This document shows, in pieces, positions 1 through 64,000 of a stretch of 64,000 nucleotides of DNA. Source of the stretch: Lentisphaerae bacterium GWF2_44_16. Lineage in GTDB: Bacteria > Verrucomicrobiota > Lentisphaeria > Victivallales > GWF2-45-14. The notes under the pieces are model-generated. The model was not told where the DNA came from. It searched no databases and saw only the letters and a program-made list of their open reading frames with translations. A program made the translations under genes and the position numbers. Every line of letters begins with the position of its first letter. Position 1 is the first letter of the stretch. The stretch spans positions 589-64,588 of the forward strand of contig MHBF01000168.1 in NCBI GenBank assembly GCA_001803225.1, in the 5' to 3' direction.

Positions 1-2010
1 GATACAAACCCAAAGCAGATATGGTGCTGGGGATTCCGGGGATTGTTTGAGAGCAATGACGAGGGTGAAACATGGAGTTGCCTGTCTGAAAATTTCCCGC
101 CCGCCAAAGGCATGCGAAACAATATGATTGCCGCCGTGGCGATAGACACTTCAAATGCAGATGTCATATATGCCGCTCCGGGAATATTCAGCATGTTCGG
201 GAATGGCCCGGGTGAAATATATAAAAGTGTCAATCATGGAAAATCATGGAAGAAGTTATCCACAAATATGCCGGAAGAGGCGTTTGTAACTTCAATCGAA
301 GTGGATCCAGCGAATAAAAATAACGTTTACGCTTCAACGGCAAAAGGTTTTTTCATGAGTGCCGACGGAGGCAAAACATGGGCGCAAAAAGGTTTGGATG
401 TATTTCCGGACGGATGTGGAACGATGACCATCTGTAAAAATCCAGAGAATGGAAAAACATTGCTTTTTGTGGTAAGCGACGCGAAATCTCCCGATGGGAA
501 AACATACAAAAACGCTGTCTATATGAGCGACGACGGAGGCGAACACTGGATCGAAAAAAGCAATGGTATCAAAGCTTCGCAAAAAGAAAATAAAAGATTT
601 TTCATTATCTGCAATGCGGGCATGGATAGTGGTCTTTTGTTTCTAGGTTCACGGCAAGAGGGTACCGGATTAATATATGCGAGTTCTGACTTTGGTGAAC
701 ATTGGACTGACATGTCTAACAGTAAAATAACAAAAGGATGGGGATGGGTGGCGCGCCCAGCTTTTGACATAAGTGTTTGCAATTCCAATCCCAATGTCAT
801 ATATATTGCGATGCGCGGTACCTGTATCAAGTCGGATGACGGAGGAAAATCATGGAACCAGTTTTCCAGCGTCCAAACCCCGGATGGCAAATGGAAGGGA
901 ACAGGGCATGAAGTTACGTTCATCAACAAAATTGTCATCGACCCGTTTGATTCCCGCAAATTATATATCGCGTCCAATGACATAGGATTATTTATGAGCG
1001 ATGACGGAGGGGAAAGTTTTTCATTCGTCTTTCCGTTTGGAGAAGGAAAATATGGCACCATATATGACGCGGTGGTTGCCGACCCCGATGTGAAAGACTC
1101 TGTTTATGTCGGATATGAAATAGTGTGGGATTCCTCCCACAAATTTGATGGTTCGATCATATGTTCCAGGGACGGAGGCAAAAGCTGGAGCCTGATAGGA
1201 ACAAAAGGTTCAGGCCTGTCCCATCCCCCGATTGAAAACCTGAAAAAATACCGTGAATGGAATGGATACAGACCAATCAACGGCACAAGTTCCATCGCGA
1301 TAGACAGGAAAAGCCCCAAAGAAAACAGAACAATCTACGCAGGCTCGATCATGGGGGGAATATTCAAAAGTTCAAATGGAAAAAGCTGGAAAAAGATAAG
1401 CCGGAATTTTGACGAACGCATAGTCCAACTGGCAATAAACCCCGAAAACAGCAGTGTACTCTACGCCGCTGTCCGTTCGGTACTGGGGCAGGGAGGGGAA
1501 ATTCGTCCCGGAGGACTTTTCATCAGCAAAGATGCCGGTGTCAACTGGAACAGGGTTCAGGGAATGCCGGATGTGGATGTTACAGGAATTGCCATGTCTG
1601 AAAAATACCCCGAAATAATCTATGTTTCCTGCTGGCGCAATGAGGATGCCTACACCGCAAATCCGGCAAACAAAAATTACAGTGAAAACAACAAGGGCGG
1701 CATATATCGCAGCGATGACGGAGGCCTTTCATGGAAAAGAATATTGAATGAGCCGCAATGCAGGGGACTGGACATGGACAAAAACAATCCGGACATAGTT
1801 TTCGCGGGTTCTTCGGAGGATAGAAACTCCTCTATCACCAAATCTCCCGGGATATTCTTCTCCGAAGACGGCGGGAAAACATGGACAAGGGTCAACGACG
1901 GACTCAATACCTACGCAATACAGTCAATAACAGTGGATTCGGAAAATCCCGGAAGTATATTTATAGGAACACGCGGGGGCGGTTTCCTCAAAAGCCAACC
2001 CCATCCATAG
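1..2010 (+). CDS. BNR/Asp-box repeat beta-propeller protein (sialidase / GH74 / sortilin-like fold), 5' end cut by window edge
   Basis: Ten Asp-box motifs S-x-D-x-G-x-(T/S)-(W/F) are spread through the ORF (SNDEGETW, SADGGKTW, SDDGGEHW, SSDFGEHW, SDDGGKSW, SDDGGESF, SRDGGKSW, SKDAGVNW, SDDGGLSW, SEDGGKTW). The track ORF starts at a TTG at 43, but frame 1 is open from base 1, so the gene probably begins upstream of the window. Confidence 0.85.
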   Translation, partial: DTNPKQIWCWGFRGLFESNDEGETWSCLSENFPPAKGMRNNMIAAVAIDTSNADVIYAAPGIFSMFGNGPGEIYKSVNHGKSWKKLSTNMPEEAFVTSIEVDPANKNNVYASTAKGFFMSADGGKTWAQKGLDVFPDGCGTMTICKNPENGKTLLFVVSDAKSPDGKTYKNAVYMSDDGGEHWIEKSNGIKASQKENKRFFIICNAGMDSGLLFLGSRQEGTGLIYASSDFGEHWTDMSNSKITKGWGWVARPAFDISVCNSNPNVIYIAMRGTCIKSDDGGKSWNQFSSVQTPDGKWKGTGHEVTFINKIVIDPFDSRKLYIASNDIGLFMSDDGGESFSFVFPFGEGKYGTIYDAVVADPDVKDSVYVGYEIVWDSSHKFDGSIICSRDGGKSWSLIGTKGSGLSHPPIENLKKYREWNGYRPINGTSSIAIDRKSPKENRTIYAGSIMGGIFKSSNGKSWKKISRNFDERIVQLAINPENSSVLYAAVRSVLGQGGEIRPGGLFISKDAGVNWNRVQGMPDVDVTGIAMSEKYPEIIYVSCWRNEDAYTANPANKNYSENNKGGIYRSDDGGLSWKRILNEPQCRGLDMDKNNPDIVFAGSSEDRNSSITKSPGIFFSEDGGKTWTRVNDGLNTYAIQSITVDSENPGSIFIGTRGGGFLKSQPHP

Positions 2011-2048
2011 ATTTTTTTTAAACACACAAGGGAAAAACGGGGATATTT

Positions 2049-2663
2049 ATGAAAATCAGAATTTCTGGGCCAATCATAGCATTCACTTTGATTGAGTTGC
2101 TCATAACAATATCAATAATAGCGATATTGGCGTCAATGCTTCTGCCGTCTTTGCAAAAGGCGCGGGGAAAAGCAAAGGAACTCAAGTGTGCCGCCAATCT
2201 GAAACAATTGGGCACGGCATTTTTCATGTACGCGGACGAACACGACGGTTACTTACCTGTATCAGGAGGCAGTCCCAACCGTTGGTGTCAGACTTCAATC
2301 CCCCCCTACACCAACGACAAAGGACAAAGAACTCCATTGTATCTTTGTCCTTCGGATTCCTCCAAATACAATCCGACATATTATTCCACAGTGAGCTATG
2401 GCTATAAAATCCCATTGCATGGTAAGAAGTTGTCCAAACAAAACAAACCATCACTTGCTCTGCTTTTATGTGATAACGCTGATACCGGAGATGGAAATAC
2501 TCCTTATGATGTCTCATGGTACTATGCCACCAATGGAATTCTAGCATTGGCGAAACAACGCCATTCGGGAGGGATAAACATCTGTTTCCTTGATGGACAC
2601 ATGAAGTTTTGGAGAACATCTATTCCAACTTCATCCAGCGATGATTTTTGGCTTGCTCAATAA
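2049..2663 (+). CDS. Prepilin-type N-terminal cleavage/methylation domain protein, H-X9-DG family (pseudopilin-like)
   Basis: The N-terminus ...GPIIA|[24 protein letters not shown] is a class III signal with Glu at +5. The C-terminal RH-SGGINICFL-DGH matches the H-X9-DG motif. Confidence 0.85.
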   Translation: MKIRISGPIIAFTLIELLITISIIAILASMLLPSLQKARGKAKELKCAANLKQLGTAFFMYADEHDGYLPVSGGSPNRWCQTSIPPYTNDKGQRTPLYLCPSDSSKYNPTYYSTVSYGYKIPLHGKKLSKQNKPSLALLLCDNADTGDGNTPYDVSWYYATNGILALAKQRHSGGINICFLDGHMKFWRTSIPTSSSDDFWLAQ

Positions 2664-2678
2664 TGGAAAGAAATTAAA

Positions 2679-3743
2679 ATGAATAGCGACAAAAAAAACA
2701 TTTCGATCAAAGACCTTGCCAAAATGGCCGGGGTTTCAACAGCAACCATTTCAAGAGTCATCAATGACGTACCGGGATGCATTGTCAGCCGCCCAAAAAG
2801 AGAAAAAATACTGAAAATCGCCCAAAAGGTTGGTTATCGTCCGAATCGAAGCGCTCGTCTTTTCTCACGTGGAAACAACCGTTGTGAAAGTATTGGAGTA
2901 GTTATATCAGGGACTTCCCTCCAGAATTTCACATGGAGGAGTACGGCATCATTCAGCATAGAATACATTCAGGGAATTTCGGAAGCTCTTAATGAAATAA
3001 ACCATACAATGTCATTTGTTGTAACTCCCACCGGGAACACCGAAGATTTCCTGCGCAGGGAATATCTTTCCGAAAAAAAAGTGGATGGTCTGATTATTTT
3101 CGGCGGGGAAAAAGAGCTTTCAATGGCTTCGGAATTTGAAAAAAACGGCATGCCGGTAGTTTCATTTGATGTAAAAACCGCCCCATTGTTTAATGTCCCG
3201 CTCCTCTTGTTCGACCCGGAACCCGGAATCAGGGAGGCGGTGGAGGCGGTGGAGGCGCGAAAGCATAAAAAAGCGGGCATCGTACATACCGGTGACAATA
3301 AAGGTGGAATGCCGGAAAGAGCCATGCTTTTTGAACGGTTATGCACGGATAAAGGAATAGAAATAGGAGGAAAAAGGTGTATATCCGCATCCGATGAAAC
3401 CGAGTCCTACCTGTCAACAAAAGAACTCATTGAAAAAAATCCCGACATCACATGTATTTTCTATACATCCGACCTTTTTGCGATGCTCGGCATAAGGGCG
3501 TTGCTGTCGATGGGCCTGAGGGTTCCGGATGATGTTTCCGTGATAGGATATGACGATGCACCGTATTCCATCAATTCCCCAGTACCTCTAAGCACTATCA
3601 AGCTTCCCCGTAAAAAAATAGGTGCAAGCGCTGTTAAACTTCTTTTCGGAATTATAAATGGTGAAACGCCCCCAAGCCGTTTCGTTCTCCCATGCCAGTG
3701 GATACAAAGAGAATCTCTAGGAAATAATAAATCAATGGTATAG
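2679..3743 (+). CDS. LacI family transcriptional regulator
   Basis: The N-terminal HTH is ISIKDLAKMAGVSTATISRVINDVPG. It is followed by a periplasmic-binding-protein-like domain ending in the typical VIGYDD / PLSTIKLP motifs. Confidence 0.9.
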   Translation: MNSDKKNISIKDLAKMAGVSTATISRVINDVPGCIVSRPKREKILKIAQKVGYRPNRSARLFSRGNNRCESIGVVISGTSLQNFTWRSTASFSIEYIQGISEALNEINHTMSFVVTPTGNTEDFLRREYLSEKKVDGLIIFGGEKELSMASEFEKNGMPVVSFDVKTAPLFNVPLLLFDPEPGIREAVEAVEARKHKKAGIVHTGDNKGGMPERAMLFERLCTDKGIEIGGKRCISASDETESYLSTKELIEKNPDITCIFYTSDLFAMLGIRALLSMGLRVPDDVSVIGYDDAPYSINSPVPLSTIKLPRKKIGASAVKLLFGIINGETPPSRFVLPCQWIQRESLGNNKSMV

Positions 3744-4080
3744 AAAATTGTTGTTTTGAGGGTGGAAGTGCTTCGATTCTGCGCATTTTCAGTGGTTGGG
3801 GGCAATTTCGGAGAAGATGGAGTTTCTTGTAAGGTCTCGCCCGAAGTTTTTCCCGCAATTGGGACAGTAAATGATTGGAGATTTGCCCGAATTATACATT
3901 TTGAAATTACAGGCGCGGGTACGGATAACATTCACAGGTTCACTGAACGGAAGAGCATTGTCTTCCCCTGATTGTTCGAAGTCATCAGTTTTCATTGCTC
4001 ATCCAGTGGCAAGTTTTGCAGGATATATGCGGACTCTCAACCTTAAAAGAGCCTGCCAAATCGTCCTGATGATTTCTGTG

Positions 4081-4399
4081 CAGGGAGGCGAAGAAACCGC
4101 GTTTCAACAGCTTAAAAAGAAAAATGTAAAAAACTTTAGCGCACTCAATAAAAATCATTTCAATGTCTCTGGCCTCGTCCGTCTCATTGTTCGCCCCTGA
4201 GCAGGTTATTGCCTACAGTTCGCTTTTTTCCGAAAAAAACCTTCTATGGAAAAATCTCAAAGATGAATTTGCTTCCAGGCAGAGCAAACAGAAATTCCCG
4301 GGCATACCATTAATTTGCGCAGAAAATTCTCTCTTCAGTGCCGCCGCCGGGGCCGCTTTATACTCTCTTGAAAAAAAATATCCCGTAAATTCCAATTAA
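4081..4399 (+). pseudogene. Relic of the C-terminal ~100 codons of a ROK-family regulator gene (frameshifted, no N-terminus)
   Basis: Frame 2 gives SIKIISMSLASSVSLFAPEQVIAYSSLFSEKNLLWKNLKDEFASRQ...AAAGAALYSLEKKYPVNSN. It aligns by eye to the C-terminus of the intact ROK at 46931-48091 (AIKILSMSLASTAALFDPDEIIVHSPLFSEDNSLWRNLKDEF...ASGAAFMSIEKTYPVNSD) with about 45 of 79 identical. The preceding QLKKK...ALN stretch matches in frame 1, so there is a frameshift near 4145-4150. Homology may extend weakly back to about 4030. Confidence 0.75.
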
Positions 4400-4425
4400 A
4401 AAACGGGAAAATTTTAGATACGATA

Positions 4426-4453
4426 TTGACAAAATGAAAATTATCATTATAAT
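4426..4453 (+). promoter_or_regulatory. Sigma70-type promoter for the ROK gene at 4512
   Basis: TTGACA (4426-4431), 16-nt spacer, TATAAT (4448-4453), about 58 nt upstream of the start codon. Nested inverted repeats overlap it (see findings). Confidence 0.6.
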
Positions 4454-4511
4454 TGTCATTAGTTACCAATGAGAGGCTTAACAAGATATATTTAGTAACT
4501 ATAATTACAAT

Positions 4512-5699
4512 ATGGATTTTATTTATATGACCCCTATTCATAAAACAATACTAAAGCACATTCTTTTAAATGAGAAAATGTCAAAGTCAACTTTGGCTAA
4601 AGCAATAGGTATGAGTAAAACGAGAATAGGCAAACAAGTCGAGCAAATCATAAATAATGGGTTCCTGCATGAAAATGGATTTTTGCCTGTCAATGGACCT
4701 GGTCGTTTACAAGGATGTCTCGAAATAAATCCAGGCACATTTTACAGTTGCGGCATAAGCATTATCTCTGATTGTATGGAAATAGGCATATTTGACGCTA
4801 AGGTGAATCTTATAAAGAAAAAGCATTATAAAAATCCATTTCTATCAGGGATACACGATGCAAAAGATATTGATAATGCCTTAACAAATATTTCTGAATT
4901 ATTTTATTCTTTTCTTAGAGAAATAAATTTTGATAAAAATAAGATTTGTGTTGTAGGGTTTTCTCTACCGGGAATAATCAATACACATTCAGGGGTAATA
5001 TTAAGGAGTCCTTTTTTTCCAGGCATAAAAGAATATCCTATAGGTAAAAAACTTTCGGATAAAGTAAATATTCCGGTAATAATAGAAGATTTTCACAAAG
5101 CCAAGACTTATTTTGAATATCACCGTGGCGCAGGCAGGGGAAGTAAAAACATGCTGTATATAAGCAGCCGGTCCGGAACATTTGGCATAATCATTAATGG
5201 AGAACTTTTTTATGGTTCCGGATATCGCGCGGGACAGACAAGCGCTTTTGTAATAGATCCGCAAGGCCCTATGTCTGACTGGGGAATTAAAGGGACATTG
5301 GGATCTTATTTCTCGATTCCAGCTTTTTTAAAACAAATAGAACAAATACCAATTTCACAGGAAACTGCTCACCTAAAAAATATAGTTACAGAAGAACATC
5401 TTAAGAAAATGTTTATTTCCGGAGAACTGGTTACATGTCAAATAATCCGTGAAGCATCCGTTTATTTGGGAAAGGCGCTATGTAATTTAATGACATTACT
5501 TCCGGTTGATGTGATAATGATAGACCACTGGCTGTCCAGTCATCCTGAATGCTGCATAGATATTATCAATCAGGAACTGCAAAGATATGTGTTAGCAAGC
5601 ATCGGACCTGAGATTAAAATTCAGGCGAGCAAATTTGAAGTTGATAATTATCCTTTACATATTGCGTACTTAGCTTCAGTAAGATATTTTGAAACATAA
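4512..5699 (+). CDS. ROK family transcriptional regulator (NagC/XylR-like)
   Basis: The N-terminal winged-HTH region is ILKHILLNEKMSKSTLAKAIGMSKTRIGKQVEQIINNGFL, followed by a ROK sugar-kinase-like fold (GFSLPGIINTHSG..., GRGSKNMLYIS...GIIINGELFYGSG). The gene is visibly AT-rich. Confidence 0.8.
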   Translation: MDFIYMTPIHKTILKHILLNEKMSKSTLAKAIGMSKTRIGKQVEQIINNGFLHENGFLPVNGPGRLQGCLEINPGTFYSCGISIISDCMEIGIFDAKVNLIKKKHYKNPFLSGIHDAKDIDNALTNISELFYSFLREINFDKNKICVVGFSLPGIINTHSGVILRSPFFPGIKEYPIGKKLSDKVNIPVIIEDFHKAKTYFEYHRGAGRGSKNMLYISSRSGTFGIIINGELFYGSGYRAGQTSAFVIDPQGPMSDWGIKGTLGSYFSIPAFLKQIEQIPISQETAHLKNIVTEEHLKKMFISGELVTCQIIREASVYLGKALCNLMTLLPVDVIMIDHWLSSHPECCIDIINQELQRYVLASIGPEIKIQASKFEVDNYPLHIAYLASVRYFET

Positions 5700-5816
5700 T
5701 CGAAAAGGTTTTCATTTATAACAATGAAGAAGAAATCATCAATTGACTAAAAATCTCAAGATGACAAAAGTAAATACTTATTTCACAAAATAGAACTACA
5801 ATAAAGGAGTTTTACA

Positions 5817-6437
5817 ATGGTTATAAAATTCAAAGAGAGGGTCAGAATCAGATTTATTTTCACGATGATAGAACTCCTGATGGTTATAGCGATTATTACA
5901 ATTCTTTCAGCGGTTTTGTTACCAGCCTTAAGTAAAGCAAGAGATAAATCCAAAGAACTGCTCTGCAGAAGTAATTTAAAACAAATTGGAGCCGGTATAT
6001 ACAATTATGCCAATGACTTTAGCGATTTTACCTATCCCGGTACGCCCCAATCCACTTGTACAGGTATAAATGACTGGATAAATGACAAAGTCAAAAACTG
6101 GTACGATAACAAGCTATGGCAATGCCCTTCCGTCAAAAAATCAGGAACCCCATATATTTCCTATGCGGCTTCCTATGGAGAATATATGGATTACATAGAA
6201 AACTATTATGGAAGAGGATTAAAATTATTTAAGCTGAATCCCCGAAAAGTTCTTTTCTGCGACAAGACGGAGCATCTTGTGGTAGAAGTTTTCTCAAGCG
6301 ACTCCCAGATGCCGACGGGAAGCAGTCCCAGAATATCAATGAGGCATAACCAGGGGACGAATTGCCTGTATGTCGACGGACATGTTGAATGGTTACGTTA
6401 CAATTTATTGAATATGAATACATTAAATCCTAATTAG
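5817..6437 (+). CDS. Prepilin-type N-terminal domain protein, H-X9-DG family
   Basis: FIFTMIELLMVIAIITILSAVLLPALSKARDKSKELLCRSNLKQIG; C-terminal RH-NQGTNCLYV-DGH. An AAAGGAG SD lies 7 nt upstream. Confidence 0.85.
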   Translation: MVIKFKERVRIRFIFTMIELLMVIAIITILSAVLLPALSKARDKSKELLCRSNLKQIGAGIYNYANDFSDFTYPGTPQSTCTGINDWINDKVKNWYDNKLWQCPSVKKSGTPYISYAASYGEYMDYIENYYGRGLKLFKLNPRKVLFCDKTEHLVVEVFSSDSQMPTGSSPRISMRHNQGTNCLYVDGHVEWLRYNLLNMNTLNPN

Positions 6438-6449
6438 GAGAAATCTAAA

Positions 6450-8909
6450 ATGAAATTATTATCATGTGCGGCTGTGTCACTTTTTATTCTATTGAACAAT
6501 TCATACGCAGAGATGCCGAAGAAAAATAATATTGTCAAAAATCCAGGATTTGAAGACAGCTGGAGCGAATGGAAAAAAATTGGAGAAAACGAGTGCTGGA
6601 ATATTTCAGAAGCAGAACACCATTCAGGAAAGAAAAGTCTTTACTGGAAAGGTACAAGCGCCAGTGAATATGTTTTTATCGCACAGGATATACCATGTCC
6701 ATTGAATGAGAGTTCACGATTTGTTGTATGGGTGAAAACCAAAGACCTTAAACCAGCCCAGAATGGGGGAGGTGTCTCGTTCGCAATTCAATACTATGCG
6801 GGAGGAAAATACATTGGAGGATCATTCAAAAATCCACAGCTTTCCGGCACAAATGACTGGACAAAGCTGGAATGTGACATTATGCCTGTCGAGAATTATT
6901 TTGGTAAAATTGAACGGGTAGAGTTCGTTTTGTATGTTCCCACCCTGTGTTCAGGCGAAGCTTGGATTGATGATATTGAAGTATACAAGGAAGAACCCAA
7001 ACACGAACCGCTGGAAATTACAGTAATAAAGCCTTTTTACCGGAATATTATTGTAGGCAATGAACCTCTTCAAATCAATTTTGCAACAAATGTCCGGAAA
7101 AAAGACAATGAAACGTTAAGCCTCAAGCTTAAAGCGGATTTTTCTGACGCTTCTGGAAAACTGGTTGAAAGCAAAACAGTCAATGACAAAACCCTCGAAA
7201 AAATGAACGGCATATTGGATTTCAAATCTTTGCCGTCCGGTAAAGCCTCTTACAAATTACAGGTGAGCCTAATAAATAAGGATACTGATGTTATCGCGTC
7301 AAAAACTTTTCAGTTTGAAAAGGTGGATTCACTGCCTGAAAACTTCTTCCATCTGTCCGAGACAGGAGTACCGCTTGTCAATGGCAAGTCATTTTTAATG
7401 TGGGGCTATACGGGGCTTTCAAATAGTGATAATTTCCCATATCTGGAAGATAAACTGGATAATGAAAAAGATAGAATGACAAATTTTGCGATGTCATGGA
7501 ACGTTCATAAACGGGATGACGCTTCAATAAAAAGTTATCTGGACAAACTTGATTCATTAGGTATGAAAGCTGTTTTAATTCCTACCGTCAATGAAAAACC
7601 AAGTGTAGAATTTATCAATAAATGGAAAACACATCCGGCCCTTTTGGGGTGGTTTCTCTGTGATGAACCTGAAAACACTCAGGTACCACTGCAGGACCTT
7701 GTTAAAAAATATGAAACTATTAAAAAGGCAGACCCTGAACATCCTGTTATAATCGATTGCTGTACACCGGAAGGAATTTTGAAATACGCATCGGCATGCG
7801 ACATTATGACAACCGATCCGTACCCCGGATTTTTCAAAGGAGCAGGTTCCCGTAAACCTATAACTGTAGTTACCGAAAATATTAACGCAATAATAAAAAG
7901 TGGGAAGAGTCCATGCTGGATAATCCCACAGGCCTTTTCATGGGAGTATTTCGGATCTCATGAAGATCGCTATCCCAATTTCACGGAACTGCGCAATATG
8001 ATTTATCAAACCTATATCGCGGGAGCTAAGGGAGTGATGTGGTATGGATATGCTTTCTCTCGTAACAATAACGATCTGCTGCTAGGGATTCCTTTTCTCG
8101 GAAAAGAGTCATTCCTTATTGCCGATGCGGTTTTGGCGGAAGACATCAAGGGAAGTGTATCTTCAGACAATCCTGCGATTTTATATTCCCTGAGAAAAAC
8201 AGACAAAGGGCTTTTCCTGTTTGCGGTAAATACTAAATGGGAAAAACAGAACGTTCATTTTTCTCTTAGCAGACCGCCTTTCGCTGACTCAGACTTGAAT
8301 GTTATTTCCGAAGGACGGAAAGTATTGATAAAGGATGGAAAATTCAGGGATGAATTCGGCCCGTTCGAGACTCATCTCTACACGACAAATGAAAAAGATG
8401 CCTCAACATACAGTGTTAAAAACATATTGGGACAAATTGATGATGCCACTAAAAAACTGCTCAAAAAAGGAAATATTGCTCACCAATCAACGGGAAGTAA
8501 AGTAACTGCTTCCTCTGCCTGTGTAAGATCGAAAAAAGCAGTGAATGTATACCTTTCCTGTGTAATTGACGGTTTTTGCGGCAAAGACACTTTCCTTTGG
8601 TTGGACAAAACCCCCGGAAAATTCCCGGACTGGCTGCAAGTAACTTTCCCTAAAGTTCAAAAAATAAATAAAGTAATTGTCTATACCACGGATTTGAAGG
8701 ATTGGGATGTTCAGGTACTGAAAAATGGAGAATGGACTACTGTCGCTCAGGTCAGCGGCAATTCTTCTTATGCCAGAGAGTCTGTATTTGAACCTGTTGA
8801 AACAATCGCGGTCAGGCTATATATAACGGCAGCGTCTAAACCGCGATGCGAAGTCGCGGAGATTGAAGTCTATAAAGTTGATATTGATTCTATAGATAAA
8901 AAACAGTAA
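6450..8909 (+). CDS. Secreted multidomain glycosidase-like protein: CBM4_9-like module, TIM-barrel-like core and C-terminal F5/8 type C (discoidin) domain
   Basis: Signal peptide MKLLSCAAVSLFILLNNSYA. CBM-like NPGFEDSWSEW...SGKKSLYW...EAWIDDIEVY. Core motifs GWFLCDEPE, TTDPYP, IPQAFSW..YPNFTELRNM. The C-terminal NIAHQSTGSKVTASS...PDWLQVTFPK...VAEIEVY is typical of discoidin domains. It is a paralogue of 32748-35606. Confidence 0.7.
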   Translation: MKLLSCAAVSLFILLNNSYAEMPKKNNIVKNPGFEDSWSEWKKIGENECWNISEAEHHSGKKSLYWKGTSASEYVFIAQDIPCPLNESSRFVVWVKTKDLKPAQNGGGVSFAIQYYAGGKYIGGSFKNPQLSGTNDWTKLECDIMPVENYFGKIERVEFVLYVPTLCSGEAWIDDIEVYKEEPKHEPLEITVIKPFYRNIIVGNEPLQINFATNVRKKDNETLSLKLKADFSDASGKLVESKTVNDKTLEKMNGILDFKSLPSGKASYKLQVSLINKDTDVIASKTFQFEKVDSLPENFFHLSETGVPLVNGKSFLMWGYTGLSNSDNFPYLEDKLDNEKDRMTNFAMSWNVHKRDDASIKSYLDKLDSLGMKAVLIPTVNEKPSVEFINKWKTHPALLGWFLCDEPENTQVPLQDLVKKYETIKKADPEHPVIIDCCTPEGILKYASACDIMTTDPYPGFFKGAGSRKPITVVTENINAIIKSGKSPCWIIPQAFSWEYFGSHEDRYPNFTELRNMIYQTYIAGAKGVMWYGYAFSRNNNDLLLGIPFLGKESFLIADAVLAEDIKGSVSSDNPAILYSLRKTDKGLFLFAVNTKWEKQNVHFSLSRPPFADSDLNVISEGRKVLIKDGKFRDEFGPFETHLYTTNEKDASTYSVKNILGQIDDATKKLLKKGNIAHQSTGSKVTASSACVRSKKAVNVYLSCVIDGFCGKDTFLWLDKTPGKFPDWLQVTFPKVQKINKVIVYTTDLKDWDVQVLKNGEWTTVAQVSGNSSYARESVFEPVETIAVRLYITAASKPRCEVAEIEVYKVDIDSIDKKQ

Positions 8910-8968
8910 TAGGACGGATTGAAATAATCATCCTTCAAAAAAATTGACTTAAATAAAGGGCGTTCCAG

Positions 8969-10981
8969 ATGAAAAAAACAATATTTTCCAGAGAAACTGT
9001 CAGGATTTATTACGGAGATGCAAAGCTTCGTAACTTCCTTTCATATATGGGGAATAAAATTAAAAATGAGACAGGGCTGAAAATCAGATGTGAACAAAAA
9101 GAGTTGAAGGATAATACAGTGATAATTTCCGACAGGGAAATCTCATTGCCGGCAGGCAATCTGAAGGGGGCTGAAAAGGCAAAAAAAGTGAAATTATCAA
9201 AATACGATTCCTTTTTAATAGATGCCCATGAAACTTCAATTTTGATATCCTCTCTTTCGTATTCGGGACTTCTAAATGGGCTTATCAAATTTTTCCGCCA
9301 GTTTAAAATGTCTTCTGCTGAAGGGAAGAATATTTGTATCAGGGAAACTTATTCCTGCCCGGCCGTGAAAAACAGATTTTACCATATTTGCATGAGCGGG
9401 TCCACCCCAAACATAGAGTCATTTCTGGAACTTATAAGGACAATAAAGCTTTTTGGATATAACGGAATAGTTATTGAGTTTGAAAATAAATTTCCATATA
9501 CTAAAAACAACAGCTTTCTGCATCCTGACCATTACTTATTGGAAGATATAAAAAAGATAAGAGAGACTGCCGTCAATTTTGGAGTTCAGGTTATTCCTCT
9601 TCTGCAATGCCTGGGGCACCTTGAATATCTCCTTAAATATGATGAGTTCAAAGACCTTTGCGAAGTCGAAGGACACATACGGGACGCATGTCCGTTAAAT
9701 GAGTGGACATTTGAAATCTTTAAACAGTTCAGTGAGGAAATACTTGAACAGTTTCCAGAAACAAAATATTTTCACATCGGCGCTGATGAAGTCAGGATAC
9801 TTGGCGAATGCCCGAAATGCAAAAAGTACGAGGGAAAACATGGTAACTATTCGACCTTTACCGCCTACGTGAAAAAGGTTACGGACCACCTGCTGGCAAA
9901 AGGCATTCAGCCAATGATGTGGGATGACATTATCTATCGGCATTATCCTGATGTGAAAATTACAGGGTTATCAGAAAAAACTATAATCGTCAACTGGGAT
10001 TACTGGACGATAAACAGTCAAAAATCAGCAGAACTCATTTACACGCTTGGAAAAACAGGCATTACTGTATCAAAAAAACACCTGTTGGAAATAGAAAAAT
10101 TTCTGTTGGAAGAACAAGATGGTGTGAAGGTCAAATTTGAAGCTACCGGTCTTTTTGAAAACTATGATTGGAAAAACTTGAAGATATATGATTTCATAAA
10201 AACGAAAGATTTTCCAGCTTCAGTAAAAGCTTTTCCTGTCATCGAAATGATAAAAAAAGACGGTTTTATTCCGGCCGGAGCATCCAACGTCCGTAAATCA
10301 CTGGATGGAATAGACAGTCAAAACTTTATACACAGAGTACAGAATAACAAAGCCTGGGGAGAAAAATTGAAAGCGTCAGGAGTTGATTTTTTCATCGCCA
10401 CCTCATGGAGCAGAGGCAATAGCCTGAGGGAACCTGTGTTTAATATGGAACTTATGCTTTACCCCCTCGCGTCAGGCGGATATTTCAGCTGGAATGGAGG
10501 AGGCAGTATTGAAGAATTCAATGTCTTTTTTGAGAACTGGATTTCTTCCGCAAAGGAAAATGTCAAATTAACCATGTCTATATATGAGATGTTTAAGGGA
10601 CTTTCAGCAATAGTATCTCCTGCTTTCAATGAGCTGTTAAAAGAAAACCTGGTAGTCCTTAAAAAATCTAAAACACCATTTTATGAAATGCTTTATCTTT
10701 ATATCCGTGTATTTGTTTTTAACAGGGAATACAATGGCTTTATAAGAATATTGAGAAATATTCTTTACAGAATAGAAATGGAACATGATTATCCCGAAAA
10801 GGAAAAACGTCAGCACCTGGAAAGACTTGAAGAACTAAGGAAAGAAATAGAGAGCATTGAAAAGGAATCAGAAAAAATCATAAAAAAGTATGTTCTTCCC
10901 GCTGACGCGAAGGAATTAACGATTTCTCTTTTTTACTATAAAAAGAAAGAGCTTGAAGGATTTATTGGAGCAGTCAAATAA
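8969..10981 (+). CDS. GH20-like / DUF4838-related glycosidase-like protein, no signal peptide
   Basis: IVIEFENKFPY, VIPLLQCLGHLEYLL and YFHIGADEVRILGECPKC resemble the GH20 H-x-G-G-D-E catalytic strand. The trailing Cys cluster is also seen in the two DUF4838 proteins of this window. The C-terminal ~120 aa are coiled-coil-like (KEKRQHLERLEELRKEIESIEKESEKIIKK). Confidence 0.5.
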   Translation: MKKTIFSRETVRIYYGDAKLRNFLSYMGNKIKNETGLKIRCEQKELKDNTVIISDREISLPAGNLKGAEKAKKVKLSKYDSFLIDAHETSILISSLSYSGLLNGLIKFFRQFKMSSAEGKNICIRETYSCPAVKNRFYHICMSGSTPNIESFLELIRTIKLFGYNGIVIEFENKFPYTKNNSFLHPDHYLLEDIKKIRETAVNFGVQVIPLLQCLGHLEYLLKYDEFKDLCEVEGHIRDACPLNEWTFEIFKQFSEEILEQFPETKYFHIGADEVRILGECPKCKKYEGKHGNYSTFTAYVKKVTDHLLAKGIQPMMWDDIIYRHYPDVKITGLSEKTIIVNWDYWTINSQKSAELIYTLGKTGITVSKKHLLEIEKFLLEEQDGVKVKFEATGLFENYDWKNLKIYDFIKTKDFPASVKAFPVIEMIKKDGFIPAGASNVRKSLDGIDSQNFIHRVQNNKAWGEKLKASGVDFFIATSWSRGNSLREPVFNMELMLYPLASGGYFSWNGGGSIEEFNVFFENWISSAKENVKLTMSIYEMFKGLSAIVSPAFNELLKENLVVLKKSKTPFYEMLYLYIRVFVFNREYNGFIRILRNILYRIEMEHDYPEKEKRQHLERLEELRKEIESIEKESEKIIKKYVLPADAKELTISLFYYKKKELEGFIGAVK

Positions 10982-11036
10982 ACAATTGCCTGACTCCGTT
11001 GACGGCAGTCTTAAATGGAGCCGGTCAGCGAAAGAC

Positions 11037-11282
11037 ATGTCGCCAGAATATTTGAAGAAGAAGTTCGGCGACAAACTTGCTTTTAAAGGATGTATATCTA
11101 CGACTGGACCTCTCGCTTACGGCAGTGTTGATGACATAAAAACTGATGTCCGCAACACGCTTGAGGTAATGATGCCGGGCGGAGGATATATTTTATCTCC
11201 GACCCACTCAATCCAGTCCAATTCTCCCATTGAGAATGTCCTTGCGATGTATGAGGCTGCAAGCATATATGGAAATTATTAA
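11037..11282 (+). pseudogene. C-terminal relic of a uroporphyrinogen-decarboxylase (URO-D) family gene
   Basis: PEYLKKKFGDKLAFKGCISTTGPLAYGSVDDIKTDVRNTLEVMMPGGGYILSPTHSIQSNSPIENVLAMYEAASIYGNY has the characteristic C-terminal ~80 aa of URO-D/MtaA-like proteins (GGG(F/Y)IL.P.H.IQ...P.EN..AMYEA). The ~250 N-terminal residues are absent, and the upstream space is taken by the GH20-like gene ending at 10981. Confidence 0.65.
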
Positions 11283-11298
11283 AACAAGCATCAACTGT

Positions 11299-12621
11299 TC
11301 AGTTATTGATTACAGTCAAGACCTTCTCTATCAGTTTTCTCTCAATATCAAGCGAATAGGGAGCAGGCTCTTCTTCAAAGATAAAGGAAGAAGCTTCATA
11401 ACCTCCGTCTTTTATGGCTTGAGCAGTTGGTACGTAATCTATGTCTTCATTGGCATACGCTGCCACTATGACTTTTGTTTTGGCTTTTTGCCTTATTTTA
11501 AGTCCATACTCAACCATTACTTCTCCTGAAAGAGCAAGCAGAGATAAATCACCTATTTTCAATATCATGAAATCAGCCGCGGTATTTTTCGGCAATTTTT
11601 CATCATTCCTGATTTTCTCAGCCATTTTCTCAGCCCATTTTTCTATATATCCGTGAAACTCTGCTTCTCTTTTCATATATTTCTTTTTCAATGCCTCAAG
11701 CTGTTTGAGATTTCCAGGTATCAGAGTTTTCTCGTAATCAAACTGATGTTTTACAATCCTGCTTTCCAAAGTCATATTTTTCAGCGGCTTTGCTTTTTCT
11801 ATGCATTTGACAGTTTCTCCCGCAAGTATTCTGCCCAGACTTTCGACATCGGAAAAATGACCGGCCTTGAACTTGTCTCCGTCGGTCATGGCAGGCCTCA
11901 CATCTCCGCAGCAACCATTTATGAACATGGCGGAAACTCCGGGATAGATTTTTTCGATCTCACATCTCGCGACGCCAGGGTAGTCAGCCGATATTTCATA
12001 ATTCGCTCCCAGAGTTGTAGGATGGCAACAGGCCTTGAAAAGTACTGCAAGCATCTGACCATTCATTTTTTGAAACTTCACGACTTGGACTATATTGTCG
12101 ACGGGACCTTCCGGGTTTGGTTTCATCTCCATGCCTTTATCGGTTTTCTTTCTCCTGTTTATTCCGATAGCGGCTTCGCCTTCGCCATAGGAAACAATGA
12201 CCTCCTCTTCCCTGAGTTGGGCTTCCTTTATCCCTCCGCAGATTTTCTGAATAAGCAAAATCCGGTACTCTTCAGAAAAATATTTTTTGTTGGGAAGATA
12301 GCTTGCGTTTTCATTTATAAGCGGCCCTGTGTGGGTGTGCGATACAAAGAGAAACACATCAGATTTGGAAAAACCGCATTCCTTTTTTATTGTTTCCTTG
12401 ACCCTGCTGCAAAATTTGTTGCTGAACGAAACAAGATCAGCGCAGACAATGATGACTCTTTTCCTGCCGTCAAAAAGGCTGAGTATTTTCAGAATGAGTG
12501 AATCGTGTACCATTTTCGATGGTTCGGTTCTTGCCGCATATCCTCCCATCCAGTAACCAATTGGCGGAGTTATATCCATCTCCACAATACCGGCAAAAAG
12601 TTTTTTTTCTTTCATTTTCAA
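11299..12621 (-). CDS. Neutral/alkaline ceramidase N-terminal-domain-like amidohydrolase
   Basis: GIVEMDITPPIGYWMGGYA...HDSLILKILSLFDG..VIIVCADLVSF...FLFVSHTHTGP is the ceramidase-like N-terminal signature. It is a paralogue of 36344-37663 (KIDITP..., ISGDLLALD, ISCTHTHTAP). Confidence 0.65.
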   Translation of the reverse strand: MKMKEKKLFAGIVEMDITPPIGYWMGGYAARTEPSKMVHDSLILKILSLFDGRKRVIIVCADLVSFSNKFCSRVKETIKKECGFSKSDVFLFVSHTHTGPLINENASYLPNKKYFSEEYRILLIQKICGGIKEAQLREEEVIVSYGEGEAAIGINRRKKTDKGMEMKPNPEGPVDNIVQVVKFQKMNGQMLAVLFKACCHPTTLGANYEISADYPGVARCEIEKIYPGVSAMFINGCCGDVRPAMTDGDKFKAGHFSDVESLGRILAGETVKCIEKAKPLKNMTLESRIVKHQFDYEKTLIPGNLKQLEALKKKYMKREAEFHGYIEKWAEKMAEKIRNDEKLPKNTAADFMILKIGDLSLLALSGEVMVEYGLKIRQKAKTKVIVAAYANEDIDYVPTAQAIKDGGYEASSFIFEEEPAPYSLDIERKLIEKVLTVINN

Positions 12622-13619
12622 TTCCTTTCAAAACAAATGGATTTTCCTTCAGCATCGCTTTTCCTGGCGCAGTCCACTACTTTCATGAGCTTAAGGAGCT
12701 GCCCGGTTGAAACAGGGGGCTCCTGCCCTTTCAGGATGCGGGAGACTAAATCCTTATAGTGAAAATATGACGGAGAACCTTTCAGGTAGTAGTCCTCAAA
12801 TCTTTTCAGAAGTTTTTCCCTTCCGCCCCAAGGCTTGAACCGGAAACGGCTGACAGGAAGTTCGTTCTCAACTATGAGTGTTCCTTTTGTTCCGCATACA
12901 TACCACAGTGGTTTTGAAAAAGCAGCGGTATTCATTTCGCATTCGCTGACGGAACCGTCTTTGAATTTTATAGAAACTTTGTATGAATCCTCGGCATCGC
13001 CTTTATCAAGTATACGATGAAATTTGGCAAAGATATATTCAGGTTCCGAATTATTGAAAAACAGGATCGCGTCAAGCACATGAATGCCGAGATCTGCGAG
13101 AGCCCCGCCATTGTTCTTTTTCCATATCTGCCAATCTGTCCTTTCAGAAGAATGGTTGCTACCTGTATAAAAGCTGTAAACATCCCCTAGCATGCCGCTG
13201 TCTATCACTTTCTTGAGATATAGGGCATCGACACGGTAACGCATGGACTGATTGACTGTAAGGATTTTTCCTGCTTTCTCAGCGGCTTCTACCATTCTAG
13301 CAGATTCATCAAAATCCCGTCCCATCGGTTTTTCAACCATCACATGAAAACCTTTGTTCAAAGCGGCAATCGTCATTTCGGAATGCATCTGTGACGGAGT
13401 GGCTATGACAATCATATCAGCCCCGCAGTCTTTCAGCATTTCATCGTATGAGCTAAATGAAGGGACGTTGAATTCTTTCGCTGCTTTTCCGGCAAGTTCC
13501 TTGTTATTGTCACAGACCGCGCAAAGCTCCATTTTTTTTATTTTTTTAATGGCAGGCAAATGCGTCGCATAACCAATTCTGCCCATTCCGCATACGGCAA
13601 CTTTTATCTTGCTGTTCAT
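12618..13619 (-). CDS. Gfo/Idh/MocA family oxidoreductase
   Basis: Rossmann N-terminus KVAVCGMGRIGYATHLPAIK, IATPSQMHSEM..AL..GFHVMVEKP. There is a 4-nt start/stop overlap with the downstream ceramidase-like gene. Confidence 0.9.
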   Translation of the reverse strand: MNSKIKVAVCGMGRIGYATHLPAIKKIKKMELCAVCDNNKELAGKAAKEFNVPSFSSYDEMLKDCGADMIVIATPSQMHSEMTIAALNKGFHVMVEKPMGRDFDESARMVEAAEKAGKILTVNQSMRYRVDALYLKKVIDSGMLGDVYSFYTGSNHSSERTDWQIWKKNNGGALADLGIHVLDAILFFNNSEPEYIFAKFHRILDKGDAEDSYKVSIKFKDGSVSECEMNTAAFSKPLWYVCGTKGTLIVENELPVSRFRFKPWGGREKLLKRFEDYYLKGSPSYFHYKDLVSRILKGQEPPVSTGQLLKLMKVVDCARKSDAEGKSICFERN

Positions 13620-13625
13620 TGTTTA

Positions 13626-14495
13626 TTATTCCTCTTCTTCCAAATCTTTCATTACTTTTTTAATATATTCGATATCTTCCTTTGCAAAGCATTCCCTGTC
13701 GCCGGGACGCGGGGCTTCAAGCGCGATCATGCCTGTATATCCTCTTGTTTTAAGAATGCGGAGAAACTCACGGTTGTTTATTATTCCGCCGGATAGAGAA
13801 TATCTTATGGAATTATTGTAAGTTTTTTCAGGTATTTTGAGAATGTTTTTGAGATGTACATAATAGATTTTTTCACCGCATACGTCAATCACATCCTTTA
13901 AGGAAGGTTGTTCGGGAAAGTGGATTATATTGCAATAGTCCAGATTTATCCCGACGCTTTTCATGTTTATCATATCGACAAGTTTTCTGGCACTGGTATG
14001 CAAGTCATGTATATAACACATGTGTGTTTCAAAGGCTATTTTGAAGCCCGCCTCATCAGCGAATTTTCCAATTGTTTTAAAGCCTTCCGCCGCCCATTTC
14101 CACTGTTCAGGGGCCGCTATGGCGGAACCCTGCTTGTCATATTCCATATAGGATGATGATTTATCAAGCAAATCTCCGGCGAATGCGTTACAAATTTTCA
14201 GCTCAAACTTTTTTGAAGCAGCATCAAAAAAATTCATAATTTCATCAAGACTCTTTTTTCTTTCCTCCATATCCGGCTGCATCAGTTCCGGGCCGAAGCT
14301 GAATAAAATATTTTCAAGTCTGCTGGCTTCAGCTTCCCCGGCTATTTCATCAAGGTAAGCCTCCTGGGTGTATCCCTGTTTTTTTCTGCGGAACTCGACT
14401 CCGTCATAACCCCATTCGACGGCCTTTCTGCAAATTCTTTTTATGGATTGTCCCTGTTCCATGTAGTTGACATGCATTATTACAGGATTACTCAT
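13626..14495 (-). CDS. Sugar phosphate isomerase/epimerase (xylose-isomerase-like TIM barrel) family protein
   Basis: ~290 aa with GYDGVEFR, FKIAFETH, GINLDYCN, YVHLKN and ALEAPRPGD, the pattern of AP-endonuclease-2/xylose-isomerase-like TIM barrels. It lies 6 nt upstream of the oxidoreductase gene. Confidence 0.8.
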   Translation of the reverse strand: MSNPVIMHVNYMEQGQSIKRICRKAVEWGYDGVEFRRKKQGYTQEAYLDEIAGEAEASRLENILFSFGPELMQPDMEERKKSLDEIMNFFDAASKKFELKICNAFAGDLLDKSSSYMEYDKQGSAIAAPEQWKWAAEGFKTIGKFADEAGFKIAFETHMCYIHDLHTSARKLVDMINMKSVGINLDYCNIIHFPEQPSLKDVIDVCGEKIYYVHLKNILKIPEKTYNNSIRYSLSGGIINNREFLRILKTRGYTGMIALEAPRPGDRECFAKEDIEYIKKVMKDLEEEE

Positions 14496-15711
14496 GTTTC
14501 TCCTTATTTTTCAAAGTTTCTTTTGCCACGCGCATTACATTAAGCCCGATTATTTTTCTGATATCGTCATCGGAATATCCCTTTTGAACAAGTCCGACTG
14601 TAAAAAGAGGCCAGTTTGTCCAAGCCAGGCTATTATTGTCATTATCTCTCTGATATTCCGGCGGTGTCAAACTGCCTTCCGGCCAGAGAGCGGCAAATCT
14701 CTGGCGTGATTTCAAATAGCGCATGGGAATTTCTGAATGCAGACTGTATGTCGCATCCGTTCCTATTGCCACATGTTCGGCCCCGAACTTTTTGACTGCA
14801 TAGTCAATATGTTCGATAAGAGCATCAATATTGCCGCTTCTTTTCAGAAAGCCCGGCATGGCACATATCCCGATGTATCCGCCGCTGTCGGCTATCGCCT
14901 TGATTACCTCATCTGTTTTGGCGCGGCAATGAGGCGTAACCGTGTTACAGGTGGAATGGCTTGCCACGACTGGTTTTTCAGATACTTTGGCAGCATCAAA
15001 ACTTGTCTTCTGCCCGGAGTGGGCCACGTCGGGAATTATGCCGACCCTGTTCATTTCCCTTATAACAGCCCTGCCGAGTTCGCTGAGGCCGCCGTCTGAT
15101 TTCTCTCCGCATCCGTCACCAATAAAATTGCGTCTGTTGTAAGTCAAATGCATCATACGGCAACCAAGTTGAAAGAATATGCGTATGAAATATATTGCGT
15201 CTTCCTGACTGTGCCATCCCGTGGGAAATGGTACGCCATTGGTGGTAAGGTAAAGTGTTTTCAGCCCTTCCCGATATGCTGTTTCAATGTCTTCGGGGAA
15301 AACGGATCTCCTGTAGATTTCTCGTTTGGAATCCAGCAGATAAGTGAAACGCGCAAACCTCTTGAGCAGTTCTTGAATGGAATGCCCTTCTCCTTCCGCA
15401 CCGGCATTTTGAAAAATACATTTGACCCCTGATATTTCCCAAGCCTCCTTATATTCGTTCATTAGCTCCTTATTATCAAGAAAACTTATCGAACGCATTT
15501 CTTCGACATTGTCAATCAGTTCAAAAGGTGAAGCATTTTCATCTATGAGCTTATAGATTTTTTCGCAGTCATAAGGCCCTGTAGGCGCAAAACCGTAGGC
15601 ATCCCATACAAGGGAATTTTTATGCAGTTCCAGACCATGTTCCAAATCTTTTTTTGACGGTTTCAGGACACTCAATGCCGTCTCACGGCAACTCTCAATT
15701 CTTTTGTTCAT
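14488..15711 (-). CDS. Peptidase M19 (membrane/renal dipeptidase) family protein, atypical N-terminal metal site
   Basis: HLTYNRRNFIGDGC, GLSELGRAVIREMNRVGIIPDVAHSG, VVASHS and AIGTD match M19 motifs. The N-terminal V-x-D-G-H-N-D-L-P motif reads VWDAYGFAP. Confidence 0.75.
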   Translation of the reverse strand: MNKRIESCRETALSVLKPSKKDLEHGLELHKNSLVWDAYGFAPTGPYDCEKIYKLIDENASPFELIDNVEEMRSISFLDNKELMNEYKEAWEISGVKCIFQNAGAEGEGHSIQELLKRFARFTYLLDSKREIYRRSVFPEDIETAYREGLKTLYLTTNGVPFPTGWHSQEDAIYFIRIFFQLGCRMMHLTYNRRNFIGDGCGEKSDGGLSELGRAVIREMNRVGIIPDVAHSGQKTSFDAAKVSEKPVVASHSTCNTVTPHCRAKTDEVIKAIADSGGYIGICAMPGFLKRSGNIDALIEHIDYAVKKFGAEHVAIGTDATYSLHSEIPMRYLKSRQRFAALWPEGSLTPPEYQRDNDNNSLAWTNWPLFTVGLVQKGYSDDDIRKIIGLNVMRVAKETLKNKEKHE

Positions 15712-16438
15712 TTCTGTATTCCTCTGCTTTTTTTATTAAAAGATCAAAAACACGTTTTCTGAATTTTTTACCTTTATGACGTTCTATATGAAATTGCAGT
15801 CCCAGCCTGAATTCCCGACCTGTTCCTTCAATGGCTTCCACAGTGCCGTCCTCAGCGAAAGCCGATATCAGAAGTCCCTTTCCCTGAAACTTCGGATTTA
15901 CGGCCTGGTGATGACTTGAATTTATTTCAAAACTATCACCTTCAATAAGTGATTTCAGTATATTCCCACCGCATATTCTTGCTTTATGATACTTTTCTCC
16001 GGTATGCTGATCAGCGGTTTTTACGTGCTGGATAAGCTTGCCTCCTGAGGCTATGCTTAAAAGCTGTTCGCCTGCGCATATTCCCAGAACAGGCTTTTTC
16101 GACGCGATTGCCTTTCTCATCAGGTAAAGGTCAGCGAAGGGCCTTTTGTTTTTGCAAGACATGTCTTCTGGAATTGCATCCTCCCCGTAAAACTCAGGGG
16201 GATAATCAGGACCGCCGATGAATAGAAAAGCGTCAGCTTTTTCCGCGTAAAGATCAAGAACCGCTTCATTTTCAGTTTTAGGTACTATCAATGGCAGGCC
16301 CTTTGACTTGATTATGCCTTCAATATACATGTTCCCAACAATGTAACGGTAGTGAATTTTTCCTGATTTTTTATCACTTTCGTAATGTGTATTTACGGCT
16401 ACCAGAGGGTTCGTACTATGCGGCAAAGAAAAATTCAT
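15695..16438 (-). CDS. Peptidase C26 / gamma-glutamyl hydrolase-type class I glutamine amidotransferase-like protein
   Basis: FIGGPDYPPEFYGE, nucleophile elbow VLGICAGEQLL, NSSHHQAV and the His/Glu pair in LGLQFHIE. Confidence 0.85.
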   Translation of the reverse strand: MNFSLPHSTNPLVAVNTHYESDKKSGKIHYRYIVGNMYIEGIIKSKGLPLIVPKTENEAVLDLYAEKADAFLFIGGPDYPPEFYGEDAIPEDMSCKNKRPFADLYLMRKAIASKKPVLGICAGEQLLSIASGGKLIQHVKTADQHTGEKYHKARICGGNILKSLIEGDSFEINSSHHQAVNPKFQGKGLLISAFAEDGTVEAIEGTGREFRLGLQFHIERHKGKKFRKRVFDLLIKKAEEYRNEQKN

Positions 16439-16473
16439 AAATGATATATCCTTTGTGATTTATTTATAGTAAT

Positions 16474-16502
16474 ATCATAAACTATTAGAACTCAAAAGTC
16501 AA
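16474..16502 (-). promoter_or_regulatory. Sigma70-type promoter of the 16438->11299 minus-strand operon
   Basis: On the minus strand: TTGACT (16502-16497), 17-nt spacer, TATGAT (16479-16474). AAGGA SD ahead of the ATG at 16438. Confidence 0.5.
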
Positions 16503-16686
16503 TAGGCATCCCTGGTATGTGAGTTAAAAAACACATATATTGCAATAAAATCACCCCTGTAAATGATATATTATTTTACGGCAGATGAATTTTAAAGGCA
16601 ACCTTGACTGCCACTTCGAGGTGAAAAATTAGAAGCATTTGGGATTGTTTGCAGTTTTTGCAAAAGAGCGCGAATTTAATTTTATG

Positions 16687-17793
16687 TCAGCGCCAGTTTG
16701 TCATGTCGTGCCTGAGTATTTCATGACGTGAAATGTTCTTGTTTGCCCCGCATGAGCATCTTATTTTCAGAGTAGGAGAGAGCCATATTATTTTATCTTT
16801 TATTTTCCCGGTTCCTTTATTGAGGGCGAGGAATGTTTCCGCCAACTTTTCGCCAATTTCTTTTCCGGGCCAGTCGACGGATGTAAAGGGCACCTCCGTG
16901 GCATTTGAATATATGCTTCCATAGATTGTTACAAACGCGAGGTCTTCCGGTATTTTTATATCGAAAGACGAAATAAGCTCATAAGCCATAATGGCTTCAT
17001 CTTCGTATGACGCGACGGCTGCGGTGGGGGAACCCGAAGCCTTGAAGACTTCTTTTACTTTGGTAATGGTGTACAAGTCGTCTTTAGATAATATCACCTG
17101 GTTTTTTTCAGGAATGCCCGCTTCCTTGCAGGCATCCTTGAAACCCTGGAAGCGAAGGGTTGCCGAGTAGGTGTTCTCTGGAAACCATCCTATGTATGCC
17201 AGTTTTTTATGCCCCAGAGAAATGAGATGCTTTGTCGCGATATAACCGCCCTCTTTCTCGTCAACGAGGAGCTGATATCCGGAAAAACCCTCCAGATAAC
17301 GTTGAACTATTATCACCGGAACGTCTTTTGCGCCATTTGCTATTTCGGTGAATTTTTTCAAGTCTTCCGCTTTTCCAGAGTGCATCAGCGCTATTCCTTG
17401 AGTGCCGGCCTCCAAGGTTTGAGAGACGGCTTTTTCGAGATATTCAAGATTATACTGCACCTGTATTATTGCGCCCAACGCTGAGTTTTCCATAAGCACA
17501 CGGGAATATGCCCTTCCCATTTGCTGATAGAAAAGATCCCTGTATCCTGATATAAAGAGATGAAAAGCGGGCATTGTCCGCTTGATGTCGCCAGAGATGA
17601 AGGTGCCCCTGCCGGCTGTTTTTTTCAACAGCCCCTTTGCCTCCAGATCATTCATAGCTCTTAGCGCGGTAATCCTGGAAACACCGTATTTTTTGCACAG
17701 TTCATTTCCGGTCGGGATTTTATCACCCGGCTTGTATGCCCCACTGCTTATTTTCCGGTATATATCGTTGTAGATTTCTCTGTGCTTTGCCAT
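16687..17793 (-). CDS. AraR-type regulator: GntR-family HTH fused to a LacI/PBP1-like sugar-binding domain
   Basis: N-terminus YNDIYRKISSGAYKPGDKIPTGNELCKKYGVSRITALRAMNDLEAKGLLKKTAGRGTFIS (GntR wHTH). The C-terminal ~270 aa have the periplasmic-binding fold (LAYIGW..., AAVASYEDEAIMA, FTSVDWP). Confidence 0.85.
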   Translation of the reverse strand: MAKHREIYNDIYRKISSGAYKPGDKIPTGNELCKKYGVSRITALRAMNDLEAKGLLKKTAGRGTFISGDIKRTMPAFHLFISGYRDLFYQQMGRAYSRVLMENSALGAIIQVQYNLEYLEKAVSQTLEAGTQGIALMHSGKAEDLKKFTEIANGAKDVPVIIVQRYLEGFSGYQLLVDEKEGGYIATKHLISLGHKKLAYIGWFPENTYSATLRFQGFKDACKEAGIPEKNQVILSKDDLYTITKVKEVFKASGSPTAAVASYEDEAIMAYELISSFDIKIPEDLAFVTIYGSIYSNATEVPFTSVDWPGKEIGEKLAETFLALNKGTGKIKDKIIWLSPTLKIRCSCGANKNISRHEILRHDMTNWR

Positions 17794-17994
17794 TCCGCAC
17801 CGCCTTTTTTGAATAATATATCATTATAATACCATTTCCCCACTTGAAATGCAAGTGCACTCTTTTTAAATCTTATGAATATCGGGCAATTTCTATCTGC
17901 TTATTTCTATCTGCCTTAAAATTAAATGGTATATTAATTTATAGCTTGTGCTGCAATTGAGGCTGTCGGATTTAATCTTCATTGGGTAAATTCC

Positions 17995-18040
17995 CCGACC
18001 CTTTGGGTCGGCTTTTGCCTTTTGTATTAGTTTTTGTTTT
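17995..18040 (+). terminator. Intrinsic-terminator-like hairpin with U-rich tail (plus strand)
   Basis: CCGACCC (17995-18001), TTT loop, GGGTCGG (18005-18011), followed by CTTTTGCCTTTTGTATTAGTTTTTGTTTT. No annotated plus-strand gene lies upstream, so it may end a small transcript. Confidence 0.4.
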
Positions 18041-18041
18041 C

Positions 18042-18129
18042 GAATCTCCGGCCCGCCCGCAGGGCGTGGGAGTCCGTCCGTAATACCCCGTCGCTCTGCG
18101 GCGGGGATAGGATGGACGGGAGGAGATTC
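18042..18129 (+). ncRNA. Candidate structured RNA or palindromic element (unclassified)
   Basis: An 88-nt GC-rich island in an AT-rich intergenic region. Closing helix GAATCTCC (18042-18049) / GGAGATTC (18122-18129). Hairpin 18056-18070. A 9-bp helix 18073-18081 / 18112-18120 encloses a 9-bp hairpin 18086-18094 / 18098-18106. Four G-U pairs exist only in the plus-strand reading. Confidence 0.4.
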
Positions 18130-18169
18130 TTTATTTACAATAAAAAATGCTTCAAAAAAAATTAAACTA

Positions 18170-18198
18170 TTGACTTTTATTGATTAATAATATATTAT
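18170..18198 (+). promoter_or_regulatory. Sigma70-type promoter of the 18241->31380 plus-strand operon
   Basis: TTGACT (18170-18175), 17-nt spacer, TATTAT (18193-18198). AAGGTG SD before the ATG at 18241. Confidence 0.55.
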
Positions 18199-18240
18199 AT
18201 ATAAAAATAATATATCAATATTGTAAAAGGTGATGCTGAG

Positions 18241-19497
18241 ATGAAAAAAACAATTTTGGTGGGGGCCAGTTACAGGGGGCTTTTCGGGTTTGTAAAGCCC
18301 TTGATAAATAATTATTCCACTGAATATAAAGTTGCGGCAGTCTGTGATTTGAGTCTGGATAGAATAAAAGTCATGAATGAGCTTGCGGGCGTTGCTCTGC
18401 CCGGATATGATGATTTCGACACTATGGTAAAAGATATCAGGCCCGACATGGCGATCATTGCCTCTATTGACAGTTCGCATATCGACTATATAGAAAAATG
18501 TCTTCAGCTGGGCATTGAATGCGTATGCGAAAAGCCCTTGTGCATTGATGCTGAACAGTGTAGACGGGTAAGGAAAGCACAGAAATTGAACCCCTCGGTT
18601 AAAGCTGTTACCACCCACAATTACCGGTACAGTCCGTACATGCTTAGGATAAAGGAAATACTTGATTCAGGGAAAATAGGCAAAATCCGTTCCGTCAACT
18701 TCGACGAATATCTAGACTGGCGTCATGGGACAAGTTATTTCCGCAGATGGAACAGAACGAAGAAAAATTCCGGAGGACTGCTTGTCCATAAGGCATCTCA
18801 TCATTTTGACCTGATAAACTGGTTTGTCGCTTCGCTTCCGAAGAACTTGAGCGCGCATGGACGACTGATTGCTTATGGCGCTCAAAACTGTCTCTTTAAA
18901 GCTGATGACAAATACGGTCCCGCCTGCCATAAATGTTCAAAAACAAAAGAAGAGTGCCGTTACAAAACACAATTGGATGGTATGCGTGATAAGATGTATT
19001 TCAAAAGCAATGGCGGCAATGGCTACACTCCGGATCTTTGTGTTTTCTCTCCCGAAATAGATACCTATGACCATGTGAGCGTCGGTTATGATTATGCCAA
19101 TGGAGTTCACGTCGCATATTCCCTCTGCGCCCATGCGTCTTATGAGGGTATGAGAATAAGCATAGAAGGTAGCAAAGCTCGCCTTGATTATCAGGAAATA
19201 TTGTCTACATCTCCGATGGAAACCTCAGCTGTTTACGGTTCTGAGACAATTACTAAAAAGGAAATAATGATAATTCCCTTTGAAAAAAATATTGAACGTG
19301 TCCATGTTGAAAAAGTGGAAGGTGGACATGGCGGCGCCGACTATATGATGCACCGGGACCTTTTCGGCGGAGGAAAGAGCAATGCAGAGGCAAGCCTTGA
19401 AGACGGTATTCAGGCTGTTCTTGTAGGTTCCGCCGCGAATATTTCCATTGAAACGGGGTGCAGGGTGGATATACAATCGCTGGCGCCTGTAAATTGA
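18241..19497 (+). CDS. Gfo/Idh/MocA family oxidoreductase (long form, 418 aa)
   Basis: ILVGASYRGLFGFVKPL, IIASIDSSHIDYIEKCLQLGIECVCEKPL. The C-terminal alpha/beta domain carries a Cys-rich insert (CHKCSKTKEECRY). Confidence 0.8.
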   Translation: MKKTILVGASYRGLFGFVKPLINNYSTEYKVAAVCDLSLDRIKVMNELAGVALPGYDDFDTMVKDIRPDMAIIASIDSSHIDYIEKCLQLGIECVCEKPLCIDAEQCRRVRKAQKLNPSVKAVTTHNYRYSPYMLRIKEILDSGKIGKIRSVNFDEYLDWRHGTSYFRRWNRTKKNSGGLLVHKASHHFDLINWFVASLPKNLSAHGRLIAYGAQNCLFKADDKYGPACHKCSKTKEECRYKTQLDGMRDKMYFKSNGGNGYTPDLCVFSPEIDTYDHVSVGYDYANGVHVAYSLCAHASYEGMRISIEGSKARLDYQEILSTSPMETSAVYGSETITKKEIMIIPFEKNIERVHVEKVEGGHGGADYMMHRDLFGGGKSNAEASLEDGIQAVLVGSAANISIETGCRVDIQSLAPVN

Positions 19498-19509
19498 GGA
19501 AAGTTTTTT

Positions 19510-20661
19510 ATGAAAAATAGAATAAGAAAAATTGTCAATGATAATAAGCCCGGAATACTGGCCTTCCTTAAAGCTCTTGTGGACACGAACAGTTACTCCT
19601 ACAATAAAGAAGGGGTGAACAGGATAGGAGAGATTATAAAAGGCGCGATGCCCGGATGTTTTTCTTCTGAAATAATCAGGCATGAAAAATATGGAGACAA
19701 TTATATATACACCAACAAATTCAATAAGCGCAGACCGCTCCTGCTTGTCGGGCACATGGATACCCTCTGCCCCGAGGACAAGAAATTCAACCGGCTGGAA
19801 AAGTCCGGCGAAAAGTTGACAGGTCCCGGCGTTAATGACATGAAGGGCGGACTCGCCGTGCTGGTCTGGTCGCTGAAAATACTCGAAGAGTCAGGCATCC
19901 TGAAAGGAATTCCCGTAACTTGCATCTTCAATTCCGATGAAGAAATAGGCTCTGTTTTTTCAAACCGGATTTTCAGAGGCATGAAAGGAAAAGCGGAACT
20001 GGCATTGGTCTTTGAATGTGGCGGGCCGGAAGGAACGGTTGTAAGCACACGCAAAAGCAACGCGCGTTTCCGCCTGAACATTACCGGTGAGCCGAACCAC
20101 TTCGGAAATCTCAAGGGACGGAAAGTCAGTGCCGTTGAGGAGCTCGGAAATAAAATACTTGAGATAGAAGCACTGAACCGTCCTGATAAAAGTGTTGCTG
20201 CCAATGTAGGCAGGGTCGGCGGAGGCCTCGCGGCAAACGCAGTGGCTGAAAGCGCGTTTATGGAGTTTGAAGTGCGGCACTGGAATTCTGATATTGAAAA
20301 AGAAACTCTTAAAAAAATAAAAAAGATATTGTCCAAGTCCCATGTAAAAGGCTGTAAACTGGAACTTGATGAAATGGCATACAGGCCTCCGATGGAGCCT
20401 TCCGGAAAATCGATGAGATTATTTGATATGATAGTGGAAACGGGAAAAGGACTTGGCCATAAAATAATTGAGGAAAAACGCGGAGGCCTTTCCGATGGCA
20501 ACTGGCTCTCTCATGTCGGCATTCCGACAATTGACGGACTGGGGCCTCTAGGTGATGGGGATTTTACAACTAATGAATTTATTTTAACGAAGACCCTGTT
20601 TGAAAGAATAGAACTTGTTTCAAATCTGCTTTTGAGAATCCATAATGGATGGACTTTATGA
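19510..20661 (+). CDS. Peptidase M20 family (carboxypeptidase G2 / glutamate carboxypeptidase-like)
   Basis: LLVGHMDTLCP, GPGVNDMKGG, FNSDEEIGS and DGLGPLGDGDFT are the M20A metal-ligand and catalytic motifs. Confidence 0.85.
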   Translation: MKNRIRKIVNDNKPGILAFLKALVDTNSYSYNKEGVNRIGEIIKGAMPGCFSSEIIRHEKYGDNYIYTNKFNKRRPLLLVGHMDTLCPEDKKFNRLEKSGEKLTGPGVNDMKGGLAVLVWSLKILEESGILKGIPVTCIFNSDEEIGSVFSNRIFRGMKGKAELALVFECGGPEGTVVSTRKSNARFRLNITGEPNHFGNLKGRKVSAVEELGNKILEIEALNRPDKSVAANVGRVGGGLAANAVAESAFMEFEVRHWNSDIEKETLKKIKKILSKSHVKGCKLELDEMAYRPPMEPSGKSMRLFDMIVETGKGLGHKIIEEKRGGLSDGNWLSHVGIPTIDGLGPLGDGDFTTNEFILTKTLFERIELVSNLLLRIHNGWTL

Positions 20662-21560
20662 AAGAGATGGGAAAAGAAATTAAAATTGTAACTACCGATT
20701 CAGGACTGGGCGGCCTTTCCATAACAGCTTTACTGGCAGAGCGCCTGAAGAAGGAAAGGCAATTTGAAAGAGTGAATTTGACATTTTTCAATTGCAGACC
20801 GTCTGATGAGATTGGATATGATAATCTTCCTGATAACGAGACGCGGGCTTCGGTGTTCTCGAATGCGCTTTATTCCATTCAGGATAAACTGAAACCGGAT
20901 ATCATACTTATAGCATGCAATACCCTGTCCGTGATTTTTGATAAGACAGATTTTTCAAAGAAAACAACAGTTCCGGTTATCGGTATAGTGTCCAATGGTG
21001 TAAATGAAATATATGAATATATGAAAACTGACAACGATTTGCGGATGATAATGTTCGCAACGCCCACGACTGTGATTTCAAATGTTCACAGAAAGATGCT
21101 TGAAGAAAGAGGCATTTCTCCTGACAGATTGATTTATCAGGAATGCAGAGGCCTTGCCGGAGAAATAGAAAAGGGGGCAGAAGAGAAAGTCAGAAGTATG
21201 ATTGAAGATTTCATGCGAAGCGCCGCTTCCGAAACTGTCAGGAAACCGATTTCAGTATCCCTCCTATGCACACATTTCGACTATGTCCACGATATTTTTC
21301 GTGAGGAAGCCGGAAAAATATTGTCATTTAATGGGAAAATAATAAACCCAAATTCGGGAATGGTCGCAAATTTTCTGAACAATTTTCCCGAAAGACAAGT
21401 CAGTAAAACTGATATTTCCATAAAGGTGATGACTCAGACAAGGCATACCAGAGAAATGAAAAGAGCTCTTGTTCAAAAACTTGAAGACACATCATCGGCT
21501 GTAGCGTCCGCATTTGAAAATGATATTCTGGAAAAGAACTTTTTTGAATACAGTTTTTGA
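20649..21560 (+). CDS. Asp/Glu racemase family protein (glutamate racemase-like)
   Basis: TTDSGLGGLS (cf. MurI DSGVGG), first catalytic Cys IACNTLS, second Cys LCTHFD (cf. GCTHYP). There is a 13-nt overlap with the M20 gene. Confidence 0.75.
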   Translation: MDFMKEMGKEIKIVTTDSGLGGLSITALLAERLKKERQFERVNLTFFNCRPSDEIGYDNLPDNETRASVFSNALYSIQDKLKPDIILIACNTLSVIFDKTDFSKKTTVPVIGIVSNGVNEIYEYMKTDNDLRMIMFATPTTVISNVHRKMLEERGISPDRLIYQECRGLAGEIEKGAEEKVRSMIEDFMRSAASETVRKPISVSLLCTHFDYVHDIFREEAGKILSFNGKIINPNSGMVANFLNNFPERQVSKTDISIKVMTQTRHTREMKRALVQKLEDTSSAVASAFENDILEKNFFEYSF

Positions 21561-21630
21561 TAAATAAATGTCGCGCTTTAGTGTTTTTCTGAATATTATG
21601 TATTATAATATGGTTATGAGGGTATGTAAC

Positions 21631-22395
21631 ATGGCATTTAGTGGCAATAAATTTGTTTTTTCGCTTATTGAACTTCTGATAGTTATTTCTGTTATTGCTG
21701 TTTTGGCGGGGCTTCTTTTGCCGGCATTAAAACACTCCAAAGATATGTCTTATCGCATTAGTTGCGCAAGCAATATGAAACAACTCGGAAGCGGTTATTA
21801 CATGTATGATACCGATTTTGGACGCCTTCCGGCATTTTGGGATGAAATTTACGGGGACGGATACAGGGAACCGGGGCATTATCTCAAACGCACAGACTCG
21901 GGAAATACCCAGTGGCTTGGTTTTGGCGCCTTGGCCGGTTCCGGGATAATCACAAGCGGCAGGGGCTTTTACTGCCCAAGTAAAACTAACGTGAATCCCA
22001 ACGGTTCTTTCAGATATGAAGGTTCATATGCCAACGGCAATGGCAAATGGCGTAATGATTTGAATGCTGAAGTTCAAGTTACAGATAACTACTGGCAAAG
22101 GTGGAATAAAACGACAAGTTATTATGAAAATACGACGGCTGGATTGGTGCCGATGATCAGCAAATTGACAAATAACTCGCCGAACAGGTGGCTTGCCGCC
22201 GACATGTGGGGATATTACGCTGTAACAACTGATCAGTATTGGTATCCTCACCCTAACGGGTTCAATATTCTTTATATTGATGGACATGCCGGTTTCATAA
22301 AAACGAGTCTGACTACTATTATAAGTTTATATTCAGGAAACGCCGCTTATGTGTGTCCAAAACTGACAAACACTTTCGGTTTAACTGTGCCATGA
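21631..22395 (+). CDS. Prepilin-type N-terminal domain protein, H-X9-DG family
   Basis: [38 protein letters not shown]; C-terminal PH-PNGFNILYI-DGH. I chose the internal ATG at 21631 so the leader length is typical. The track ORF starts at 21568. Confidence 0.8.
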   Translation: MAFSGNKFVFSLIELLIVISVIAVLAGLLLPALKHSKDMSYRISCASNMKQLGSGYYMYDTDFGRLPAFWDEIYGDGYREPGHYLKRTDSGNTQWLGFGALAGSGIITSGRGFYCPSKTNVNPNGSFRYEGSYANGNGKWRNDLNAEVQVTDNYWQRWNKTTSYYENTTAGLVPMISKLTNNSPNRWLAADMWGYYAVTTDQYWYPHPNGFNILYIDGHAGFIKTSLTTIISLYSGNAAYVCPKLTNTFGLTVP

Positions 22396-22428
22396 TGATG
22401 AAGAATTACTGAAAAAAGGATTTGGCAG

Positions 22429-23121
22429 ATGGGAAAAAACAAAATAGAATCAAGGTGTTTCGGATGGAGAAAATGTCTTTTTACTTTAATTGAGCTCCTC
22501 ATGGTGGTATCAATTATAATGATTATGGCAAGTCTGCTTCTTCCGGCTTTAAATAAAGTACGTGATACTTCGAAGAGAATAAAATGCATCAATAATTTGA
22601 AGCAGGTTGCACTTTATGCCTCAATGTATTCTGAAGCATATAATGATTACCTTCTGCCTACTCAAGCTATCTATGGCGGAACTAATATGAAGTTCCCTCA
22701 GCTTTTGGTAAATTTGGGTATTACTCCGCCAAATTCCTATACAGGCCAAACCCCGATAATGTTTTATGTTTGTCCGTCGGAAAAACCGGGTTCTATTTCT
22801 CCTCATTATGATGATCCGCCTTCATCATGGCGCGGAACTCATTATGGACTTAGCGCCTATGTTTGCGGACGGACTATTACGGGCGGAGTCTATGATAGAA
22901 CATTAATGAAAATGAACAGAGTAAAAATACCGAGCGAAAGAATATATGGAGGCGACGGCAAGGGAAACAGTTATCCTGACATTAGCGCTACGCCTGGCAA
23001 TCTTGTCATGCGTCATTCTAACTCAGGATGTGTTTTTTATGTTGACGGGCACGCCAATGCCAGAAAGTCATTTGCCTTGAATGCCTCTGACTATGAATGG
23101 GGATATCAAGCAACGGATTAG
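22429..23121 (+). CDS. Prepilin-type N-terminal domain protein, H-X9-DG family
   Basis: [33 protein letters not shown]; [14 protein letters not shown]. Related to the next two genes ([11 protein letters not shown]..., SDYEWG). Confidence 0.85.
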
Positions 23122-23137
23122 CATAATAAGGATAAAT

Positions 23138-23836
23138 ATGAATAAATTGAAACTATTTATGAGTGAGATATCGGTTTTTACACTGCTTGAACTCCTGATA
23201 GTGATATCAATTATCGCTATTCTCGCGGCCATCTTACTACCGTCATTGCAAAGTGCCAGGAACCTCGCGAAGGAAATAAAATGCCTGAACAATGAAAAAC
23301 AAATTTATGGCTTTGCTTCGTTTTACACTCAGGACTATAATGACTATCTCCTTCCCAACAGAGGATGCATCCCTTCTTCCTTTGGCTCCAATATCGGCAT
23401 GCCCTTTCCTCAGTTACTTCAGGACGTGGGAATTGCTCCACAGGGGACTTTTCTTGATAACAATGCACCGGTACAGGGAAAAATGTATCACTGTCCGATG
23501 GAACCGTTGTCTGCCGTTTCCCCATATACAGGAGTACAATGGAGGGGGACTAACTATGGACTTAATCAATATATTTGCGGGCAGTTTTACTATATGGATA
23601 CAGGTTTTACCTATCCTTTTTTAAAAATTATAAAAATCAGTCAGACAAGCAAACGCTTGTATGGAGGGGACAATACAGGCAATTCTTATCCAAGGATCGA
23701 CTCCACGAGCGGATTGCCGATGCGACACTCAGGCAAATCATGTACTTTTTATGTGGACGGACATGCCGGAACTGTTAAGATAATTCCTGCATATTCTTCT
23801 TATGAGTGGGGTGTGAGCAGTTACTGGAGTAATTGA
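23138..23836 (+). CDS. Prepilin-type N-terminal domain protein, H-X9-DG family (tandem paralogue A)
   Basis: [73 protein letters not shown]; [14 protein letters not shown]. Start taken at the internal ATG 23138. Confidence 0.85.
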
Positions 23837-23858
23837 AGAAAAATATAAAGGTAAAATT

Positions 23859-24551
23859 ATGGAACATGCCGGTAAGTTAAATTTACTTAAAGATAAAATA
23901 GCATTCACATTGCTTGAGCTCCTGATAGTGATATCAATTATAGCGATTCTTGCCGCTATGTTACTTCCTGCATTAAAAAGTGCCAGGAACCTCGCGAAAG
24001 AAATAAAGTGTTTGAACAATGAAAAGCAAATTTACGGATTCGCATCGTTCTATACTCAGGATTACAATGATTATCTGCTTCCTGACCAGGCCTTTATCGG
24101 AACGGATAGATGCGTTTTTCCAAGACTGCTTCAGGAAATAGGAATTGCGCCGCAAGGTACATATGCAAATATTGGCGCTCCAGTTGCTGGTAAAATGTAT
24201 CACTGCCCGATGGAGCCTCTAACAGCGTTTTCTCCATATACAGGCGGTAATTGGCGTGGTACTCACTATGGACTTAACGGATATATCTGCGGGCATGATT
24301 TCAACACTTCTACAGGAGCTTACACTTATCCCCTTCTTAAAGTGACAAAAATAAGCCAAACAAGCAAAAGATTGTATGGCGGAGATAATAATGGAAACAG
24401 TTACCCGGAAATAAATTCAACAACCGGTCTTGTCATGCGCCATTCAGGAAAGTCTTCCGCTTTCTATATTGACGGACATGCGGGAACGGTAAAGGCTATT
24501 CCTGCATATTCTTCTTATGAATGGGGCGTAAGCAGTTATTGGAATGATTAA
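23859..24551 (+). CDS. Prepilin-type N-terminal domain protein, H-X9-DG family (tandem paralogue B)
   Basis: [64 protein letters not shown]; [14 protein letters not shown]. Long identical stretches are shared with 23138-23836. Confidence 0.85.
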
Positions 24552-24566
24552 AAAAAGGAATTTAAA

Positions 24567-25610
24567 GTGAAAGTAATAGATTTAAGGAGCGATACCGTTA
24601 CGAAGCCCACAGAGGAAATGCGCGAAGCCATGGCGCGTGCCGAAGTAGGCAATGAGGCATATGGGGAAGACCCGACAATATTGGAACTTGAAAAACTGGC
24701 TGTTGAATTGACTGGAATGGAAGCAGCCTTGTTTGTTGCGTCAGGCAAACAGGGAAATCTCTCAAGTGTTCTTGCGCATTGCAGAAGAGACGATGGTGTC
24801 TGTGTCGGCAAGGAATCGCACATATATTTTCACGAAGGAAGAGGTGTAGTCACCCTGAGCGGAGTACAGCTTCTTTTTACTGATGATTCAAAAGGGATAC
24901 CTGCGCCTGAAAATATTTTTCATGTTACGGATAAAGCAAATTGCAGGCATGCCCCGCCCAAGCTTCTATGCCTTGAGAATACTCATAATTTTGCGGGCGG
25001 TTTGGCTGTGCCTCCTGATATTTTCAAGAGAGCAGTTGACGCGGCCCGTGATGTCGGGCTTAAGGTACATCTTGACGGGGCAAGGATTTTTGATGCCGTG
25101 GCAAAATGGGGAATTGACGTTAAAAACTACACTGAAATTGTCGATTCCGTTCAGATATGTCTTACAAAAACTCTTGCGGCTCCGCTGGGTTCTATCGTTT
25201 GCGGAAGTAAAGAGTTTATAAAGGAGGCAAGGTCATGGAGAAACAGGCTTGGCGGTTCATTCAGGCAGGCCGGAATAGTCGGGGCAGCGGGATTAATATC
25301 TTTGAATAAGATGAGACTGAGGCTTTTAGAAGATCATAAAAGGGCGGAGTATTTCCGTAATAAACTAAAGGAAGCAGGACTTGATGTTCAGATGCATGAC
25401 TGGAGCACCAATATGGTGTTTATAAATTTTGATAAAGAGGTTAATTTTGATAAAATGGAAAAATTGTGCAAGTCAAATAATGTCCTTATTGGATTTACGT
25501 CTCTCAAGAGGATGCGTTTGGTTGTGCATAATGATATTGATAACAATGATTTGGATTTTGCCTCGGGAATAATACCACAGGCCATATATTCGGTTTTGAA
25601 AAATTCATAA
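24567..25610 (+). CDS. ltaE: Low-specificity L-threonine aldolase (beta-eliminating lyase / PLP fold type I)
   Basis: IDLRSDTVTKPTEEMREAMARAEVGNEAYGEDPT, ALFVASGKQGNL, and the PLP-Lys region ICLTKTLAAPLGS are classical LtaE motifs. Confidence 0.8.
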   Translation: MKVIDLRSDTVTKPTEEMREAMARAEVGNEAYGEDPTILELEKLAVELTGMEAALFVASGKQGNLSSVLAHCRRDDGVCVGKESHIYFHEGRGVVTLSGVQLLFTDDSKGIPAPENIFHVTDKANCRHAPPKLLCLENTHNFAGGLAVPPDIFKRAVDAARDVGLKVHLDGARIFDAVAKWGIDVKNYTEIVDSVQICLTKTLAAPLGSIVCGSKEFIKEARSWRNRLGGSFRQAGIVGAAGLISLNKMRLRLLEDHKRAEYFRNKLKEAGLDVQMHDWSTNMVFINFDKEVNFDKMEKLCKSNNVLIGFTSLKRMRLVVHNDIDNNDLDFASGIIPQAIYSVLKNS

Positions 25611-25644
25611 GTCGTTAAAAAATATTAATACAAGGAGATGCGCA

Positions 25645-28600
25645 ATGTTGGGATTGAAAAAGATGTTTTGTGCCGGGTTTATCATGATGGGGGCAAGTGC
25701 GGTTTTTTCAGATTGTTTCATCAAGGAGACTGAGGGAAAATATCTCCTCGGCAATGAATATATAAAAGTTACTGTGGAACCGGAAAAAGGTGGGAGTATA
25801 TCTGAATTTGAGTTTTGTCCTCTGGATATCAATTTTAGCCAGGCAGAAGGGAACTCTCTGGTGGATGAATTTTACGCGCAGTACAAAAAAGATGGTAAAA
25901 CAAATATTTACACTGAAGCCATAGACAAAAGAAAATTTATTCCTGAGATAATTAAGAATACAGCGGAAGAAATTCAGCTTAAACTCAGCGCCAGCGGAGG
26001 TTCAACGGAATTTGAGTGGCTCACTTTTTCAAAGACATATTCACTGAAAAAAAATTCTTCTGCTCTTAAAATTGATTATATTTGTCAGAACAATACAGAT
26101 CAGGCACATCAACTCGGCATAAGGACAAAGGCTTTTCTCAGAAAAAAAGGCTTTTTCCCTGAGAAAAACATTTTCATCACTCCGACGTGTAACGGGATAC
26201 TCGAAATAGAGCAACCCGGAGCGAACGCAACGCCGGGAGGGGATTATCACATGGAACCGGCTGCCGGATGGGAAGCTGTGGTGGGCGCTCAGGATGGAAG
26301 CGGGATACTGATTATCGTTGATGATAAGCTTATTTCATGTTTCTTCAACTGGTACCGTGATTCCGGCTTTTCATCTACGACGGAGTGGTTTCTGAGAGAA
26401 CAAGTCATAGCAGGCAATGGTTCTTTTACTGCCTCAGTAACACTTCTCCCGATCGAAGGAATGAAAAGAATTGACGGCATAGCAAAAGGAAACATCGCAT
26501 GTGGAATATCTCCTGACGGTAAAGTTTATCTTATCTCCCCTGAGAAAATATACCTCGATGTGAGAATAGGGACGGAAGAGACAAAAAAGGCCGAATTGCT
26601 GCCCTCAAAACTTATAGTCATGGATTTCACGCCTCTTAAAAACGGTGTCATTGAAGTCTCTATTTATAAAGGAAAAGAACTTCTAGGAAAAATCGAAAGA
26701 AACTCTGACGGAAAGGAAATAGTCAGAAAAGAGCCACAAAGGACGGGAGTAAAAGCAGTTGCACCAATATATTATAAATATTACAGGGGCGCGGAGGCTG
26801 AAGGTATAGTTCTGCGGAAACTCGCCTCCGTCGAAAAGAGCGGCAGTAGCGGAAAAAACGGTATTGAGAAAACAGTTCTCCGTCAGTTTGAAGATTCTCT
26901 TGCCGAAGCATATCTCTCTCCTGAAATGATGCCGATGGCGGAAAAAGGAGTATGTCTTTATGAAATGGATAAGAGTGGAAGAACGGAAGTTGAAGTAATA
27001 TCCTGTCTGAAAAAAGAAAAGGATGGTTCAGGTATTCTGTTTTGGGAGGTAAAAGGACTCGGAGGCAGGCCGCTGGATGCAAAAGAGAAAGATGGCGAAC
27101 TCTATGATAAAACAGGAAAATCCCTTGGTAGGATAGAACAGAAATACAGCATAGCGTTTGGAAGGAAATCAAAAAAAACGGATACTCTGAATGAAAAGGC
27201 CAACATGCTCGCAAACGCCTCCTTCGAAGATGAGTATTTCGATTTTTATAAGAGGAGTAAAGAACTTGTTTCCCAGGATGACAAGACTTTTCAATCAGGT
27301 AAAAAATCACTAAAAATAACAAAAAAACCTAAGGACAATTATACTTCCGTTCCTTTTTGGGGAATAGTTGAGGGGAACAGAAATTATGATATTTCAGCAT
27401 GGTGCAGGCAGGATACCACAGGCAAGGCGCTTGTTACAATGCCGGTATATTTCTATGACAAAGACTGGGTACAGATAAAAGACCTGAAAGGAAATGTCTG
27501 GAAGAAATATGCCATGCAGCAGGAAGGTTCATTTGAATGGCGGAAATTTGGGGGAATTATCAAATCACCTGAAAATGCGAGATTCATTCAGATATCCGTT
27601 ACAGGGCGACCTGAGGAAGGCGGAGCCCTCTGGATTGACGATATAAATATAAAATCGCAGTTGATTAAAGCCTCGAACGATATGGAAGAGGAATTGGCAA
27701 AGATAAAGAGCTCTACTTACAAAGCAATTGATGAAATATTTGCGGTAAGCGAAGATTTCATAACACCTCATGAAAAATGGCTCAAGCCTAAATCAGGGAA
27801 AAAAACTGAAATACTATGGCTTACGTCTTTGAAATACGCTGCCGATATCAGAAAAAGGGAACTTGTGGAAATGGCCCAGCGGATGAGCATGGACTATAAA
27901 TTTATTCCCTTACTTCCTAAAATGTTGACCCCTTCACGTGGTTTTCAGGGAATGAATGGCGGCGACACATACGGAACGGCGCTTGAACCCTATATAATCA
28001 TGTTGCTCCAGAAAGAGTTGTCCGAGAAAAAATATGATGTGATTGTTGTACAGGACTTGAGCTTTACAGGTTCGGCGCAGGCATGCGGTCAACGGAGTGA
28101 AATAGAAGCAAGCAAGAAGATTGAGACTGTTCAGAAAGAATTTACAGATATGCTCCTCAATGCCGCGAAAGAAGGAGCTGGACTTGTATTTTATAATTGT
28201 AAAGATATTCCTGCTGAATTTCAGAAGATACAGAAGGAAAATAAAGTGAAAACACCTGAAGGCATTTTGATCATGCCCCAGATCAGGAAAGTTGCCGATA
28301 GCCGCCTTAAATCAATATGCACTACGGCGAATTGCGGAAAAGGACGGATCGCGATCCTTGATGCTAATCAATCTCTTTATCCGTGTATTCCGGCCAATCG
28401 CGTAAATGAAATAACTGGAATCTGTTATGATTACAATATAAGAAGTTTTCCGTATATGGAGTATAAGCTTGCTCCTTTCATTAAAGCCATTCGCTGGGCG
28501 TCCTGGGAAAATGCAAAAGCCGTAATTGAGAAACTCTCTTTTGATAACGGCAAACTTAATTTCACAATATCTGCAGAAGAAGATGGAGATTATACCATTG

Positions 28601-31380
28601 TCTTGGATTATAAGGATATCTACTGGCATGATGAAGGAATAAGAAAAGAAAAAGTCTCTCTTCGAAAGGGCATCAATGAACTTAAAATTGAAACGCTAGC
28701 CAATCTGCCGGGTGGGAAAAATGTCGTAAACTGCAGATTGATGGACAATAGCGGAAAAATATGCGATTTCGGAAGCGCTACTTTTGAGCTGCATGAAGAA
28801 TGTAAAGTGCAAAGTGTGGAGTTTAATAACAAAGATAGGATATACAGGCTTGGCGAGGACGTCAAAGCCCGGATAGAGCTTGAAGGCGATTGGAAGGGCG
28901 CGGAAATTGTCTGTGAAGTCGAAGATAGCAATAACCGAATTGTAAATCTAATAACCATGCCAGCGCAGAAATCCGCGGATATATCATTTAAACTCAAAGG
29001 GCCATATACAATTCTCTATCATTTGTTTCTGAAAATAAGAAAAGGAGAAAAAATACTTTCACAAAATATGGTGGATTTCTCCCATCCTTTTGCATATCCA
29101 CCGACAGATGATCTTACTGCATATATATGGGGCGGTGGAACACCGAGACTGCTTGTCTTGAAAGATGTTGGCTTTGATGCGGATATTATTGGTTTCAATA
29201 ATATTGCCGAGCAGCATTTACGGGCTTTGTGCAATATGAATATACGTCCGGTCTCTGTAGGATGTGGATCTATATTGGGTATTGGAAGCAGATCTCAATA
29301 TAAAAGTGATATGCCCACAAAAGATCCGGTCAGACATCCATGCCTTTCCGATCCTGAGCATTGGAAAAAAGCGCGTCCATTCATTCATGAAAAAGTGAAA
29401 GGCGGCAATCATCTTTATTATGGAATAAGGGATTATTTTACAAATGATGAATTTTCCCTTGGGGCTTCGGTATGTATTTCGGAATACTGCCTGCACGATT
29501 TCAGGGAGTACCTGAAAAAACAATATTCATCAATCGCAGAATTGAACAAGGTCTGGAAAAGCTCTTTCAAGGATTGGCAGAAAATTGTTCCGCTTCCGAT
29601 GAAAGATGTAAGTGTTGAAAAAGACAATATTGCGGCCTGGCTTGAGCACAGGCTTTTCATGAACAATGTCTATGCCTATACATGGCTGGGAAAAACAAAA
29701 GAATATCTCAAAGAAGTGAATCCTGAAGCCAAACTCGGTCCTTCCGGTACTCTTAATCCGGGTTTTTCAATGGATTGGTATAAGACAATGCAGAAGACTG
29801 ATTTTCTTGCCAACTATGGAGGGATGCAAACAAACCTGATAGCTTCATTTGCTAATCCGGATACCGTTTTCGGACGTTGGACCGGAGGTTATGTGCCGAG
29901 TAATGAACCGTACGAGAGATATGTTCGTTCTATACTCTGGGAAGGGCTGTTCTTTCATAATAACGCTTACATGTATTTTCATGGCGGAGTCGGAACAACG
30001 ATGCGCGGGGACTTGCAAATGACCTGCAACATGAAGTACTGCGCTGAAGAACTGAAGGAAGTAAAAGCGGGCATCGCAAAACTTATCCTGAGTTCTAAAA
30101 AGGCCGATGTCAGGATTGCCGTTCTTTATTCGCAAGCTTCCATGTTTACAGCGATTGCCACGATAGGCAAGGAATATTGGGATGGGGCTATGGACAGTTG
30201 GAAAAACCTTCTTGATGATTTGAAATATAACTTTTGTTTCATCTCATCTGAGCAATTAGCAGAGAGGGGAATTGACATGGCTCAATATAAGGTGCTTGTG
30301 TTGCCCTGTACATTGTCACTGTCCCGGAAAGAAACAGAAAAGATAAAGGACTTTGTGAGGAATGGTGGTACGTTGATAACTGATTTTGCTACGGGACTGT
30401 TTGATGAGCACGGTACTAAAAGCGCTAACAGAGAATTGTATTCTGTTCTCGGCTTGGAAAGAACAGGATATGAACTTGATATCATTCCCTGTGAGGAAAA
30501 AATAAGTGAGGAAAAATCCTTGAACATCTCAGCCGGGAAATATATGACGCGTTTTGCGGAAAAAGATTTGAAATTGACAACAGGAAAAGCACTTGGCAAT
30601 ACAGGTAATCCTTCCACTCCCAGCCTTATCCTGAACAACACGGGAAAAGGTAAGAGCATATTCATGAATAACCTTATAAACGGATATTCTCTGATAACAC
30701 TTAAAGGCGCTGGGGGGGAACTTTCAGAGGAATTGAAAGGACCTGAACTTGTCCGCGAAATGACACGGAACATAGTCGGACAACTTTTGAATGCCAGTGG
30801 ATTAACTCCTCTTTTTTCAGTGAAAACACCTGACGGGAAAATATATCCGTCCATGGGAGTTGTTTTTGAAGACGGTAAAAATAAATATCTCGGCATCCTT
30901 AAATCTGCAAGCGGGGCCGGTGTTATAAACAGAGAAAAAGAAGCTGTCGATGTGACAATTTCATTTCCGGAAAAAGCTCATATCTATGACATCAGAAAAG
31001 GAGAGTACTTAGGGTACGCTTCGGAAATAAAAACTTCTATAATTCCGGCAATAGCAAAATTGTACGCACTCCTACCGCACAAAGTTGCTGGCATAAAACT
31101 TGACGGTATAAATAAGGAGTATAAAAGAGGCGCATCGATTGAAGCGGATGTAAAGGTTCAGGTTTCATCAGAAAATGCTGGGGACCATGTAATCCATTTT
31201 GAAGCCGTTTCTCCCGATGGAACGACGGTGAAATGCTATTCACAGAACATCAAACTGAAAAATGGCGAAGGCAAAGTCACATTGAACACTGCTTTGAATG
31301 ATATGCTCGGTAAATGGACTTTCAGAATAGGGGATATAGCATCAGGTATTGTCAGGAATGCTTCTTTTACTTTGAAGTGA
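25645..31380 (+). CDS. Giant (1911 aa) secreted multidomain glycosidase-like protein with a CBM4_9-like module and a GH42-like (beta-galactosidase-type) catalytic plus trimerisation-like region
   Basis: Signal peptide MLGLKKMFCAGFIMMGASAVFS. CBM-like NASFEDEYF...SGKKSLKITK...GALWIDDINI (aa ~515-660). GH42-like CLHDFREYLKKQYSSIAELNKVWKSSFKDWQKI, then RIAVLYSQASMF...YKVLVLPCTLSLSRKETEKIKDFVRNGGTLITDF (aa ~1150-1560). Confidence 0.65.
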   Translation: MLGLKKMFCAGFIMMGASAVFSDCFIKETEGKYLLGNEYIKVTVEPEKGGSISEFEFCPLDINFSQAEGNSLVDEFYAQYKKDGKTNIYTEAIDKRKFIPEIIKNTAEEIQLKLSASGGSTEFEWLTFSKTYSLKKNSSALKIDYICQNNTDQAHQLGIRTKAFLRKKGFFPEKNIFITPTCNGILEIEQPGANATPGGDYHMEPAAGWEAVVGAQDGSGILIIVDDKLISCFFNWYRDSGFSSTTEWFLREQVIAGNGSFTASVTLLPIEGMKRIDGIAKGNIACGISPDGKVYLISPEKIYLDVRIGTEETKKAELLPSKLIVMDFTPLKNGVIEVSIYKGKELLGKIERNSDGKEIVRKEPQRTGVKAVAPIYYKYYRGAEAEGIVLRKLASVEKSGSSGKNGIEKTVLRQFEDSLAEAYLSPEMMPMAEKGVCLYEMDKSGRTEVEVISCLKKEKDGSGILFWEVKGLGGRPLDAKEKDGELYDKTGKSLGRIEQKYSIAFGRKSKKTDTLNEKANMLANASFEDEYFDFYKRSKELVSQDDKTFQSGKKSLKITKKPKDNYTSVPFWGIVEGNRNYDISAWCRQDTTGKALVTMPVYFYDKDWVQIKDLKGNVWKKYAMQQEGSFEWRKFGGIIKSPENARFIQISVTGRPEEGGALWIDDINIKSQLIKASNDMEEELAKIKSSTYKAIDEIFAVSEDFITPHEKWLKPKSGKKTEILWLTSLKYAADIRKRELVEMAQRMSMDYKFIPLLPKMLTPSRGFQGMNGGDTYGTALEPYIIMLLQKELSEKKYDVIVVQDLSFTGSAQACGQRSEIEASKKIETVQKEFTDMLLNAAKEGAGLVFYNCKDIPAEFQKIQKENKVKTPEGILIMPQIRKVADSRLKSICTTANCGKGRIAILDANQSLYPCIPANRVNEITGICYDYNIRSFPYMEYKLAPFIKAIRWASWENAKAVIEKLSFDNGKLNFTISAEEDGDYTIVLDYKDIYWHDEGIRKEKVSLRKGINELKIETLANLPGGKNVVNCRLMDNSGKICDFGSATFELHEECKVQSVEFNNKDRIYRLGEDVKARIELEGDWKGAEIVCEVEDSNNRIVNLITMPAQKSADISFKLKGPYTILYHLFLKIRKGEKILSQNMVDFSHPFAYPPTDDLTAYIWGGGTPRLLVLKDVGFDADIIGFNNIAEQHLRALCNMNIRPVSVGCGSILGIGSRSQYKSDMPTKDPVRHPCLSDPEHWKKARPFIHEKVKGGNHLYYGIRDYFTNDEFSLGASVCISEYCLHDFREYLKKQYSSIAELNKVWKSSFKDWQKIVPLPMKDVSVEKDNIAAWLEHRLFMNNVYAYTWLGKTKEYLKEVNPEAKLGPSGTLNPGFSMDWYKTMQKTDFLANYGGMQTNLIASFANPDTVFGRWTGGYVPSNEPYERYVRSILWEGLFFHNNAYMYFHGGVGTTMRGDLQMTCNMKYCAEELKEVKAGIAKLILSSKKADVRIAVLYSQASMFTAIATIGKEYWDGAMDSWKNLLDDLKYNFCFISSEQLAERGIDMAQYKVLVLPCTLSLSRKETEKIKDFVRNGGTLITDFATGLFDEHGTKSANRELYSVLGLERTGYELDIIPCEEKISEEKSLNISAGKYMTRFAEKDLKLTTGKALGNTGNPSTPSLILNNTGKGKSIFMNNLINGYSLITLKGAGGELSEELKGPELVREMTRNIVGQLLNASGLTPLFSVKTPDGKIYPSMGVVFEDGKNKYLGILKSASGAGVINREKEAVDVTISFPEKAHIYDIRKGEYLGYASEIKTSIIPAIAKLYALLPHKVAGIKLDGINKEYKRGASIEADVKVQVSSENAGDHVIHFEAVSPDGTTVKCYSQNIKLKNGEGKVTLNTALNDMLGKWTFRIGDIASGIVRNASFTLK

Positions 31381-31423
31381 GCAAAGGAAATATTTAAGCG
31401 TCATATCAGGAACATCTGTTAAG

Positions 31424-31448
31424 GAGAGAAATTCTGTTAATTTCTCTT
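31424..31448 (+). terminator. Hairpin downstream of the giant gene (possible terminator, no clean U-tract)
   Basis: GAGAGAAATT (31424-31433), CTGTT loop, AATTTCTCTT (31439-31448). That is 10 bp including one G-U pair, 44 nt after the stop codon. Confidence 0.35.
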
Positions 31449-31770
31449 GGATGGACACTTTTATCTCTAATTGTTAACGCCGAGCGAAAATGTCCGAATC
31501 TCGCCGAAATAAAGTGTCCCACTTTTGCCGCCGGACAATAGGGTGCCGCCCCCCGACATGAATTGAGAGGTCGAAAACGAGAGGGTATTTGCATTATAGG
31601 GGTTGTGGCTTGTTTTCCTCACAAAGTTGGCAAGCCGTACCTTTCTTTTTTTGTCATTTTGGATTAGGGAATATTTAAAATGTCACCCTAATTCAATTTG
31701 ACAAATTCCCCTGACAATCCCCTCAATGTATTTGAGAATTCACAGTTTAGCGTCGCACGCTGCGTTTATA

Positions 31771-31965
31771 GAAATATTTTCCGTTTTCCTTCTCCAAATG
31801 GGCCTTTATTAACGGATTAAGAGAGTTCACTGGAAAATCAAATTTTGACGTTTTCATATCCAATTTACAATCAGCTTCCCAACTGACATTTGTAAACATC
31901 CCTAACAGCATCAGCCATCATGTATCCGGCTTTGCGGGCCACGCCCAATTTCCCCAAAATAAAAT
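31771..31965 (-). pseudogene. Internal fragment of a ceramidase-like gene (relic copy of 36344-37663)
   Basis: Nucleotide-level match by eye to 36722-36920, e.g. TTCTCCAAATGGGC, GTTTTCATATCCAATTT(A/G)CAATC(A/G)GCTTCCCAACTGACATTT, CATCAGCCAT. A 2-nt indel (GACATTTGTAAAC vs GACATTTTTGTAAAC) breaks the frame. Weaker similarity may run down to about 31615. Confidence 0.7.
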
Positions 31966-32000
31966 GAAAAATCACAATAAGGTGCCGTAAAATAAAAGTG

Positions 32001-32729
32001 TTAATCCATGTTACTTGCAAGTACGTATATCTCGTCTTTGTTTAATGCCTTTCCGATTATGTAAAGCTCATCAATCGCTCCAACAAAATTATAGCCACTA
32101 GTTTTACCAGGATAACTTCCTATTACCGTAGTACTTTTTGTAGGCGCTGGAGCTGCATTTACGTATTTTTGTTCAAATACGGGATTACCATCAATGAAGA
32201 TTGTAATTTTACTCCCGTCATTTACAAGAGCAGCGTGAAACCATATTCCCTTTTTGAGAAAGTCTTGCTGGGGAGAACGTATCCTTTCTGTCTTTTCACT
32301 ATCACCCCAGTAGTAACAGATACTTCTCCAACCAGTGTTAAATGAATACCCATTTTTTGCCGTGTCAAATTTGCAGGAAAGTATTGACATCAGTTTGTTT
32401 GTTTTGTCATCCAGCCTTATCCATACACAGATTGTGTATGGAGGTTTGATGTTCAATATCTTCTGTTTGTCCTGTATTATATATTTGACTGGTCTATCTT
32501 TTTTCCAAAGAAGGGCTGAGTTCCTCATTCCTTTTGTCTTTAGCATCTTACAGGTAGTGTCCTTTGTCGTAAGTATAGCATTAAGTTTATTGGGCCCAGA
32601 GTCCACAAGTTCCTTTTCCGTATCATCGTCAAAGTTCCAGTATGCAATTATCGGCAATTGGATTTCCTCTGCACAAACGGAAAAAGAGGTCGTCAATAGG
32701 ATTATCCAGCACCATTTTCTCAAAAGCAT
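32001..32729 (-). CDS. Secreted LamG / concanavalin-A-like lectin domain protein
   Basis: Signal peptide MLLRKWCWIILLTTSFSVCA. YWNFDDD...LVDSGPN, WFHAALVNDGSKITIFIDGNPV and GAIDELYIIGKALNKDEI are typical of Laminin_G_3 domains. Confidence 0.7.
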   Translation of the reverse strand: MLLRKWCWIILLTTSFSVCAEEIQLPIIAYWNFDDDTEKELVDSGPNKLNAILTTKDTTCKMLKTKGMRNSALLWKKDRPVKYIIQDKQKILNIKPPYTICVWIRLDDKTNKLMSILSCKFDTAKNGYSFNTGWRSICYYWGDSEKTERIRSPQQDFLKKGIWFHAALVNDGSKITIFIDGNPVFEQKYVNAAPAPTKSTTVIGSYPGKTSGYNFVGAIDELYIIGKALNKDEIYVLASNMD

Positions 32730-32747
32730 GTTGTTTTCTCCTCATTT

Positions 32748-35606
32748 TTAATAGATTTCGATTTCGCTTATTGCCACCGAGCCGTTAACCGGGGAAGGGA
32801 AAAAAAAATTTATTTTATCTGTATCAACAGGGGAAAAAACACTCTCGAACTTGCTCTCTGAAACTTTTTTAAATTCTCCTGTTTTTATCCATTTCCCATT
32901 TTTATTTATATGTATTTCAGGATTTTCACTGAATTCATTTTCCGTAAAGACATTAACTTTACCTGTTTTTCTAGTTTCTATAAATTCAAATTCAACCCAT
33001 TGTTTTCCGGGTTTGCCGGCTCTCCAGCCGGCATCGTTGCGTGCGCCATCTCTTAAATGGAATTCAGGCCGTCCTCCTTGGGCACTTGAAAAATTTATTG
33101 TTTTTGCGTCCCTTGCAATATTGCCAGGCCTTATATAAGATTTTTTCAGAGCCTCAATTTCTTTCAATATTTTATTTACGGAAAGTTTTGCGGCTATTTC
33201 TTTATCTGTGGTATATATTTCAGTATCGTAAGTTTCGAACGTATGTTCTATCAGCCCATTTTCTGCTTCTACTGAGCGTTCCTCGGAAAGCACATACCAT
33301 TTTTTGGGCGCATTTTCCCACGGCAGGGTAATTTTTACCTTTTTTTCAGTAGTAGCGTTATTTACCGCTATTATCCAATCGGCCCCGCAAATATTCTTAT
33401 AACACACGGCTTTTACATATTCATCCCCTGTTTTAATTGAAATTCTTTTTGTAGGAGAGAGAATTAGGTCTCTAATGATGTTGGCTTCTTTTCCAAGGAA
33501 CGGGATTCCTAAAACAGTATCAGGATAAGATCTGGTACTCCAGTAGTTAAACCATAGAAATCCTGTGCCTCCTTCAATAACAACCTGATATTGCATGTTT
33601 CTTAGTTCATGAAAATTGGGAGCCCGATTGCTTTTGCTTCGGTCGTTCCTAAAATCGCCATAATTAAAGGCCTGAGGCACAACCCATGCGGTTTTTTTGT
33701 TCTTCCCTGCTTCATGGATTGCCTCTATGAACTTGCCCACCTTTTCTATCGGAGTTCCAGTAAGGCTATTTTCTAAAAAAAGCGGATATGGATCAGGAGT
33801 AAAAATATCCGCGCCGTTAATGTATTTAAAAATTCCCGGTATTGTATCATTCGCCAATGTGCACGGATGATAAGGATCTTCGTCTTTGCATATTTCATAT
33901 ATGGCTTTAATCCTGTCAGGCAAGGCTGGTCTGAGTTCCGGTTCATCCGCTATCATCCACCCCAAAATGGCGGAATGATTTTTCCACTTTTTAACAAAAT
34001 CCCTTATTCCGGTTTTTTCTTTCTCAGACAATGGTCTTGTGAAACTGTCGGTATTGACGTAACATCTTTCAGGATAAGGATATATAAGTGCCTTGATTCC
34101 GTTGTCATGGCATAAATCAAGCCATTCCTTAAGTTCTCTATCAGACTTGAAATATGCATTGTAATCAGCAATTGCATTGCAGCCATTTTTCCCCGCTTCT
34201 CTAATGTTAACACCGCTATACCATCCGTACGCTAAAAACGGTTTGCCATTTATTCTTGTCACAAGATTTTCATCAATTCTTGTTTCACCATCAAATGGAG
34301 GAAGTTTTTTAATCAACAATTCGGTTGAATACAATGTTTTTCCGATATTTTTGAGTTCTGCCACGAGTTTATAATTTCCTTCAGGTAACTCCGGCAAAGG
34401 AAAAGAAAATTCAGTTTCTCTTTTTGTACACGAGATATTTGAAGAGACTAAGATGTTTTCATTTCCAATCACTTTAAGAGCAATAGCAAGATTTTCTATA
34501 TCATCTATTCCGATCTTGATTTTACCTTTTAATGTCGATATTTTCTGCGTTGCGAAAATACAGTTTCTATATGATGGCTCCGTAAGTTCTATAGATATGG
34601 GATTATAAGCAACATCTACGATAAATTGTTTTAGAGCCAAAGCATCCCCAGTTTTTCTGTCATATATTTGAAGCATAATATTGATATTCCCATTGTCTTT
34701 TGCGGGAATACTGAAAGTTAATTCCTTACCGGAATTATTGTCCAGCCCGTTTGTCATTTCTATTGCTTCGTTTCCATTAAGGAATGCCTTAATTTTTATG
34801 AAGTGGTATTTGCCTGTTTTATTCTGCAAATATGTTTTGAAATCAAATTTAATTTCTCCATTTTTTGACAGGGTAAGCATATCATACGGCTCTTTTAGTT
34901 CCCATTTGTATTTTTCAAGGGTTGCGTCTTTCAGATTCAGTTCTGAAAAATTTTCAGGTTGATGGAAATTGCCGCTAAGAGGAGTGAAAGAACTTGATTC
35001 ACATCTTCCTCCCGCATGACGCTGTCTTGTTATATTAAAGCCAAATACATTGTCCTTTCCAAGATCAAAATCCACTAATGGGATTGCTATTTCAAGAGTC
35101 CAATTATCTTTGTTTACTGCCGATGCTACTTTCAGGTCAGAAGAATTCCATGCAGAAGTGCCAACATGCCCACCTTGTCGCCTGACCGCATCGTATACTG
35201 TTCCATTCGGGTTAATGACAAAATGATAATATGAACTTTTGTCTTTGTTCGTATCAAAAAATAATTCAATGCAATCATCACGATAAACCGGTCCATCCCG
35301 CAAAGTATTTTTCTTAACAATCTTTTCAGGAAATGGTTCATCAATAATCATGCCTATATAGATGTTATTACCGTCAGTGCAAATTTTAAATTTTGTCTGG
35401 ATTTCCGCATTTTCCGAAGGTGTCTCCAACATTTTAAAACCTTCATTCCATTTTCCGAGTTTCCAACAATCATCAGTCAAGATACCGTCAAGCACTGGAG
35501 GATTTGATGTTGTTTCCCCAAAAACAGGGATTTTACCTGTTGCCGCAATACCACTACATATACCCCAAACCAACAACACAACTATTCCGGTGAATTTCCT
35601 TGACAT
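32748..35606 (-). CDS. Secreted multidomain glycosidase-like protein: CBM9/DOMON-like N-terminus, TIM-barrel-like core and C-terminal discoidin-like domain
   Basis: Signal peptide MSRKFTGIVVLLVWGICSGIAA. CBM9-like PPVLDGILTDDCW...DDCIELFFD...YYHFVINPNGTVYD. Core GWMIADEPE, TPDPYP, VPQAFNY..APNFHELRNM, paralogous to 6450-8909. C-terminal GNIARDAKTINFSSAQ...KQWVEFEF...ISEIEIY. Confidence 0.7.
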   Translation of the reverse strand: MSRKFTGIVVLLVWGICSGIAATGKIPVFGETTSNPPVLDGILTDDCWKLGKWNEGFKMLETPSENAEIQTKFKICTDGNNIYIGMIIDEPFPEKIVKKNTLRDGPVYRDDCIELFFDTNKDKSSYYHFVINPNGTVYDAVRRQGGHVGTSAWNSSDLKVASAVNKDNWTLEIAIPLVDFDLGKDNVFGFNITRQRHAGGRCESSSFTPLSGNFHQPENFSELNLKDATLEKYKWELKEPYDMLTLSKNGEIKFDFKTYLQNKTGKYHFIKIKAFLNGNEAIEMTNGLDNNSGKELTFSIPAKDNGNINIMLQIYDRKTGDALALKQFIVDVAYNPISIELTEPSYRNCIFATQKISTLKGKIKIGIDDIENLAIALKVIGNENILVSSNISCTKRETEFSFPLPELPEGNYKLVAELKNIGKTLYSTELLIKKLPPFDGETRIDENLVTRINGKPFLAYGWYSGVNIREAGKNGCNAIADYNAYFKSDRELKEWLDLCHDNGIKALIYPYPERCYVNTDSFTRPLSEKEKTGIRDFVKKWKNHSAILGWMIADEPELRPALPDRIKAIYEICKDEDPYHPCTLANDTIPGIFKYINGADIFTPDPYPLFLENSLTGTPIEKVGKFIEAIHEAGKNKKTAWVVPQAFNYGDFRNDRSKSNRAPNFHELRNMQYQVVIEGGTGFLWFNYWSTRSYPDTVLGIPFLGKEANIIRDLILSPTKRISIKTGDEYVKAVCYKNICGADWIIAVNNATTEKKVKITLPWENAPKKWYVLSEERSVEAENGLIEHTFETYDTEIYTTDKEIAAKLSVNKILKEIEALKKSYIRPGNIARDAKTINFSSAQGGRPEFHLRDGARNDAGWRAGKPGKQWVEFEFIETRKTGKVNVFTENEFSENPEIHINKNGKWIKTGEFKKVSESKFESVFSPVDTDKINFFFPSPVNGSVAISEIEIY

Positions 35607-35624
35607 TTTTCCCCCTTTAATTTA

Positions 35625-36356
35625 TTATTCATTTCCTGTTGCATAGTTAAATCCTTTCCGCAAAAAAGTGCCATCGGCGCCCAGTTCGTCACGTTTTACA
35701 CTTCTGGCATTCATGCCTCCAAAAAGTACATTGGCTGATTTATTATGGTTGGCCCTTAAATGATAGCCTTCATAAAAAGTAGACATAGCACTCCTAACCA
35801 CGGTTATCCCATAACCTTCCACTCTCCCATTGTCAAAAATCAGTGGCGCTTCACTTGGGGTTTGCATCATCTGTAGAGAATGATTTAAATATGAATCTCC
35901 AGTAGTGCTGGTACCCATAAACCAAATATTGCAGGAATAATCTGCATAAGAAAACACTGCACTGTCGGATATAGTCTGCATAGGACACAGGATTCTGTTT
36001 TTTTGCCCGCACCTGCCAATTTTAACCCCATAGTCCAATATGGAATAAGGTCCGTAAGAGCCAAGAAGAAGATACCATGGCTGAATTGCTTCAACTCCGT
36101 TATAATATTTAACATATGGTGGATTTGCATACATTATATTTCCATTAAAATCATTGGCATAACTGCTCAATGCCACGCCTGTCTGTTTCAGGTTTCCCTG
36201 GCATGAAATTGAATGAGCAGTTTCTTTTGCTTTTTTTAGCGATGGAAGCAGTAATGCCGTCAGAATCATGATAATCGTTATCACGATCATGAGTTCTAAT
36301 AAGGTGAAATCTCTATAGTACCTTTGTTTTTCTCTTTTAATTCTCATCTTATCCAA
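35625..36356 (-). CDS. Prepilin-type N-terminal domain protein, degenerate H-X9-DG family member
   Basis: YYRDFTLLELMIVITIIMILTALLLPSLKKAKETAHSISCQGNLKQTG. The C-terminal motif reads NH-NKSANVLFG-GMN, so DG is replaced by GM. There is a 13-nt overlap with the upstream ceramidase-like gene. Confidence 0.8.
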   Translation of the reverse strand: MDKMRIKREKQRYYRDFTLLELMIVITIIMILTALLLPSLKKAKETAHSISCQGNLKQTGVALSSYANDFNGNIMYANPPYVKYYNGVEAIQPWYLLLGSYGPYSILDYGVKIGRCGQKNRILCPMQTISDSAVFSYADYSCNIWFMGTSTTGDSYLNHSLQMMQTPSEAPLIFDNGRVEGYGITVVRSAMSTFYEGYHLRANHNKSANVLFGGMNARSVKRDELGADGTFLRKGFNYATGNE

Positions 36357-37663
36357 TCTCCTTTTTTTCGATTGGTAATTTTTAACAGGGAAAGAGCTTT
36401 TTTGACAAATGCGCTGGGAGCTGCAGGGGAATTTCTATAGACATGATCTCCATAGTATTTGTAGGCCTCGTCCACTTCATAGCCGCCTTTTTTAAAAGCC
36501 TTAGGACTCGGGACATATCCTATTTCTCCGCAGTTTGCGTATGCCGCAACAAAGCAATTTTCTTTACCTGATTTTTTCTTAATCTCAAGCGCCGTTTCGA
36601 TGAACTGTTCTCCCGGCAGAGCGATCAGATACGCCTGACTTATTTGTATAGTCTGAACTATTGTTTTCACGCTTCTTGTGTTCCTGGCCTTCTTTAATGC
36701 CTTTTTCAACCATTCTTTTGTGGAAATATTTTCAGTCTCTTTTTTCTCCAAATGGGCTTTTATTGATACTTCAAGTGCATCTACTGGCATATCTATTTCT
36801 GAAGTTTTCATATCCAATTTGCAATCGGCTTCCCAACTGACATTTTTGTAAACATTCCTAACCGCATCAGCCATTATGCGCCCGGCCTTGCGAGCAACTT
36901 TTAATTTTCCTGAGATTTTAACATTGATATTTCCGGCGCATCCCTGCAGGAACATCACGCATTTAAAATCTTTTTCCATAATTCTCGACATTTCACCAGG
37001 GAAATCTGAAGAAATAGTCTTTATCGATTTTTTGCCCATTGAAAGCGGGTGCGCCGCATAATTAACTATTACCGACGGTTTTTTAATACCGTTTTGTTCT
37101 ATGAAAATAATGCCGGTTTCGTTATCAGTCAGGCCGGTTGGAGAATTCAAATCGTTAACCTCTGACATCCTCCCGATTTCGCGACGGTTAACGTTCAAGT
37201 CTATTTTTGTTTTGCCAATTCCAATTTTCGCTGATTTCAAATCTTTTTGGGCACTGGAAGCGCATTCAACTATTTTGGTTTCTAATTTTTTGAGATATCC
37301 CTTTTCCTTTTTCAGAAACTTGGGGCCGTTGAAATTTATTGTGTTCGGTGCTGTATGCGTATGCGTACAACTTATCATTATGTTTTCCGGTTTAAATCCT
37401 AATCTTTTTATTTTCTTTTTAACTCTGGTGGTAAAATCCGAATCCAGCGCAAGCAAGTCTCCGCTTATAATTGCAATTTTTACTTTATCATTCTCAAAAA
37501 CCGCGGTTCTAACGTAAAGGCGGCTTGTTATTTTATCTGCAATCTGATTTTTGTCTCTGGTATAAAGAGTACACACCGGCAAGTCTGGAGTAATGTCTAT
37601 CTTGCCAAATCCAGCCTTAAAGCATGTCATAATCATCTTTCTCCTTAATTTATCTTTTTCCAC
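36344..37663 (-). CDS. Neutral/alkaline ceramidase N-terminal-domain-like amidohydrolase
   Basis: GFGKIDITPDLPV, IISGDLLALDSDF and ISCTHTHTAPN. Paralogue of 11299-12621. It overlaps the DegT gene upstream by 14 nt. Confidence 0.65.
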   Translation of the reverse strand: MEKDKLRRKMIMTCFKAGFGKIDITPDLPVCTLYTRDKNQIADKITSRLYVRTAVFENDKVKIAIISGDLLALDSDFTTRVKKKIKRLGFKPENIMISCTHTHTAPNTINFNGPKFLKKEKGYLKKLETKIVECASSAQKDLKSAKIGIGKTKIDLNVNRREIGRMSEVNDLNSPTGLTDNETGIIFIEQNGIKKPSVIVNYAAHPLSMGKKSIKTISSDFPGEMSRIMEKDFKCVMFLQGCAGNINVKISGKLKVARKAGRIMADAVRNVYKNVSWEADCKLDMKTSEIDMPVDALEVSIKAHLEKKETENISTKEWLKKALKKARNTRSVKTIVQTIQISQAYLIALPGEQFIETALEIKKKSGKENCFVAAYANCGEIGYVPSPKAFKKGGYEVDEAYKYYGDHVYRNSPAAPSAFVKKALSLLKITNRKKGDWIR

Positions 37664-38897
37664 TAATTACCCCCTGATGGACTTTCTTGATAGCCTCAAT
37701 GGTTTTCTGTATGTCATCTTCGGTCCAGAATTCATTAAAGGGTATCCTTATCATTTCATCAAGTAAACATTCGGCAAAAGGACAAATGCCCCTATCATAG
37801 CTTATGGGCTCAGGAAATGGACGGTATGGTTCGTGTCCATACGGGAAGTTAGAGTTGCCGAACATTTTACCATTGTGAAATACTTCATACTCATATACTG
37901 GACGCGGAATGTAGCCGCCAGTGCAAGGCACACCTTCGCCTGCAAGGGTTTTTACAAATTCATCCCTTATTTTTGCGTTGACACGGAATGCATAGAACCA
38001 ATATGTGTGTTTGGAATTCGGATATGCCTCCTGGATTTTTATTCCTGACAAGCGCTTGATTCCATCGCTTAGCATTTTCCCAAGCCGATTCCTTTTTTCG
38101 CAGATGTCTTGAACTTTTTTAAGTTGCGCAATCGCTACAGCTGCCTGAAGTTCCGTAACCCGGTAGTTGGGAGCGACAAAGAGTGATGTCCTGCCTTTTT
38201 CACGCGGCCATGCCTTGTCTGAAAAAAGCCTGGCCCTTTCAGCCAGCATATCATCATCCGTTACCGTAATTCCTCCGTCACCACAGGTTATATGTTTGCA
38301 TTGATTAAAACTAAAGCAACCGAGAAGTCCAAACTTACCAACCAGAGTATCGTTGTAAGTTGTTTCGAATGCTTGGGCACAGTCTTCAATGAGGTGTATT
38401 TTATGTTTGTTTGCTATTTTTCTAAGTTTATCCATACTGCATGCATTTCCGATAAGATGTATCGCCAGGATAGCTTTTGTGCGCGGAGTAATCTTTCTTT
38501 CCACATCATCAGGATCAATCTCCCATGTGTTTTCATCAAGGTCGGCAAAAACAGGAACACATAGAGAAAGCAGTATGGGCATTATGCTTCCCATGTCCGT
38601 TATCGGTGAAGTTATAATTTCCGAACCAGGGTCAAGATTCAATGCCCCTAAAGCTATATGTATGGCCGCAGTGCCTGAGGTGGACATAACAGCGTGTTTC
38701 ACTCCGAGATATTCAGCAAACTGCTTTTCAAATTCCTTGACTTTTGTCCCACAATTTTTATTGAGATTCCCGGAACGGAGTACTTCCAGAACAAGTCGCT
38801 CCTCTTCATCTCCAAAACGATTGCCATTTCTGCCAATAGTTTCAGTTAAAACAAGTTCTCTTTTTGCCTCTACATTTTCCGTTCTCATAGTACTCAT
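37650..38897 (-). CDS. DegT/DnrJ/EryC1/StrS family PLP-dependent (sugar) aminotransferase
   Basis: FEKQFAEYLGVKHAVMSTSGTAAIHIAL, IHLIEDCAQA, and the PLP-Lys motif GCFSFNQCKHITCGDGG. Confidence 0.9.
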   Translation of the reverse strand: MSTMRTENVEAKRELVLTETIGRNGNRFGDEEERLVLEVLRSGNLNKNCGTKVKEFEKQFAEYLGVKHAVMSTSGTAAIHIALGALNLDPGSEIITSPITDMGSIMPILLSLCVPVFADLDENTWEIDPDDVERKITPRTKAILAIHLIGNACSMDKLRKIANKHKIHLIEDCAQAFETTYNDTLVGKFGLLGCFSFNQCKHITCGDGGITVTDDDMLAERARLFSDKAWPREKGRTSLFVAPNYRVTELQAAVAIAQLKKVQDICEKRNRLGKMLSDGIKRLSGIKIQEAYPNSKHTYWFYAFRVNAKIRDEFVKTLAGEGVPCTGGYIPRPVYEYEVFHNGKMFGNSNFPYGHEPYRPFPEPISYDRGICPFAECLLDEMIRIPFNEFWTEDDIQKTIEAIKKVHQGVISGKR

Positions 38898-38907
38898 TGC
38901 CTTCTTG

Positions 38908-39912
38908 TCATTTTATTGTAATAATTGATCTTGTTGTAATTGCGTCCTCGGCGGCTTTTGCCAATTTGAGGGTTTCAATTGCGTTGTTGATATTGTTAAG
39001 TGGAATTTTGTTTTCCTTTCGACATTCAATCAGTGCTTCAAGCTCTCTCCTGCAACCGAAGTGCATACACTCTTTTGGGGTAACAGTACAGTCCTGAACA
39101 ATTTTCTCAGACGATTCGCGATTGTAAATTTCAAGTATTTCTCCATTTATTCGCAACATCCCTTTCGAACCTATAACCTCCATACCATTTTGTCCTCCAT
39201 TTTCACAAAAGAGGCACATTGTAAGCTGTGCCTTAATTCCATTCTCGTATTCGACCAGCACATAACAATTATCTATAAGCGGACTTTCCTTATTGACATC
39301 ATTACTTCCTATGCCCATTACTTTTACAGGCGCGGCTTCTGCGAACCAGTTGAAAAGATCAAAAAAATGAGAGTTTTTCTCAAGCATTATACCTCCGGTT
39401 TTTCCGGTTTGCCGCCACCCCTGAAGAAGGGGTTTTCTGAATTCGTTGTAGCGCAGTATTTTTACTTCGCCGATTATGTCTTCTTCTATTTTTTCTTTAG
39501 CGGTTTCAAAAACTTTTGAATGTCTTAATTCATGACCTATCTGAAGGAAGCTTCCTGTTTTTTTCAAAACTCCTTTTATTCTCTCGCACTCCTCAATATT
39601 AATCCCTAAAGGTTTCTCACAGAAAACATCCTTTCCGGCTTCCATAGAAGCGACAACCTGTTCACAATGAAGCCAGTTAGGCGTAGCTATTACAGCGACA
39701 TCCACGTCATCCTGTTTCAATAAGGCTCTGTAATCATTGAATACTTTTGCCTCAGGTACCATTTCCAAGGCCTTCCTGATATTTTCATCGGAAATATCGC
39801 TTAGTACTGTTATTTCGGCATTTTTAATATTCCGCAAATTAGGAATATGCCCCAATTGCGATATCTGCCCGCAACCGATTATTCCAAAACGAACCTTTTG
39901 CATTTTGTGCAT
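38908..39912 (-). CDS. Gfo/Idh/MocA family oxidoreductase
   Basis: VRFGIIGCGQISQLGHIPNL, VAVIATPNWLHCEQVVASMEAGKDVFCEKPL. Confidence 0.9.
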   Translation of the reverse strand: MHKMQKVRFGIIGCGQISQLGHIPNLRNIKNAEITVLSDISDENIRKALEMVPEAKVFNDYRALLKQDDVDVAVIATPNWLHCEQVVASMEAGKDVFCEKPLGINIEECERIKGVLKKTGSFLQIGHELRHSKVFETAKEKIEEDIIGEVKILRYNEFRKPLLQGWRQTGKTGGIMLEKNSHFFDLFNWFAEAAPVKVMGIGSNDVNKESPLIDNCYVLVEYENGIKAQLTMCLFCENGGQNGMEVIGSKGMLRINGEILEIYNRESSEKIVQDCTVTPKECMHFGCRRELEALIECRKENKIPLNNINNAIETLKLAKAAEDAITTRSIITIK

Positions 39913-39917
39913 CTTTC

Positions 39918-40799
39918 TTATTTACAGATTATATCAAGAAGTCTGCTTGCTTCCAGAAGTTTTTCTTTCGAGAATACCGTTTTCTTACCATCAAAGGCAG
40001 CAATCATATTTTCTGATGCGCGTCTGAAAGCACCGATGCGGTCTTTTGTTTCAATCGTAGCGGATTTTCCATTTACGCTGTAATCAATACGCGAGCATCC
40101 ACCAGGAAAATCAGGTCCGCATGACATAATAATAGTCGTTCCAGTATCATGCTCAAGGAGAATTATTTTGCTTTTGCTTTTGTTTTTGAGGAGAACACAT
40201 TTTGTTATTTTACCAGGAAACGCGGCTTGAACCGTACAGATAATATGTATTCCGTACTTTTTCAAAATATCCATGCTCATTGCCATGCTTGCGTAGGCGA
40301 TACCACCTGGAGGCATTGCCTTAATCAAGTCATATTCAGGACAGAACCCCTGCTGAGACCATGCGCAAATTATAAGATTTTTTTCTTCAGCCATTGACAC
40401 AAGTTTTTCTGTGATAGCAAGCTTGTCGGAGAGTACCTTGTCTGCAAAGACATTTTTCCCAGCGTTAATACTTTTCTCGATAAGTTCAGAACGAGAATCT
40501 ATCCTCTCATCCATTACCATTATCAGATCACATGCTTCAAAAACCTCATCCAGCGACTTGGTCACAGTAAGATTAAATGTCCCGGCCATGTCTTCCGGTA
40601 CACCCTCAAGACCTCCCCATACATGTGTAAGCTTGGCAGCTTTCAGAGGCTCAACATCAGGGTTTTCCAGCATCAGTTTAAGTTGCCATTGGGGTATGGT
40701 TTTTGCTTTTGCAGCGAACTCAATGTCCGGCTTGTTGAAATGCATACCATACCCGTAAGTGTGTATAAGCTGGGAACCTATCATTCCTATTTTCTTCAT
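39918..40799 (-). CDS. Divergent Gfo/Idh/MocA-like protein (Rossmann-like N-terminus, non-canonical EKP region)
   Basis: MKKIGMIGSQLIHTYGYGMHF...ACDLIMVMDERIDSRSELIEKSINAGKNVFADKVLS follows the family layout, but EKP reads ADK. Start set at ATG 40799 (AAAGGA SD 8 nt upstream). The track start 40844 would overlap the DegT gene by 29 nt. Confidence 0.5.
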   Translation of the reverse strand: MKKIGMIGSQLIHTYGYGMHFNKPDIEFAAKAKTIPQWQLKLMLENPDVEPLKAAKLTHVWGGLEGVPEDMAGTFNLTVTKSLDEVFEACDLIMVMDERIDSRSELIEKSINAGKNVFADKVLSDKLAITEKLVSMAEEKNLIICAWSQQGFCPEYDLIKAMPPGGIAYASMAMSMDILKKYGIHIICTVQAAFPGKITKCVLLKNKSKSKIILLEHDTGTTIIMSCGPDFPGGCSRIDYSVNGKSATIETKDRIGAFRRASENMIAAFDGKKTVFSKEKLLEASRLLDIICK

Positions 40800-40815
40800 T
40801 TTTAAAATCCTTTTT

Positions 40816-42021
40816 TTATGACAATGTTTCTTTAATTGTTTCAATAATTATATTGCAATCTTTTTTTGTTCCCAGAAGGATATTCTGTGGCAAGCCTATC
40901 GCTTCCATACATATTCTTTCTGTTTCAGGACACACAGCTTTTGTGTAATCAAGCTTTTTCCCATAAGCGTTATCTATCACATACGAAACCAATGGAGCAA
41001 ATGCTTTTTTCACAAACAATGGATTTTTATAAAGTGGTATTGGATAGCCTGTCCCGCAAGGAACTCCCCTATCGTTCATTGCTTTTATCAATTCATTTCT
41101 CGAAAGACCTGACGTGCTTTTCTCTTTTTCGTACCTGAATACATAAAGATGATAGGCGGAACAAGTAACGCCTTCAATTTCTGCAGGCGGTGTTATTCCT
41201 GGAATACTTTTCAGATTCTCTGATATGTATCTGGCGTTCTCTTCTCTCCTCCTTGTCTGTTCTTCCAGTCTGCTGAACTGAGCTAAAAGAATTCCCCCGA
41301 GAAATTCGCTCAGCCTCGCATTGGTACCCAGTACCTCGTGCTCATAAAATTTTCCTCCGGGCATTCGTCCTATATGGTGATATGAAAAACACTTCTGTGA
41401 AAGTATTTCGTTGTTGGTTACAATCATTCCGCCTTCACCACAGGTTATGTTTTTGCTGGCCTGAAAACTGAAACATCCCAAATCGCCAATCGCACCGACT
41501 TTTCTGCCGTGCCATTCAGCTCCAGGAGCTTGACATGCGTCTTCAAGAACATATAGATTATGCTTTTTTGCTATTCCCATAATTTTGTCCATCTCGCAGG
41601 GATAACCGTAAAGATGAACTGGAATTATCACTTTTGTTCTGTCTGTGATTTTTCTTTCTATATCACCAGAGTCGATACAATAAGTCACCGGATTTATATC
41701 TGCAAAAACCGGTACGCACCCAATCTGCAAAACAGCTGTAGCTGTTGAGATAAAGGTATATGCCGGTATAATCACCTCTGCTCCCGGAGAAATATCAAGC
41801 GCCCTCAATGCTATCTCAAGCGCAACAGTTCCGTTGACTACAGCTACTCCATACTTGGCATCCTGATAAACTGTGAATTTTTTTTCAAATTCATTTACCT
41901 TTGTTCCCTGCCATCTGTTCCATGTATGGCTTGCAAGCACATCCCTAACTTCCATTATTTCTCTTTCTGTATACTCCGGCCAAATCGGTACATTTATTTT
42001 CGGCATTTTATTGCTCCTCAT
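40816..42021 (-). CDS. DegT/DnrJ/EryC1/StrS family PLP-dependent (sugar) aminotransferase
   Basis: FEKKFTVYQDAKYGVAVVNGTVALEIAL, LYVLEDACQA, and the PLP-Lys motif GCFSFQASKNITCGEGG. Confidence 0.9.
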   Translation of the reverse strand: MRSNKMPKINVPIWPEYTEREIMEVRDVLASHTWNRWQGTKVNEFEKKFTVYQDAKYGVAVVNGTVALEIALRALDISPGAEVIIPAYTFISTATAVLQIGCVPVFADINPVTYCIDSGDIERKITDRTKVIIPVHLYGYPCEMDKIMGIAKKHNLYVLEDACQAPGAEWHGRKVGAIGDLGCFSFQASKNITCGEGGMIVTNNEILSQKCFSYHHIGRMPGGKFYEHEVLGTNARLSEFLGGILLAQFSRLEEQTRRREENARYISENLKSIPGITPPAEIEGVTCSAYHLYVFRYEKEKSTSGLSRNELIKAMNDRGVPCGTGYPIPLYKNPLFVKKAFAPLVSYVIDNAYGKKLDYTKAVCPETERICMEAIGLPQNILLGTKKDCNIIIETIKETLS

Positions 42022-42087
42022 TTTTACTTTTTATGTATCCCTCCAATACGGGATTAAATGCAAATTCTATTCAAATAATTACATGTA

Positions 42088-44583
42088 TTAATTTTTGTTG
42101 TCAACAGATTTACTCTTTCTTGGGGTTTCCACTAATCTGACGGGCTTATATATTCCTCCAGCTCCCATCTTGTCATAAACTTTGACTGTTAATATGTTGG
42201 GCAAATTATAGTCTAAATATTTGTCGATCTCTGCATATATAGGCTTATCCCACCCCACATTATGAATCAAAAATTTGCCATTAATCCATACCCATGCTTC
42301 TCCATCAACCCCAGGCATTGATAATATTATGGACTTTCCTTCACAGTCTTTGCTCGTTTTAAAAGAAATCCTGTACCATGCGATGCCATCATAATCATAT
42401 CCTTCGCTTTCCCATGTTTTTCCTATTGCTATTTTTTTCCAAGAAGAATCATCGAAATTGACTTGATTGTAGCCAGCGCCTTCCCCAATGTTTTTAGGAT
42501 CCAGCATGAACGTCCACATTTCACCGGTAAGATCTTTGAGGGTTGCCTTCTCAAACTTTGCTTGCTTAATTAAATTCCCCAGATTATTTTGTATCTTATC
42601 TTTAACAAAACCTGATATCCCCTCGGAGCCTGAATACATAAGCCCCCAGTTTCCCATGTTTTTTTCCGCTTCTTTCAACAAATTTTGACTTGCGCTGTAT
42701 GCTTCTTCTGCTTTTTGTATCTCATGTGTTTTATTATAAGCTCTACTCAACATATCCAGCTTTAGATATTGCTCCGCATATTCATGAGCCTGTATTGCTA
42801 AATTCAAGCGCTGTAAATATTTTTCATCTTGTTTTGCTGATTTATTTTGAGCTTTATTTAAAAAAATTCTTGCCTTTTTCAAAAGCTCGTACGAAAGCCA
42901 GTTGTCGGATTCATTCATGATGGTTTGACTGATAATGTGAGTTTTAGATTCTCTAAGAGCCTCCTCCAAAAAATAGTAATATAACATCATTTCTTCAGCC
43001 ATAGGCCCATAATATCTCGTGAAGTAATCCTTTATAATTGCATTGGGTTCCAAGGCGGCATCCCAGGAAGTTTTAGCGAACACCCAGTAATTCAAGCCAT
43101 TGTATCCAAAATTAGATATGCTACTTTGCCCGTATACGCCTAAAACTTCCGGTTTATTAAAATAGTTCATATTTTTCGCAGTAATTTCCGCCACAGGCCA
43201 AGGAAGCTGTCGGAACATAGTTTTAAAAGTGTAGTAGTAAATGTATATTTTTACATTCTTTTTCCTCCATTCTTCAAAGATTTTTTTAAAGTGTTTATTT
43301 TTTTCGCAATCGCATGAAGCGATTGAATAGCTGTAGCACGCTGGACGATGGTGGCATAATTGTACTAAAACATTGTCTTGTAATGGAAAAGAGGGAGCTC
43401 TTGTATAATTATGATAAGCAGGAGAGTATATGATTTTGTCTGGGAATTTATCTTTTACAATTTTTGCAACTTCATTTACATATCGCCAGACTCTATCTGA
43501 AATAATGGGTTCACTTGGAACATCCTCCCAGTCGGCTTGACCTCTTTGGTTATCCCAAACGCAACACTTCTCGCATTCACACCAATGCCAATTGTCATTG
43601 GGTCCAATGCAAAAGATACTATCTCTGGGATGCGTCTTGAAATAATTCATAGCCTGACTTGCAATATGATTTATGAATTCTGGATTGGAAACACACCTTT
43701 GTACATATGCCCCAGATGTGTCTCTTCTGTCCATACTCTTTATATACGGAAACCAGTCTGGGTACGATTTTGAAAATTTGTCAGGAGAAGAAAGGACATC
43801 GAATGAATGCGTTTTCGTGAAACCACCTAAAAGTCCACCGCCAAGGACGGATAATTTTCTGCCGCGTCCTATTGCAGAATTAAATTTATTTCTTATCAAC
43901 CATTCTTTGCCCATTTCTATTTTTTCCGGTGAGAGATCTGGGGCGTATAGCCCAAAACCTCTTACCTTGAATGAGGGAGTAAAGACAAACAAAAATTTTG
44001 GGAAAACTATTTTTTCTTTTTTTAATAGATCAACTCCAAATTCTGCAGGCATAAAGAATCTAATATCCATAAACCTTTCCAAAAAGTCAACAACTCCAAA
44101 ATAATTTCCATATCCAGCCTTACCTGCAATAATCAGTCTGTTTTTCTCGGAAATAATAGTATATGAATCGTCTGATTTCAGCTTGTTTATCATCTCTTTC
44201 AGCGCATCAGTTAAAAATACAGTTTTACCAATGCAAATAAGAGGTTTAGAGTGGGACGCAAATGCATCTCTCACTATGTTAAACTTTTTATCCGTAATTT
44301 TTCCCAACCAATACGCCAATTCGTTTGCTGAAAGAATTTCAGAACTGTCAGCATTTTGAGGTATTACGATGTCAGCTTGTACGTTTTGGTCAAGAATAGT
44401 TATCTCATCAGGCCCCGTGTATTTTTCATATAAACTGGCCGCTTTCATCTTTTGAGAGACTACTTTCAGGGCGCAGTCTTCAAGTTTGTTATAATCATAT
44501 TTTATACGATCATATGAGTACCCTAGAATAGAAGTACTCGCGCAAAACAATAGGACCAGAATTCTTTTACTTTGGTGAAACAT
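42088..44583 (-). CDS. Secreted DUF4838-type glycosidase-like protein with a C-terminal GH2-N-like (galactose-binding) sugar-binding domain
   Basis: Signal peptide MFHQSKRILVLLFCASTSILG. DUF4838-like core with IGPNDNWHWCECEKC. The C-terminal FDDSSWKKIAIGKTWESEGYDYDGIAWYRISF...SMPGVDGEAWVWINGKF is typical of the GH2 sugar-binding jelly roll. Confidence 0.6.
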   Translation of the reverse strand: MFHQSKRILVLLFCASTSILGYSYDRIKYDYNKLEDCALKVVSQKMKAASLYEKYTGPDEITILDQNVQADIVIPQNADSSEILSANELAYWLGKITDKKFNIVRDAFASHSKPLICIGKTVFLTDALKEMINKLKSDDSYTIISEKNRLIIAGKAGYGNYFGVVDFLERFMDIRFFMPAEFGVDLLKKEKIVFPKFLFVFTPSFKVRGFGLYAPDLSPEKIEMGKEWLIRNKFNSAIGRGRKLSVLGGGLLGGFTKTHSFDVLSSPDKFSKSYPDWFPYIKSMDRRDTSGAYVQRCVSNPEFINHIASQAMNYFKTHPRDSIFCIGPNDNWHWCECEKCCVWDNQRGQADWEDVPSEPIISDRVWRYVNEVAKIVKDKFPDKIIYSPAYHNYTRAPSFPLQDNVLVQLCHHRPACYSYSIASCDCEKNKHFKKIFEEWRKKNVKIYIYYYTFKTMFRQLPWPVAEITAKNMNYFNKPEVLGVYGQSSISNFGYNGLNYWVFAKTSWDAALEPNAIIKDYFTRYYGPMAEEMMLYYYFLEEALRESKTHIISQTIMNESDNWLSYELLKKARIFLNKAQNKSAKQDEKYLQRLNLAIQAHEYAEQYLKLDMLSRAYNKTHEIQKAEEAYSASQNLLKEAEKNMGNWGLMYSGSEGISGFVKDKIQNNLGNLIKQAKFEKATLKDLTGEMWTFMLDPKNIGEGAGYNQVNFDDSSWKKIAIGKTWESEGYDYDGIAWYRISFKTSKDCEGKSIILSMPGVDGEAWVWINGKFLIHNVGWDKPIYAEIDKYLDYNLPNILTVKVYDKMGAGGIYKPVRLVETPRKSKSVDNKN

Positions 44584-44598
44584 AATAAAACCTTTCTT

Positions 44599-45345
44599 TT
44601 AAAATCTATCCCAGATATTTCCAGAAGAACCTTCCGTATGGTCTGAAAATATATTGTTCTCATATGCGGCAGGCCCAAATCCCATGCGTTCGGAAGACGC
44701 ATGCCCGTCAATCCATAAAATGTTGCCTGAACCTGAATGGCGTGGATATAGAAAAGCTCTTGTTGTTCCAGTTTCAAACTTACCTTCCAACTGTATATAA
44801 CCGGTGTCCGTTATCCATTCATCAGTATTCGTGTTCAACGCAACATCTGCCAGTAGTACTGTGGAGGACGGCCTTATTATCTGAGAAATTCTTGCTGGTT
44901 GAGCTGGTGCTGCTGTTCCAATATATTTGTAATTATAACCATAATCAGGATAAGGCCAGTTGACATTATTGATCGAGGCTGACTCAGTTCCAGTTTTCCA
45001 AAAAATTTCTCTCGCGATACGAGAACTTGTTCTCTTAAGCGAAGGACACAAAAAAGATGTTCCTTTTGCATATTCATTTTTAACAAGGCATGAAGTTGCA
45101 AAGTATCGATTTCCAACGGGTCCATAATAGTAAGGTGGGTAATAGCCTTCTTGAACATCCTGAACATACAATGAAAATGAAGCCCCCAATTGCTTAAAAT
45201 TTCCGATGCACACTATTCTCCTTGAGATTTCTTTTGCACCTTGAAGGGCTGGCAATAAGAGACCTGCTAAAGTAGCTATAATTGCAATCACTATAAGCAA
45301 TTCTAGAAGCGTAAATGCTGTGTTTATATTTCTGGAAATATGCAT
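44599..45345 (-). CDS. Prepilin-type N-terminal domain protein, H-X9-DG family
   Basis: [54 protein letters not shown]; [14 protein letters not shown]. Start placed at the internal ATG 45345 because the track ORF extends to 45597 with an implausibly long leader. Confidence 0.8.
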
Positions 45346-45662
45346 TGAGAGTTTTTTGTAAAAGTTTAGTCCTAAAAAGTTATTTTCCCTGAAAAAATTT
45401 TCGGATTTTTTCAGGCCAGTGTTTTTTTCCCTCCATTTTCCGTTCTCATTTCTCATTGCGTTTTTTTCTCCTTTTTTGTGTAAAATTTTTAAAATCTCGA
45501 AATTCTCATATTGACAATAATTTGCATTTATTATAAAGCGGAATATCCATCCCGATAAACTGCCTGCCAAGTACGTTCTTCGTCGTTTCCACGCCATAAA
45601 GCCTTTCCCATGCGTCAGTATAGATAGAAGATTTCAGTTTACCTTGCCTATTTCTTTTTTAA

Positions 45663-46670
45663 TCAACATGATGCTCTCATTACAAGTTTAGGTTCTATAA
45701 TAATCGTCTTAGGCTTTCTTGGCCCTTTCTTTATTTTTTCCAGCAGTAATTCGCATACTTTTTGTCCGGCCTCATATTTTCCTGGTTCTATTGTTGTGAG
45801 AGGCACATCTGAAAATTCCAGAGAGGCCTGCAGATTGTCCCATCCCAAAACCGCTATATCTTCGGGTACCTTCAGTCCTCTTTCACGAATTACTCTGATC
45901 GCTCCTATCGCCAATATATCAGCGGTTACAAAAACAGCATCCGGGATTACTGTCCCATCAAACAGTTTTTTCATTGCATCCCTGCCAGCCTGAACTGAAT
46001 GATTGAATCTCTTTATCAACTGAGGGTGATATTCGAGACCATACCTATCAAGAGTTTTCCTGTATTCCTTTTCTGCCCTCAGGCAGGAATTGCTTCTCCC
46101 CTCCGTTATAAACGCTATATGCTTGTAACCTTTGGAACAAAGATATTCCATACCTAAAGATGTACATTTTATTAAGTCAGGCATAACGCTGTCAACATCT
46201 GATATTTCCTGAAAACAGGAGATCCACGGAAGCCCTGAAGCAGTTATTTTCTCTCTTATTTCACTTTCAAAGAAACCGGAATTAGGCAAAGTTATAATTC
46301 CCTCAATTTGCCTGTTCAGCAACATGTCAATTTCTTTTGCCATATTCAGCTTGCTGTATAAATTTAAAGCAAGAACGCTATAACCATTTTTTGTTGCGGT
46401 TTCTATAATGGCAATGCAAGTTTCTGTAAGATAAGCTATGCCGTCTTCTTTTATGGTTGTAACAAGACCTATAGTATCACTTTTCCGTCTGGAAAGACTC
46501 CTTGCCAGAAGATTTGGCCGGTATCCAAGCCGCTCTGCTGTTTTTCTAATTTTAACGGCAGTCTCTTCTGAATACCGCACAGATCTCTTCTGGTTTCTCA
46601 ATACAGCCGAGACCAGCATCTTAGAAATGCCGCATTCCTCTGCTATATCCTGTATTGTTATTTGTCGCAT
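45663..46670 (-). CDS. LacI family transcriptional regulator
   Basis: ITIQDIAEECGISKMLVSAVLRN HTH; LGYRPNLLARSLS; VLGWDN...PLTTIEP. Confidence 0.9.
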   Translation of the reverse strand: MRQITIQDIAEECGISKMLVSAVLRNQKRSVRYSEETAVKIRKTAERLGYRPNLLARSLSRRKSDTIGLVTTIKEDGIAYLTETCIAIIETATKNGYSVLALNLYSKLNMAKEIDMLLNRQIEGIITLPNSGFFESEIREKITASGLPWISCFQEISDVDSVMPDLIKCTSLGMEYLCSKGYKHIAFITEGRSNSCLRAEKEYRKTLDRYGLEYHPQLIKRFNHSVQAGRDAMKKLFDGTVIPDAVFVTADILAIGAIRVIRERGLKVPEDIAVLGWDNLQASLEFSDVPLTTIEPGKYEAGQKVCELLLEKIKKGPRKPKTIIIEPKLVMRASC

Positions 46671-46930
46671 TTTACTCCTTATTGGATATACCGGTAAATC
46701 GGATTAAATATATTATAAATGAAAATATTATAAATGTCAATATCTTCTAACTAAAATTTTCCTGCTTTTTTTACAACTTTTTTTACAAAAATAAACAAAG
46801 CAGGTACGGTGAAAATTTTGATTAAAAACCCTTATGAAGCTATCGAGCCTCATATTACTGGTTATAAAAGATAGCCATCCTGTGAAAATTCTCTGAATGG
46901 AGGGATTTACGGCTGGCATTTTGTGGAATT

Positions 46931-48091
46931 TCAATCGGAATTTACGGGGTATGTTTTTTCTATGGACATGAAGGCGGCACCGGAGGCGGCATTGAAATTG
47001 GCGGCTTCAGAACGGATCAGGAGAATATTGGGAAGGGACTGTGTCTTTTGACAGGCTAAAAATTCATCTTTAAGATTCCTCCAAAGGGAATTGTCTTCTG
47101 AAAAAAGCGGACTGTGGACAATGATTTCGTCCGGGTCGAAAAGGGCCGCGGTAGAAGCCAGGGACATTGAAAGAATTTTTATAGCTTCATTCAGGGCTTC
47201 CCTTATATATTTTTTCTTCAGTTGTCTGTATACTGCATCCTCCTTGCCCTGCCAGAAATCGTCGGGGAGATCAGGAAACTTTTTTTTCAATGCCGAAAGA
47301 CCGCATATGTCCTGTAGAAACTTTCCATTGTCAGCACTGAAGGATATTCCGAGTTCTCCTGCTCTGTTGTGTCCGCCCCTGAAAATACTGCCCTTGGCAT
47401 TCAGCGACAGAGAAATGCCTGAACGCACCGCTACATGCATTACAGTCATATCTTCAGATGCCGGTCTTTTCCAGAGATCATAGATTGCGAGACAGCTTAT
47501 ATTGTTTGTCATATAAATCTGCTTCCGGGAAATCTCTCTGTAAATATCAAGCATTGGTATCATTGAAAAATGCGGCAGCACCTCATAATTCGTGATTATA
47601 CCGCTTTTGTGGTCAATGCAGCCAGGGGCGCCGATGCCGAGGCTTGAGACTTTCTCCCATAATTTCCCGCTTTTTTCAATAGCGTATTCCAGAGACTCCC
47701 TGAGAAGCTTTATATATTCCTCCCTGCTTCCGCAGGAATGGAAATCAGTTTCAATTGAAAAAACGATATTTCCGGCAAAATCAAGAATCACAAAGCGCCA
47801 TGTGGAGGCTTCGAAGTCCACACCGGCAAAATATTCATGTTCGGGGTTTAAGCGCAATGGGGTCGAAGGTTTTCCCTGCTTCCGATCGATTGACGGAGGT
47901 TCATCCTCAAAGACCATGCCGGATTCTATGAGTGTCGGGACAAGTCTTGTAATATTAAATGTGCTGAGGCTCATAAGAATGGCGCAGTCCTTCCGGGAGA
48001 TGCCTGGATATTTGCGTAAAAGTGAAAAAAGTTTGTTTCTTTTTCTGAGCAGCTTGCCCTCAAGATCGCCCGGCGATACGAATTTTCTCAT
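46931..48091 (-). CDS. ROK family transcriptional regulator (no kinase-type ATP motif)
   Basis: wHTH region LFSLLRKYPGISRKDCAILMSLSTFNITRLVPTLIESGMV. The ROK core reads FAGVDFEASTW in place of the kinase DxGxT motif. It is divergent from the 48253 operon. Confidence 0.8.
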   Translation of the reverse strand: MRKFVSPGDLEGKLLRKRNKLFSLLRKYPGISRKDCAILMSLSTFNITRLVPTLIESGMVFEDEPPSIDRKQGKPSTPLRLNPEHEYFAGVDFEASTWRFVILDFAGNIVFSIETDFHSCGSREEYIKLLRESLEYAIEKSGKLWEKVSSLGIGAPGCIDHKSGIITNYEVLPHFSMIPMLDIYREISRKQIYMTNNISCLAIYDLWKRPASEDMTVMHVAVRSGISLSLNAKGSIFRGGHNRAGELGISFSADNGKFLQDICGLSALKKKFPDLPDDFWQGKEDAVYRQLKKKYIREALNEAIKILSMSLASTAALFDPDEIIVHSPLFSEDNSLWRNLKDEFLACQKTQSLPNILLIRSEAANFNAASGAAFMSIEKTYPVNSD

Positions 48092-48188
48092 TTTTCAGCC
48101 ATCCTTTCCTTATTAATTTAATTCCACTTAACTAATAGGCAAGTGAGTTTGACAACAAAATAAATTTATTGTTTCTATTGATACTCTC

Positions 48189-48217
48189 TTGACAATGCAT
48201 GGTTTTTGTGATATTAT
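48189..48217 (+). promoter_or_regulatory. Sigma70-type promoter of the 48253->63096 operon
   Basis: TTGACA (48189-48194), 17-nt spacer, TATTAT (48212-48217). AAAGGAG SD before the ATG at 48253. Confidence 0.6.
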
Positions 48218-48252
48218 TTATATTGTTATCAAATTAATAAAAAGGAGCGGGA

Positions 48253-49107
48253 ATGGATATTTATCTGAAATCAGTGACGGATTTGCCTGAAAGGATTGCA
48301 AAAAAGACCAGGACTGTAAAGAATACCGAAGAACTTAATGCTTTTATCGCAAGCGGTTTTTGCGATCTTCTCGAGGAGAAACAGAAGAAAAATGAAATAC
48401 TTACTGTAATATGTCCGGTGGGGCCTTTGGACTACAGATATTTCGCGGCGGAAGTAAAAAAACGCAAGCTGAACTGCAGAAACCTTCGCACAATAAACAT
48501 GGATGAATATCTGGATGAAAATGAAAAACTGGTACCGTTCTCGCATCCGCTGAGTTTCAGGCGTTTTATGGAAGAAACATTTTTTTCACATCTTGATAAA
48601 AACGCCCGACCTTCTGATGAAAATATAATCTTTCCCGACCCTGACGCGCCGGAAAAAGTTACGAAACTTATTGATTCGATAGGCGGGGCGGACATTTGCT
48701 GGGCCGGCTTTGGAATTACCGGGCATGTGGCGTTCAATGACCCTCCGCAGATGACGGGCGAAGCGGAAGACCTTGAGAGTTTCCGCAATTGCAAAACACG
48801 CAAAGTAACGATATGCCCGATGGCTACGGCGCAGATGGCAATGGGCGGAACAAACGGCAACTTGGATATCCTTCCAACTCGTGCAGTGACCGTCGGCATG
48901 TATGAGATGCTGAAGAGCAAAAAGTTTCATTTAACGTTCATGCGGAACTGGCATGCCGGTTTGTGGAGAAAGGCCATGTTCGGTCCTGTTGCAAGTTCAT
49001 TCCCCGGTTCATTGCTTCAGGAACACTCCGACTTGAGCATAACGCTTACCGAACTCGCGGCAAAACCTCCAATGGTCAATACCGCCCAGGCAACAGGAGA
49101 GGAGTAA
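48253..49107 (+). CDS. NagB/6-phosphogluconolactonase superfamily protein (glucosamine-6-phosphate deaminase/isomerase-like), paralogue 1
   Basis: INMDEYLDEN and GFGITGHVAFNDPP correspond to the NagB MDEY and G-x-G-x-x-GH-x-AFNEP motifs. It shares PVGP and SHPLSF motifs with 61371-62228. Confidence 0.7.
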   Translation: MDIYLKSVTDLPERIAKKTRTVKNTEELNAFIASGFCDLLEEKQKKNEILTVICPVGPLDYRYFAAEVKKRKLNCRNLRTINMDEYLDENEKLVPFSHPLSFRRFMEETFFSHLDKNARPSDENIIFPDPDAPEKVTKLIDSIGGADICWAGFGITGHVAFNDPPQMTGEAEDLESFRNCKTRKVTICPMATAQMAMGGTNGNLDILPTRAVTVGMYEMLKSKKFHLTFMRNWHAGLWRKAMFGPVASSFPGSLLQEHSDLSITLTELAAKPPMVNTAQATGEE

Positions 49108-49110
49108 AAG

Positions 49111-50010
49111 ATGAAATTTATAAACGCAAAACCGCTTGTTCTTGACGCGCAGATAAGAGGGTACGCCGTACCCGCCCTGAACGCAAATGGCGCGACTTAT
49201 GACATTGCGAGGGCGGCCCTTGAAGCGGCGCAGGAACTTCAGGCCCCTCTGATACTTCAGTCTTATGAGCCGAACCTTGAATACAGGGGCATGAAATATT
49301 TTGTGCAGATGTCAGGACATATCTGTGAGGATTTGGGGATTACGATACCGGTCGCATTGCATGTGGACCACGGGAAAACCTATGAATCCGCTTTAAGGGC
49401 AATGGATGCCGGTTTTACTTCTTACATGTTTGACGCTTCCCATGACCCTCTGGAGGAGAACATAAGAAAAAGCAGAAGGGTATTGGCGCTGGCAAGGGCA
49501 TGGAATGTTTCAATAGAGGCGGAAGTCGGATATGTGAAGGGCAACGAAGCAAAAAAAGAAAAGCAGATCGGCAGAATTCCCGTTCCTGAAAAGCCTGTCA
49601 TTCCTCCCGCGAAAACAAAAATTGAGGAAGCAGTGCGATTTGTAAGTGAAGTTGACGTTGACATGCTTGCGGTATCAGTCGGCACGACGCACGGCGTTTA
49701 CAGGACGCAGTCGGAGATAGATTTTCAGCTTTTGAAAGAGATACGAAGCAAAATAGAGACGCCTCTTGTCCAGCACGGGACATGCGGGATTTCTCTTGAG
49801 GATGTCTCGAAACTGGCAAAGTCGGGAATGTCTAAAATTAATTTTGGAGAAGCGTTCCGTTTTAATTACATAAACTATTTCAATGAACTCACCGACAGCA
49901 TGGAACACCAGTGGCATGCCTGGAAGATAATGCGTGAAATTAAAAACAGGCTGAAAGAAGACATAAAGGAAATCATCTGCGCATTGGGAGCGGACGGAAA
50001 GGCTTTTTAA
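49111..50010 (+). CDS. Class II ketose-bisphosphate aldolase family protein (tagatose/fructose-bisphosphate aldolase-like)
   Basis: GYAVPALNANG, LHVDHGK (Zn ligands), MFDASH, AVSVGTTHG, LVQHGTCG. Confidence 0.85.
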   Translation: MKFINAKPLVLDAQIRGYAVPALNANGATYDIARAALEAAQELQAPLILQSYEPNLEYRGMKYFVQMSGHICEDLGITIPVALHVDHGKTYESALRAMDAGFTSYMFDASHDPLEENIRKSRRVLALARAWNVSIEAEVGYVKGNEAKKEKQIGRIPVPEKPVIPPAKTKIEEAVRFVSEVDVDMLAVSVGTTHGVYRTQSEIDFQLLKEIRSKIETPLVQHGTCGISLEDVSKLAKSGMSKINFGEAFRFNYINYFNELTDSMEHQWHAWKIMREIKNRLKEDIKEIICALGADGKAF

Positions 50011-50011
50011 G

Positions 50012-50965
50012 ATGAAGGGTTACCTGTTCATATTTGCGGCAGTAACAGCGTGGGCGCTGGAATATGTGCTCATAAAAAAAGCGGTGAATGTCATAAACCC
50101 GTTTCTGGCAGGCACCGTTATTTTCATTTTTGTGACGCTTCTGCTGACGCCTTTTATCCTGTTCAGAAGAAATGAAATTCAGTCAATGAAAAAGGCATGG
50201 AAGAATATTTTATGGGTAGGCATAATCGGGGCCTTGTGCAATATATTCTGGCTTTACGGAACGAAATACACTTCCGTTGCTAACGTGTCTATACTTGGAA
50301 GGACGGATGTGCTTTTCACTTTTATTTTTTCCTATTTTGTGTTTCATGAAAAGATCCGCAGGATTGCTCTTTTATGTGTGCCGCTGATGCTTGCGGGGAT
50401 ATTTCTGACATCCTCTGTTGATTTGAGAAACATGGATATTGGAACAGCGGGGGACTGCATGATAATAGTCAGCGCTTTTTTCCTTTCGGTCAACGCATAT
50501 TCGATAAAAAAGGCGATGAAAGACGTTTCGGGAATAGCTGTCGCATTTGCCAATACGCTTATAAATTCTATAATATTTTCATTGCTCGCGCTATTCCAGA
50601 AAGATGCGTGCGAACTTATTCCCGCCGGGAACATTGTTCCTTTTCTGTCATTGGTTTTCTGCGGCCTTTTCTCGTTCGTTTTTTTCGTCTCATATTACGC
50701 CAGCCTGAAGAGACTTCCAGTATGGGAAGTGCGTCTCTTGTGCCTTGGCCTGCCGGTTTTGACTTTTATCGCAAGTTGGATTTTCGGCGAGGGATTTCCA
50801 TCGGGCGTTCAAATTTTGGGAAGCGCGCTGATACTTCTTGGCGCGATGGGCATCATTCTCTCTAATTCCGGCGCAAAAGTCGGAATGGGCCATCTGAAGA
50901 GAATAAAATATATTTTTGCAAATCCCCGAAAGTGGTATTTGCACGGATGTCCAATTTCCCGCTAA
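50012..50965 (+). CDS. EamA/DMT superfamily transporter
   Basis: About ten predicted hydrophobic helices in two EamA-like halves. It starts 1 nt after the aldolase stop. Confidence 0.75.
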   Translation: MKGYLFIFAAVTAWALEYVLIKKAVNVINPFLAGTVIFIFVTLLLTPFILFRRNEIQSMKKAWKNILWVGIIGALCNIFWLYGTKYTSVANVSILGRTDVLFTFIFSYFVFHEKIRRIALLCVPLMLAGIFLTSSVDLRNMDIGTAGDCMIIVSAFFLSVNAYSIKKAMKDVSGIAVAFANTLINSIIFSLLALFQKDACELIPAGNIVPFLSLVFCGLFSFVFFVSYYASLKRLPVWEVRLLCLGLPVLTFIASWIFGEGFPSGVQILGSALILLGAMGIILSNSGAKVGMGHLKRIKYIFANPRKWYLHGCPISR

Positions 50966-51013
50966 GGGCAGGTTTAAGAAAAATTAGGAAATAACTAAAA
51001 CAGGAGAATAATA

Positions 51014-52420
51014 ATGGGAAGCAATGAGAAAATAATCGCGGAACTGGTTGAAAGGGCAAGGGCCGCGCAGTCCCGGATTGAAAATTACAGCCAGGAAGAG
51101 ATTGACGCTGTATGTCTTTCTGTCGCCTGGCAGGTTTACAAGGATGAAAACATAAGGGAATGCGCGAAACTGGCCGTCAGCGAAACAGGGATGGGCAAAT
51201 ACGAAGATAAAATCACCAAGCATAAAGTGAAAGTTCTGGGAGTCCTGCGGGATGTTCTGAATGGAAAAAGCGTTGGGCTTATCGAAGAAGACAGAGATAA
51301 AAAAATAAGGAAGTACGCAAAACCGGTAGGAGTAATCGGGGCGCTTACTCCGGTAACCAATCCCACGGCTACGCCATCCAGCAATGTCATCGCGATACTG
51401 AAGGGCAGGAACGCTGTGATATTCGCCCCGCATCCCAAAGCGAAAAAATCCTGCAAATTTGTTTGCGGGCTCATGAGGGAAGGCTTGAAAAAAGTGGGGG
51501 CCCCTGAAGACTTGGTTTTATACATTGAGGAGCCGAGCGTGGAACTCAGCCAGGAACTCATGAGGCAGGTTGATCTGGCCGTAGCCACAGGGGGCGGCGC
51601 AATGGTCAAGGCCGCGTATTCAAGCGGCACTCCGGCGTACGGCGTCGGCGCCGGAAACCCGGTCATAATAGTGGCGGAAGATGCGGATATAGCGGATGCC
51701 GCGAAAAAAATCATGATAAGCAAAACTTTCGATTACGCGACATCATGCTCTTCGGATAATTCAATTGTCATTCAATCTTCCGTGTTTGACAAAACGCTTG
51801 ACGCGCTCAAAGCCAACGGAGGTTATCTCTGCACAAACGAAGAACGCGACAGGCTGGAAAAATGGATGTGGACGCCAAATCCGAAAACAGGACAGATTGC
51901 CCTCAATCCCAGAATAGTTGCGCAGTCGGCCCTTAAAATAGCTGGCGACGCCGGAATAAAAGTGCCGGAAAACACTTCAATGTTAATGGTAATGGGAGAA
52001 AACCCCGGTGCGGGACACTGGAGCGGAGAAAAACTTTCTCCTGTAATGAGCCTCTGGAAATACGAAGACTTCGAGGAGGCCATTCAGTACCAGGTAAAAA
52101 TGACGAAGTACGCTGGCGAAGGCCACTCCTGCGGAATATTCACTTTCAATGAAGGATACATCAACAGGCTGGCCGTCGGGACAAAGACGAGCCGTATAAT
52201 GGTACGTCAGCCGCAGGCCCCGTCAAACGGGGGGAATTTTTTCAACGGCATGCCGTCAACGGTTACTCTCGGCTGCGGCACCTGGGGAGGCAACATTACA
52301 TCTGAAAACATCACATGGAAGCATTTTATAAATCTTACGTGGGTTTCGGAGCCGTTTCCGCCGGTCAAGCCGTCTGACGAGGACGTCTGGGGCGATTTCT
52401 GGACAAAATACGGTAAATAA
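51014..52420 (+). CDS. CoA-acylating aldehyde dehydrogenase (SucD/EutE/PduP-type)
   Basis: 468 aa. N-terminus ELVERARAAQSRIENYSQEEIDAV. TNPTATPSSN. Catalytic Cys region FDYATSCSSDNSIVIQ (cf. F-D-N-G-x-x-C-A-S-E-Q-S). The size and layout match the acylating rather than the hydrolytic ALDH type. Confidence 0.75.
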   Translation: MGSNEKIIAELVERARAAQSRIENYSQEEIDAVCLSVAWQVYKDENIRECAKLAVSETGMGKYEDKITKHKVKVLGVLRDVLNGKSVGLIEEDRDKKIRKYAKPVGVIGALTPVTNPTATPSSNVIAILKGRNAVIFAPHPKAKKSCKFVCGLMREGLKKVGAPEDLVLYIEEPSVELSQELMRQVDLAVATGGGAMVKAAYSSGTPAYGVGAGNPVIIVAEDADIADAAKKIMISKTFDYATSCSSDNSIVIQSSVFDKTLDALKANGGYLCTNEERDRLEKWMWTPNPKTGQIALNPRIVAQSALKIAGDAGIKVPENTSMLMVMGENPGAGHWSGEKLSPVMSLWKYEDFEEAIQYQVKMTKYAGEGHSCGIFTFNEGYINRLAVGTKTSRIMVRQPQAPSNGGNFFNGMPSTVTLGCGTWGGNITSENITWKHFINLTWVSEPFPPVKPSDEDVWGDFWTKYGK

Positions 52421-52438
52421 AAATAAAGGATTGACGCA

Positions 52439-53563
52439 ATGAAATTGTTTGAATATCAGGCGAAAGATATTTTTGAGGAAGCCGGCATTCCGGTGCCAAA
52501 AAGAAAGCTTATAGAGAGCGCTTCGGGACTTGATGAGGCGCTTTCAGCGACAGGCTTTCCATGTGTTCTCAAGTCGCAGGTGCTTCAGGGCGGCAGAGGC
52601 AAGGCGGGACTTATTCAGTTCGCGAAAACCGGGCAGGAGGCCGCGGAAAAAACCGGCATGCTTTTCTCTCCCGAAAAGAATGTCAGGAAAATCCTTGTCG
52701 AGGAAGCGCTCAAGATAGAGAAGGAGATTTATCTGGCAATAACCATTGATCCTGTTGACTGTTCGGCCCTCATCATGGCATCCTCGGAAGGCGGCATGGA
52801 CATTGAGGAGATTGCCTTGACAAAGCCGGACAGGATAATAAAGGAAAAAGTCAATGTTTTCCGTTCTCTGATGCCGTATCAGGCCCGCAATATAATGTTC
52901 GGCCTGGGGCTTTCGGGGGAAGCTTTCAAGCAGGGCGTGAAAATATTAACGGCCATGTTCGGGCTTTTCAGAAAATATGACGCGGAACTTGTCGAGATAA
53001 ACCCTCTCGCGCTCTGCGGAGACGGCAGGCTGATTGCCGCGGACGGCAAATTCAGCATTGATGACAACGCGTCCTATCGGCAGAAAAATTTTGCGGTATC
53101 CAGGGACCACTTTTCAAACGACATCGAATATGAAGCGTCCCTTGAGGGCATCCCGTATCTGCTCTTTGACGGCAAAATCGGACTGATGTGCGCGGGGGCC
53201 GGGCTTACCAACACAGTGTATGACCTGATAAACCATTACGGTGGCAGCGTATCCAACTATCTTGAATTCGGCGGCCCGAATTACCGGAAGGCGCTGGAGG
53301 CGATGAAATTCACATTGAGGAGCAATCCCAGGGTGATCCTGATTGTTACATTCGGCACAATCGCGAGGGCGGACGTGATGGCGCAGGGAATAGCCGACGC
53401 CATAAAAGAACTGAAGCCTGAAGTCCCGATTGTTACCGCGATACGCGGCACGGGAGAAGAAGACGCAGCAAAAATTTTAAGGGAAATGGGCCTTACGCCT
53501 CTCTCGGACACCGAGGATGCTGTCAGAGAGGCCGTCCGCATTTCTGAAGGAGGTCTGAAATGA
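52439..53563 (+). CDS. Succinate-CoA ligase (ADP-forming) beta-subunit family protein (ATP-grasp)
   Basis: MKLFEYQAKDIFEEAGIPVPKRKL (cf. SucC MNLHEYQAK), VLKSQVLQGGRGKAG, EINPLA, GGPNY. Confidence 0.85.
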   Translation: MKLFEYQAKDIFEEAGIPVPKRKLIESASGLDEALSATGFPCVLKSQVLQGGRGKAGLIQFAKTGQEAAEKTGMLFSPEKNVRKILVEEALKIEKEIYLAITIDPVDCSALIMASSEGGMDIEEIALTKPDRIIKEKVNVFRSLMPYQARNIMFGLGLSGEAFKQGVKILTAMFGLFRKYDAELVEINPLALCGDGRLIAADGKFSIDDNASYRQKNFAVSRDHFSNDIEYEASLEGIPYLLFDGKIGLMCAGAGLTNTVYDLINHYGGSVSNYLEFGGPNYRKALEAMKFTLRSNPRVILIVTFGTIARADVMAQGIADAIKELKPEVPIVTAIRGTGEEDAAKILREMGLTPLSDTEDAVREAVRISEGGLK

Positions 53564-54444
53564 GCATTCTGATAAATAAAAAGACAAAAGTCCTCGTTCA
53601 GGGGATTACCGGCGGCGAAGGCAGTTTCTGGACAAAACACATGCTGGGGCTTGGCACGAATGTCGTTGCCGGAGTAACCCCCGGAAAAGAAGGCCAGAGC
53701 GTTGAAGGAGTAAAAGTTTTCAATACCGTCAAGCATGCCGTTAAGGAAACAGACGCGGACGCGTCGGTGCTTTTCGTTCCGCCCGCGTTTGCTAAGGATG
53801 CCGCGTTCGAAGCGCTTTCGGCGGGAATTAAAAAAGTTGTGATTATAGCCGAAGGCATTCCTATCCATGACGCGATGGAAATACGTTCCGCCGCCATGTC
53901 GGAAGGCGCGATGGTCATAGGAGGCAACACTTCCGGCATAATCACCGCAGGCGAAGCGATGATGGGGATTTTCCCCTACTGGATAGACCGTGTGTATAAA
54001 AAGGGCGACATTGGAGTAATGACTCGCAGCGGCTCCCTTACCAATGAAGTCACGGCAATGCTCATAAAGGCTGGGTTCGGGGTTTCGACACTGGCGGGAG
54101 TGGGCGGGGATGCCGTTCCGTGCACACGTTTTGCGGAGCTCCTTCCGCTGTTCCAGAAAGATAAAAAAACAAGGGCTGTTCTCATGATAGGGGAACTGGG
54201 CGGAACAATGGAGGAAGAAGTCGCCGATGCCATTGAAAGCAAAATATTCACAAAGCCCCTTGTCGCTTTCATCGCCGGGAGGACCGCTCCGAAAGGAAAG
54301 AAGATGGGCCATGCCGGGGCCATTGTCACGGCAGGCAAAGGAACTGTCGATGGAAAAATAAAAGCTCTGGAGAAAGCGGGCGCGCTGACTGCCGCCAGGC
54401 CTTGTCTCGCAGGCGACCTGATGAAGGAGGCATTAGCCCGATGA
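53560..54444 (+). CDS. Succinate-CoA ligase alpha-subunit family protein (CoA-binding, phosphohistidine)
   Basis: MSILINKKTKVLVQGITGGEGSFWTKHML..GTNVVAGVTPGKEG, SRSGSLTNE, and the phosphohistidine loop MGHAGAIV. There is an ATGA overlap with the beta-subunit gene. Confidence 0.9.
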   Translation: MSILINKKTKVLVQGITGGEGSFWTKHMLGLGTNVVAGVTPGKEGQSVEGVKVFNTVKHAVKETDADASVLFVPPAFAKDAAFEALSAGIKKVVIIAEGIPIHDAMEIRSAAMSEGAMVIGGNTSGIITAGEAMMGIFPYWIDRVYKKGDIGVMTRSGSLTNEVTAMLIKAGFGVSTLAGVGGDAVPCTRFAELLPLFQKDKKTRAVLMIGELGGTMEEEVADAIESKIFTKPLVAFIAGRTAPKGKKMGHAGAIVTAGKGTVDGKIKALEKAGALTAARPCLAGDLMKEALAR

Positions 54445-55895
54445 AGAAAAACATAATACTTCTTTTTTCAGCGTTTATTGTGATGGCTGTGATTATGCTT
54501 CTGCCTTCGCCCCCCGAAATCATGACTGATAAAGGCGCCGTGGCCCTTTCCCTGCAGGGAAAGGCGTCGCTGGCGGTGCTTGTAATGGTTGTGATATTAT
54601 GGGTTACCGAGGCTGTCCCGTTTCCGATTGCCGGGCTTATCGGAATGGTGCTGATGGTAATGACAGGGGCATCCGGTTTCAAGGAAATGATAAAGGAAGG
54701 CTTCGGCAATGAGATACTTCTTTTCTTCATAGGCGTAATGATATTTTCAGCCGCTATTGAGGGCACCAATCTCATGAAACGCCTTGCGACTTACATGCTT
54801 TATCATCTTGGACATAAACCCAAAGCCATAATACTGGTTTTTCTTGCGATAGGCGCGGCCCTTTCCGGATGGATAACCGATATGGCGGTGGCGGCTATGA
54901 TGCTTCCGATAGGAGTGGCCATACTCAAGGACGCCGGAGCAAAACCACTCGAAAGCAACTTTGGCAAGGCGTTGATGATTTCCTGTGCGTGGGGAGCCCT
55001 GATAGGCGGCATCGCGACTCCCGCCGGATGCGGGCCCAATCCATTGACAATGGCTTTTCTCAAAGACCTGGCCGGCGTGAATTTCACATTTATCGACTGG
55101 ATGATACTGGGTGTGCCGGCCGCCGTTATGATGGTGCCGTGCGCATGGGGCATACTGCTCTTGATATTCCCGCTGGAAAAAATCAATCTGACGATTGCGG
55201 AAGATGATTTCAAAAAAAGGATGAGCGAATTCGGACCGGTCAGCAGGCAGGAGATTTTCACCCTTGTCATCTTCGCCCTGACTGTCTTCCTCTGGGTATG
55301 CGAACCGTGGATAAAAGTCTGGACGGACGGAAAAGTCGCGTACCTGAGCATTTCGTTTGTGGCGGCGGCCTGCGCGTGTCTGTTCTTCCTTCCCGGAATT
55401 AACGTGATAAGCTGGAAAAAGGCCGAGTCCGAAATAAGCTGGGGAGGAATAATCCTGATTACCACAGGGCTGGCTTTGGGCATGGCGGTATATAATACCG
55501 GCGCCGCGGCATGGCTTGCCCAGATATGCTTCAGCAGGATTAATCTTCTTTCCCCGATTGTAATCATCTTTGTGGTTGTCCTGGGCGTTTCCATAATAAA
55601 GGCGCTGTTTTCAAGCAACACGGTTACAGGGATCATCATGGTGCCGCTTCTTATTGCCCTTGCGAAAAATACCGGCCTGGACCCCGTACTTGTGGCGATA
55701 CCCGCAGGTATCACTTCCTCGCTGGCATTCATTCTGGTTACCTCCACACCGACAAATGTGATCCCGTATTCTTCCGGCTATTTCACCATCCGCGATATGG
55801 CGAAAGCCGGAATATGGATGACCGTGGCCTCATGCGTATGTGTTACGATATCACTCTTTATTTTCGGCAGAATTTTCGGAATTGTAAAATTTTAA
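54441..55895 (+). CDS. DASS (divalent anion:Na+ symporter / SLC13-like) family anion permease
   Basis: Polytopic membrane protein with GGIATPAGCGPNPL and FSSNTVTG hairpin-tip-like motifs. ATG 54441 overlaps the alpha-subunit TGA (ATGA). The track ORF start 54402 is probably too far upstream. Confidence 0.75.
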   Translation: MKKNIILLFSAFIVMAVIMLLPSPPEIMTDKGAVALSLQGKASLAVLVMVVILWVTEAVPFPIAGLIGMVLMVMTGASGFKEMIKEGFGNEILLFFIGVMIFSAAIEGTNLMKRLATYMLYHLGHKPKAIILVFLAIGAALSGWITDMAVAAMMLPIGVAILKDAGAKPLESNFGKALMISCAWGALIGGIATPAGCGPNPLTMAFLKDLAGVNFTFIDWMILGVPAAVMMVPCAWGILLLIFPLEKINLTIAEDDFKKRMSEFGPVSRQEIFTLVIFALTVFLWVCEPWIKVWTDGKVAYLSISFVAAACACLFFLPGINVISWKKAESEISWGGIILITTGLALGMAVYNTGAAAWLAQICFSRINLLSPIVIIFVVVLGVSIIKALFSSNTVTGIIMVPLLIALAKNTGLDPVLVAIPAGITSSLAFILVTSTPTNVIPYSSGYFTIRDMAKAGIWMTVASCVCVTISLFIFGRIFGIVKF

Positions 55896-55915
55896 TTTTA
55901 AAATAAGGAAGCAAA

Positions 55916-56764
55916 ATGAAAGAACAATTCGACATCAAGAAATTCAACAGGCTGGCATTGGAATTCAGGCATGTCATAACGGACATCATCTGCCGTTCCG
56001 GCTCGGGGCACGTGGGAGGAGCATTATCGCTGGTGGAGATTGTCATAACTCTCTATTACAGGATAATGAACATCCGACCGGAGGAGCCTTTATGGGAAGA
56101 CAGGGACAGGTTTGTGCTTTCCAAAGGACATGCGGGGCCTGTGGCTTATACGGCGCTTGCTTATCTGGGGTACTTTCCTAAAGAATGGTTGCCGACATTG
56201 AATCAGGACGGCACAAGGCTGCCCAGCCACATGGACCAGAATCAGACACCGGGCATTGACATGACTACAGGTTCCCTCGGACAGGGCATCTCATGCGCCT
56301 GCGGACTTGCCCTGGCGGCTAAAATGGACAAAAAAAAGCACAATGTCTTCTGCATTATCGGAGATGGCGAGAGCAATGAAGGACAGGTTTGGGAAGCCGC
56401 GCTTTTCGCCGCCCACAAAAAACTCGATAACCTCGTTGTCATCTGCGATTACAATAAACTTCAAATAGACGGCACGACGATGGACGTTCTCAATCTTGAT
56501 CCTCTTCCCGATAAATGGAAGGCATTCGGATGGGAAACCTTTGAAATGGACGGGCACAACTGGGAAGACATATATGACACCATAAATAAAGCCGTTGCGG
56601 TGAAAGGTAAACCCGCCATCATAATCGCGCACACGGTAAAGGGCAAGGGCTGTTCAATACTTGAAAACAAGGCCGAAAGCCATAATATCAAGGTGGGCGA
56701 TGAGGCCGCATACAAAAAATACATGGACGCGCTGGAACCGGCTGAAATCGTGCTTCCATATTAA
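55916..56764 (+). CDS. Transketolase, N-terminal (TPP-binding) subunit of a split enzyme
   Basis: GSGHVGGALSLVEIVITLYY, DRFVLSKGHAGPVAY, GSLGQGIS, IIGDGESNEGQVWEA. Confidence 0.9.
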   Translation: MKEQFDIKKFNRLALEFRHVITDIICRSGSGHVGGALSLVEIVITLYYRIMNIRPEEPLWEDRDRFVLSKGHAGPVAYTALAYLGYFPKEWLPTLNQDGTRLPSHMDQNQTPGIDMTTGSLGQGISCACGLALAAKMDKKKHNVFCIIGDGESNEGQVWEAALFAAHKKLDNLVVICDYNKLQIDGTTMDVLNLDPLPDKWKAFGWETFEMDGHNWEDIYDTINKAVAVKGKPAIIIAHTVKGKGCSILENKAESHNIKVGDEAAYKKYMDALEPAEIVLPY

Positions 56765-56788
56765 GAATAAAAACCAAAAGGTTTTACC

Positions 56789-58762
56789 ATGATGCTCTCG
56801 TCTGATATTGAAAATATTATTTTGCGGGATTCTTCGGAACCGGGGAAATTCGCCGCCGCGGAACTACAGAAATATTTTAAAAAGATTACTGGCAGGAACT
56901 TGCCAGTCATCCGTTCCTCAGACTCCATACGCAAGGAACATTCATTTGTCCTGGAAACGGACGGGATGGAGGCTGAGGACGGATTTAGTATAAAATGTTC
57001 CGACAGAGGAATGAAAATCCAAATAACCGGAGCAAATCCGCGTTCGCTTGTATATGGCGTTTACTATTTCCTTAAAAAGGTTTTCGGGATAAGATGGACT
57101 TCCCCGGGACCCGACGGGGAAATCCTGAAAAAAACATCTCCGGTCAACATAAAAGATTTCCAGGTCAGGGAAAAGGCGATGCTCAAATACCGCGGTTTCT
57201 ATGTGGATTCCGCACAATGCAGCATCACCCCTGAAAACATCGGGGAAATCATAGACTGGATGGCAAAGAATTTCGGGAATTTTATCCTTGTTTCAAGAGT
57301 ATTCTATCCCAAAATCAAAAGGCCTTTGCTGGAAGCATTGAAACAGCGTGGAATGATTCTGGAAGTGGGGCATCACGGTTTTAATTGTTATGTCAATCCA
57401 AGTAAATATTTCAAAAAGCATCCTGAATGGTTTTCCCTGATAAAAGGACAGCGCACTCCCGGGACTTTCCACGCCAATATGGTACATAACAGCCAATTGT
57501 GCACCTCAAACAAGGAATGCGTAGATTTCTATTCAAGGGCATTTCTGGATTATTGGGAGGCGAATCCGGAAATAGATATTCTTGGGATAATCCCCAATGA
57601 CGGCTTCGGCTGGTGCGAGTGTCAGGATTGCATGAAACTTGAACCGAAAAAACTTACTTCGCCCCTACGTAATGAAAATCTCAATTCCCACAAGGACTGG
57701 AAGCTCGGCAGCGGACGCTATCATCATTTTGTGAAGGAAGTATCGGACAGAGTAAGCAGATGTTTTCAGGAAAAGAAAATAGATTTCTGGGCCTATGCGG
57801 GGGTTATCATGCCGAGTCCCATTGTTTCGGAATTCCCGGAAAACGTCATCCTTACAATCGCCCTTTACGAGCGCTGGTATAACTATTCCCTGAATGATCC
57901 GGCTGGCCGGAAAATAAAAGAAAACCTGAACCCGAAACTGGTTGACATCCTGAAAGACTGGAGAAAAAAATTTCCCGGCGAGATAAACATATACGAATAT
58001 TACCAGAAATACATTTGGAGGAGCATGCCCAAATGGATGCCTGAAATCATACGCAACGACATGCGATTCTTCAAAAAGGAAAATCTTCAGGGGGTTCTGT
58101 CCATGGTTGAAAAAGACAACTTCCTGCTTTACGAGATTAATCATCTTTCCCACATGGCAATGAGTTGGTCCGACGCATGGACCAGTGATTCACTGCTTGA
58201 TGATTATTCCGAAACTTCCTTCGGCTCCATGAAGAAAACAATAAAAAATGAAATCAAAAAAGTCATCTCAGCGATGGGGTCTTATGCAAAACTCGGTCCG
58301 CAATATCCCAGAGAACTCACTCCAAACGCGGAAAAGACTTTCAGAAAATTGGAGAAGGATTTCGGCAAAATAGCAAACACCGGAAAACATAAGATGCCGT
58401 TGAAATCCGCAGCAAAACTCGGCAAGTGGGCAAAAAACATGAAACTCACGCATGAACATTTTTCCCTTAACAAATTGTATTACGAGATGCTTGATGCCGT
58501 GAATGAAAAAAACGCATCCGAAGCATTAAAAATACTTGATAAATGGGAAATCGCCAAAAGGCAATTTTATAAAACATTCAATAGCCTTGACGGTACGGGA
58601 GTATGCCTGAGCAATGATTTATGGATATTCGTCTGGAGTAAAAATCTTTTGGAATATGAAGGGATTTTACGCAAGGAATTGGAACAGGCCACAAAAAATC
58701 CGAATGACGATTTCAGCAGTTCCCTGGCAGCGTTAGGGAAACTGCAGGACATCGCGTCATGA
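56789..58762 (+). CDS. DUF4838-type glycosidase-like protein, cytoplasmic (no signal peptide)
   Basis: No hydrophobic N-terminus (MMLSSDIENIILRDSSEPGKF). N-terminal domain AAELQKYFKKITG as in the 42088-44583 paralogue (ANELAYWLGKITD). Core IIPNDGFGWCECQDC. Confidence 0.6.
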   Translation: MMLSSDIENIILRDSSEPGKFAAAELQKYFKKITGRNLPVIRSSDSIRKEHSFVLETDGMEAEDGFSIKCSDRGMKIQITGANPRSLVYGVYYFLKKVFGIRWTSPGPDGEILKKTSPVNIKDFQVREKAMLKYRGFYVDSAQCSITPENIGEIIDWMAKNFGNFILVSRVFYPKIKRPLLEALKQRGMILEVGHHGFNCYVNPSKYFKKHPEWFSLIKGQRTPGTFHANMVHNSQLCTSNKECVDFYSRAFLDYWEANPEIDILGIIPNDGFGWCECQDCMKLEPKKLTSPLRNENLNSHKDWKLGSGRYHHFVKEVSDRVSRCFQEKKIDFWAYAGVIMPSPIVSEFPENVILTIALYERWYNYSLNDPAGRKIKENLNPKLVDILKDWRKKFPGEINIYEYYQKYIWRSMPKWMPEIIRNDMRFFKKENLQGVLSMVEKDNFLLYEINHLSHMAMSWSDAWTSDSLLDDYSETSFGSMKKTIKNEIKKVISAMGSYAKLGPQYPRELTPNAEKTFRKLEKDFGKIANTGKHKMPLKSAAKLGKWAKNMKLTHEHFSLNKLYYEMLDAVNEKNASEALKILDKWEIAKRQFYKTFNSLDGTGVCLSNDLWIFVWSKNLLEYEGILRKELEQATKNPNDDFSSSLAALGKLQDIAS

Positions 58763-58824
58763 CGATGCTGGCAAATATCTAATGGATTGCGATGCTAAAA
58801 TAAAAATATAAGGAGAATCACATT

Positions 58825-59769
58825 ATGAATTGGCATGAAATGGAAATGAGAGCGGTATATGGAGAAACCCTCATTGAATTGATGGATGAAAACCCGAATG
58901 TGCTCTGTGTTGAAGCCGATCTGAGCAAGGCATCGGGAACGAACCCTAAAGTCATCCAGAAGCACCCCGATAAATTCGTCAATTGCGGAGTGGCAGAGGC
59001 AAACATGATCAGCATCGGAGCCGGACTTGCAAAAGAAGGTAAAATACCTTTTTGTGCGAGTTTCAGCTGCTTTGCGTCAAGGAGAGTTTATGACCAGGCT
59101 ACCATTAGCGTGGCCTACGCGAACAACAATGTAAAAATAGTCGGCACTGCTCCGGGAATCACGCAGGGGCCCAACGGCGGAACCCATATGTGCTTTCAGG
59201 ATTTAGCCATAATGCGCATAATACCTAACATGCATGTTTACAGTCCATGTGATGTTTATGAGTTGAGGGCCATGATGAAATATATGGCATCCCATAAACA
59301 CCCGGTTTATATGCAGCTTATCAGGCCGAAAGTTGGAAAAATCTTTGATGACTCGTATGTTTTTAATCCCGAAAAAGCTGTTGTCCTCAGAGAGGGCACA
59401 GATCTTACTCTTGTTTCGACCGGCTACATGACACAGTTCACTCCGCAGGTTGCGGCGGAACTGGAAAAAAAAGGAATAAGCGTTGAACTGTTGCACTATC
59501 CCTCTGTAAAACCGCTTGATGAAAAAACACTTATTGCTTCTGCCCGTAAAACCGGAGCGGTCGTAACGGTGGAAAATCAGAATATTCTAGGTGGATTGGG
59601 CGGGGCAGTATGTGAAGTCCTAAGTGAAAAATATCCGGTAAAGATAAAAAGACTTGGCATCCCTGATCGCTTCGGGGAAGTCGCTACGGAAAAATATCTT
59701 TTTGACAAACATGGTTTCGGCCCGGAGCATATCGCTGAAGCATGCAGAAAAATGGCGCATAGCATATAA
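58825..59769 (+). CDS. Transketolase, C-terminal (pyrimidine-binding plus C-terminal domain) subunit
   Basis: FVNCGVAEANMISIGAGLAKEGKIPF, GPNGGTHMCFQDLAIMRIIPNMHVYSPCD, VTVENQNILGGLG. Confidence 0.9.
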   Translation: MNWHEMEMRAVYGETLIELMDENPNVLCVEADLSKASGTNPKVIQKHPDKFVNCGVAEANMISIGAGLAKEGKIPFCASFSCFASRRVYDQATISVAYANNNVKIVGTAPGITQGPNGGTHMCFQDLAIMRIIPNMHVYSPCDVYELRAMMKYMASHKHPVYMQLIRPKVGKIFDDSYVFNPEKAVVLREGTDLTLVSTGYMTQFTPQVAAELEKKGISVELLHYPSVKPLDEKTLIASARKTGAVVTVENQNILGGLGGAVCEVLSEKYPVKIKRLGIPDRFGEVATEKYLFDKHGFGPEHIAEACRKMAHSI

Positions 59770-59786
59770 AAAGGAGAATATCTTCG

Positions 59787-60284
59787 ATGAAAATAATTAT
59801 GGGATCGGTTGTGAGAGGCTTCACGCTGAAAAATGCGTTAAAGGCGTATCTTGAAAAACAGGGGCATGAAATTATTGATGTAGGCTGTCATCAGACTGAC
59901 AGGTTTGTAAAATTCACTTCCATCGCGGAGCGCATAGCAAAGGCGTTGCAGGAAGGCGCGGCGCCTCTCGCGATAAGCTGTTGCGGAAGCGGCACCGGAG
60001 CGAATATCTGCGCCAACAAGTTCAAGAATATTTCCGCGGTCTGCTGTGAATCGGAACTGGTCGCCCGCTTCGCGCGCCTTGTCAATGACTGTAATTGCCT
60101 CTGCCTCGGAGAGTCTGTCGTAACGCCGGAAATGGCGTGCAGGATTGCTGATATTTTCATTTCCACAAATTTTCAGGACGCCAAGGGCACCCCTCAGGAT
60201 ATATTGGATTTCTGGAAAGAGGCCAGGGATGAAGCCATGGGCAGAGGAATTAATGCGGAAACAAGAGAAATTGAAACTTTATAA
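59787..60284 (+). CDS. RpiB/LacA/LacB family sugar-phosphate isomerase-like protein, atypical active site
   Basis: MKIIMGSVVRGFTLKNALKAYLEKQGHEIIDVG and SCCGSGTGANICANK match the family fold and Cys motif. The canonical G-x-D-H-x-G reads GSVVRG, and HND reads VND. Confidence 0.7.
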   Translation: MKIIMGSVVRGFTLKNALKAYLEKQGHEIIDVGCHQTDRFVKFTSIAERIAKALQEGAAPLAISCCGSGTGANICANKFKNISAVCCESELVARFARLVNDCNCLCLGESVVTPEMACRIADIFISTNFQDAKGTPQDILDFWKEARDEAMGRGINAETREIETL

Positions 60285-60302
60285 TATTAATAAGACTGGA
60301 GA

Positions 60303-61355
60303 ATGGTCAGAATGAAAAAGATAAGGTATGGATTGATTGGCGCAGGACAGATGGCGGCGGGACATCTCGGATGTATTAAAGCCATCGGCGATATGGTTGA
60401 ACTGGTGGCTGTGGCAGAAAACTATCCGAAGAACCTTGAAAGTTTCAAGTCGGCAAATGACAATCCCAAAACAAAATATTTCACCGATTACAGGGAACTT
60501 CTGGAACTGGACGAAGTGGACGCGGTAATAATCGCCACCCCGGACAACACCCATGTTGATATCGTGCTTGACACAGTTGCCGCCGAAAAACATGTGCTCT
60601 CCGAAAAACCCGCGGCAACCAGCTTCAAGGATTTGGAAAGGCTGGAAAAGGCCGTCAAAAAATCGAAGAAGATTTATCAGGTCGGACTGGAATGCAGATA
60701 CCTGCCTGTCTTCCAAAGAATGAAAAGCATCATATCAAACGGCACAGTCGGTTCGCCAAGACTGCTATGGTGCAAGGAATTCAGGGGGCCGTTTGCGCAG
60801 AAGGTCAACAACTGGATAATGTTCAAGGATAAAAGCGGCGGTACATTTGTGGAAAAGACCTGCCATTACTTCGACCTGATGACATGGTTCGCGGATTCTG
60901 TCCCCAAAAAAGTCATTGCCCTTGCAGGGCAGGATGTAGTAAAAGATATTTATGGCGTAAAGCCTGATGTTTATGACAACGGATGGGTAACTATCGAATA
61001 TAAAAATGGGGCCCGCGCAAACCTCGGTCTCTGCATGTTCTGTGAATGTGAATATGACATCGAAATGGGCGTAATCGGAGAAAAAGCCGTGATGGAGGGA
61101 TTTTTCCAGAAACGCAAAATAGACATCCGCGAATACAAAACAAATTCACGGGTAACGCATGATATAAAATACGAAGACCGCATCGAAAAACTCAGCCACG
61201 GCGGCGGCGTTTATTTCGAGCATATCGCGTTTGTGGAAAACATAAGGAAAAACAAGCGTCCGCTTACCAACATTGAAGTTGCCAAGTGGAGCACCCTCGT
61301 AGGACTGGCCGCCGAAGAGTCCGCCGCGAATGGCGGCAAAGCTGTAACTTTCTGA
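60303..61355 (+). CDS. Gfo/Idh/MocA family oxidoreductase
   Basis: IRYGLIGAGQMAAGH, VIIATPDNTHVDIVLDTVAAEKHVLSEKP. ATG 60312 has the better SD spacing (GGAGA 9 nt upstream), so the start may be 9 nt downstream. Confidence 0.9.
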   Translation: MVRMKKIRYGLIGAGQMAAGHLGCIKAIGDMVELVAVAENYPKNLESFKSANDNPKTKYFTDYRELLELDEVDAVIIATPDNTHVDIVLDTVAAEKHVLSEKPAATSFKDLERLEKAVKKSKKIYQVGLECRYLPVFQRMKSIISNGTVGSPRLLWCKEFRGPFAQKVNNWIMFKDKSGGTFVEKTCHYFDLMTWFADSVPKKVIALAGQDVVKDIYGVKPDVYDNGWVTIEYKNGARANLGLCMFCECEYDIEMGVIGEKAVMEGFFQKRKIDIREYKTNSRVTHDIKYEDRIEKLSHGGGVYFEHIAFVENIRKNKRPLTNIEVAKWSTLVGLAAEESAANGGKAVTF

Positions 61356-61370
61356 TTCAGGAGAAAACAA

Positions 61371-62228
61371 ATGTACGCGACAGCAGATAGGGCGATGGAG
61401 ATAAGAAAACTTCAGAAATTATCTTCCCGTGAACTGATAAAAAAGGCGGGGAAGTGGATGGAAGTATTTAATACATGCGATGACATACACAGGCGCATCG
61501 CCGAAGATATGGCCGCTTTCATAAAATCGCAAAACAGAAAAGGTGAAAAGACCCGTTTCATCCTGCCGGTCGGCCCTGTCGGGCAGTATCCCTTTTTTCT
61601 GGAACTCGTCCGCAGAGATAAAATAAGTCTCAAAAACTGCTGGTTCTTTTATATGGATGAATATGCCGACAGTTCAGGGATTGCATTTCCGCCTTCTCAT
61701 CCGTTGAGCTTTCAGGGGGAAATGAAAAAACTGTGGATTGACAGGCAGGACAAGAAACTTGCTATCCCGCAGGAACAGATTTTTTTCCCTAACGAAAAAA
61801 ATGTTCACTTGCTGGCTGAAGGCATAAACAGGCTTGGTGGCATCGACATTTGTTTTGGAGGCGTAGGCATACATGGACATCTTGCGTTCAACGAACCGGA
61901 GCCGCGTGTCGAAAAAAGTGGCCCACGCCTTGTTTATCTGAATGACTATACAACCACAATAAATGCGATACGTTCGAAAGTGGGGGGTAACCTTGAAGGT
62001 TTTCCAAGAAAAGCCTATACTCTGGGCATGGACCAGATACTTGGAGCAAGGAAAATACGCCTGGCCTGCCGGAACGGCATAGCCCTCGACTGGGCAAATA
62101 CCGTTCTCCGCCTGGCCCTTCTGGGAGAAATCGGTGAGGATTATCCTTGCACACTGGTAAGGAAACACAAAGATTATATTATTTATACGGACAAAAATAC
62201 TGTTGCGCAACCTGAAATCATACTTTAA
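61371..62228 (+). CDS. NagB/6-phosphogluconolactonase superfamily protein (deaminase/isomerase-like), paralogue 2
   Basis: FYMDEYADSS, GGVGIHGHLAFNEPEP. Shares ILPVGPVGQY and SHPLSF with 48253-49107. Confidence 0.7.
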   Translation: MYATADRAMEIRKLQKLSSRELIKKAGKWMEVFNTCDDIHRRIAEDMAAFIKSQNRKGEKTRFILPVGPVGQYPFFLELVRRDKISLKNCWFFYMDEYADSSGIAFPPSHPLSFQGEMKKLWIDRQDKKLAIPQEQIFFPNEKNVHLLAEGINRLGGIDICFGGVGIHGHLAFNEPEPRVEKSGPRLVYLNDYTTTINAIRSKVGGNLEGFPRKAYTLGMDQILGARKIRLACRNGIALDWANTVLRLALLGEIGEDYPCTLVRKHKDYIIYTDKNTVAQPEIIL

Positions 62229-62241
62229 CGGAGGATTGGCG

Positions 62242-63096
62242 ATGTTTTCTTCTGACATTATGTGCTTCGAGATTAATTCCAGAAAGAACGTAAGAAAAAT
62301 AGACGTTCATCATCATCTGGCGGAAGAAGAAAATTATGTTGAAAATCTTCTCAAGGAAATGGACCGTCATGAAATTGAAAAATCCTCCCTCATAGGCTTG
62401 GGCCCGCTTTTCAAAGGGCTCTTTGTCAAAGGAAAACATGACGGCACATGCGCCGACAACACGGCTGTTGAAAAGGTTTTCAGGAAATATCCCGACCGCT
62501 TTTTCGGGCTGGGATTTGTCAGGCTTGGCGTGGACTCGCCGCCCCTGGTCGATGAACTTCATGAAAAGGGTTTTGCAGGATTGAAGTTCACTATCCCTAA
62601 AAAACGCTACGACGATGAAGGATACTTCCCCGTCTATCAGAAAGCCCAGGAATTAAAAATGCCCTGTCTATTCCACACCGGCATTGTAAAACTGCCATGC
62701 GCCTGCCCGGGGGAAAGGGTATCGTCCTTCAATATGGATTGCATCCATCTTGAAGCAATCGCTCAGGAGTTCCCGGAACTGAAAATCATCATAGCTCATC
62801 TCGGTGTTCAGAATTATCTGACGGCGCTCACGCTCGTGCGCCTCTTCCCAAATATTTATGCGGACCTTTCCGGCAGCACCCCTGGCTGGAGAGCAAATCT
62901 TACCATGGAAGAATGGAGAAAATATCTCTGGTTCCCGAATGCCAGCGAAAAACTCCTTTTCGGCACTGACGTCCATTTCTGCGAATTTTCCCGCAACATT
63001 GATATCTACGAAAAAATCATAGCCGCGGCAAACTGGAATAAAATACAAAGAGAAAACATCTTCTATAAAAACAGTTCTAAAATATTTTCCATTTAA
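62242..63096 (+). CDS. Metal-dependent amidohydrolase (Amidohydro_2-like TIM barrel)
   Basis: IDVHHHL (HxH metal site), LFHTG, IIIAHLG, FGTDV. Start set at ATG 62242 behind a GGAGGA SD. Confidence 0.7.
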   Translation: MFSSDIMCFEINSRKNVRKIDVHHHLAEEENYVENLLKEMDRHEIEKSSLIGLGPLFKGLFVKGKHDGTCADNTAVEKVFRKYPDRFFGLGFVRLGVDSPPLVDELHEKGFAGLKFTIPKKRYDDEGYFPVYQKAQELKMPCLFHTGIVKLPCACPGERVSSFNMDCIHLEAIAQEFPELKIIIAHLGVQNYLTALTLVRLFPNIYADLSGSTPGWRANLTMEEWRKYLWFPNASEKLLFGTDVHFCEFSRNIDIYEKIIAAANWNKIQRENIFYKNSSKIFSI

Positions 63097-63340
63097 ACGG
63101 GTAAAAATAATGGCTAAAGATCTCAAAGTCTAAAATCTGGAAAAACTTAAAAGAATAGGCATTCTGAAAAATTTTGCCAGGGACAATAGGGGTTTACGGG
63201 ATTACGGGGCATGAATAAACGTTTGCAAGGGAATTGAAGATTATATGCCGATATATTTATGTCAACTTGGATTGCCGCGTGAGGAAATAAAGGTTGAATA
63301 TCATAACGACAGGCTGCAATAATAAAGTCGGAAAATAAAA

Positions 63341-63766
63341 ATGAGTAAAAACATAACAGAGCAAATTTCGATGGCAGGGAAAAATCTTTCCCATGTTCGG
63401 CTTGTGGATGATTTGCCCATTAATCTCTTTCTCTTAGACGAGCCCTTAAGTAAGACGGGTTACGTATGTGAGCTTGCTGAAAACGGTCTTGATGCATTGA
63501 AAAAGCTGGACGATGGGAAATTCGACTTTGTCTTCATGAATTGCGAGATGAAAATCATGACCGGTTATACGACAATTCAGGAGACACGAAAATCCAGCAG
63601 ACATCCAGAACTGGAAATCATCTGCACGTCCGCTACAAGAAATGCACCCAGCAGAGTTAATCCGTGCCAGCGTTGCGAAACATGCAATGTTGGCGGTTTC
63701 TCCAGAAGCCTGTTACCCGGTAAGACGTTCCCTCTGCAGTATAAAATTGCAGATACACGTTTTTAG
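63341..63766 (+). CDS. Orphan degenerate response-regulator receiver (REC)-like domain, possibly a gene relic
   Basis: VRLVDDLPINLFLL...GYVCELAENGLDALKKLDDGKFDFVFMNCEMKIMTGY...EIICTSA follows the REC layout of hybrid-kinase receivers (LVDDNPIN...AENG.EAL...DLILMDCQMPVMDG...ALTA). The phospho-acceptor Asp reads Asn, and the C-terminal third does not resemble REC. Confidence 0.4.
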   Translation: MSKNITEQISMAGKNLSHVRLVDDLPINLFLLDEPLSKTGYVCELAENGLDALKKLDDGKFDFVFMNCEMKIMTGYTTIQETRKSSRHPELEIICTSATRNAPSRVNPCQRCETCNVGGFSRSLLPGKTFPLQYKIADTRF

Positions 63767-63934
63767 CCGTGCTTGACAAATAATGAATTATGAGGTGAAG
63801 AATATATAAATTAGCTGAGTAAAAAAGAAGATTGCAAATCGTTTCCGTTTAAAATAAAATGGAAGCGATATTTGCTATTGGGTCCGATCGGAAAGGAAGC
63901 CGTTTTTCATAAAAGCGGCAAGCCTTTAAGTGGC

Positions 63935-63989
63935 GACGCAAACATAAAATTTGGTGTTTTCACCATTTGTGTTTGCGTCTTTTTTTTTT
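63935..63989 (+). terminator. Rho-independent terminator
   Basis: Outer stem GACGCAAACA (63935-63944) / TGTTTGCGTC (63970-63979). Inner stem TGGTG (63952-63956) / CACCA (63961-63965). A run of ten T follows (63980-63989). Confidence 0.7.
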
Positions 63990-64000
63990 GCTGGAATCAT

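Follow-up and report, generated by a model that had tools for sequence, protein, structure and literature searches.

The closest described relatives of the genes considered here are the proteins of the H-X9-DG/DUF1559 family (TIGR04294/PF07596), which come mostly from Planctomycetota, Verrucomicrobiota and Lentisphaerota and, when grouped at 50% identity, still fall into at least 59,240 clusters. Individual genomes carry dozens of paralogues: R. baltica has 74 (PMC2754498), and Planctopirus limnophila has 68, of which two are essential (PMC10632474). These numbers place the family among the larger protein families without known function. The original prediction held that no role had been defined for it experimentally, and indeed no functional study of H-X9-DG/DUF1559 proteins, or of prepilins or pseudopilins from Lentisphaerae, Kiritimatiellota or Victivallales, turned up in the literature searched. 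The R. baltica paper terms PF07596 a solute-binding family (PMC2754498), its short name in Pfam is SBP_bac_10, and some sources label homologues as "type II secretion system protein".

Several better-studied systems invite comparison. The leader of a type 4 prepilin is said always to end in Gly or Ala, and Glu5 is missing from the subunit that caps known tip complexes (PMC10191384). Modular pilins, such as S. sanguinis PilB (vWA) and PilC (ConA-like lectin), bear a lectin (PF13385) or another module (PMC8179133), while PilC/PilY1 is a large Sec-exported product that is encoded beside minor pilins and docks by beta-strand complementation (PMC12918778). In Akkermansia muciniphila, a member of the PVC bacteria, pilus-type genes of the MUL loci have been tied experimentally to glycan acquisition, pili genes being needed for mucin uptake (PMC12418764; bioRxiv 10.1101/2024.03.27.586211). 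SusD-like proteins, finally, are recognisable non-enzymatic markers of the regulator-linked glycan clusters (PULs) of Bacteroidota.

Eight pilin-like genes lie within 45 kb of the window (the whole stretch of DNA analysed, 64 kb from Lentisphaerae bacterium GWF2_44_16), a density far above chance. An ORF check found all eight exactly where they had been predicted: on the plus strand, copy 1 (2049..2663, 204 aa), copy 2 (5817..6437, 206 aa), copy 3 (21631..22395, with an alternative start at 21568), copy 4 (22429..23121, 230 aa), copy 5 (23138..23836, with an alternative start at 23081) and copy 6 (23859..24551, 230 aa); on the minus strand, copy 7 (35625..36356, 243 aa) and copy 8 (44599..45345, 248 aa, counted from the Met at 45345 in an ORF that reaches 45597). 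Copies 5 and 6 share 73% identity and can be read as a tandem duplicate, and copy 4 is 45-47% identical to both. As had been predicted, all copies but one carry a literal C-terminal H-X9-DG motif, the exception being copy 7, in which the corresponding stretch is HNKSANVLFGGM (H-X9-GG). All eight begin with a pilin-type N-terminal helix carrying F1, E5 and P22, and each gives a match to the GspG/ComGC/PilA models over the N-terminal part of those models. TIGR02532 is listed for six of them (copy 1 included) and PF07963 for four, with copies 4 and 7 under neither.

The family profiles recognise these proteins unevenly. TIGR04294, with a cut-off of 19 bits, is passed only by copy 1, at 19.2 bits, and copy 2, at 24.3 bits; copy 3 falls just under it at 18.2 bits, copies 4, 5, 6 and 8 are unreported at E<=0.01, and copy 7 does not have the motif. 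For PF07596 (DUF1559 / SBP_bac_10; gathering score 23.3 bits), copies 1, 2 and 3 pass at 39.8, 25.4 and 28.7 bits, respectively, copies 4, 7 and 8 score below the threshold and copies 5 and 6 give no match, the alignment being limited to the opening 30-50 positions of a 268-position profile. The TIGR04294/PF07596 proteins of Planctomycetota, Verrucomicrobiota and Lentisphaerota share with the window copies not only the helix but also a Cys that is invariant near position +36, the motif N-x-K-Q, a further Cys followed by Pro and, at the C-terminus, an H-X9-DG-H hairpin. Among family sequences gathered by homology, 39/39 have both F1 and E5, P22 is present in 86/86 pilin-like ORFs of the loci from other genomes discussed below (E5 was built into that search pattern), and close homologues carry H-X9-DG/DUF1559 names in their source annotation. 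Judged by sequence, the eight genes are members of this annotated but uncharacterised family. They do not qualify as GspG, as the GspG model (TIGR01710) aligns to the N-terminal helix only, with scores of 20-30 bits against an equivalog cut-off of 88.85, and no gsp genes occur in the window.

The pilin-like N-terminus attributed to these proteins bears out with respect to the helix, the hydrophobic segment with Glu5 being present in 8/8 copies and all 39 aligned members, but the leader is not fully canonical. The residue preceding F1 in copies 1 to 8 is A, I, V, L, V, A, D and A, respectively, so that only copies 1, 6 and 8 have a hydrophilic leader that ends in Gly/Ala. This is not a peculiarity of the window: Gly/Ala occupies position -1 in 3/38 Lentisphaerota homologues, versus 37/37 of those from Planctomycetota and Verrucomicrobiota. 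The leader end of most copies breaks a rule that defines type 4 prepilins. Because five of the eight copies and 35/38 Lentisphaerota homologues lack the residue, cleavage and assembly may not occur, and with the canonical cleavage site absent from most copies, their assembly into a filament is only putative. The loss of a Gly/Ala leader end throughout the lineage is relevant to how a type 4 prepilin is commonly defined.

The AF2 model of copy 2 has a helix at residues 3-67 and a small beta-sheet of four short strands (pLDDT 75, with low-confidence loops), a putative lollipop of the kind seen in GspG/PulG and type IVa pilins. In a profile search against PDB sequences, the solved members of that group align over helix alpha-1 only, a stretch of about 65 residues that takes in F1, E5 and P22 (T. 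thermophilus PilA 6xxd, 4e-15; M. xanthus PilA 8tj2, 2e-10; GspG 5wda, 6e-9). In contrast, the heads are unrelated to theirs by sequence and by fold search, the genes lie outside gsp/pil operons, and the leader end is non-canonical. Foldseek searches of the PDB returned nothing below E=3 for the full-length copy 2 model and, for a re-model of the head alone built from a 94-sequence alignment, nothing below E=2, with no pilin head in either; structure therefore provides no functional lead. The heads (pLDDT 72-75 as modelled for copy 2) have no CBM or lectin signature recognisable in profile matches.

The predicted surroundings of the copies, i.e., operons with large secreted glycosidase- or lectin-like proteins and regulators, match what the window contains. 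Copy 1 lies 38 nt downstream of a gene for an exported BNR/sortilin-Vps10 repeat protein (43..2010, plus strand, cut by the window start; 789 aa in full, with a signal-peptide-like N-terminus read from locus L001), and is followed after 15 nt by a LacI-family regulator (2679..3743, plus). Copy 2 is preceded by a ROK-family gene (4512..5699, plus) and followed after 12 nt by an exported 819-aa protein with CBM4_9 and F5/8 type C domains (6450..8909, plus); a 670-aa GH20-like protein without a signal-peptide-like N-terminus (8969..10981, plus) comes second. Copies 3-6 belong to an operon that opens with GFO, M20 and racemase genes and is divergent from a regulator combining a GntR-HTH with a periplasmic-binding fold (AraR-type; 16687..17793, minus). 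Downstream of the four copies, with one lyase gene between, is an exported protein of 1911 aa with CBM4_9 and GH42-like regions (25645..31380, plus). On the minus strand, the order is a ROK-family gene (46931..48091), a LacI-family gene (45663..46670) directly upstream of copy 8, copy 8 itself, an exported 831-aa DUF4838 (GH20-like) + GH2_N protein (42088..44583) that begins 15 nt after it, cytoplasmic enzymes, copy 7, an exported 952-aa CBM9 protein (32748..35606) that begins 18 nt after copy 7, and an exported 242-aa Laminin_G_3 (ConA-like lectin) protein (32001..32729) that closes the cluster.

At all five loci in the window, the copies adjoin, or lie one gene away from, the gene for a large protein whose N-terminus looks like a signal peptide. 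Pilin-like genes are separated from their neighbours by 12-38 nt, and the genes of each group are probably co-transcribed. A DUF4838 paralogue without a signal peptide (56789..58762, plus) provides an internal control: it lies in a cytoplasmic metabolic operon and has no adjoining pilin-like gene. A scan for promoters and terminators between 31.3 and 48.3 kb gave counts equal to the shuffled expectation, no operator palindromes were found upstream of copies 2 and 8, and no window sequence was present in the sample's only RNA run, which is tiny. The absence of local machinery genes that had been claimed was borne out by Pfam annotation of every sizeable ORF in the 64 kb, which turned up neither a secretin nor a T2SS/T4P ATPase, a platform protein or a prepilin peptidase. 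The glycan operons of the window contain no transporter genes of any kind, SusC-type included, and no window ORF matches SusD/RagB or a TonB-dependent receptor.

Lentisphaerota genomes repeat the layout of a sugar regulator, one to four pilin-like genes and a large signal-peptide protein, a recurrence that to our reading of the searched literature is new. We examined 80 loci from a collection of species-representative genomes, with gene and signal-peptide calls made by crude heuristics. Across all 80, genes of at least 600 aa make up 40/122 of those at positions +1 and +2 but 20/255 of those at least four genes away (p=2.7e-9). Among Lentisphaerota loci, +1 genes have a median of 657 aa and reach at least 600 aa in 16/28 cases, versus 11/112 among genes at least four positions distant (p=3e-7); 13/28 both measure at least 500 aa and carry a signal peptide, versus 6/112. 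Nine to eleven of the 28 are carbohydrate-active, versus at most 4/112 (p=6e-5 to 3e-6), and include heparinase II/III, GH42, GH78, DUF4838+CBM9, GHL6/10, pectate-lyase-like and CBM4_9/CBM9 proteins. On the other side, a LacI or GntR-PBP regulator occupies -1 in 10/32 Lentisphaerota loci versus 3/129 (p=5e-6). The median gap in these other genomes is 23.5 nt. Individual loci vary, e.g., a sigma-54 two-component system with three copies and a GH5 gene (L004), or a copy followed by a LamG+F5/8C protein (L005). The placement beside glycan genes that had been proposed for the window holds and generalises in Lentisphaerota.

The association nevertheless differs from the CAZyme adjacency originally envisaged. 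The signal-peptide-less DUF4838 and GH20 proteins of the window are not directly paired with a copy, and Planctomycetota homologues have small lipoproteins downstream, outside obvious glycan contexts, where the window copies have large exported enzymes; the link is therefore with exported partners and not with glycosidases as such. Some homologues sit in unrelated contexts, including one beside Fic and RHS genes (L011), another at L092 and a phage-like locus (L009). Of 69 upstream neighbours, one is a T2SS F protein, and a search of the 80 loci for T2SS ATPase and platform genes by Walker motifs and a transmembrane-segment heuristic gave nothing usable. The partner proteins share no C-terminal sorting tag; a Lys-rich C-terminal end was considered as one and rejected, being a post hoc pattern that failed in three further loci.

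We favour a reading, to which we give a probability of about 40%, in which each copy is an accessory pilin-like subunit, specific to its operon, that works as partner of the exported protein encoded next to it. The pilin-like genes form a recurring unit within what are probably sugar-inducible catabolic operons: a sugar-sensing regulator (LacI or GntR-PBP, with or without ROK) is followed by one to four pilin-like genes and these by a large Sec-exported glycan-binding or glycan-cleaving protein. Each copy would serve a type-4-filament machine (T2SS- or T4P-like) encoded elsewhere: the conserved helix with F1, E5 and P22, once any leader was processed, might plug into the shared machine, while the fast-diverging head, with its two invariant Cys and H-X9-DG hairpin, might pair with the neighbouring exported protein. 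Such pairing could aid passage across the outer membrane, or could tether the partner on the filament or envelope for glycan capture and cleavage at the cell. The arrangement would be a two-gene counterpart of modular pilins or of a minor pilin with PilY1, systems in which a pilin module is likewise associated with a large ligand-binding module; a PF13385 protein lies within the copy 7 operon. This likeness is one of analogy and not of demonstrated homology, the docking is putative, and the partners here are enzymes and CBM proteins of many families. Three or four tandem copies ahead of a single enzyme misfit a simple 1:1 adaptor, pairing, export, surface location and the filament itself are putative, and the head model, which is moderately confident, is unlike anything solved, pilin heads included. 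A bolder extension, which we hold to be doubtful, is that the copies are interchangeable substrate-specific subunits of filament-based glycan foraging, possibly also of enzyme display or secretion, and form a PVC counterpart of SusC/D logic in which each sugar-inducible operon supplies its own adaptor and a Lentisphaerota peptidase of new specificity needs no Gly/Ala at -1.

The original prediction instead had the heads bind glycans directly, the proteins being substrate-specific, SusD-like subunits for glycan capture in a pseudopilus or pilus. Filament retraction might then bring polymer into the periplasm. The positional data apply to this reading too; the lack of a transporter in the window's glycan operons means that uptake must use something encoded elsewhere, and the solute-binding names of PF07596, the lectin-bearing modular pilins and the need of Akkermansia for pili genes in intracellular mucin accumulation are all in its favour. 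We count it as a live rival but a less likely one, given that the heads have neither a CBM or lectin signature nor a structural match, that adjacency follows the exported protein rather than the operon or glycosidase as such, and that Planctomycetota members stand beside small lipoproteins in no obvious glycan context. The partners, moreover, already bear CBM4_9, CBM9, F5/8C or LamG, which makes an extra binder seem redundant. The "tip" role is doubtful in particular, as every window copy keeps the Glu5 that the known capping subunit lacks. The SusD analogy stands for position and logic and no further, there being no sequence or fold relation and no SusC/TonB-dependent or other transporter in the clusters, and the parallel with Akkermansia concerns the part of pilus-type genes in glycan acquisition, its dedicated loci differing from one pilin per enzyme operon. 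What is supported of the original interpretation is the position of the genes and the absence of local machinery; glycan binding by the heads is putative, the tip role is doubtful, and neither a glycosidase-specific link nor a likeness to SusD beyond position finds support.

The leader data, together with the Gly/Ala rule and the scarcity of assembly genes nearby, would also suit proteins with no filament role in Lentisphaerota, which would keep the leader as bitopic inner-membrane proteins with a periplasmic head and act as anchor, chaperone or sensor for a periplasmic enzyme. This we rate as rather improbable: a charged Glu5 (invariant) and Pro22 are hard to explain in a plain anchor and fit handling by a type-4-filament system, and a Lentisphaerota peptidase may have relaxed specificity. 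That the copies are general pseudopilin paralogues of a housekeeping T2SS, reflecting redundancy or variation with no tie to their neighbours, is suggested by their best named models (GspG, ComGC and PilA) and by the secretion-system label of some homologues, yet is very unlikely given the sub-threshold GspG scores, the location outside gsp operons and a 12-38 nt coupling to regulators and exported enzymes that argues for condition-specific expression. Coincidental adjacency is the least credible of all, even though pilin-like and CAZyme genes are both very numerous in Lentisphaerota and some carbohydrate-active genes in the same loci lie far from any pilin-like gene; the 12- to 17-fold enrichment at +1 over positions at least four genes away in the same loci (p 6e-5 to 3e-7) is directional, i.e., downstream on the same strand, with short gaps.

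To our knowledge, PVC bacteria lack SusC/D, and the partnership of accessory subunit and exported protein favoured above would bear on how these bacteria capture, secrete towards and import complex glycans. The recurrence of the module across Lentisphaerota gives the H-X9-DG family a testable role in polysaccharide use, and relatives exist in Victivallis vadensis and Akkermansia muciniphila, organisms that are culturable or genetically tractable. The module also provides a practical marker for glycan-utilisation loci in Lentisphaerota genomes.

The DUF4838 partner of copy 8 has relatives in several settings. One in metagenome contigs, 20% identical, is without a pilin-like gene, and the one Bacteroidota homologue examined has two genes with T9SS sorting domains (Por_Secre_tail) close by but likewise no pilin-like gene in its vicinity. 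Locus L094 has the order LacI, copy, DUF4838, DUF4838; its pilin resembles copy 8 no more than it does the other copies, co-inheritance of the pair being indistinct at such divergence. The closest homologue of the window protein itself (42088..44583) lies within a module of LacI, H-X9-DG and DUF4838 genes.

The eight copies are members of a known, annotated family and not a new kind of gene. An ORF was confirmed for each H-X9-DG-type gene of the original prediction: copies 1 (2049-2663), 2 (5817-6437), 3 (21568/21631-22395, two possible starts), 4 (22429-23121), 5 (23081/23138-23836, two possible starts) and 6 (23859-24551) on the plus strand, and copies 7 (35625-36356) and 8 (44599-45345/45597, two possible starts) on the minus strand. 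The pilin-like N-terminus claimed for all of them held up, with GspG, ComGC and PilA models matching the N-terminal helix in 8/8; TIGR02532 is listed for six copies and PF07963 for four, neither being listed for copies 4 and 7. GspG identity itself was rejected: the equivalog score falls far short of the cut-off, and the genes are not part of a gsp operon. The C-terminal motif had been claimed for all copies but one, and a literal His-X9-Asp-Gly followed by His is indeed present in 7/8, copy 7 having HNKSANVLFGGM in its place. The support from curated models is weaker than this literal motif implies: the TIGR04294 cut-off is passed by copies 1 and 2 only, with copy 3 narrowly below it, and PF07596 (DUF1559) is passed by copies 1-3 only, over the first 30-50 of 268 profile positions. 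The paralogues are about 30% identical to one another, except for the tandem family formed by copies 4, 5 and 6 (22429-24551), where copies 5 and 6 share 73% identity and copy 4 is 45-47% identical to both; within this tandem set both termini are conserved, and it is mainly the middle of the head that differs. In the species-representative collection, copy 2 has its best relatives in several Victivallales and Lentisphaeria genomes, which match most of its length at 30-36% identity; this, together with the leader signature described below, suggests that the window is from a Lentisphaerota organism. The window makes up nearly all of a 64.5-kb contig of a groundwater metagenome.

Homologues are annotated as [quoted passage not shown], as "DUF1559 domain-containing protein" or as "type II secretion system protein". 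Searched with a 39-member profile, the family comprises at least 59,240 clusters (50% identity) at E<=1e-30 and 250,664 at E<=1e-10. Invariant or nearly so in a 94-member alignment are F1, E5 and P22, a Cys at about +36, N-x-K-Q, a Tyr, a second Cys followed by Pro, and His...Asp-Gly-His. We found no functional study of the H-X9-DG/DUF1559 family in the literature searched. In Planctopirus limnophila, two of the 68 DUF1559 paralogues are essential (PMC10632474), and R. baltica has 74, some of them stress-responsive, the domain being termed a solute-binding family there (PMC2754498). The AlphaFold2 model of copy 2 (39 sequences, pLDDT 75) is a lollipop with a helix at residues 3-67 and four short strands, and the head alone was modelled at pLDDT 72 (94 sequences). 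Foldseek searches of the PDB with the full-length and head models of copy 2 returned nothing better than E=2, and the sequence profile matched solved pilins over alpha-1 only; thus, the head gives no independent clue to the type of ligand.

The original prediction that the machinery is missing was borne out, since a Pfam scan of all other sizeable ORFs in the 64 kb found no secretin, secretion ATPase, platform protein or prepilin peptidase. Instead, the copies lie among regulators and large proteins. A BNR/sortilin protein (789 aa in full, with a signal-peptide-like N-terminus read from L001) precedes copy 1, which is followed by a LacI gene. At the second locus the order is ROK, copy 2, CBM4_9+F5/8C (819 aa) and GH20. 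At the third, a divergent GntR-PBP (AraR-type) regulator is followed by GFO, M20, racemase, copies 3-6, a beta-eliminating lyase and finally a CBM4_9+GH42-like protein (1911 aa). The fourth runs through ROK, LacI, copy 8 and DUF4838+GH2_N (831 aa) to DegT aminotransferases, GFO oxidoreductases and a ceramidase-like protein; the fifth, in the same minus-strand cluster, has copy 7 followed by CBM9 (952 aa) and Laminin_G_3. Gaps between pilin-like genes and their neighbors are 12-38 nt. By a simple hydrophobicity rule, the large neighbors at 6450, 25645, 32748, 32001 and 42088 have signal-peptide-like N-termini, and the GH20 of the copy 2 locus does not. A second DUF4838 protein (56789-58762) serves as an internal control: it has no signal peptide, lies among cytoplasmic sugar-phosphate enzymes and adjoins no pilin-like gene. 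This DUF4838 (GH20-like) gene also splits the genes for the N- and C-terminal halves of a transketolase (55916-59769), an odd insertion. No transporter gene was found in any regulator-linked glycan cluster (window 1-48100); the window's only membrane transporters, EamA (50012-50965) and a Na/sulfate-CitMHS-type symporter (54402-55895), are both in the metabolic region.

To examine the arrangement in other genomes, a family-alignment scan of the species-representative collection was used and the best 80 loci were kept, almost all from different species, with a few genomes contributing two. Genes were called by a simple longest-ORF rule, signal peptides by a simple rule of our own, and neighbors were tabulated by position from the pilin-like gene. 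Across all phyla, proteins of at least 600 aa occupy 40/122 of the +1/+2 positions versus 20/255 of those at least four genes away (Fisher p=2.7e-9), and proteins of at least 500 aa with a signal-peptide-like N-terminus occupy 30/122 versus 13/255 (Fisher p=1e-7). Among the 28 Lentisphaerota loci, the +1 gene (median 657 aa) encodes at least 600 aa in 16 (11/112 at least four genes away, p=3e-7) and at least 500 aa plus a signal peptide in 13 (6/112, p=7e-7). It is both large and carbohydrate-active in 9-11/28, versus at most 4/112 at the distant positions (p=6e-5 to 3e-6); for this background, the scan covered 10 of the 11 large distant proteins and showed three to be carbohydrate-active. In 22/28 the +1 gene shares the strand of the pilin-like gene, and the median gap is 23.5 nt. 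At -1, a homologue of the window's LacI/GntR-PBP regulators occurs in 10/32 Lentisphaerota loci versus 3/129 at least four genes away (p=5e-6), but at 0/39 of the loci belonging to other phyla; Pfam results for the -1 proteins of all phyla agree, with Peripla_BP_3 and GntR, LacI or AraC heads in 13/69. Pure coincidence is an unlikely explanation of the adjacency.

By Pfam (counts for mixed protein sets being those of the top 25 families), the 16 large +1 proteins include heparinase II/III (2), GH42 (2), GH78, DUF4838+CBM9+GH67N, GHL6/10, pectate-lyase-like proteins (1-2), CBM4_9/CBM9 (1-2), DUF6259 (1) and an SSF-like protein (1), with three giving no match. Three further loci are comparable: L004 has a sigma-54 two-component system, three copies and a GH5-like protein (867 aa); L005 has one copy followed by LamG+F5/8C (996 aa), with GH43 nearby; and L094 has LacI, one copy, DUF4838 and DUF4838+GH2_N, the last being the nearest relative so far known of the DUF4838 partner in the window. 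The Planctomycetota +1 gene is not a large enzyme gene; it is small (100-220 aa in 11/18) and its product usually has a lipoprotein box (L-x-G-C), as at loci L019, L037, L050, L058, L067, L087 and L090. Homologues also occur in unrelated contexts (loci L011, L092 and the phage-like L009). A. muciniphila, for which transposon and targeted genetics are available, has an H-X9-DG homologue at L036. The placement likened to a PUL marker is therefore real, directional and statistically strong in the loci of other genomes, but it is a Lentisphaerota habit and is tied to an exported partner, not to glycosidases generally. Apparently undescribed in the literature searched are the recurrent Lentisphaerota module, in which a regulator and a pilin-like gene are joined with an exported glycan-active protein, with its statistics, as well as the shift of partner type between phyla and a phylum-wide loss of the canonical leader end.

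This last feature concerns the residue before F1, as the leaders of type 4 prepilins are stated in a review to end "invariably" in Gly or Ala (PMC10191384). In copies 1-8 the residue is A, I, V, L, V, A, D and A, i.e., Gly/Ala in 3/8. Lentisphaerota homologues have Gly/Ala in 3/38, with mostly R, K, S, I, T, P or N, and those of Planctomycetota and Verrucomicrobiota have it in 37/37. Lentisphaerota leaders thus break the stated rule, and either the peptidase of this phylum has a relaxed specificity or the proteins are never cleaved. The latter reading, which accepts the unusual leaders as they stand, would leave the proteins uncleaved in the inner membrane with the head in the periplasm; we consider it somewhat less likely than either the glycan-capture or the partner model below. 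Pro22 is kept in 86/86 pilin-like ORFs of the loci and the first Cys in 85/86. Glu5 is invariant in 39/39 homology-gathered sequences; the ORF set used for the leader counts had been picked with a pattern that contains Glu5, so finding it in that set does not count as separate evidence. Retention of a charged residue inside a membrane helix tends to favor ongoing use by a type-4-filament machine.

The original prediction also suggested that the heads themselves bind glycans, as pseudopilus tips or capture subunits. Two things speak for this glycan-capture model: Akkermansia, a PVC bacterium, needs pili genes to accumulate mucin (PMC12418764), and the operons lack a transporter. We regard it as plausible, if less likely than the partner model. 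The tip role is questionable, given that Glu5 is kept in all copies, whereas it is missing from the capping subunit of known tip complexes, and the proteins are not SusD-like in any structural sense. That they are generic T2SS pseudopilins is unlikely. At a probability of roughly 40%, we favor a shared type-4-filament machine of which each copy is an accessory subunit specific to its operon, the head pairing with the adjacent exported protein. The machine would be encoded elsewhere in the genome, the conserved helix would dock into it, and the divergent head would pair with the product of the adjoining gene, either aiding its exit or retaining it at the envelope or filament. We favor this partner model because the gene coupling is very tight and specific to the operon's exported member, because of the within-window controls (the signal-peptide-less DUF4838 and GH20), because the Planctomycetota partner differs yet is still exported, and because two precedents combine a pilin module with a functional one: modular pilins that carry lectin or other domains (PMC8179133), and PilC/PilY1, which are large proteins exported in their own right and bound to a minor pilin via beta-strand complementation (PMC12918778).

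Several minor observations were made along the way. Exported partners (Lentisphaerota +1 proteins of loci L012-L091; window 6450-8909, 25645-31380 and 42088-44583) tend to have a beta-strand-like end with Lys in the last four residues; this Lys-rich end is found in 15/18 partners versus 44/150 distant genes, a pattern noticed before testing, and is absent in the partners of L004, L005 and L094. Within a set of minus-strand genes (11299-12621, 12618-14495, 36344-37663 and 37650-42021), two paralogues resemble the N-terminal part of neutral/alkaline ceramidase and neighbor DegT aminotransferases, GFO/IDH/MocA oxidoreductases and a xylose-isomerase-like TIM barrel; the glycan clusters thus seem to have an amino-sugar or keto-sugar pathway appended to them. 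Between LacI and the probable start of copy 8 lies a perfect hairpin with a 12-bp stem (CCTGAAAAAATT..GATTTTTTCAGG, 45388-45415), which could be the terminator of the regulator gene or an operator. Lastly, the sole plus-strand pair in a phage-like block at L009 (GCA_040384165.1, JAWVHB010000800.1, 8636-10741) consists of an H-X9-DG homologue (P0036) and an HXXSHH/DUF1552 gene. The block also has YopX, RNA ligase, NAMPT, NadA, NUDIX and dozens of small ORFs, and may be a phage that has a pilin-like gene from its PVC host.

Follow-up and report, generated by a model that had tools for sequence, protein, structure and literature searches.

We describe here a two-arm gene cluster of a Victivallales bacterium, lying within a stretch of 64,000 nucleotides (hereafter the window), whose conserved core is a two-gene module made of an M20 amidohydrolase and a MurI-like racemase, with a C26 peptidase and an M19-like amidohydrolase on the opposite arm. 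We give an even chance to the reading that this regulated cluster, arranged around the M20-racemase module, is an accessory racemase-peptidase system for glutamate salvage; it would probably give the cell access to the D- or gamma-linked glutamate of a sugar-peptide material. The genes form a plus arm (18241-31380) and a minus arm (11299-17793) with intergenic gaps of 7-34 nt, and the order, families, overlap and catalytic motifs that an earlier note had listed for the plus strand agree with our open reading frames and family assignments. The host is of the gut or sediment type and the cluster is predicted to be sugar-regulated.

A MurI-like racemase overlapping an M20 amidohydrolase

The racemase gene (20649..21560, plus strand) encodes a MurI-like two-cysteine protein of an uncharacterised family, as judged from Pfam, a structural model and Foldseek. 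The match to PF01177 (Asp_Glu_race) passes the gathering score (35.3 bits against 31), and that to the MurI equivalog TIGR00067 stays below its cut-off (52.7 bits against 146.65; 51.2 in the genome scan). The motifs DSGLGGL, ACNT (Cys90) and CTH (Cys207) are present, C90, C207 (within LCTH) and D17-S18-G19 being invariant in 16 family members. Every catalytic and alpha-group-binding residue of MurI is retained, the catalytic ones being D17-S18, C90-N91-T92, T141, E-K-G and C207-T208-H209. The AlphaFold model (pLDDT 93.5) has the two-domain fold of MurI, and the 48 top-ranked Foldseek matches are without exception glutamate racemases, aspartate racemase appearing only thereafter. Compared with MurI/RacE (TIGR00067; PDB 1b73, 1zuw, 2jfx), the protein shares the fold (TM 0.71-0.78 on target), the two-thiol catalytic pair, the DSGxGGL, ACNT, GTxxT-type and CTH motifs and a conserved Glu, but its identity to solved MurI structures is just 14-21%, it carries about 60 additional C-terminal residues, its gene stands away from cell-wall genes and some members of its family are exported. 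The D-x-x-R-x-P-Y-G substrate loop of MurI is also absent; FFNCRPSDEIGY is aligned there, and the loop reads FFN(C/A)xP...GY with an insertion of 4-6 residues. Since FFNCRPS...GY replaces the MurI loop, the substrate of the racemase could differ. The earlier description of an Asp/Glu racemase with both cysteine motifs is borne out by motifs and fold, but not in the sense of a canonical MurI.

The CPG2-like M20 amidohydrolase (19510..20661, plus strand) was assigned from Pfam, a structure match and alignment. Both its catalytic and dimerisation domains are matched (PF01546, 73.9 bits; PF07687, 46.3 bits), and its best solved relative is carboxypeptidase G2 (98 bits; PDB 1cg2, 6xj5), with which it has both domains, the His/Asp/Glu/Glu ligands and the catalytic Glu in common. 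Among 115 homologues H82, D110, E144, E145, E169 and R324 are invariant; the metal ligands H82, D110, E145 and E169 and the catalytic E144 are thus in place, as is the Arg of R-G-G-x-S/T-D, the glutamate-carboxylate Arg of CPG2-type enzymes. The ligand set is nevertheless incomplete, as the fifth and last ligand, zinc-binding His385 in CPG2, is here Phe352 (among the homologues F 54, H 45, C 8 and R 8; Phe characterises the subclade of our enzyme, whereas remoter members have His). Unlike CPG2, the enzyme has no signal peptide, and it scores under the NCBIfam cut-offs for glutamate carboxypeptidase (142 against 349) and PRK07338 (237 against 357). The racemase start at ATG 20649 would overlap the M20 gene by 13 nt and the alternative ATG 20658 by 4 nt (ATGA); the second fits, because a 100%-identical database protein has 300 aa, three fewer than the 303-aa open reading frame. 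The M20 enzyme and the cytoplasmic racemase are predicted to be translationally coupled.

On the opposite arm, the first gene of the minus operon (15695..16438, minus strand) encodes a C26 gamma-glutamyl-hydrolase-type peptidase (Peptidase_C26, 156 bits against 20.5) with a complete triad (GICAG Cys121, His217-Ile-Glu219), whose closest solved structures are 7d4r and PuuD 6vtv. It shares family and triad with the gamma-glutamyl-amine hydrolases of the PuuD/SpuA type, but scores 62 against an equivalog cut-off of 266, and a PuuA-type ligase and polyamine genes are absent nearby. The M19-like amidohydrolase (14488..15711, minus strand; Peptidase_M19, 214.6 bits) covers profile positions 49-319 only and is devoid of the N-terminal HxD metal ligands: VWDAYGFAP stands at this segment (DAYGF for DGHND), leaving the binuclear site without its full ligand set. 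Its orthologue in Victivallis (locus L011, 53% identical) likewise lacks HxD, the later DVAHSG, ASHS and GTD motifs being retained. Either the M20 enzyme, with its Phe ligand, or the M19-like enzyme, without HxD, could accordingly perform a different chemistry.

Relatives of the racemase and their neighbours

The racemase belongs to a large, widespread and uncharacterised family of 1715 MurI-like homologues that have the MurI fold, both catalytic cysteines and a substrate loop unlike that of MurI. The six racemases from PVC genomes form one clade (support 100/97). Adjacency of M20 and racemase genes recurs in three further loci of Lentisphaerota and Kiritimatiellota (L006, L009 and L011), which makes four PVC loci in total. 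That of Victivallis (L011) also holds the M19-like, C26 (42% identity), ceramidase-like and Gfo genes on one strand, with a homologue of the long Gfo upstream of M20, and in three other Victivallales genomes C26 accompanies remoter members of the racemase family. The M20 subfamily occurs without racemase too, which speaks against the salvage reading; in its favor, an M20 paralogue in one genome (G237) sits between M24 and M14 peptidase genes. In other phyla the neighbours are gamma-glutamyltranspeptidase (GGT, with exported forms of the racemase), AstE/AspA-like proteins, FGase and C26 or, alternatively, the racemase lies inside a CapA–racemase–Ddl-like cassette. Of 88 genome loci, 30 show CapA/Ddl-like linkage and 15 GGT/AstE linkage; the 45 metagenome loci that have flanks of at least 4 kb comprise 11 with GGT and 8 with CapA/Ddl linkage. 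The GGT-linked racemases bear signal or lipoprotein-type N-termini. Most of these neighbours are glutamate-releasing or D-amino-acid enzymes.

It might be argued that free glutamate is not what the racemase and M20 handle, their target being an N-acyl amino acid, a different acidic amino acid or a D-Glu-containing dipeptide whose epimerisation precedes cleavage by an L-specific hydrolase, and that the glutamate-centred picture is an effect of family names. The divergent loop, the low TIGR00067 score, the altered metal sites of M20 and M19-like and the failure of M20 and C26 to reach any NCBIfam equivalog cut-off all speak in favor of this explanation. We nevertheless consider it unlikely, given that five unrelated glutamate-releasing families (GGT, C26, FGase, AstE-like and M20) recur beside the racemase family, that the MurI catalytic and alpha-group-binding residues and the CPG2-type Arg are kept, and that stand-alone members of the clade are the only MurI-like gene in genomes that possess murD. 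These are the closest relatives of our racemase, found without M20 in G183 (one contig) and G249, where neither a canonical murI nor a D-amino-acid aminotransferase over cut-off was detected, and their status argues for a real glutamate racemase activity. On the opposite side, they stand without M20, and D-Glu can come from DapF in Chlamydia (PMC5885031). Within the order (151 genomes), some 25 genomes carry a divergent copy and only 4 of these a canonical murI as well; in the other 126, a canonical murI is present in about 76, these being raw counts that ignore kinship.

The earlier note had proposed a search for a second, housekeeping murI, and two canonical copies were indeed found in the genome scan, on other contigs of normal GC (220 and 192 bits). 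The racemase of the locus is an extra copy and probably an accessory third isozyme distinct from the cell-wall MurI. The two canonical copies also weigh against an anabolic explanation, in which the racemase would supply D-Glu for the cell wall or another D-Glu product whenever the locus is induced, its adjacency to hydrolases having no pathway meaning. Members of the clade do appear to replace MurI in G183, G249 and G009, and in other clades the family keeps biosynthetic-looking company (Ddl-like ligase, alanine racemase, class IV aminotransferase). However, neither arm (11299-31380) contains a ligase gene, the racemase gene begins before the M20 gene has ended and the pair is kept in four PVC loci, which makes an anabolic role quite improbable.

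Probable operon passengers and a shared candidate operator

The plus arm opens with a long Gfo/Idh/MocA oxidoreductase of 418 aa (18241..19497; Pfam), whose closest solved structures are the Gfo oxidoreductases 8qc2/8qc3 and the glucuronide-3-dehydrogenase 8tdi (54-57 bits). Downstream of the racemase come four prepilin-type H-X9-DG/DUF1559 pseudopilin-like genes (21568-22395, 22429-23121, 23081-23836 and 23859-24551, plus strand; N_methyl/TIGR02532), all of whose products combine an N-terminal cleavage/methylation motif with a C-terminal H-X9-DG. They are followed by a low-specificity threonine-aldolase-type PLP enzyme (24567..25610, plus strand; Beta_elim_lyase, 293 bits; single copy in the genome) and by a 1911-aa exported protein (25645..31380, plus strand) with CBM4_9 and partial GH42/GH42M profile matches and an N-terminal hydrophobic signal-like segment. 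The aldolase has the PLP-lysine motif TKTLAAP, scores above NF041359 (GntG family, 344 against 230) and slightly under PRK10534 (283 against 312), and is linked to a racemase elsewhere in only one Acidobacteriota locus. The conserved module does not extend to the pseudopilins, the threonine aldolase or the giant protein, which we read as passengers specific to this lineage. To count them among the parts of a designed glutamate/threonine regulon is an over-reading, since they are not conserved with the module and the genome contains at least 44 H-X9-DG genes.

On the minus strand the regulator, C26 and M19-like genes are followed by those for a xylose-isomerase-like TIM barrel protein (13626..14495; AP_endonuc_2, 104 bits), a short Gfo/Idh/MocA oxidoreductase (12618..13619; GFO_IDH_MocA, 107 bits) under the cut-off of all named NCBIfam dehydrogenases and, lastly, a ceramidase-like amidase (11299..12621; Ceramidase_alk N-terminal, 62.7 bits) that weakly matches the neutral ceramidase 2zws and has about 20 paralogue matches in the genome. 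Since the M19-like, ceramidase-like and Gfo families are expanded in this genome and also turn up at other loci, finding them here is weak evidence. Substrate-utilisation loci are numerous in the genome, typically bringing glycan enzymes together with a regulator and pseudopilin-like genes, and the cluster described here is one of them.

The AraR-type regulator of the earlier note is confirmed as a GntR-type HTH (PF00392; GntR, 60 bits) fused to a LacI-type sugar-binding domain (PF13377/PF00532; Peripla_BP_3, 80 bits, and Peripla_BP_1, 50 bits), encoded at 16687..17793 on the minus strand. It has this chimeric architecture and a divergent position beside catabolic operons in common with AraR of B. 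subtilis. Its operator site, which the note had wished to see identified, now has a candidate in an AT-rich 14-nt palindrome present in all three promoter regions. Two copies, AATRATATATYATT, flank a promoter-like site upstream of the minus operon (16440-16453 and 16562-16575, around 16502-16474 on the minus strand), a perfect match lies just upstream of the regulator gene (17812-17825), and two further copies (18186-18199 and 18206-18219) overlap a plus-strand promoter-like TTGACT-17-TATTAT (18170-18198). The candidate operator AATGATATATCATT does not resemble the AraR box of B. subtilis. These five copies compare with 0.17 expected in the window; the palindrome has 19 sites genome-wide, both perfect ones at this locus, and control palindromes reach at most two per contig. 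Being common to the three promoter regions, the palindrome ties both arms into one candidate regulon, which the regulator probably controls through it. The view that unrelated genes came together by chance in a long operon, in a genome rich in such loci, and share neither a regulon nor a pathway would suit the unconserved passengers and the dispersed paralogues of M19-like, ceramidase-like and Gfo, but is very unlikely in view of the shared palindrome, rare elsewhere, the short intergenic gaps and the six shared families that are co-linear in Victivallis.

Proposed mechanism and significance

The earlier view of a regulon that releases and epimerises glutamate finds partial support in the extra racemase copy, the family's place beside glutamate-releasing amidases, the recurrent M20-racemase pair and the common palindrome; the threonine aldolase, pseudopilin and glycosidase-like genes are not conserved with the module. 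In the salvage route that we favor, removal of the sugar from a glycoconjugate would fall to the oxidoreductase/TIM-barrel pair and the exported glycosidase-like protein, C26 would cut gamma-glutamyl amide bonds, M20 and M19-like would free glutamate from alpha or N-acyl linkage, and the racemase would interconvert D- and L-glutamate, allowing substrate-derived D-Glu to enter central metabolism. The logic is that of peptidoglycan stem-peptide recycling in E. coli (MpaA/YcjG/PepD) and B. subtilis (YkfABC), in which the D-Glu of L-Ala-gamma-D-Glu-X is released and inverted before hydrolysis yields L-amino acids that the cell can use. Those pathways rely on M14 or NlpC/P60 amidases and epimerise the dipeptide with an enzyme of the enolase superfamily, whereas the set encoded here comprises a MurI-like racemase and enzymes of the M20, C26 and M19-like types. 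Peptidoglycan, gamma-PGA and glycopeptides, named as plausible targets in the earlier note, stay candidate substrates. The window ORFs scanned (8969-46670) include no peptidoglycan- or muropeptide-specific gene, and murQ is located on a different contig.

More tentatively, it is possible that the family as a whole consists of dedicated glutamate-salvage racemases, exported forms working with GGT and cytoplasmic ones with M20, C26, FGase or AstE-type enzymes, which would convert to L-Glu the D-Glu that is set free from peptidoglycan, poly-gamma-glutamate or related necromass and, in some PVC lineages, would have replaced MurI in its cell-wall function. If true, anaerobic bacteria of gut and sediment would recycle D-amino acids by a widespread route not described before, and the exported members of the family would be the first exported cofactor-independent glutamate racemases.

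Results

The gene content, order and family assignments that had been described for this locus were borne out by the ORF map and by family scans. On the minus strand, the regulator (16687-17793), recognised by ORF map and family scan and joining a GntR-type HTH to a LacI-type sugar-binding domain, is followed downstream by a C26 gene (15695-16438), an M19-like protein (14488-15711), a xylose-isomerase-like TIM barrel (13626-14495), a Gfo/Idh/MocA oxidoreductase (12618-13619) and a ceramidase-like protein (11299-12621), all assigned by family scan. According to the same scans, the divergent plus-strand arm, whose intergenic gaps measure 7-34 nt, encodes a long Gfo/Idh/MocA protein (18241-19497), an M20 enzyme (19510-20661), an Asp/Glu-racemase-superfamily protein (20649-21560; hereafter the racemase), four prepilin-type H-X9-DG genes (21568-24551), a threonine-aldolase-type PLP enzyme (24567-25610) and a 1911-aa protein with CBM4_9 and partial GH42 regions (25645-31380). 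The 13-nt overlap reported between the M20 and racemase genes holds if the latter is read from ATG 20649, the M20 stop being the TGA at 20659-20661; read from ATG 20658, it becomes a classical 4-nt ATGA, and this start fits, since a database protein 100% identical to the racemase counts 300 aa, 3 aa fewer than the window ORF. The long Gfo protein is closest to the glycoside 3-dehydrogenase-type structures 8qc2, 8qc3 and 8tdi, a weak similarity which suggests that it may act with the TIM-barrel protein in oxidative glycoside cleavage. The M19-like protein is devoid of the HxD metal ligands, as is its Victivallis orthologue, and has five full-length paralogues in the genome (contigs C23, C97, C61 and C151), two of which directly adjoin pseudopilin-like genes.

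A 14-nt palindrome, AATRATATATYATT, was found with at most one mismatch at five sites of the window, where 0.17 would be expected by chance, and all five fall in three promoter regions: upstream of the C26 gene (16440-16453 and 16562-16575), upstream of the regulator (17812-17825) and overlapping the -10 element of the promoter-like site on the plus strand (18186-18199 and 18206-18219). Genome-wide there are 19 sites and both perfect copies lie inside the window, while five compositionally similar control palindromes each had at most two sites per contig. We regard AATRATATATYATT as a candidate operator that would link both arms and imply autoregulation; shared by all three promoter regions, it speaks in favour of the proposal that the two arms form one regulon. 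Upstream of the plus-strand promoter-like site, the region 17995-18129 carries a GC-rich hairpin with a T-tail (17995-18020) and further GC-rich sequence; an Rfam scan of 16300-32100, this region included, returned zero matches.

The possibility that the racemase is the housekeeping MurI was rejected. The second, housekeeping murI that the earlier note had proposed to look for exists in two canonical copies on other contigs of the genome, C47:3434-4141 (220 bits) and C167:4796-5524 (192 bits), both above the cut-off of the glutamate-racemase equivalog model (146.65), against which the window racemase scores 51-53 bits. Most relatives possess one canonical murI or none. In a test for contamination as the source of these genes, the GC contents of the two contigs (0.437 and 0.420) were not distinguishable from the genome median (0.439), and the pair represents either true paralogues or a binning artefact (contamination 3.8%). 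The racemase is nevertheless predicted to retain the MurI fold, its structural model (pLDDT 93.5) having glutamate racemases as all of its best 48 Foldseek matches. When its pocket was compared with that of MurI by sequence and profile alignment, the DSGLGGL, ACNT (Cys90) and CTH (Cys207/His209) motifs, the TxxT segment and a conserved Glu were found to be kept, whereas the MurI loop D-x-x-R-x-P-Y-G is replaced by FFNCRPS...GY with an insertion, and about 60 additional residues extend the C-terminus. The M20 enzyme has its nearest match in carboxypeptidase G2 (98 bits); the catalytic Glu, the Arg of R-G-G-x-S-D and four of the metal ligands are conserved in it, but in its PVC/Planctomycetota subclade the last His zinc ligand (residue 352) has become Phe (D-F-T), more distant homologues keeping D-H-S. 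The M20 subfamily is rare, turning up in 2 of the 301 genomes sampled from the phylum, and also occurs without a racemase, in one case flanked by M24 and M14 peptidase genes.

The placement of M20 immediately upstream of the racemase, one of three recurrent contexts of the racemase family, was encountered in PVC bacteria alone. The two genes adjoin at L006 on a Victivallales chromosome, at L009 on a contig from Kiritimatiellae and at L011 on one from Victivallis, the last of which carries on one strand an M19-like gene (53% identical), C26 (42%), an EamA transporter, a diaminopentanoate-dehydrogenase-like protein, a ceramidase-like protein, an esterase, a long Gfo, M20, the racemase and a GHL-type protein. 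Maximum-likelihood analysis places the window racemase, those of these three loci and the stand-alone copies of two relatives, G183 and G249, in one clade (support 100/97), which stands apart from the CapA/Ddl clade and from the groups linked to gamma-glutamyltranspeptidase (GGT); canonical MurI forms a long outgroup branch. In three further Victivallales genomes C26 lies 1-2 kb from more distant members of the racemase family. The threonine aldolase, the pseudopilins and the glycosidase-like giant, which the earlier note had listed in the plus-strand operon, are not conserved with the racemase in the 96 loci where they were sought, an aldolase appearing in a single distant locus; with at least 44 H-X9-DG genes in the genome, all three are best read as local passengers.

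Altogether 1715 homologues of the racemase were collected (E ≤ 0.001). Their source records call them nothing more specific than 'aspartate/glutamate racemase family protein' or 'glutamate racemase', and their carriers include Victivallales, Kiritimatiellae, Ignavibacteria, Calditrichota, KSB1, Aminicenantes and Desulfobacterales. The closest (P0003-P0024) share 47-49% identity with the window racemase, and the metagenome scan gave a single close relative on a 1.3-kb contig. Neighbours were clustered for 80 genome loci and the count was repeated on 80 metagenome loci; the context counts, stated over 88 genome loci and over the 45 metagenome loci with enough flank, leave out P0003-P0024. One context, with GGT and often an AstE/AspA-like protein, accounts for 15 of 88 genome and 11 of 45 metagenome loci. 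The GGT-linked racemases bear N-terminal signal or lipoprotein-type sequences (L013, L019, L021, L031, L034, L039, L048, L050, L051, L084), which implies that these members may be exported cofactor-independent racemases. Another, CapA(PGA_cap) – racemase – Ddl-like ATP-grasp (30 of 88 and 8 of 45), is often accompanied by an alanine racemase, a class IV aminotransferase, an N-formylglutamate-amidohydrolase-family protein or C26, and looks like a cassette for synthesis and turnover of some D-amino-acid or gamma-glutamyl compound. It is seen, for example, at L093:8834-12549, and also at L091, L094, L008, L023, L027, L075 and others, in Desulfobacterales, Syntrophales, Victivallales and Kiritimatiellia.

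Three genomes, G183 (a single 4.3-Mb contig), G249 and G009, lack canonical murI and have a member of the window-racemase clade as sole MurI-like gene; in G183 and G249 murD is present and no D-amino-acid aminotransferase exceeds the cut-off. The stand-alone racemase of G183 lies directly downstream of a gene for a Peripla_BP_5/6 (amino-acid-binding) – PAS – GGDEF protein (L089:10813-13137). Among 151 genomes of the order, counted without correction for phylogeny, canonical murI occurs in 80 and the divergent copy in about 25, both together in only 4. In Chlamydia, D-Glu can be supplied by DapF (PMC5885031); the complementarity nonetheless fits a real glutamate racemase activity.

Discussion

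Taken together, the locus couples an accessory MurI-like racemase to an atypical M20 within a sugar-regulated utilisation setting. The observation of the earlier note is confirmed, and its reading of a regulon directed at glutamate is supported in part. Characterised members of the GGT, C26, FGase, AstE and CPG2-type M20 families free glutamate from an amide, and the convergence of such unrelated families beside one racemase family is the strongest argument for glutamate as the family substrate. Our literature search found no description of this racemase family, nor of the M20-racemase module; the DgcN-DgcA D-Glu pathway, mentioned only in PMC10845958, is as far as can be told non-homologous to the window system.

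With respect to the substrate of the locus, the peptidases it encodes speak for D- or gamma-linked glutamate. An amino-sugar-rich glycoconjugate is suggested by the type of regulator, the glycosidase-like genes and the LacI-controlled neighbour operon. This minus-strand operon (32001-46670) adjoins a LacI-type regulator gene (45663-46670) and encodes two DegT/DnrJ/EryC1 sugar aminotransferases, two Gfo/Idh/MocA proteins, a ceramidase-like protein, a DUF4838/GH2_N protein, pseudopilin-like genes, a CBM9 glycosidase-like protein and a LamG protein, which suggests amino-sugar glycan catabolism. Peptidoglycan fragments fit both sets of clues. A muropeptide-specific gene was not found among the ORFs scanned (8969-46670), and murQ is on another contig (C93); the sole Amidase_2 match in the family scan of the locus was insignificant, and no GGT was found in the genome.

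For the window by itself the result is a moderate one, an accessory module of racemase and peptidase together with a candidate operator. The family-level result is the more interesting of the two and concerns mostly sequence beyond the window. Bacterial necromass is rich in D-glutamate and, to our knowledge, few routes for its reuse have been described. A widespread MurI-like family that is repeatedly tied to glutamate-releasing amidases would define a new salvage route, a case bolstered by members that are probably exported and others that seem to replace MurI. The blanket label 'Asp/Glu racemase family protein' borne by more than 1700 proteins would then be corrected. For PVC bacteria, the case illustrates the insertion of peptide-processing modules into sugar-regulated utilisation loci.

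Follow-up and report, generated by a model that had tools for sequence, protein, structure and literature searches.

Which sugar pathway could be encoded by a 14-gene operon that contains a split transketolase, an aldolase-like and two NagB-like proteins, and no kinase or PTS component? This question is raised by a stretch of 64,000 nucleotides (the window) from an uncultured groundwater Lentisphaerae bacterium. Family searches of the 14 products detected neither a kinase nor a PTS family, as stated in a preliminary description of this DNA, whose family calls (PF01116, EamA, ALDH, SucC-/SucD-like, DASS, transketolase halves, DUF4838, LacAB_rpiB, Gfo/Idh/MocA and Amidohydro_2) also hold. We consider it fairly probable that the operon represents sulfo-TK sulfoglycolysis, with its sulfoacetate- and ATP-forming branch, in an uncultured Lentisphaerae-like bacterium.

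The 14 open reading frames (positions 48253-63096) all lie on the forward strand (Table 1), and the gaps from g1 to g14 are 3, 1, 48, 18, -4, -4, 20, 24, 62, 17, 18, 15, and 13 nt when the likeliest starts are used for g7 (ATG 54441) and g14 (ATG 62242), which are those of the public contig calls; the range of -4 to +62 nt given earlier is thus borne out. Both -4 overlaps (g5/g6 and g6/g7) are ATGA stop/start junctions preceded by GAAGGAGG, and therefore translation of the two ligase subunits and of the DASS permease is coupled, as had been proposed. The near-consensus promoter described before the operon matches 11 of 12 consensus positions and shares the best score in 47900-63500 with an intragenic site at 50547; promoter-like sites are not enriched as a class (28 found vs 22 +/- 5 in shuffles), and this one is, by consensus match only, a sigma-70-like candidate. 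The divergent ROK gene is likewise present. Its product has weak NCBIfam matches to Mlc/NagC and is extended at the N-terminus by some 85 aa, while neither the glycine-rich ATP motif of ROK kinases nor the zinc motif CxCGxxGC is visible by eye. Orthologues (45-74% identity) are also divergent in several related loci (L010-L014, L091, L095), and the protein is probably the regulator of the operon.

Table 1. Features of the locus, with positions in the window; Sqw-type labels (here and in the text, for g4, g5, g8, g10, and g11) are predictions made from gene family.
Feature	Position	Strand	Length (aa)	Basis
Promoter-like site TTGACA-17 nt-TATTAT, upstream TG (extended -10), 36 nt before g1	48189..48217	+		Consensus match
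ROK-family protein, divergent from operon	46931..48091	-	386	PF00480
g1, NagB-a	48253..49107	+	284	NCBIfam nagB, solved NagB structures
g2, class II aldolase-fold protein	49111..50010	+	299	PF01116, 250 bits
g3, EamA/DMT transporter	50012..50965	+	317	PF00892, two repeats
g4, CoA-acylating aldehyde dehydrogenase, SauS/SqwD-like	51014..52420	+		NCBIfam NF047625
g5, SucC-like beta (ATP-grasp) subunit, ADP-forming acyl-CoA ligase	52439..53563	+		PF08442 + PF00549
g6, SucD-like alpha (CoA-binding) ligase subunit	53560..54444	+		PF02629 + PF00549
g7, DASS divalent-anion permease	54441..55895	+	484	PF00939, 175 bits
g8, transketolase N-terminal (thiamine diphosphate-binding) half, SqwG-type	55916..56764	+		PF00456, 187 bits
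g9, DUF4838 glycosidase-like protein	56789..58762	+	657	PF16126, 115 bits
g10, transketolase pyrimidine-binding + C-terminal half, SqwH-type	58825..59769	+		PF02779 + PF02780
g11, RpiB/LacAB-family isomerase, SqwI-type	59787..60284	+	165	PF02502, 127 bits
g12, GH188-type NAD+-dependent glycosidase homologue (SqgA family), Cys136 clade	60303..61355	+		Gfo/Idh/MocA
g13, NagB-b	61371..62228	+	285	NCBIfam nagB, solved NagB structures
g14, Amidohydro_2 metal hydrolase	62242..63096	+	284 (from ATG 62242)	PF04909, 81 bits

The enzymes that define sulfo-TK, a split transketolase and a PF02502 isomerase (PMC9594981), are present and conserved in the Lentisphaerae operon. Orthologues of g8 occur in all complete sister clusters (63-80% identity), and those of g10 show 73-81% identity. 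The g11 protein scores 110 bits against the TIGR00689 subfamily (cut-off 88) and 110 bits against the rpiB equivalog, under its cut-off of 139. Its catalytic Cys motif CGSGTG is found in 12 of the 13 sequences aligned, the most distant having CGTGAG, and where the canonical motif of the family is GSDHAG, all 12 orthologues have GS/A-x-x-K/R-G. We suppose that g11 may convert 4-deoxy-4-sulfoerythrose into sulfoerythrulose.

The branch following the transketolase is indicated by the g4-g7 cassette. For g4, the best model is NF047625, "acylating sulfoacetaldehyde dehydrogenase" (SauS; E 2e-158, 528 bits), followed by AdhE (418 bits), in a collection that may have no model for CoA-acylating succinate-semialdehyde dehydrogenases, close relatives of this family; g4 would form sulfoacetyl-CoA from sulfoacetaldehyde. 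The g5 protein, probably of the SqwK/SauC type, stays under the cut-offs of the SucC models (331 and 325 bits vs 376 and 370). Two scores count against the sulfoacetate reading: g6 slightly passes the cut-off of the SucD equivalog NF004230 (345 vs 336 bits), and g4 remains below the SauS cut-off of 600. The permease g7 (229 bits against TIGR00785, cut-off 199) belongs to a family whose gene always accompanies the ALDH-ligase cassette in related loci, and it may serve for sulfoacetate export or exchange. The whole module (aldehyde dehydrogenase, two-subunit ADP-forming ligase, DASS permease) is the same as SauS-SauCD-SauI of B. wadsworthia, where the permease SauI is also part of the SauS-SauCD cluster and SauCD proved specific for sulfoacetate (PMC10413351).

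This set of genes is found again in at least 12 independent loci (Lentisphaerae, Victivallales, Kiritimatiellota, and other MAGs), so its clustering is not due to chance. In a distant genome (L094), 12 of the 14 genes have relatives (37-74% identity) that are clustered in another order, the gene for the transketolase N-terminal half lying past the end of the sequence examined. Moreover, the set varies in a modular way: among 12 non-redundant PVC-type related loci carrying transketolase, six have the ALDH-ligase-DASS cassette and the other six have Fe-ADH, with TauE in five of these (none was found in L024), while no locus combines the two. This swap mirrors the alternative between sulfoacetate and isethionate formation in the described sulfo-TK pathways (SqwD/SqwKL vs SqwF/SqwE; PMC9594981; PMC12890257), since Fe-ADH and TauE are SqwF/SqwE-type families. 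The sulfoacetate variant, previously credited to Liu et al. 2021, was only proposed by these authors; its characterisation is due to Chu et al. 2023 (AEM; PMC12890257). Together, the SauS match of g4, the cassette swap, and the likeness to SauS-SauCD-SauI support the idea of a kinase-less sulfo-TK pathway gaining ATP from a CoA thioester.

In such a pathway the sulfonate would stand in for the phosphate, making a kinase unnecessary, and the changes in g2 strengthen this assumption. It had been described as a class II ketose-bisphosphate aldolase; it scores below every NCBIfam equivalog cut-off, and among solved structures it is closest to the class II sulfofructose-1-phosphate aldolases SqiA (8q58/8q57), with S. 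aureus FBA approximately equal. The Zn ligands His83/180/208 as well as Asp82 and Asn230 are retained, while the pocket is altered (Gly210 to Thr, Ser211 to Cys, Asp232 to Gly, Thr233 to Glu). Ser211 and Thr233 are ligands of the 1-phosphate pocket (PMC10665668); both are lost in g2 and a Glu is gained, so the side chains holding the 1-phosphate are missing. The motif HGT[CGS]G occurs in 26 of 26 sequences matching g2 (46-100% identity; duplicate records and the contig of the window itself are counted) and K[IV]NFGE in 25, the exception being L032 (46% identity). Probably, g2 is no bisphosphate aldolase, and it may work as an aldolase or epimerase on a ketose that lacks a C1 phosphate.

A similar loss is seen in g1. 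The two proteins described as NagB-like, g1 and g13, indeed match NCBIfam nagB (E 4e-23 and 2e-23) and solved NagB structures (B. subtilis 2bkv at 1e-18 for g1; 4e-15 for g13), but their 82-83 bits are far from the cut-off of 237, and neither has a Pfam match at E <= 0.01; they are 28% identical to each other. In g1, the equivalents of Asp72 and His143 are retained and Glu148 is replaced by Asp, the phosphate ligands are changed (Arg172 to Gly198, Lys208 to His234), and Arg231/Trp233 are new invariant residues, whereas g13 retains all of Asp72, His143, and Glu148. The absence of the NagB phosphate ligands from g1, of the 1-phosphate ligands from g2, and of GSDHAG from g11 fits substrates other than sugar phosphates and the absent kinase.

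The entry steps are new with respect to the described pathways, and this supports the suggestion of a new variant: the known sulfoquinovose isomerases SqvD (PF02952) and YihS, as well as SqvB, are absent from the window, and the operon has instead g1, g13, the PF04909 protein g14, g2, and the DUF4838 protein g9. More than 1000 homologues of g1 (65-85% identity) are spread across PVC MAGs, and its orthologues adjoin those of g2 in nearly all loci. We regard g1 as a candidate isomerase or deaminase yielding the 6-sulfo-ketose; however, five loci have distant SftI-like isomerases alongside NagB-a, so it is no simple SqvD replacement. Orthologues of g13 are paired with those of g14 in L015, L028, L030, and L091. 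The amidohydrolase assignment of g14 stands at the level of PF04909, but the protein is not NagA-like and belongs to the lactonase/decarboxylase/hydratase branch. It has no NCBIfam match, its solved relatives are weak (3cjp at 4e-5; LigW/LigJ-type enzymes), and 14 orthologues share its HxH, His, His, and Asp motifs. A second PF04909 type, 39-44% identical to g14, pairs with g1 and g2 in L016, L017, L026, L027, and L094. Perhaps g14 is a deacetylase, a lactonase, or a sugar ring-opening enzyme or isomerase; for g1, g2, g13, and g14 alike, the proposed function is a guess. The transporter g3, whose orthologues come after g2 in most related loci, is a candidate for uptake of the sulfosugar, free or as its glycoside.

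The identity of the sugar may be approached through the glycosidase-like genes. The Gfo/Idh/MocA gene had been placed outside the described pathway; in fact, g12 is a homologue of the GH188 NAD+-dependent sulfoquinovosidases and hence not foreign to sulfoquinovose catabolism. Its best solved relatives are SqgA structures (8qc3/8qc2, E 3e-46), 20 orders of magnitude ahead of the next (1e-26), and it retains the equivalents of Lys107, Arg166, Lys172, Glu189, His193, and His321, among which Arg166 and Lys172 bind the sulfonate and the Lys, Glu, and two His are catalytic in GH188 (PMC10755693). Tyr136 is replaced by Cys131, as in almost all of about 45 relatives (>= 49% identity), while the GH188 member in the L094 cluster shows the complete canonical signature, Tyr136 included. 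Sulfoquinovose is the most conservative guess for the substrate.

An N-acylated amino-sulfosugar or a (6-O-)sulfated hexosamine also has some support. Sulfoquinovose is no amino sugar, and the NagB-type catalytic residues, the paired amidohydrolases, the ROK regulator, and the HexNAc-type glycosidases nearby point to one. The g9 gene, placed between the two transketolase half genes, encodes a protein with no visible signal peptide, weak NAGLU_N/GH67N matches besides PF16126, and invariant His196, Asp271, and Tyr404; in L094 and L095, relatives (44-48% identity) are located within a cluster of this type or next to it. Foldseek with its AF2 model (pLDDT 92.3) places GH115/GH67 alpha-glucuronidases on top, followed by GH20, GH89, and GH84, including the 6S-GlcNAcase Bt4394. 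A sulfonate and a sulfate ester are not distinguishable from sequence, which alone would be compatible with sulfoquinovose, an amino-sulfosugar, and a 6-O-sulfated hexosamine. The cytoplasmic DUF4838 enzymes, which include a proven 6-sulfo-GlcNAcase, GH185 (PMC10570127), lend some support to the amino-sulfosugar or sulfated-hexosamine reading.

The families of the genes, the retention or loss of active-site residues, and the fact that the set recurs with its modules exchanged are observed directly; no RNA run containing the locus was found, and from these observations we infer the chemical steps, the transport directions, and the sugar. In the proposed sulfo-TK pathway, a 6-sulfo-hexose glycoside would be imported, possibly by g3, and the sugar released in the cytoplasm by g12 and g9 would be turned into a fructose-configured 6-sulfo-ketose via g1, g13, g14, and g2. 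The split transketolase (g8 and g10) would transfer C1-C2 to glyceraldehyde 3-phosphate, g11 would turn the residual 4-carbon sulfo-aldose into a ketose, and a second transketolase round would leave sulfoacetaldehyde. The latter would be oxidised by g4 to sulfoacetyl-CoA, from which g5 and g6 would form sulfoacetate and ATP, and sulfoacetate would leave via g7. Most likely, the operon would degrade a sugar carrying sulfur in two-carbon steps and obtain ATP from the sulfonated remainder.

The operon is best read as a transketolase-type sulfoglycolytic (sulfo-TK) pathway of PVC type with the branch that leads to sulfoacetate and ATP, a reading that we consider probable on the basis of gene content and alignments. 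The preliminary description had pointed to a kinase-less run of 14 genes, and this observation holds for the ORFs, their spacing and their families alike. Fourteen plus-strand ORFs (g1-g14) fill the operon when the starts of the public contig are used (ATG 54441 for the DASS permease gene and ATG 62242 for the last gene), and the successive intergenic gaps from g1 to g14 are 3, 1, 48, 18, -4, -4, 20, 24, 62, 17, 18, 15 and 13 nt. ATGA overlaps occur at the ligase beta/alpha and alpha/DASS junctions, with GAAGGAGG ahead of each. No terminator-like site was found in the intergenic gaps, and no kinase or PTS family is represented among the 14 products.

Features of the window and family assignments of the operon products, which are listed in gene order
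Feature	Position	Strand	Content or family
Left-end genes	43-10981		BNR/sortilin-like, LacI, second ROK (4512-5699), DUF1559 proteins, 819-aa CBM/F5-F8 protein
GH20-like hexosaminidase	8969-10981
Minus-strand cluster	11299-17793	-	Ceramidase-like, Gfo/Idh/MocA, AP_endonuc_2, M19 dipeptidase, C26 glutamine amidotransferase-like peptidase, GntR
Plus-strand cluster	18241-25610	+	Gfo/Idh/MocA, M20 peptidase, Asp/Glu racemase, four small DUF1559/N-methyl proteins, beta-eliminating lyase
Large protein	25645-31380	+	1911 aa; only weak GH42, GH42M and CBM_4_9 matches, in the C-terminal third
Second glycan-processing cluster, divergent from the operon	32001-46670	-	LacI, N-methyl (pseudopilin-like), 831-aa DUF4838 with GH2_N-like domain, two DegT/DnrJ/EryC1 aminotransferases, two Gfo/Idh/MocA, ceramidase-like, 952-aa CBM9, LamG proteins
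ROK gene	46931-48091	-	386 aa, divergent to the operon
Promoter-like site	48189-48217	+	TTGACA-17-TATTAT with TG; best consensus score in the region, tied with one intragenic site (50547)
Operon g1-g14	48253-63096	+	14 ORFs
g1 (NagB-a)		+	NagB-like
g2		+	Class II aldolase, PF01116
g3		+	EamA
g4		+	ALDH
g5, g6		+	SucC- and SucD-like
g7		+	DASS
g8, g10		+	Transketolase in two halves: g8 PF00456; g10 PF02779 and PF02780
g9		+	DUF4838, PF16126, 115 bits
g11		+	LacAB_rpiB, PF02502, 127 bits
g12		+	Gfo/Idh/MocA
g13 (NagB-b)		+	NagB-like
g14		+	Amidohydro_2, PF04909
Response-regulator receiver gene	63341-63766	+	141 aa; own promoter-like site at 63294

The products of g1 and g13, which are 28% identical to each other, have no Pfam match; both match the NCBIfam model nagB (E about 1e-23, 82-83 bits against a cut-off of 237) and solved NagB structures. 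The contig comes from a groundwater metagenome (SRR1658473, PRJNA268031), the nearest relative of g1 belongs to ‘Lentisphaerae bacterium GWF2_45_14’ (83% identity), and DUF1559/N-methyl proteins, which are typical of PVC bacteria, are dispersed across the window. All sequencing runs with the locus are of DNA, and no RNA runs were found among them. The short receiver gene begins 244 nt 3' of the operon.

As summarised in PMC9594981 and PMC12890257, the sulfoacetate variant of sulfo-TK (SqvD, SqvB, SqwGH, SqwI, SqwD, SqwKL) was proposed by Liu et al. 2021 and characterised in Acholeplasma sp. by Chu et al. 2023. The likeness of the operon to this pathway, drawn at the level of families, extends to a split thiamine-diphosphate transketolase of the SqwGH type (g8/g10), which is conserved in the sister clusters, to a PF02502 isomerase (SqwI, here g11) retaining its catalytic Cys motif, and to a candidate CoA-acylating ALDH of the SauS type combined with a putatively SqwKL-like two-subunit ADP-forming ligase in the absence of a kinase. 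Also shared are the alternative ending with an iron alcohol dehydrogenase (Fe-ADH) and TauE (SqwF/SqwE type), which is seen in sister loci, and a sulfoquinovosidase within the cluster, represented by the GH188 homologue g12, although with Tyr136 replaced by Cys. The core chemistry is already known, whereas the entry enzymes, glycosidases, transporters, regulator and host lineage differ from those described. Instead of the GH31 glycosidase YihQ, the window has a GH188-like protein and a DUF4838 protein; its transporters are EamA and DASS, and its regulator is ROK rather than CsqR. In place of the entry enzymes SqvD and SqvB there are two NagB-like proteins, PF04909 amidohydrolase(s) and an aldolase-fold protein without the 1-phosphate pocket. 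The sulfo-TK hosts named in reviews are Firmicutes, Spirochaetes, Thermotogae and Tenericutes, while the host here is of PVC type.

The comparison of exchangeable cassettes is the strongest argument for a C2 sulfo-aldehyde end. When 80 genome loci with the g1 family and several metagenome contexts were scored with the window proteins, a transketolase was present in 12 non-redundant loci. The ALDH-ligase-DASS cassette occurs in half of them (the window and the related loci L006, L013, L026, L033 and L094), and an iron alcohol dehydrogenase takes its place in the other six (L012, L024, L028, L091, L093 and L095), five of which also have a TauE-family exporter, with none found in L024. Both cassettes together were found in none of the 12 loci. 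The described sulfo-TK endings are SqwF with SqwE, leading to isethionate, and SqwD with SqwKL, leading to sulfoacetate and ATP (PMC9594981; PMC12890257), and the two cassettes of the sister loci are, as judged from their gene families, the putative equivalents of these two endings.

For g4, the best NCBIfam model is the acylating sulfoacetaldehyde dehydrogenase SauS (528 bits, below the curated cut-off of 600), ahead of AdhE (418 bits) and the EutE-type models (346 and 230). The beta subunit of the ligase (g5) is under the SucC cut-offs of NCBIfam, and the alpha subunit (g6) is just over that of SucD. In B. wadsworthia, SauS and SauCD cluster with SauI, a permease of the sodium:sulfate symporter family, and SauCD is an ADP-forming ligase that takes sulfoacetate and none of the other acids tried (PMC10413351). 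Genes g4-g7 represent the same four families in a row. However, the Bilophila module is reductive (sulfoacetate is imported and converted into isethionate and sulfite) and adjoins TauF and IseGH, while the window module adjoins the transketolase and would be oxidative, yielding ATP and exporting its product. The region 51014-56764, which comprises the cassette and the N-terminal transketolase half (g4-g8), has a G+C content of 0.49-0.53 and a GC3 of 0.57-0.60, compared with a window average of 0.42 and with 0.43-0.47 in the flanking operon genes; this hints that the cassette may be mobile or exchanged between genomes.

The best solved relatives of g12 are 8qc3 (E 3e-46) and 8qc2 (2e-45), followed by an unnamed structure, 8zn9 (1e-42), the next match being at 1e-26. 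8QC2 and 8QC3 are the NAD+-dependent sulfoquinovosidases SqgA, the founders of GH188 (PMC10755693), and against the solved GH188 enzymes the HMMER domain score of g12 is about 160 bits. The two proteins share the two-domain Gfo/Idh/MocA fold, the length of the sulfonate loop and a place in a sulfosugar catabolic cluster lacking a GH31 sulfoquinovosidase. Equivalents of the catalytic and sugar-binding residues are kept in g12 (Lys107 = Lys102, Glu189 = Glu184, His193 = His188, His321 = His299), as are the sulfonate binders (Arg166 = Arg161, Lys172 = Lys167), while Leu170, which makes a backbone contact only, is replaced by Ala and Tyr136 by Cys131. In SqgA, Tyr136 has been implicated in catalysis and contacts sulfoquinovose by binding its C2 hydroxyl (PMC10755693). 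Cys is present at this position in almost all of the approximately 45 relatives at no less than 49% identity, with Leu, Gly, Met or Val in the few exceptions; Leu, Met or Tyr takes its place in more distant relatives, and the classical Tyr type is found at 30-38% identity. Cys136 marks a distinct clade of about 45 PVC-type sequences, and orthologues of g12 (61-67% identity) are found in the sister clusters L012, L033 and L093.

The entry into the pathway departs from the described gene sets. SqvD/SftI (PF02952), YihS and SqvB (DUF4867) are absent from the 14 products and from the remaining window ORFs of 200 aa or more, all but one of which were scanned or annotated. Only a part of the sister loci has distant SftI-like genes, which occur together with NagB-a in five loci; the highest-scoring NCBIfam model for them is ‘sulfoquinovose isomerase’ (156-173 bits, cut-off 700). 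A role of the NagB-like proteins as a plain replacement of SqvD was rejected because of this co-occurrence. We also rejected g12 and g14 as a pair of sugar dehydrogenase and lactonase, since g12 is GH188-like and its adjacency to g14 is not conserved, and the ROK protein as the missing kinase, since it has an N-terminal extension of the DNA-binding type and no visible ATP or zinc motifs.

The two NagB paralogues are paired with different PF04909 proteins, NagB-b with the g14 type and NagB-a, along with the aldolase, with a second type (39-44% identical), and the neighbours include GH123, PIG-L, SGSH-like sulfatases and GH20. By analogy, this pairing, the ROK regulator and the HexNAc-type neighbours recall the logic of amino-sugar degradation by NagA/NagB. 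The NagA/NagB and Aga systems with NagC (ROK) have in common with the window a pair of amidohydrolase-superfamily and NagB-fold proteins, a class II aldolase, a ROK regulator and nearby HexNAc-type glycosidases. Asp72, His143 and Glu148, the catalytic residues of E. coli NagB, have equivalents throughout in g13, and in g1 the first two are kept while Glu148 is replaced by Asp. However, the amidohydrolase belongs to PF04909 and not to PF01979, the family of NagA, g1 lacks the phosphate ligands of NagB, the scores are well under the nagB cut-off, kinase and PTS are absent, and the set is coupled to a transketolase and a sulfoacetaldehyde-type module.

These features are relevant to an alternative that retains the same carbon-cutting and changes the substrate, namely a sulfatase-independent glycolysis of 6-O-sulfated sugars in which the sulfate ester stands in for phosphate throughout; we regard it as possible but doubtful. 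Its substrate may be an N-acetylhexosamine with a 6-O-sulfate group (GlcNAc-6-sulfate and/or GalNAc-6-sulfate), derived from glycans that resemble mucin or glycosaminoglycans, perhaps also Gal/Glc-6-sulfate, or, alternatively, an undescribed 2-amino-6-sulfonated sugar. The cytoplasmic DUF4838 protein g9, likened to a GH185 6-sulfo-GlcNAcase, and the GH188-like g12 may free the sugar, a PF04909 amidohydrolase may strip the acetyl group and the NagB-like enzymes, with a specificity for the sulfated form, may deaminate the product to a ketose 6-sulfate, with the phosphate-free class II aldolase-fold enzyme fixing the configuration (tagatose to fructose) as an epimerase or acting as an aldolase. 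Two transketolase cuts, with the RpiB-like isomerase acting between them, would then release 2-sulfooxyacetaldehyde, which may be oxidised to 2-sulfooxyacetate with ATP gain and exported.

In favour of this route are the retained deaminase residues of both NagB-like proteins, the separate amidohydrolase partner of each paralogue, as in NagA/NagB, the regulator of NagC type and the HexNAc- or sulfate-directed neighbours (GH123, PIG-L deacetylase and SGSH-like sulfatases in the sister clusters and GH20 in the window). The Cys of the g12 clade at the position that binds the C2 hydroxyl of sulfoquinovose points the same way, and the co-occurrence of SftI-like isomerases with NagB-a implies that NagB-a does something else. 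Against it, 2-hydroxy sugars are the substrates of these isomerases, which are present in L093, L090 and L024, the sulfonate loop of g12 is as long as that of SqgA, the cluster of L094 has a GH188 of the Tyr type with the full canonical signature, and the sulfatases of two loci would make the route needless. N-deacetylases are not known in PF04909, and our literature search found no description of any step of such a pathway.

The glycosidase candidate g9 provides a further point in its favour. This protein of about 650 aa has the N-terminus MMLSSDIENIILRDSSEPGK, which by eye has no hydrophobic leader; it shares PF16126 with GH185 (Sp_0475; PMC10570127) and GH163 (BT1035) and, being without a signal peptide, resembles the cytoplasmic ‘cluster 3’ of GH185. 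For Sp_0475, which is itself a cytoplasmic DUF4838 enzyme, exo-6-sulfo-beta-GlcNAcase activity is proven, and the sulfated substrate is preferred 110,000-fold (PMC10570127). The AF2 model of g9 (pLDDT 92) has GH115 as its first structural neighbour, followed by GH67, GH20, GH89 and GH84, so that the predicted neighbourhood is the same as that reported for Sp_0475 (GH115 first, then GH20/GH84). A sequence search found no solved relative. Residues highlighted in Sp_0475 are Gln174, His227, Asp309, Tyr436 and the sulfate-binding Arg633 (PMC10570127); the invariant His196/Asp271/Tyr404 of g9 have a spacing similar to His227/Asp309/Tyr436, a likeness of spacing only. The location of g9 between the two transketolase halves is a context undescribed for GH185 or GH163. 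At 57600-57640 (g9 residues 269-281) there is a stretch conserved in the DUF4838 family, P-N-D-G-F-G-W-C-E-C-x-x-C, in which Cys276 and Cys278 are kept in 35 of 39 DUF4838 sequences; this suggests a putative metal or redox site adjoining the invariant Asp271. Sp_0475 was reported to require a reductant (PMC10570127).

The preliminary idea of an aminated or sulfated 6-sulfo sugar thus stays alive at a low probability, being favoured by the NagA/NagB-like features and the likeness to GH185 and disfavoured by PF04909, the g12 loop and the GH188 of L094. The suggestion that the accessory genes are foreign to the pathway core was not upheld: as L094 and L095 show, they travel with the core. L094, from an unclassified MAG with PVC-type DUF1559 proteins, contains in an order differing from that of the window the C-terminal transketolase half, ALDH, SucC, SucD, DASS, RpiB-like and Amidohydro_2 genes, together with an aldolase-like gene, NagB-a, GH188, a DUF4838 gene 44% identical to g9, and NagB-b. 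In L095, a relative of g9 (48%) adjoins the ROK gene of a cluster of the Fe-ADH/TauE type.

Other related loci show further arrangements. In L093 (1-21113), the cluster is a variant that comprises an SGSH-like sulfatase, two DUF4838 genes, a Cys-type GH188, Fe-ADH, transketolase, an RpiB-like gene, two AP_endonuc_2 genes (sugar epimerase/isomerase fold), an SftI-like isomerase and TauE; NagB-a and aldolase genes were not found in this stretch, and a relative of NagB-b (53%) lies at its left edge. The NagB/amidohydrolase/DUF4838 module also exists alone: L008 and L015 have NagB-a, a PF04909 amidohydrolase, a sodium:solute symporter and two or three DUF4838 genes, with no transketolase or aldolase within 10 kb. 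Directly after the cluster of L006, genes for Rrf2, two proteins of the PAPS-reductase family, CysN/C, sulfite reductase and sirohaem synthesis occupy 12438-20858, and assimilatory sulfate/sulfite reduction here adjoins the sulfosugar operon.

In the window itself, the second glycan-processing cluster may be linked to the function of the operon, for example via an N-acylated amino sugar, because its trio of DegT, ceramidase-like and Gfo genes also occurs in L090, where it adjoins NagB-a and the aldolase. The two clusters between the left-end genes and the 1911-aa protein appear to serve the breakdown of a glycan that carries peptides or amino acids. The GH20 gene of the window is followed by a URO-D fragment of 105 aa, and full URO-D genes are located between the RpiB and NagB-a genes in L006 and near the GH188 gene in L092.

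Three enzymes of the operon have altered phosphate sites. The NagB phosphate ligands Arg172 and Lys208 are replaced in g1 by Gly198 and His234, with Arg231 and Trp233 as new invariant residues, and the alignment of g13 is gapped at Lys208. The isomerase g11 keeps the catalytic Cys motif and scores 110 bits with the rpiB equivalog (cut-off 139), while the position of GSDHAG, the canonical N-terminal motif of RpiB, reads GSVVRG in the window and GS/A-x-x-K/R-G in orthologues. The best solved relatives of g2 (E 7e-43, a score no better than against ordinary FBP aldolases) are the class II sulfofructose-1-phosphate aldolases SqiA of sulfo-EMP2 (8Q57-8Q5A; PMC10665668), with which g2 shares the sulfosugar cluster setting and the zinc His trio. 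YaSqiA binds the 1-phosphate through two side chains, those of Ser211 and Thr233, and through three amides, those of Gly181, Gly210 and Asp232 (PMC10665668). When aligned to 8q57/8q58, g2 keeps the zinc ligands His83, His180 and His208 along with Asp82 and Asn230, but its 1-phosphate pocket is rebuilt (Gly210Thr, Ser211Cys, Asp232Gly, Thr233Glu), and its operon has no sulfofructose kinase. All 26 matching sequences share the motif HGT[CGS]G, and 25 also have K[IV]NFGE, which L032 (46% identity) lacks. An ordinary extra FBP aldolase regenerating GAP was rejected as the role of g2, its 1-phosphate ligands being replaced in the orthologues. These changes in g1, g2 and g11 are signs of enzymes that presumably do not bind phosphate; they fit the absence of a kinase and argue against a kinase or PTS elsewhere feeding sugar phosphates into the operon.

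Such feeding is what a second alternative supposes: an amino sugar phosphorylated by a kinase or PTS encoded elsewhere would pass to the NagB-like enzymes and the class II aldolase, and the same operon would also encode transketolase and RpiB as additional enzymes of the pentose phosphate pathway, together with a dicarboxylate permease and a module that connects succinate semialdehyde, succinyl-CoA and succinate. Sugar phosphates are the usual substrates of all soluble enzyme families present, dicarboxylates are common cargo of DASS permeases, and the SucD score of g6 would agree with this scheme. The family of g4 includes CoA-acylating succinate-semialdehyde dehydrogenases, and BwSauS was once annotated as such (PMC10413351). 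Nevertheless, we consider it very improbable: apart from the changes among orthologues in g1 (Arg172, Lys208), g2 (Ser211, Thr233 and the gained Glu) and g11 (GSDHAG), kinase and PTS genes are absent from the approximately 12 related clusters inspected, a GH188 sulfoquinovosidase homologue lies within the operon, there is no evident route from the transketolase product to succinate semialdehyde, and the exchange of the ALDH cassette for Fe-ADH and TauE would be senseless for a succinate branch.

Hardly credible is the idea that the transketolase route serves a different sugar with an anionic C6, for instance a hexuronate, with glyoxylate or a related acid aldehyde as the C2 remainder passing through a CoA thioester (e.g., to oxalate) to DASS export: GH115/GH67 alpha-glucuronidases are the nearest structural neighbours of g9, DASS cargo includes tricarboxylates as well as dicarboxylates and uronate isomerase belongs to the amidohydrolase superfamily, but uronate-pathway genes are absent, the SauS match, the TauE partner in sister loci and the GH188 sulfonate dyad indicate sulfur and not carboxylate, and FlSqgA, a characterised GH188, is inactive on a glucuronide (PMC10755693).

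Recent surveys define sulfo-TK by SqvD/SftI, SqwGH and SqwI (PMC13372026), and PVC taxa go unmentioned in two recent environmental studies of sulfoquinovose, this one included. Our literature search found no link of sulfoquinovose to Lentisphaerae, of NagB-like proteins to sulfoquinovose or of 6-sulfo-GlcNAc to a transketolase. The turnover of sulfoquinovose makes up a large part of sulfur cycling. A gene set without the marker isomerase would be missed by marker-based surveys, and NagB-a alone has over 1000 homologues, which come from metagenomes of groundwater, sediment, wastewater and other sources; therefore Lentisphaerae, Victivallales and Kiritimatiellota may form sulfoacetate and isethionate, on which sulfite-respiring bacteria feed, and may have been overlooked in this role.

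For researchers of sulfosugar metabolism, the sulfo-TK-like operon is of interest as a source of four or five candidate new activities, including a NagB-fold enzyme whose anion site is rebuilt, a class II aldolase-fold enzyme without the phosphate pocket, the Cys136 clade of GH188 and a transketolase-tied DUF4838 glycosidase. Should the substrate be a sulfated or aminated sugar, the logic of the sulfo group as a phosphate surrogate would reach past sulfoquinovose, and if it is specifically a 6-O-sulfated sugar, the operon would represent a new entry of host- or algal-derived sulfated glycans into central metabolism, with several new activities.
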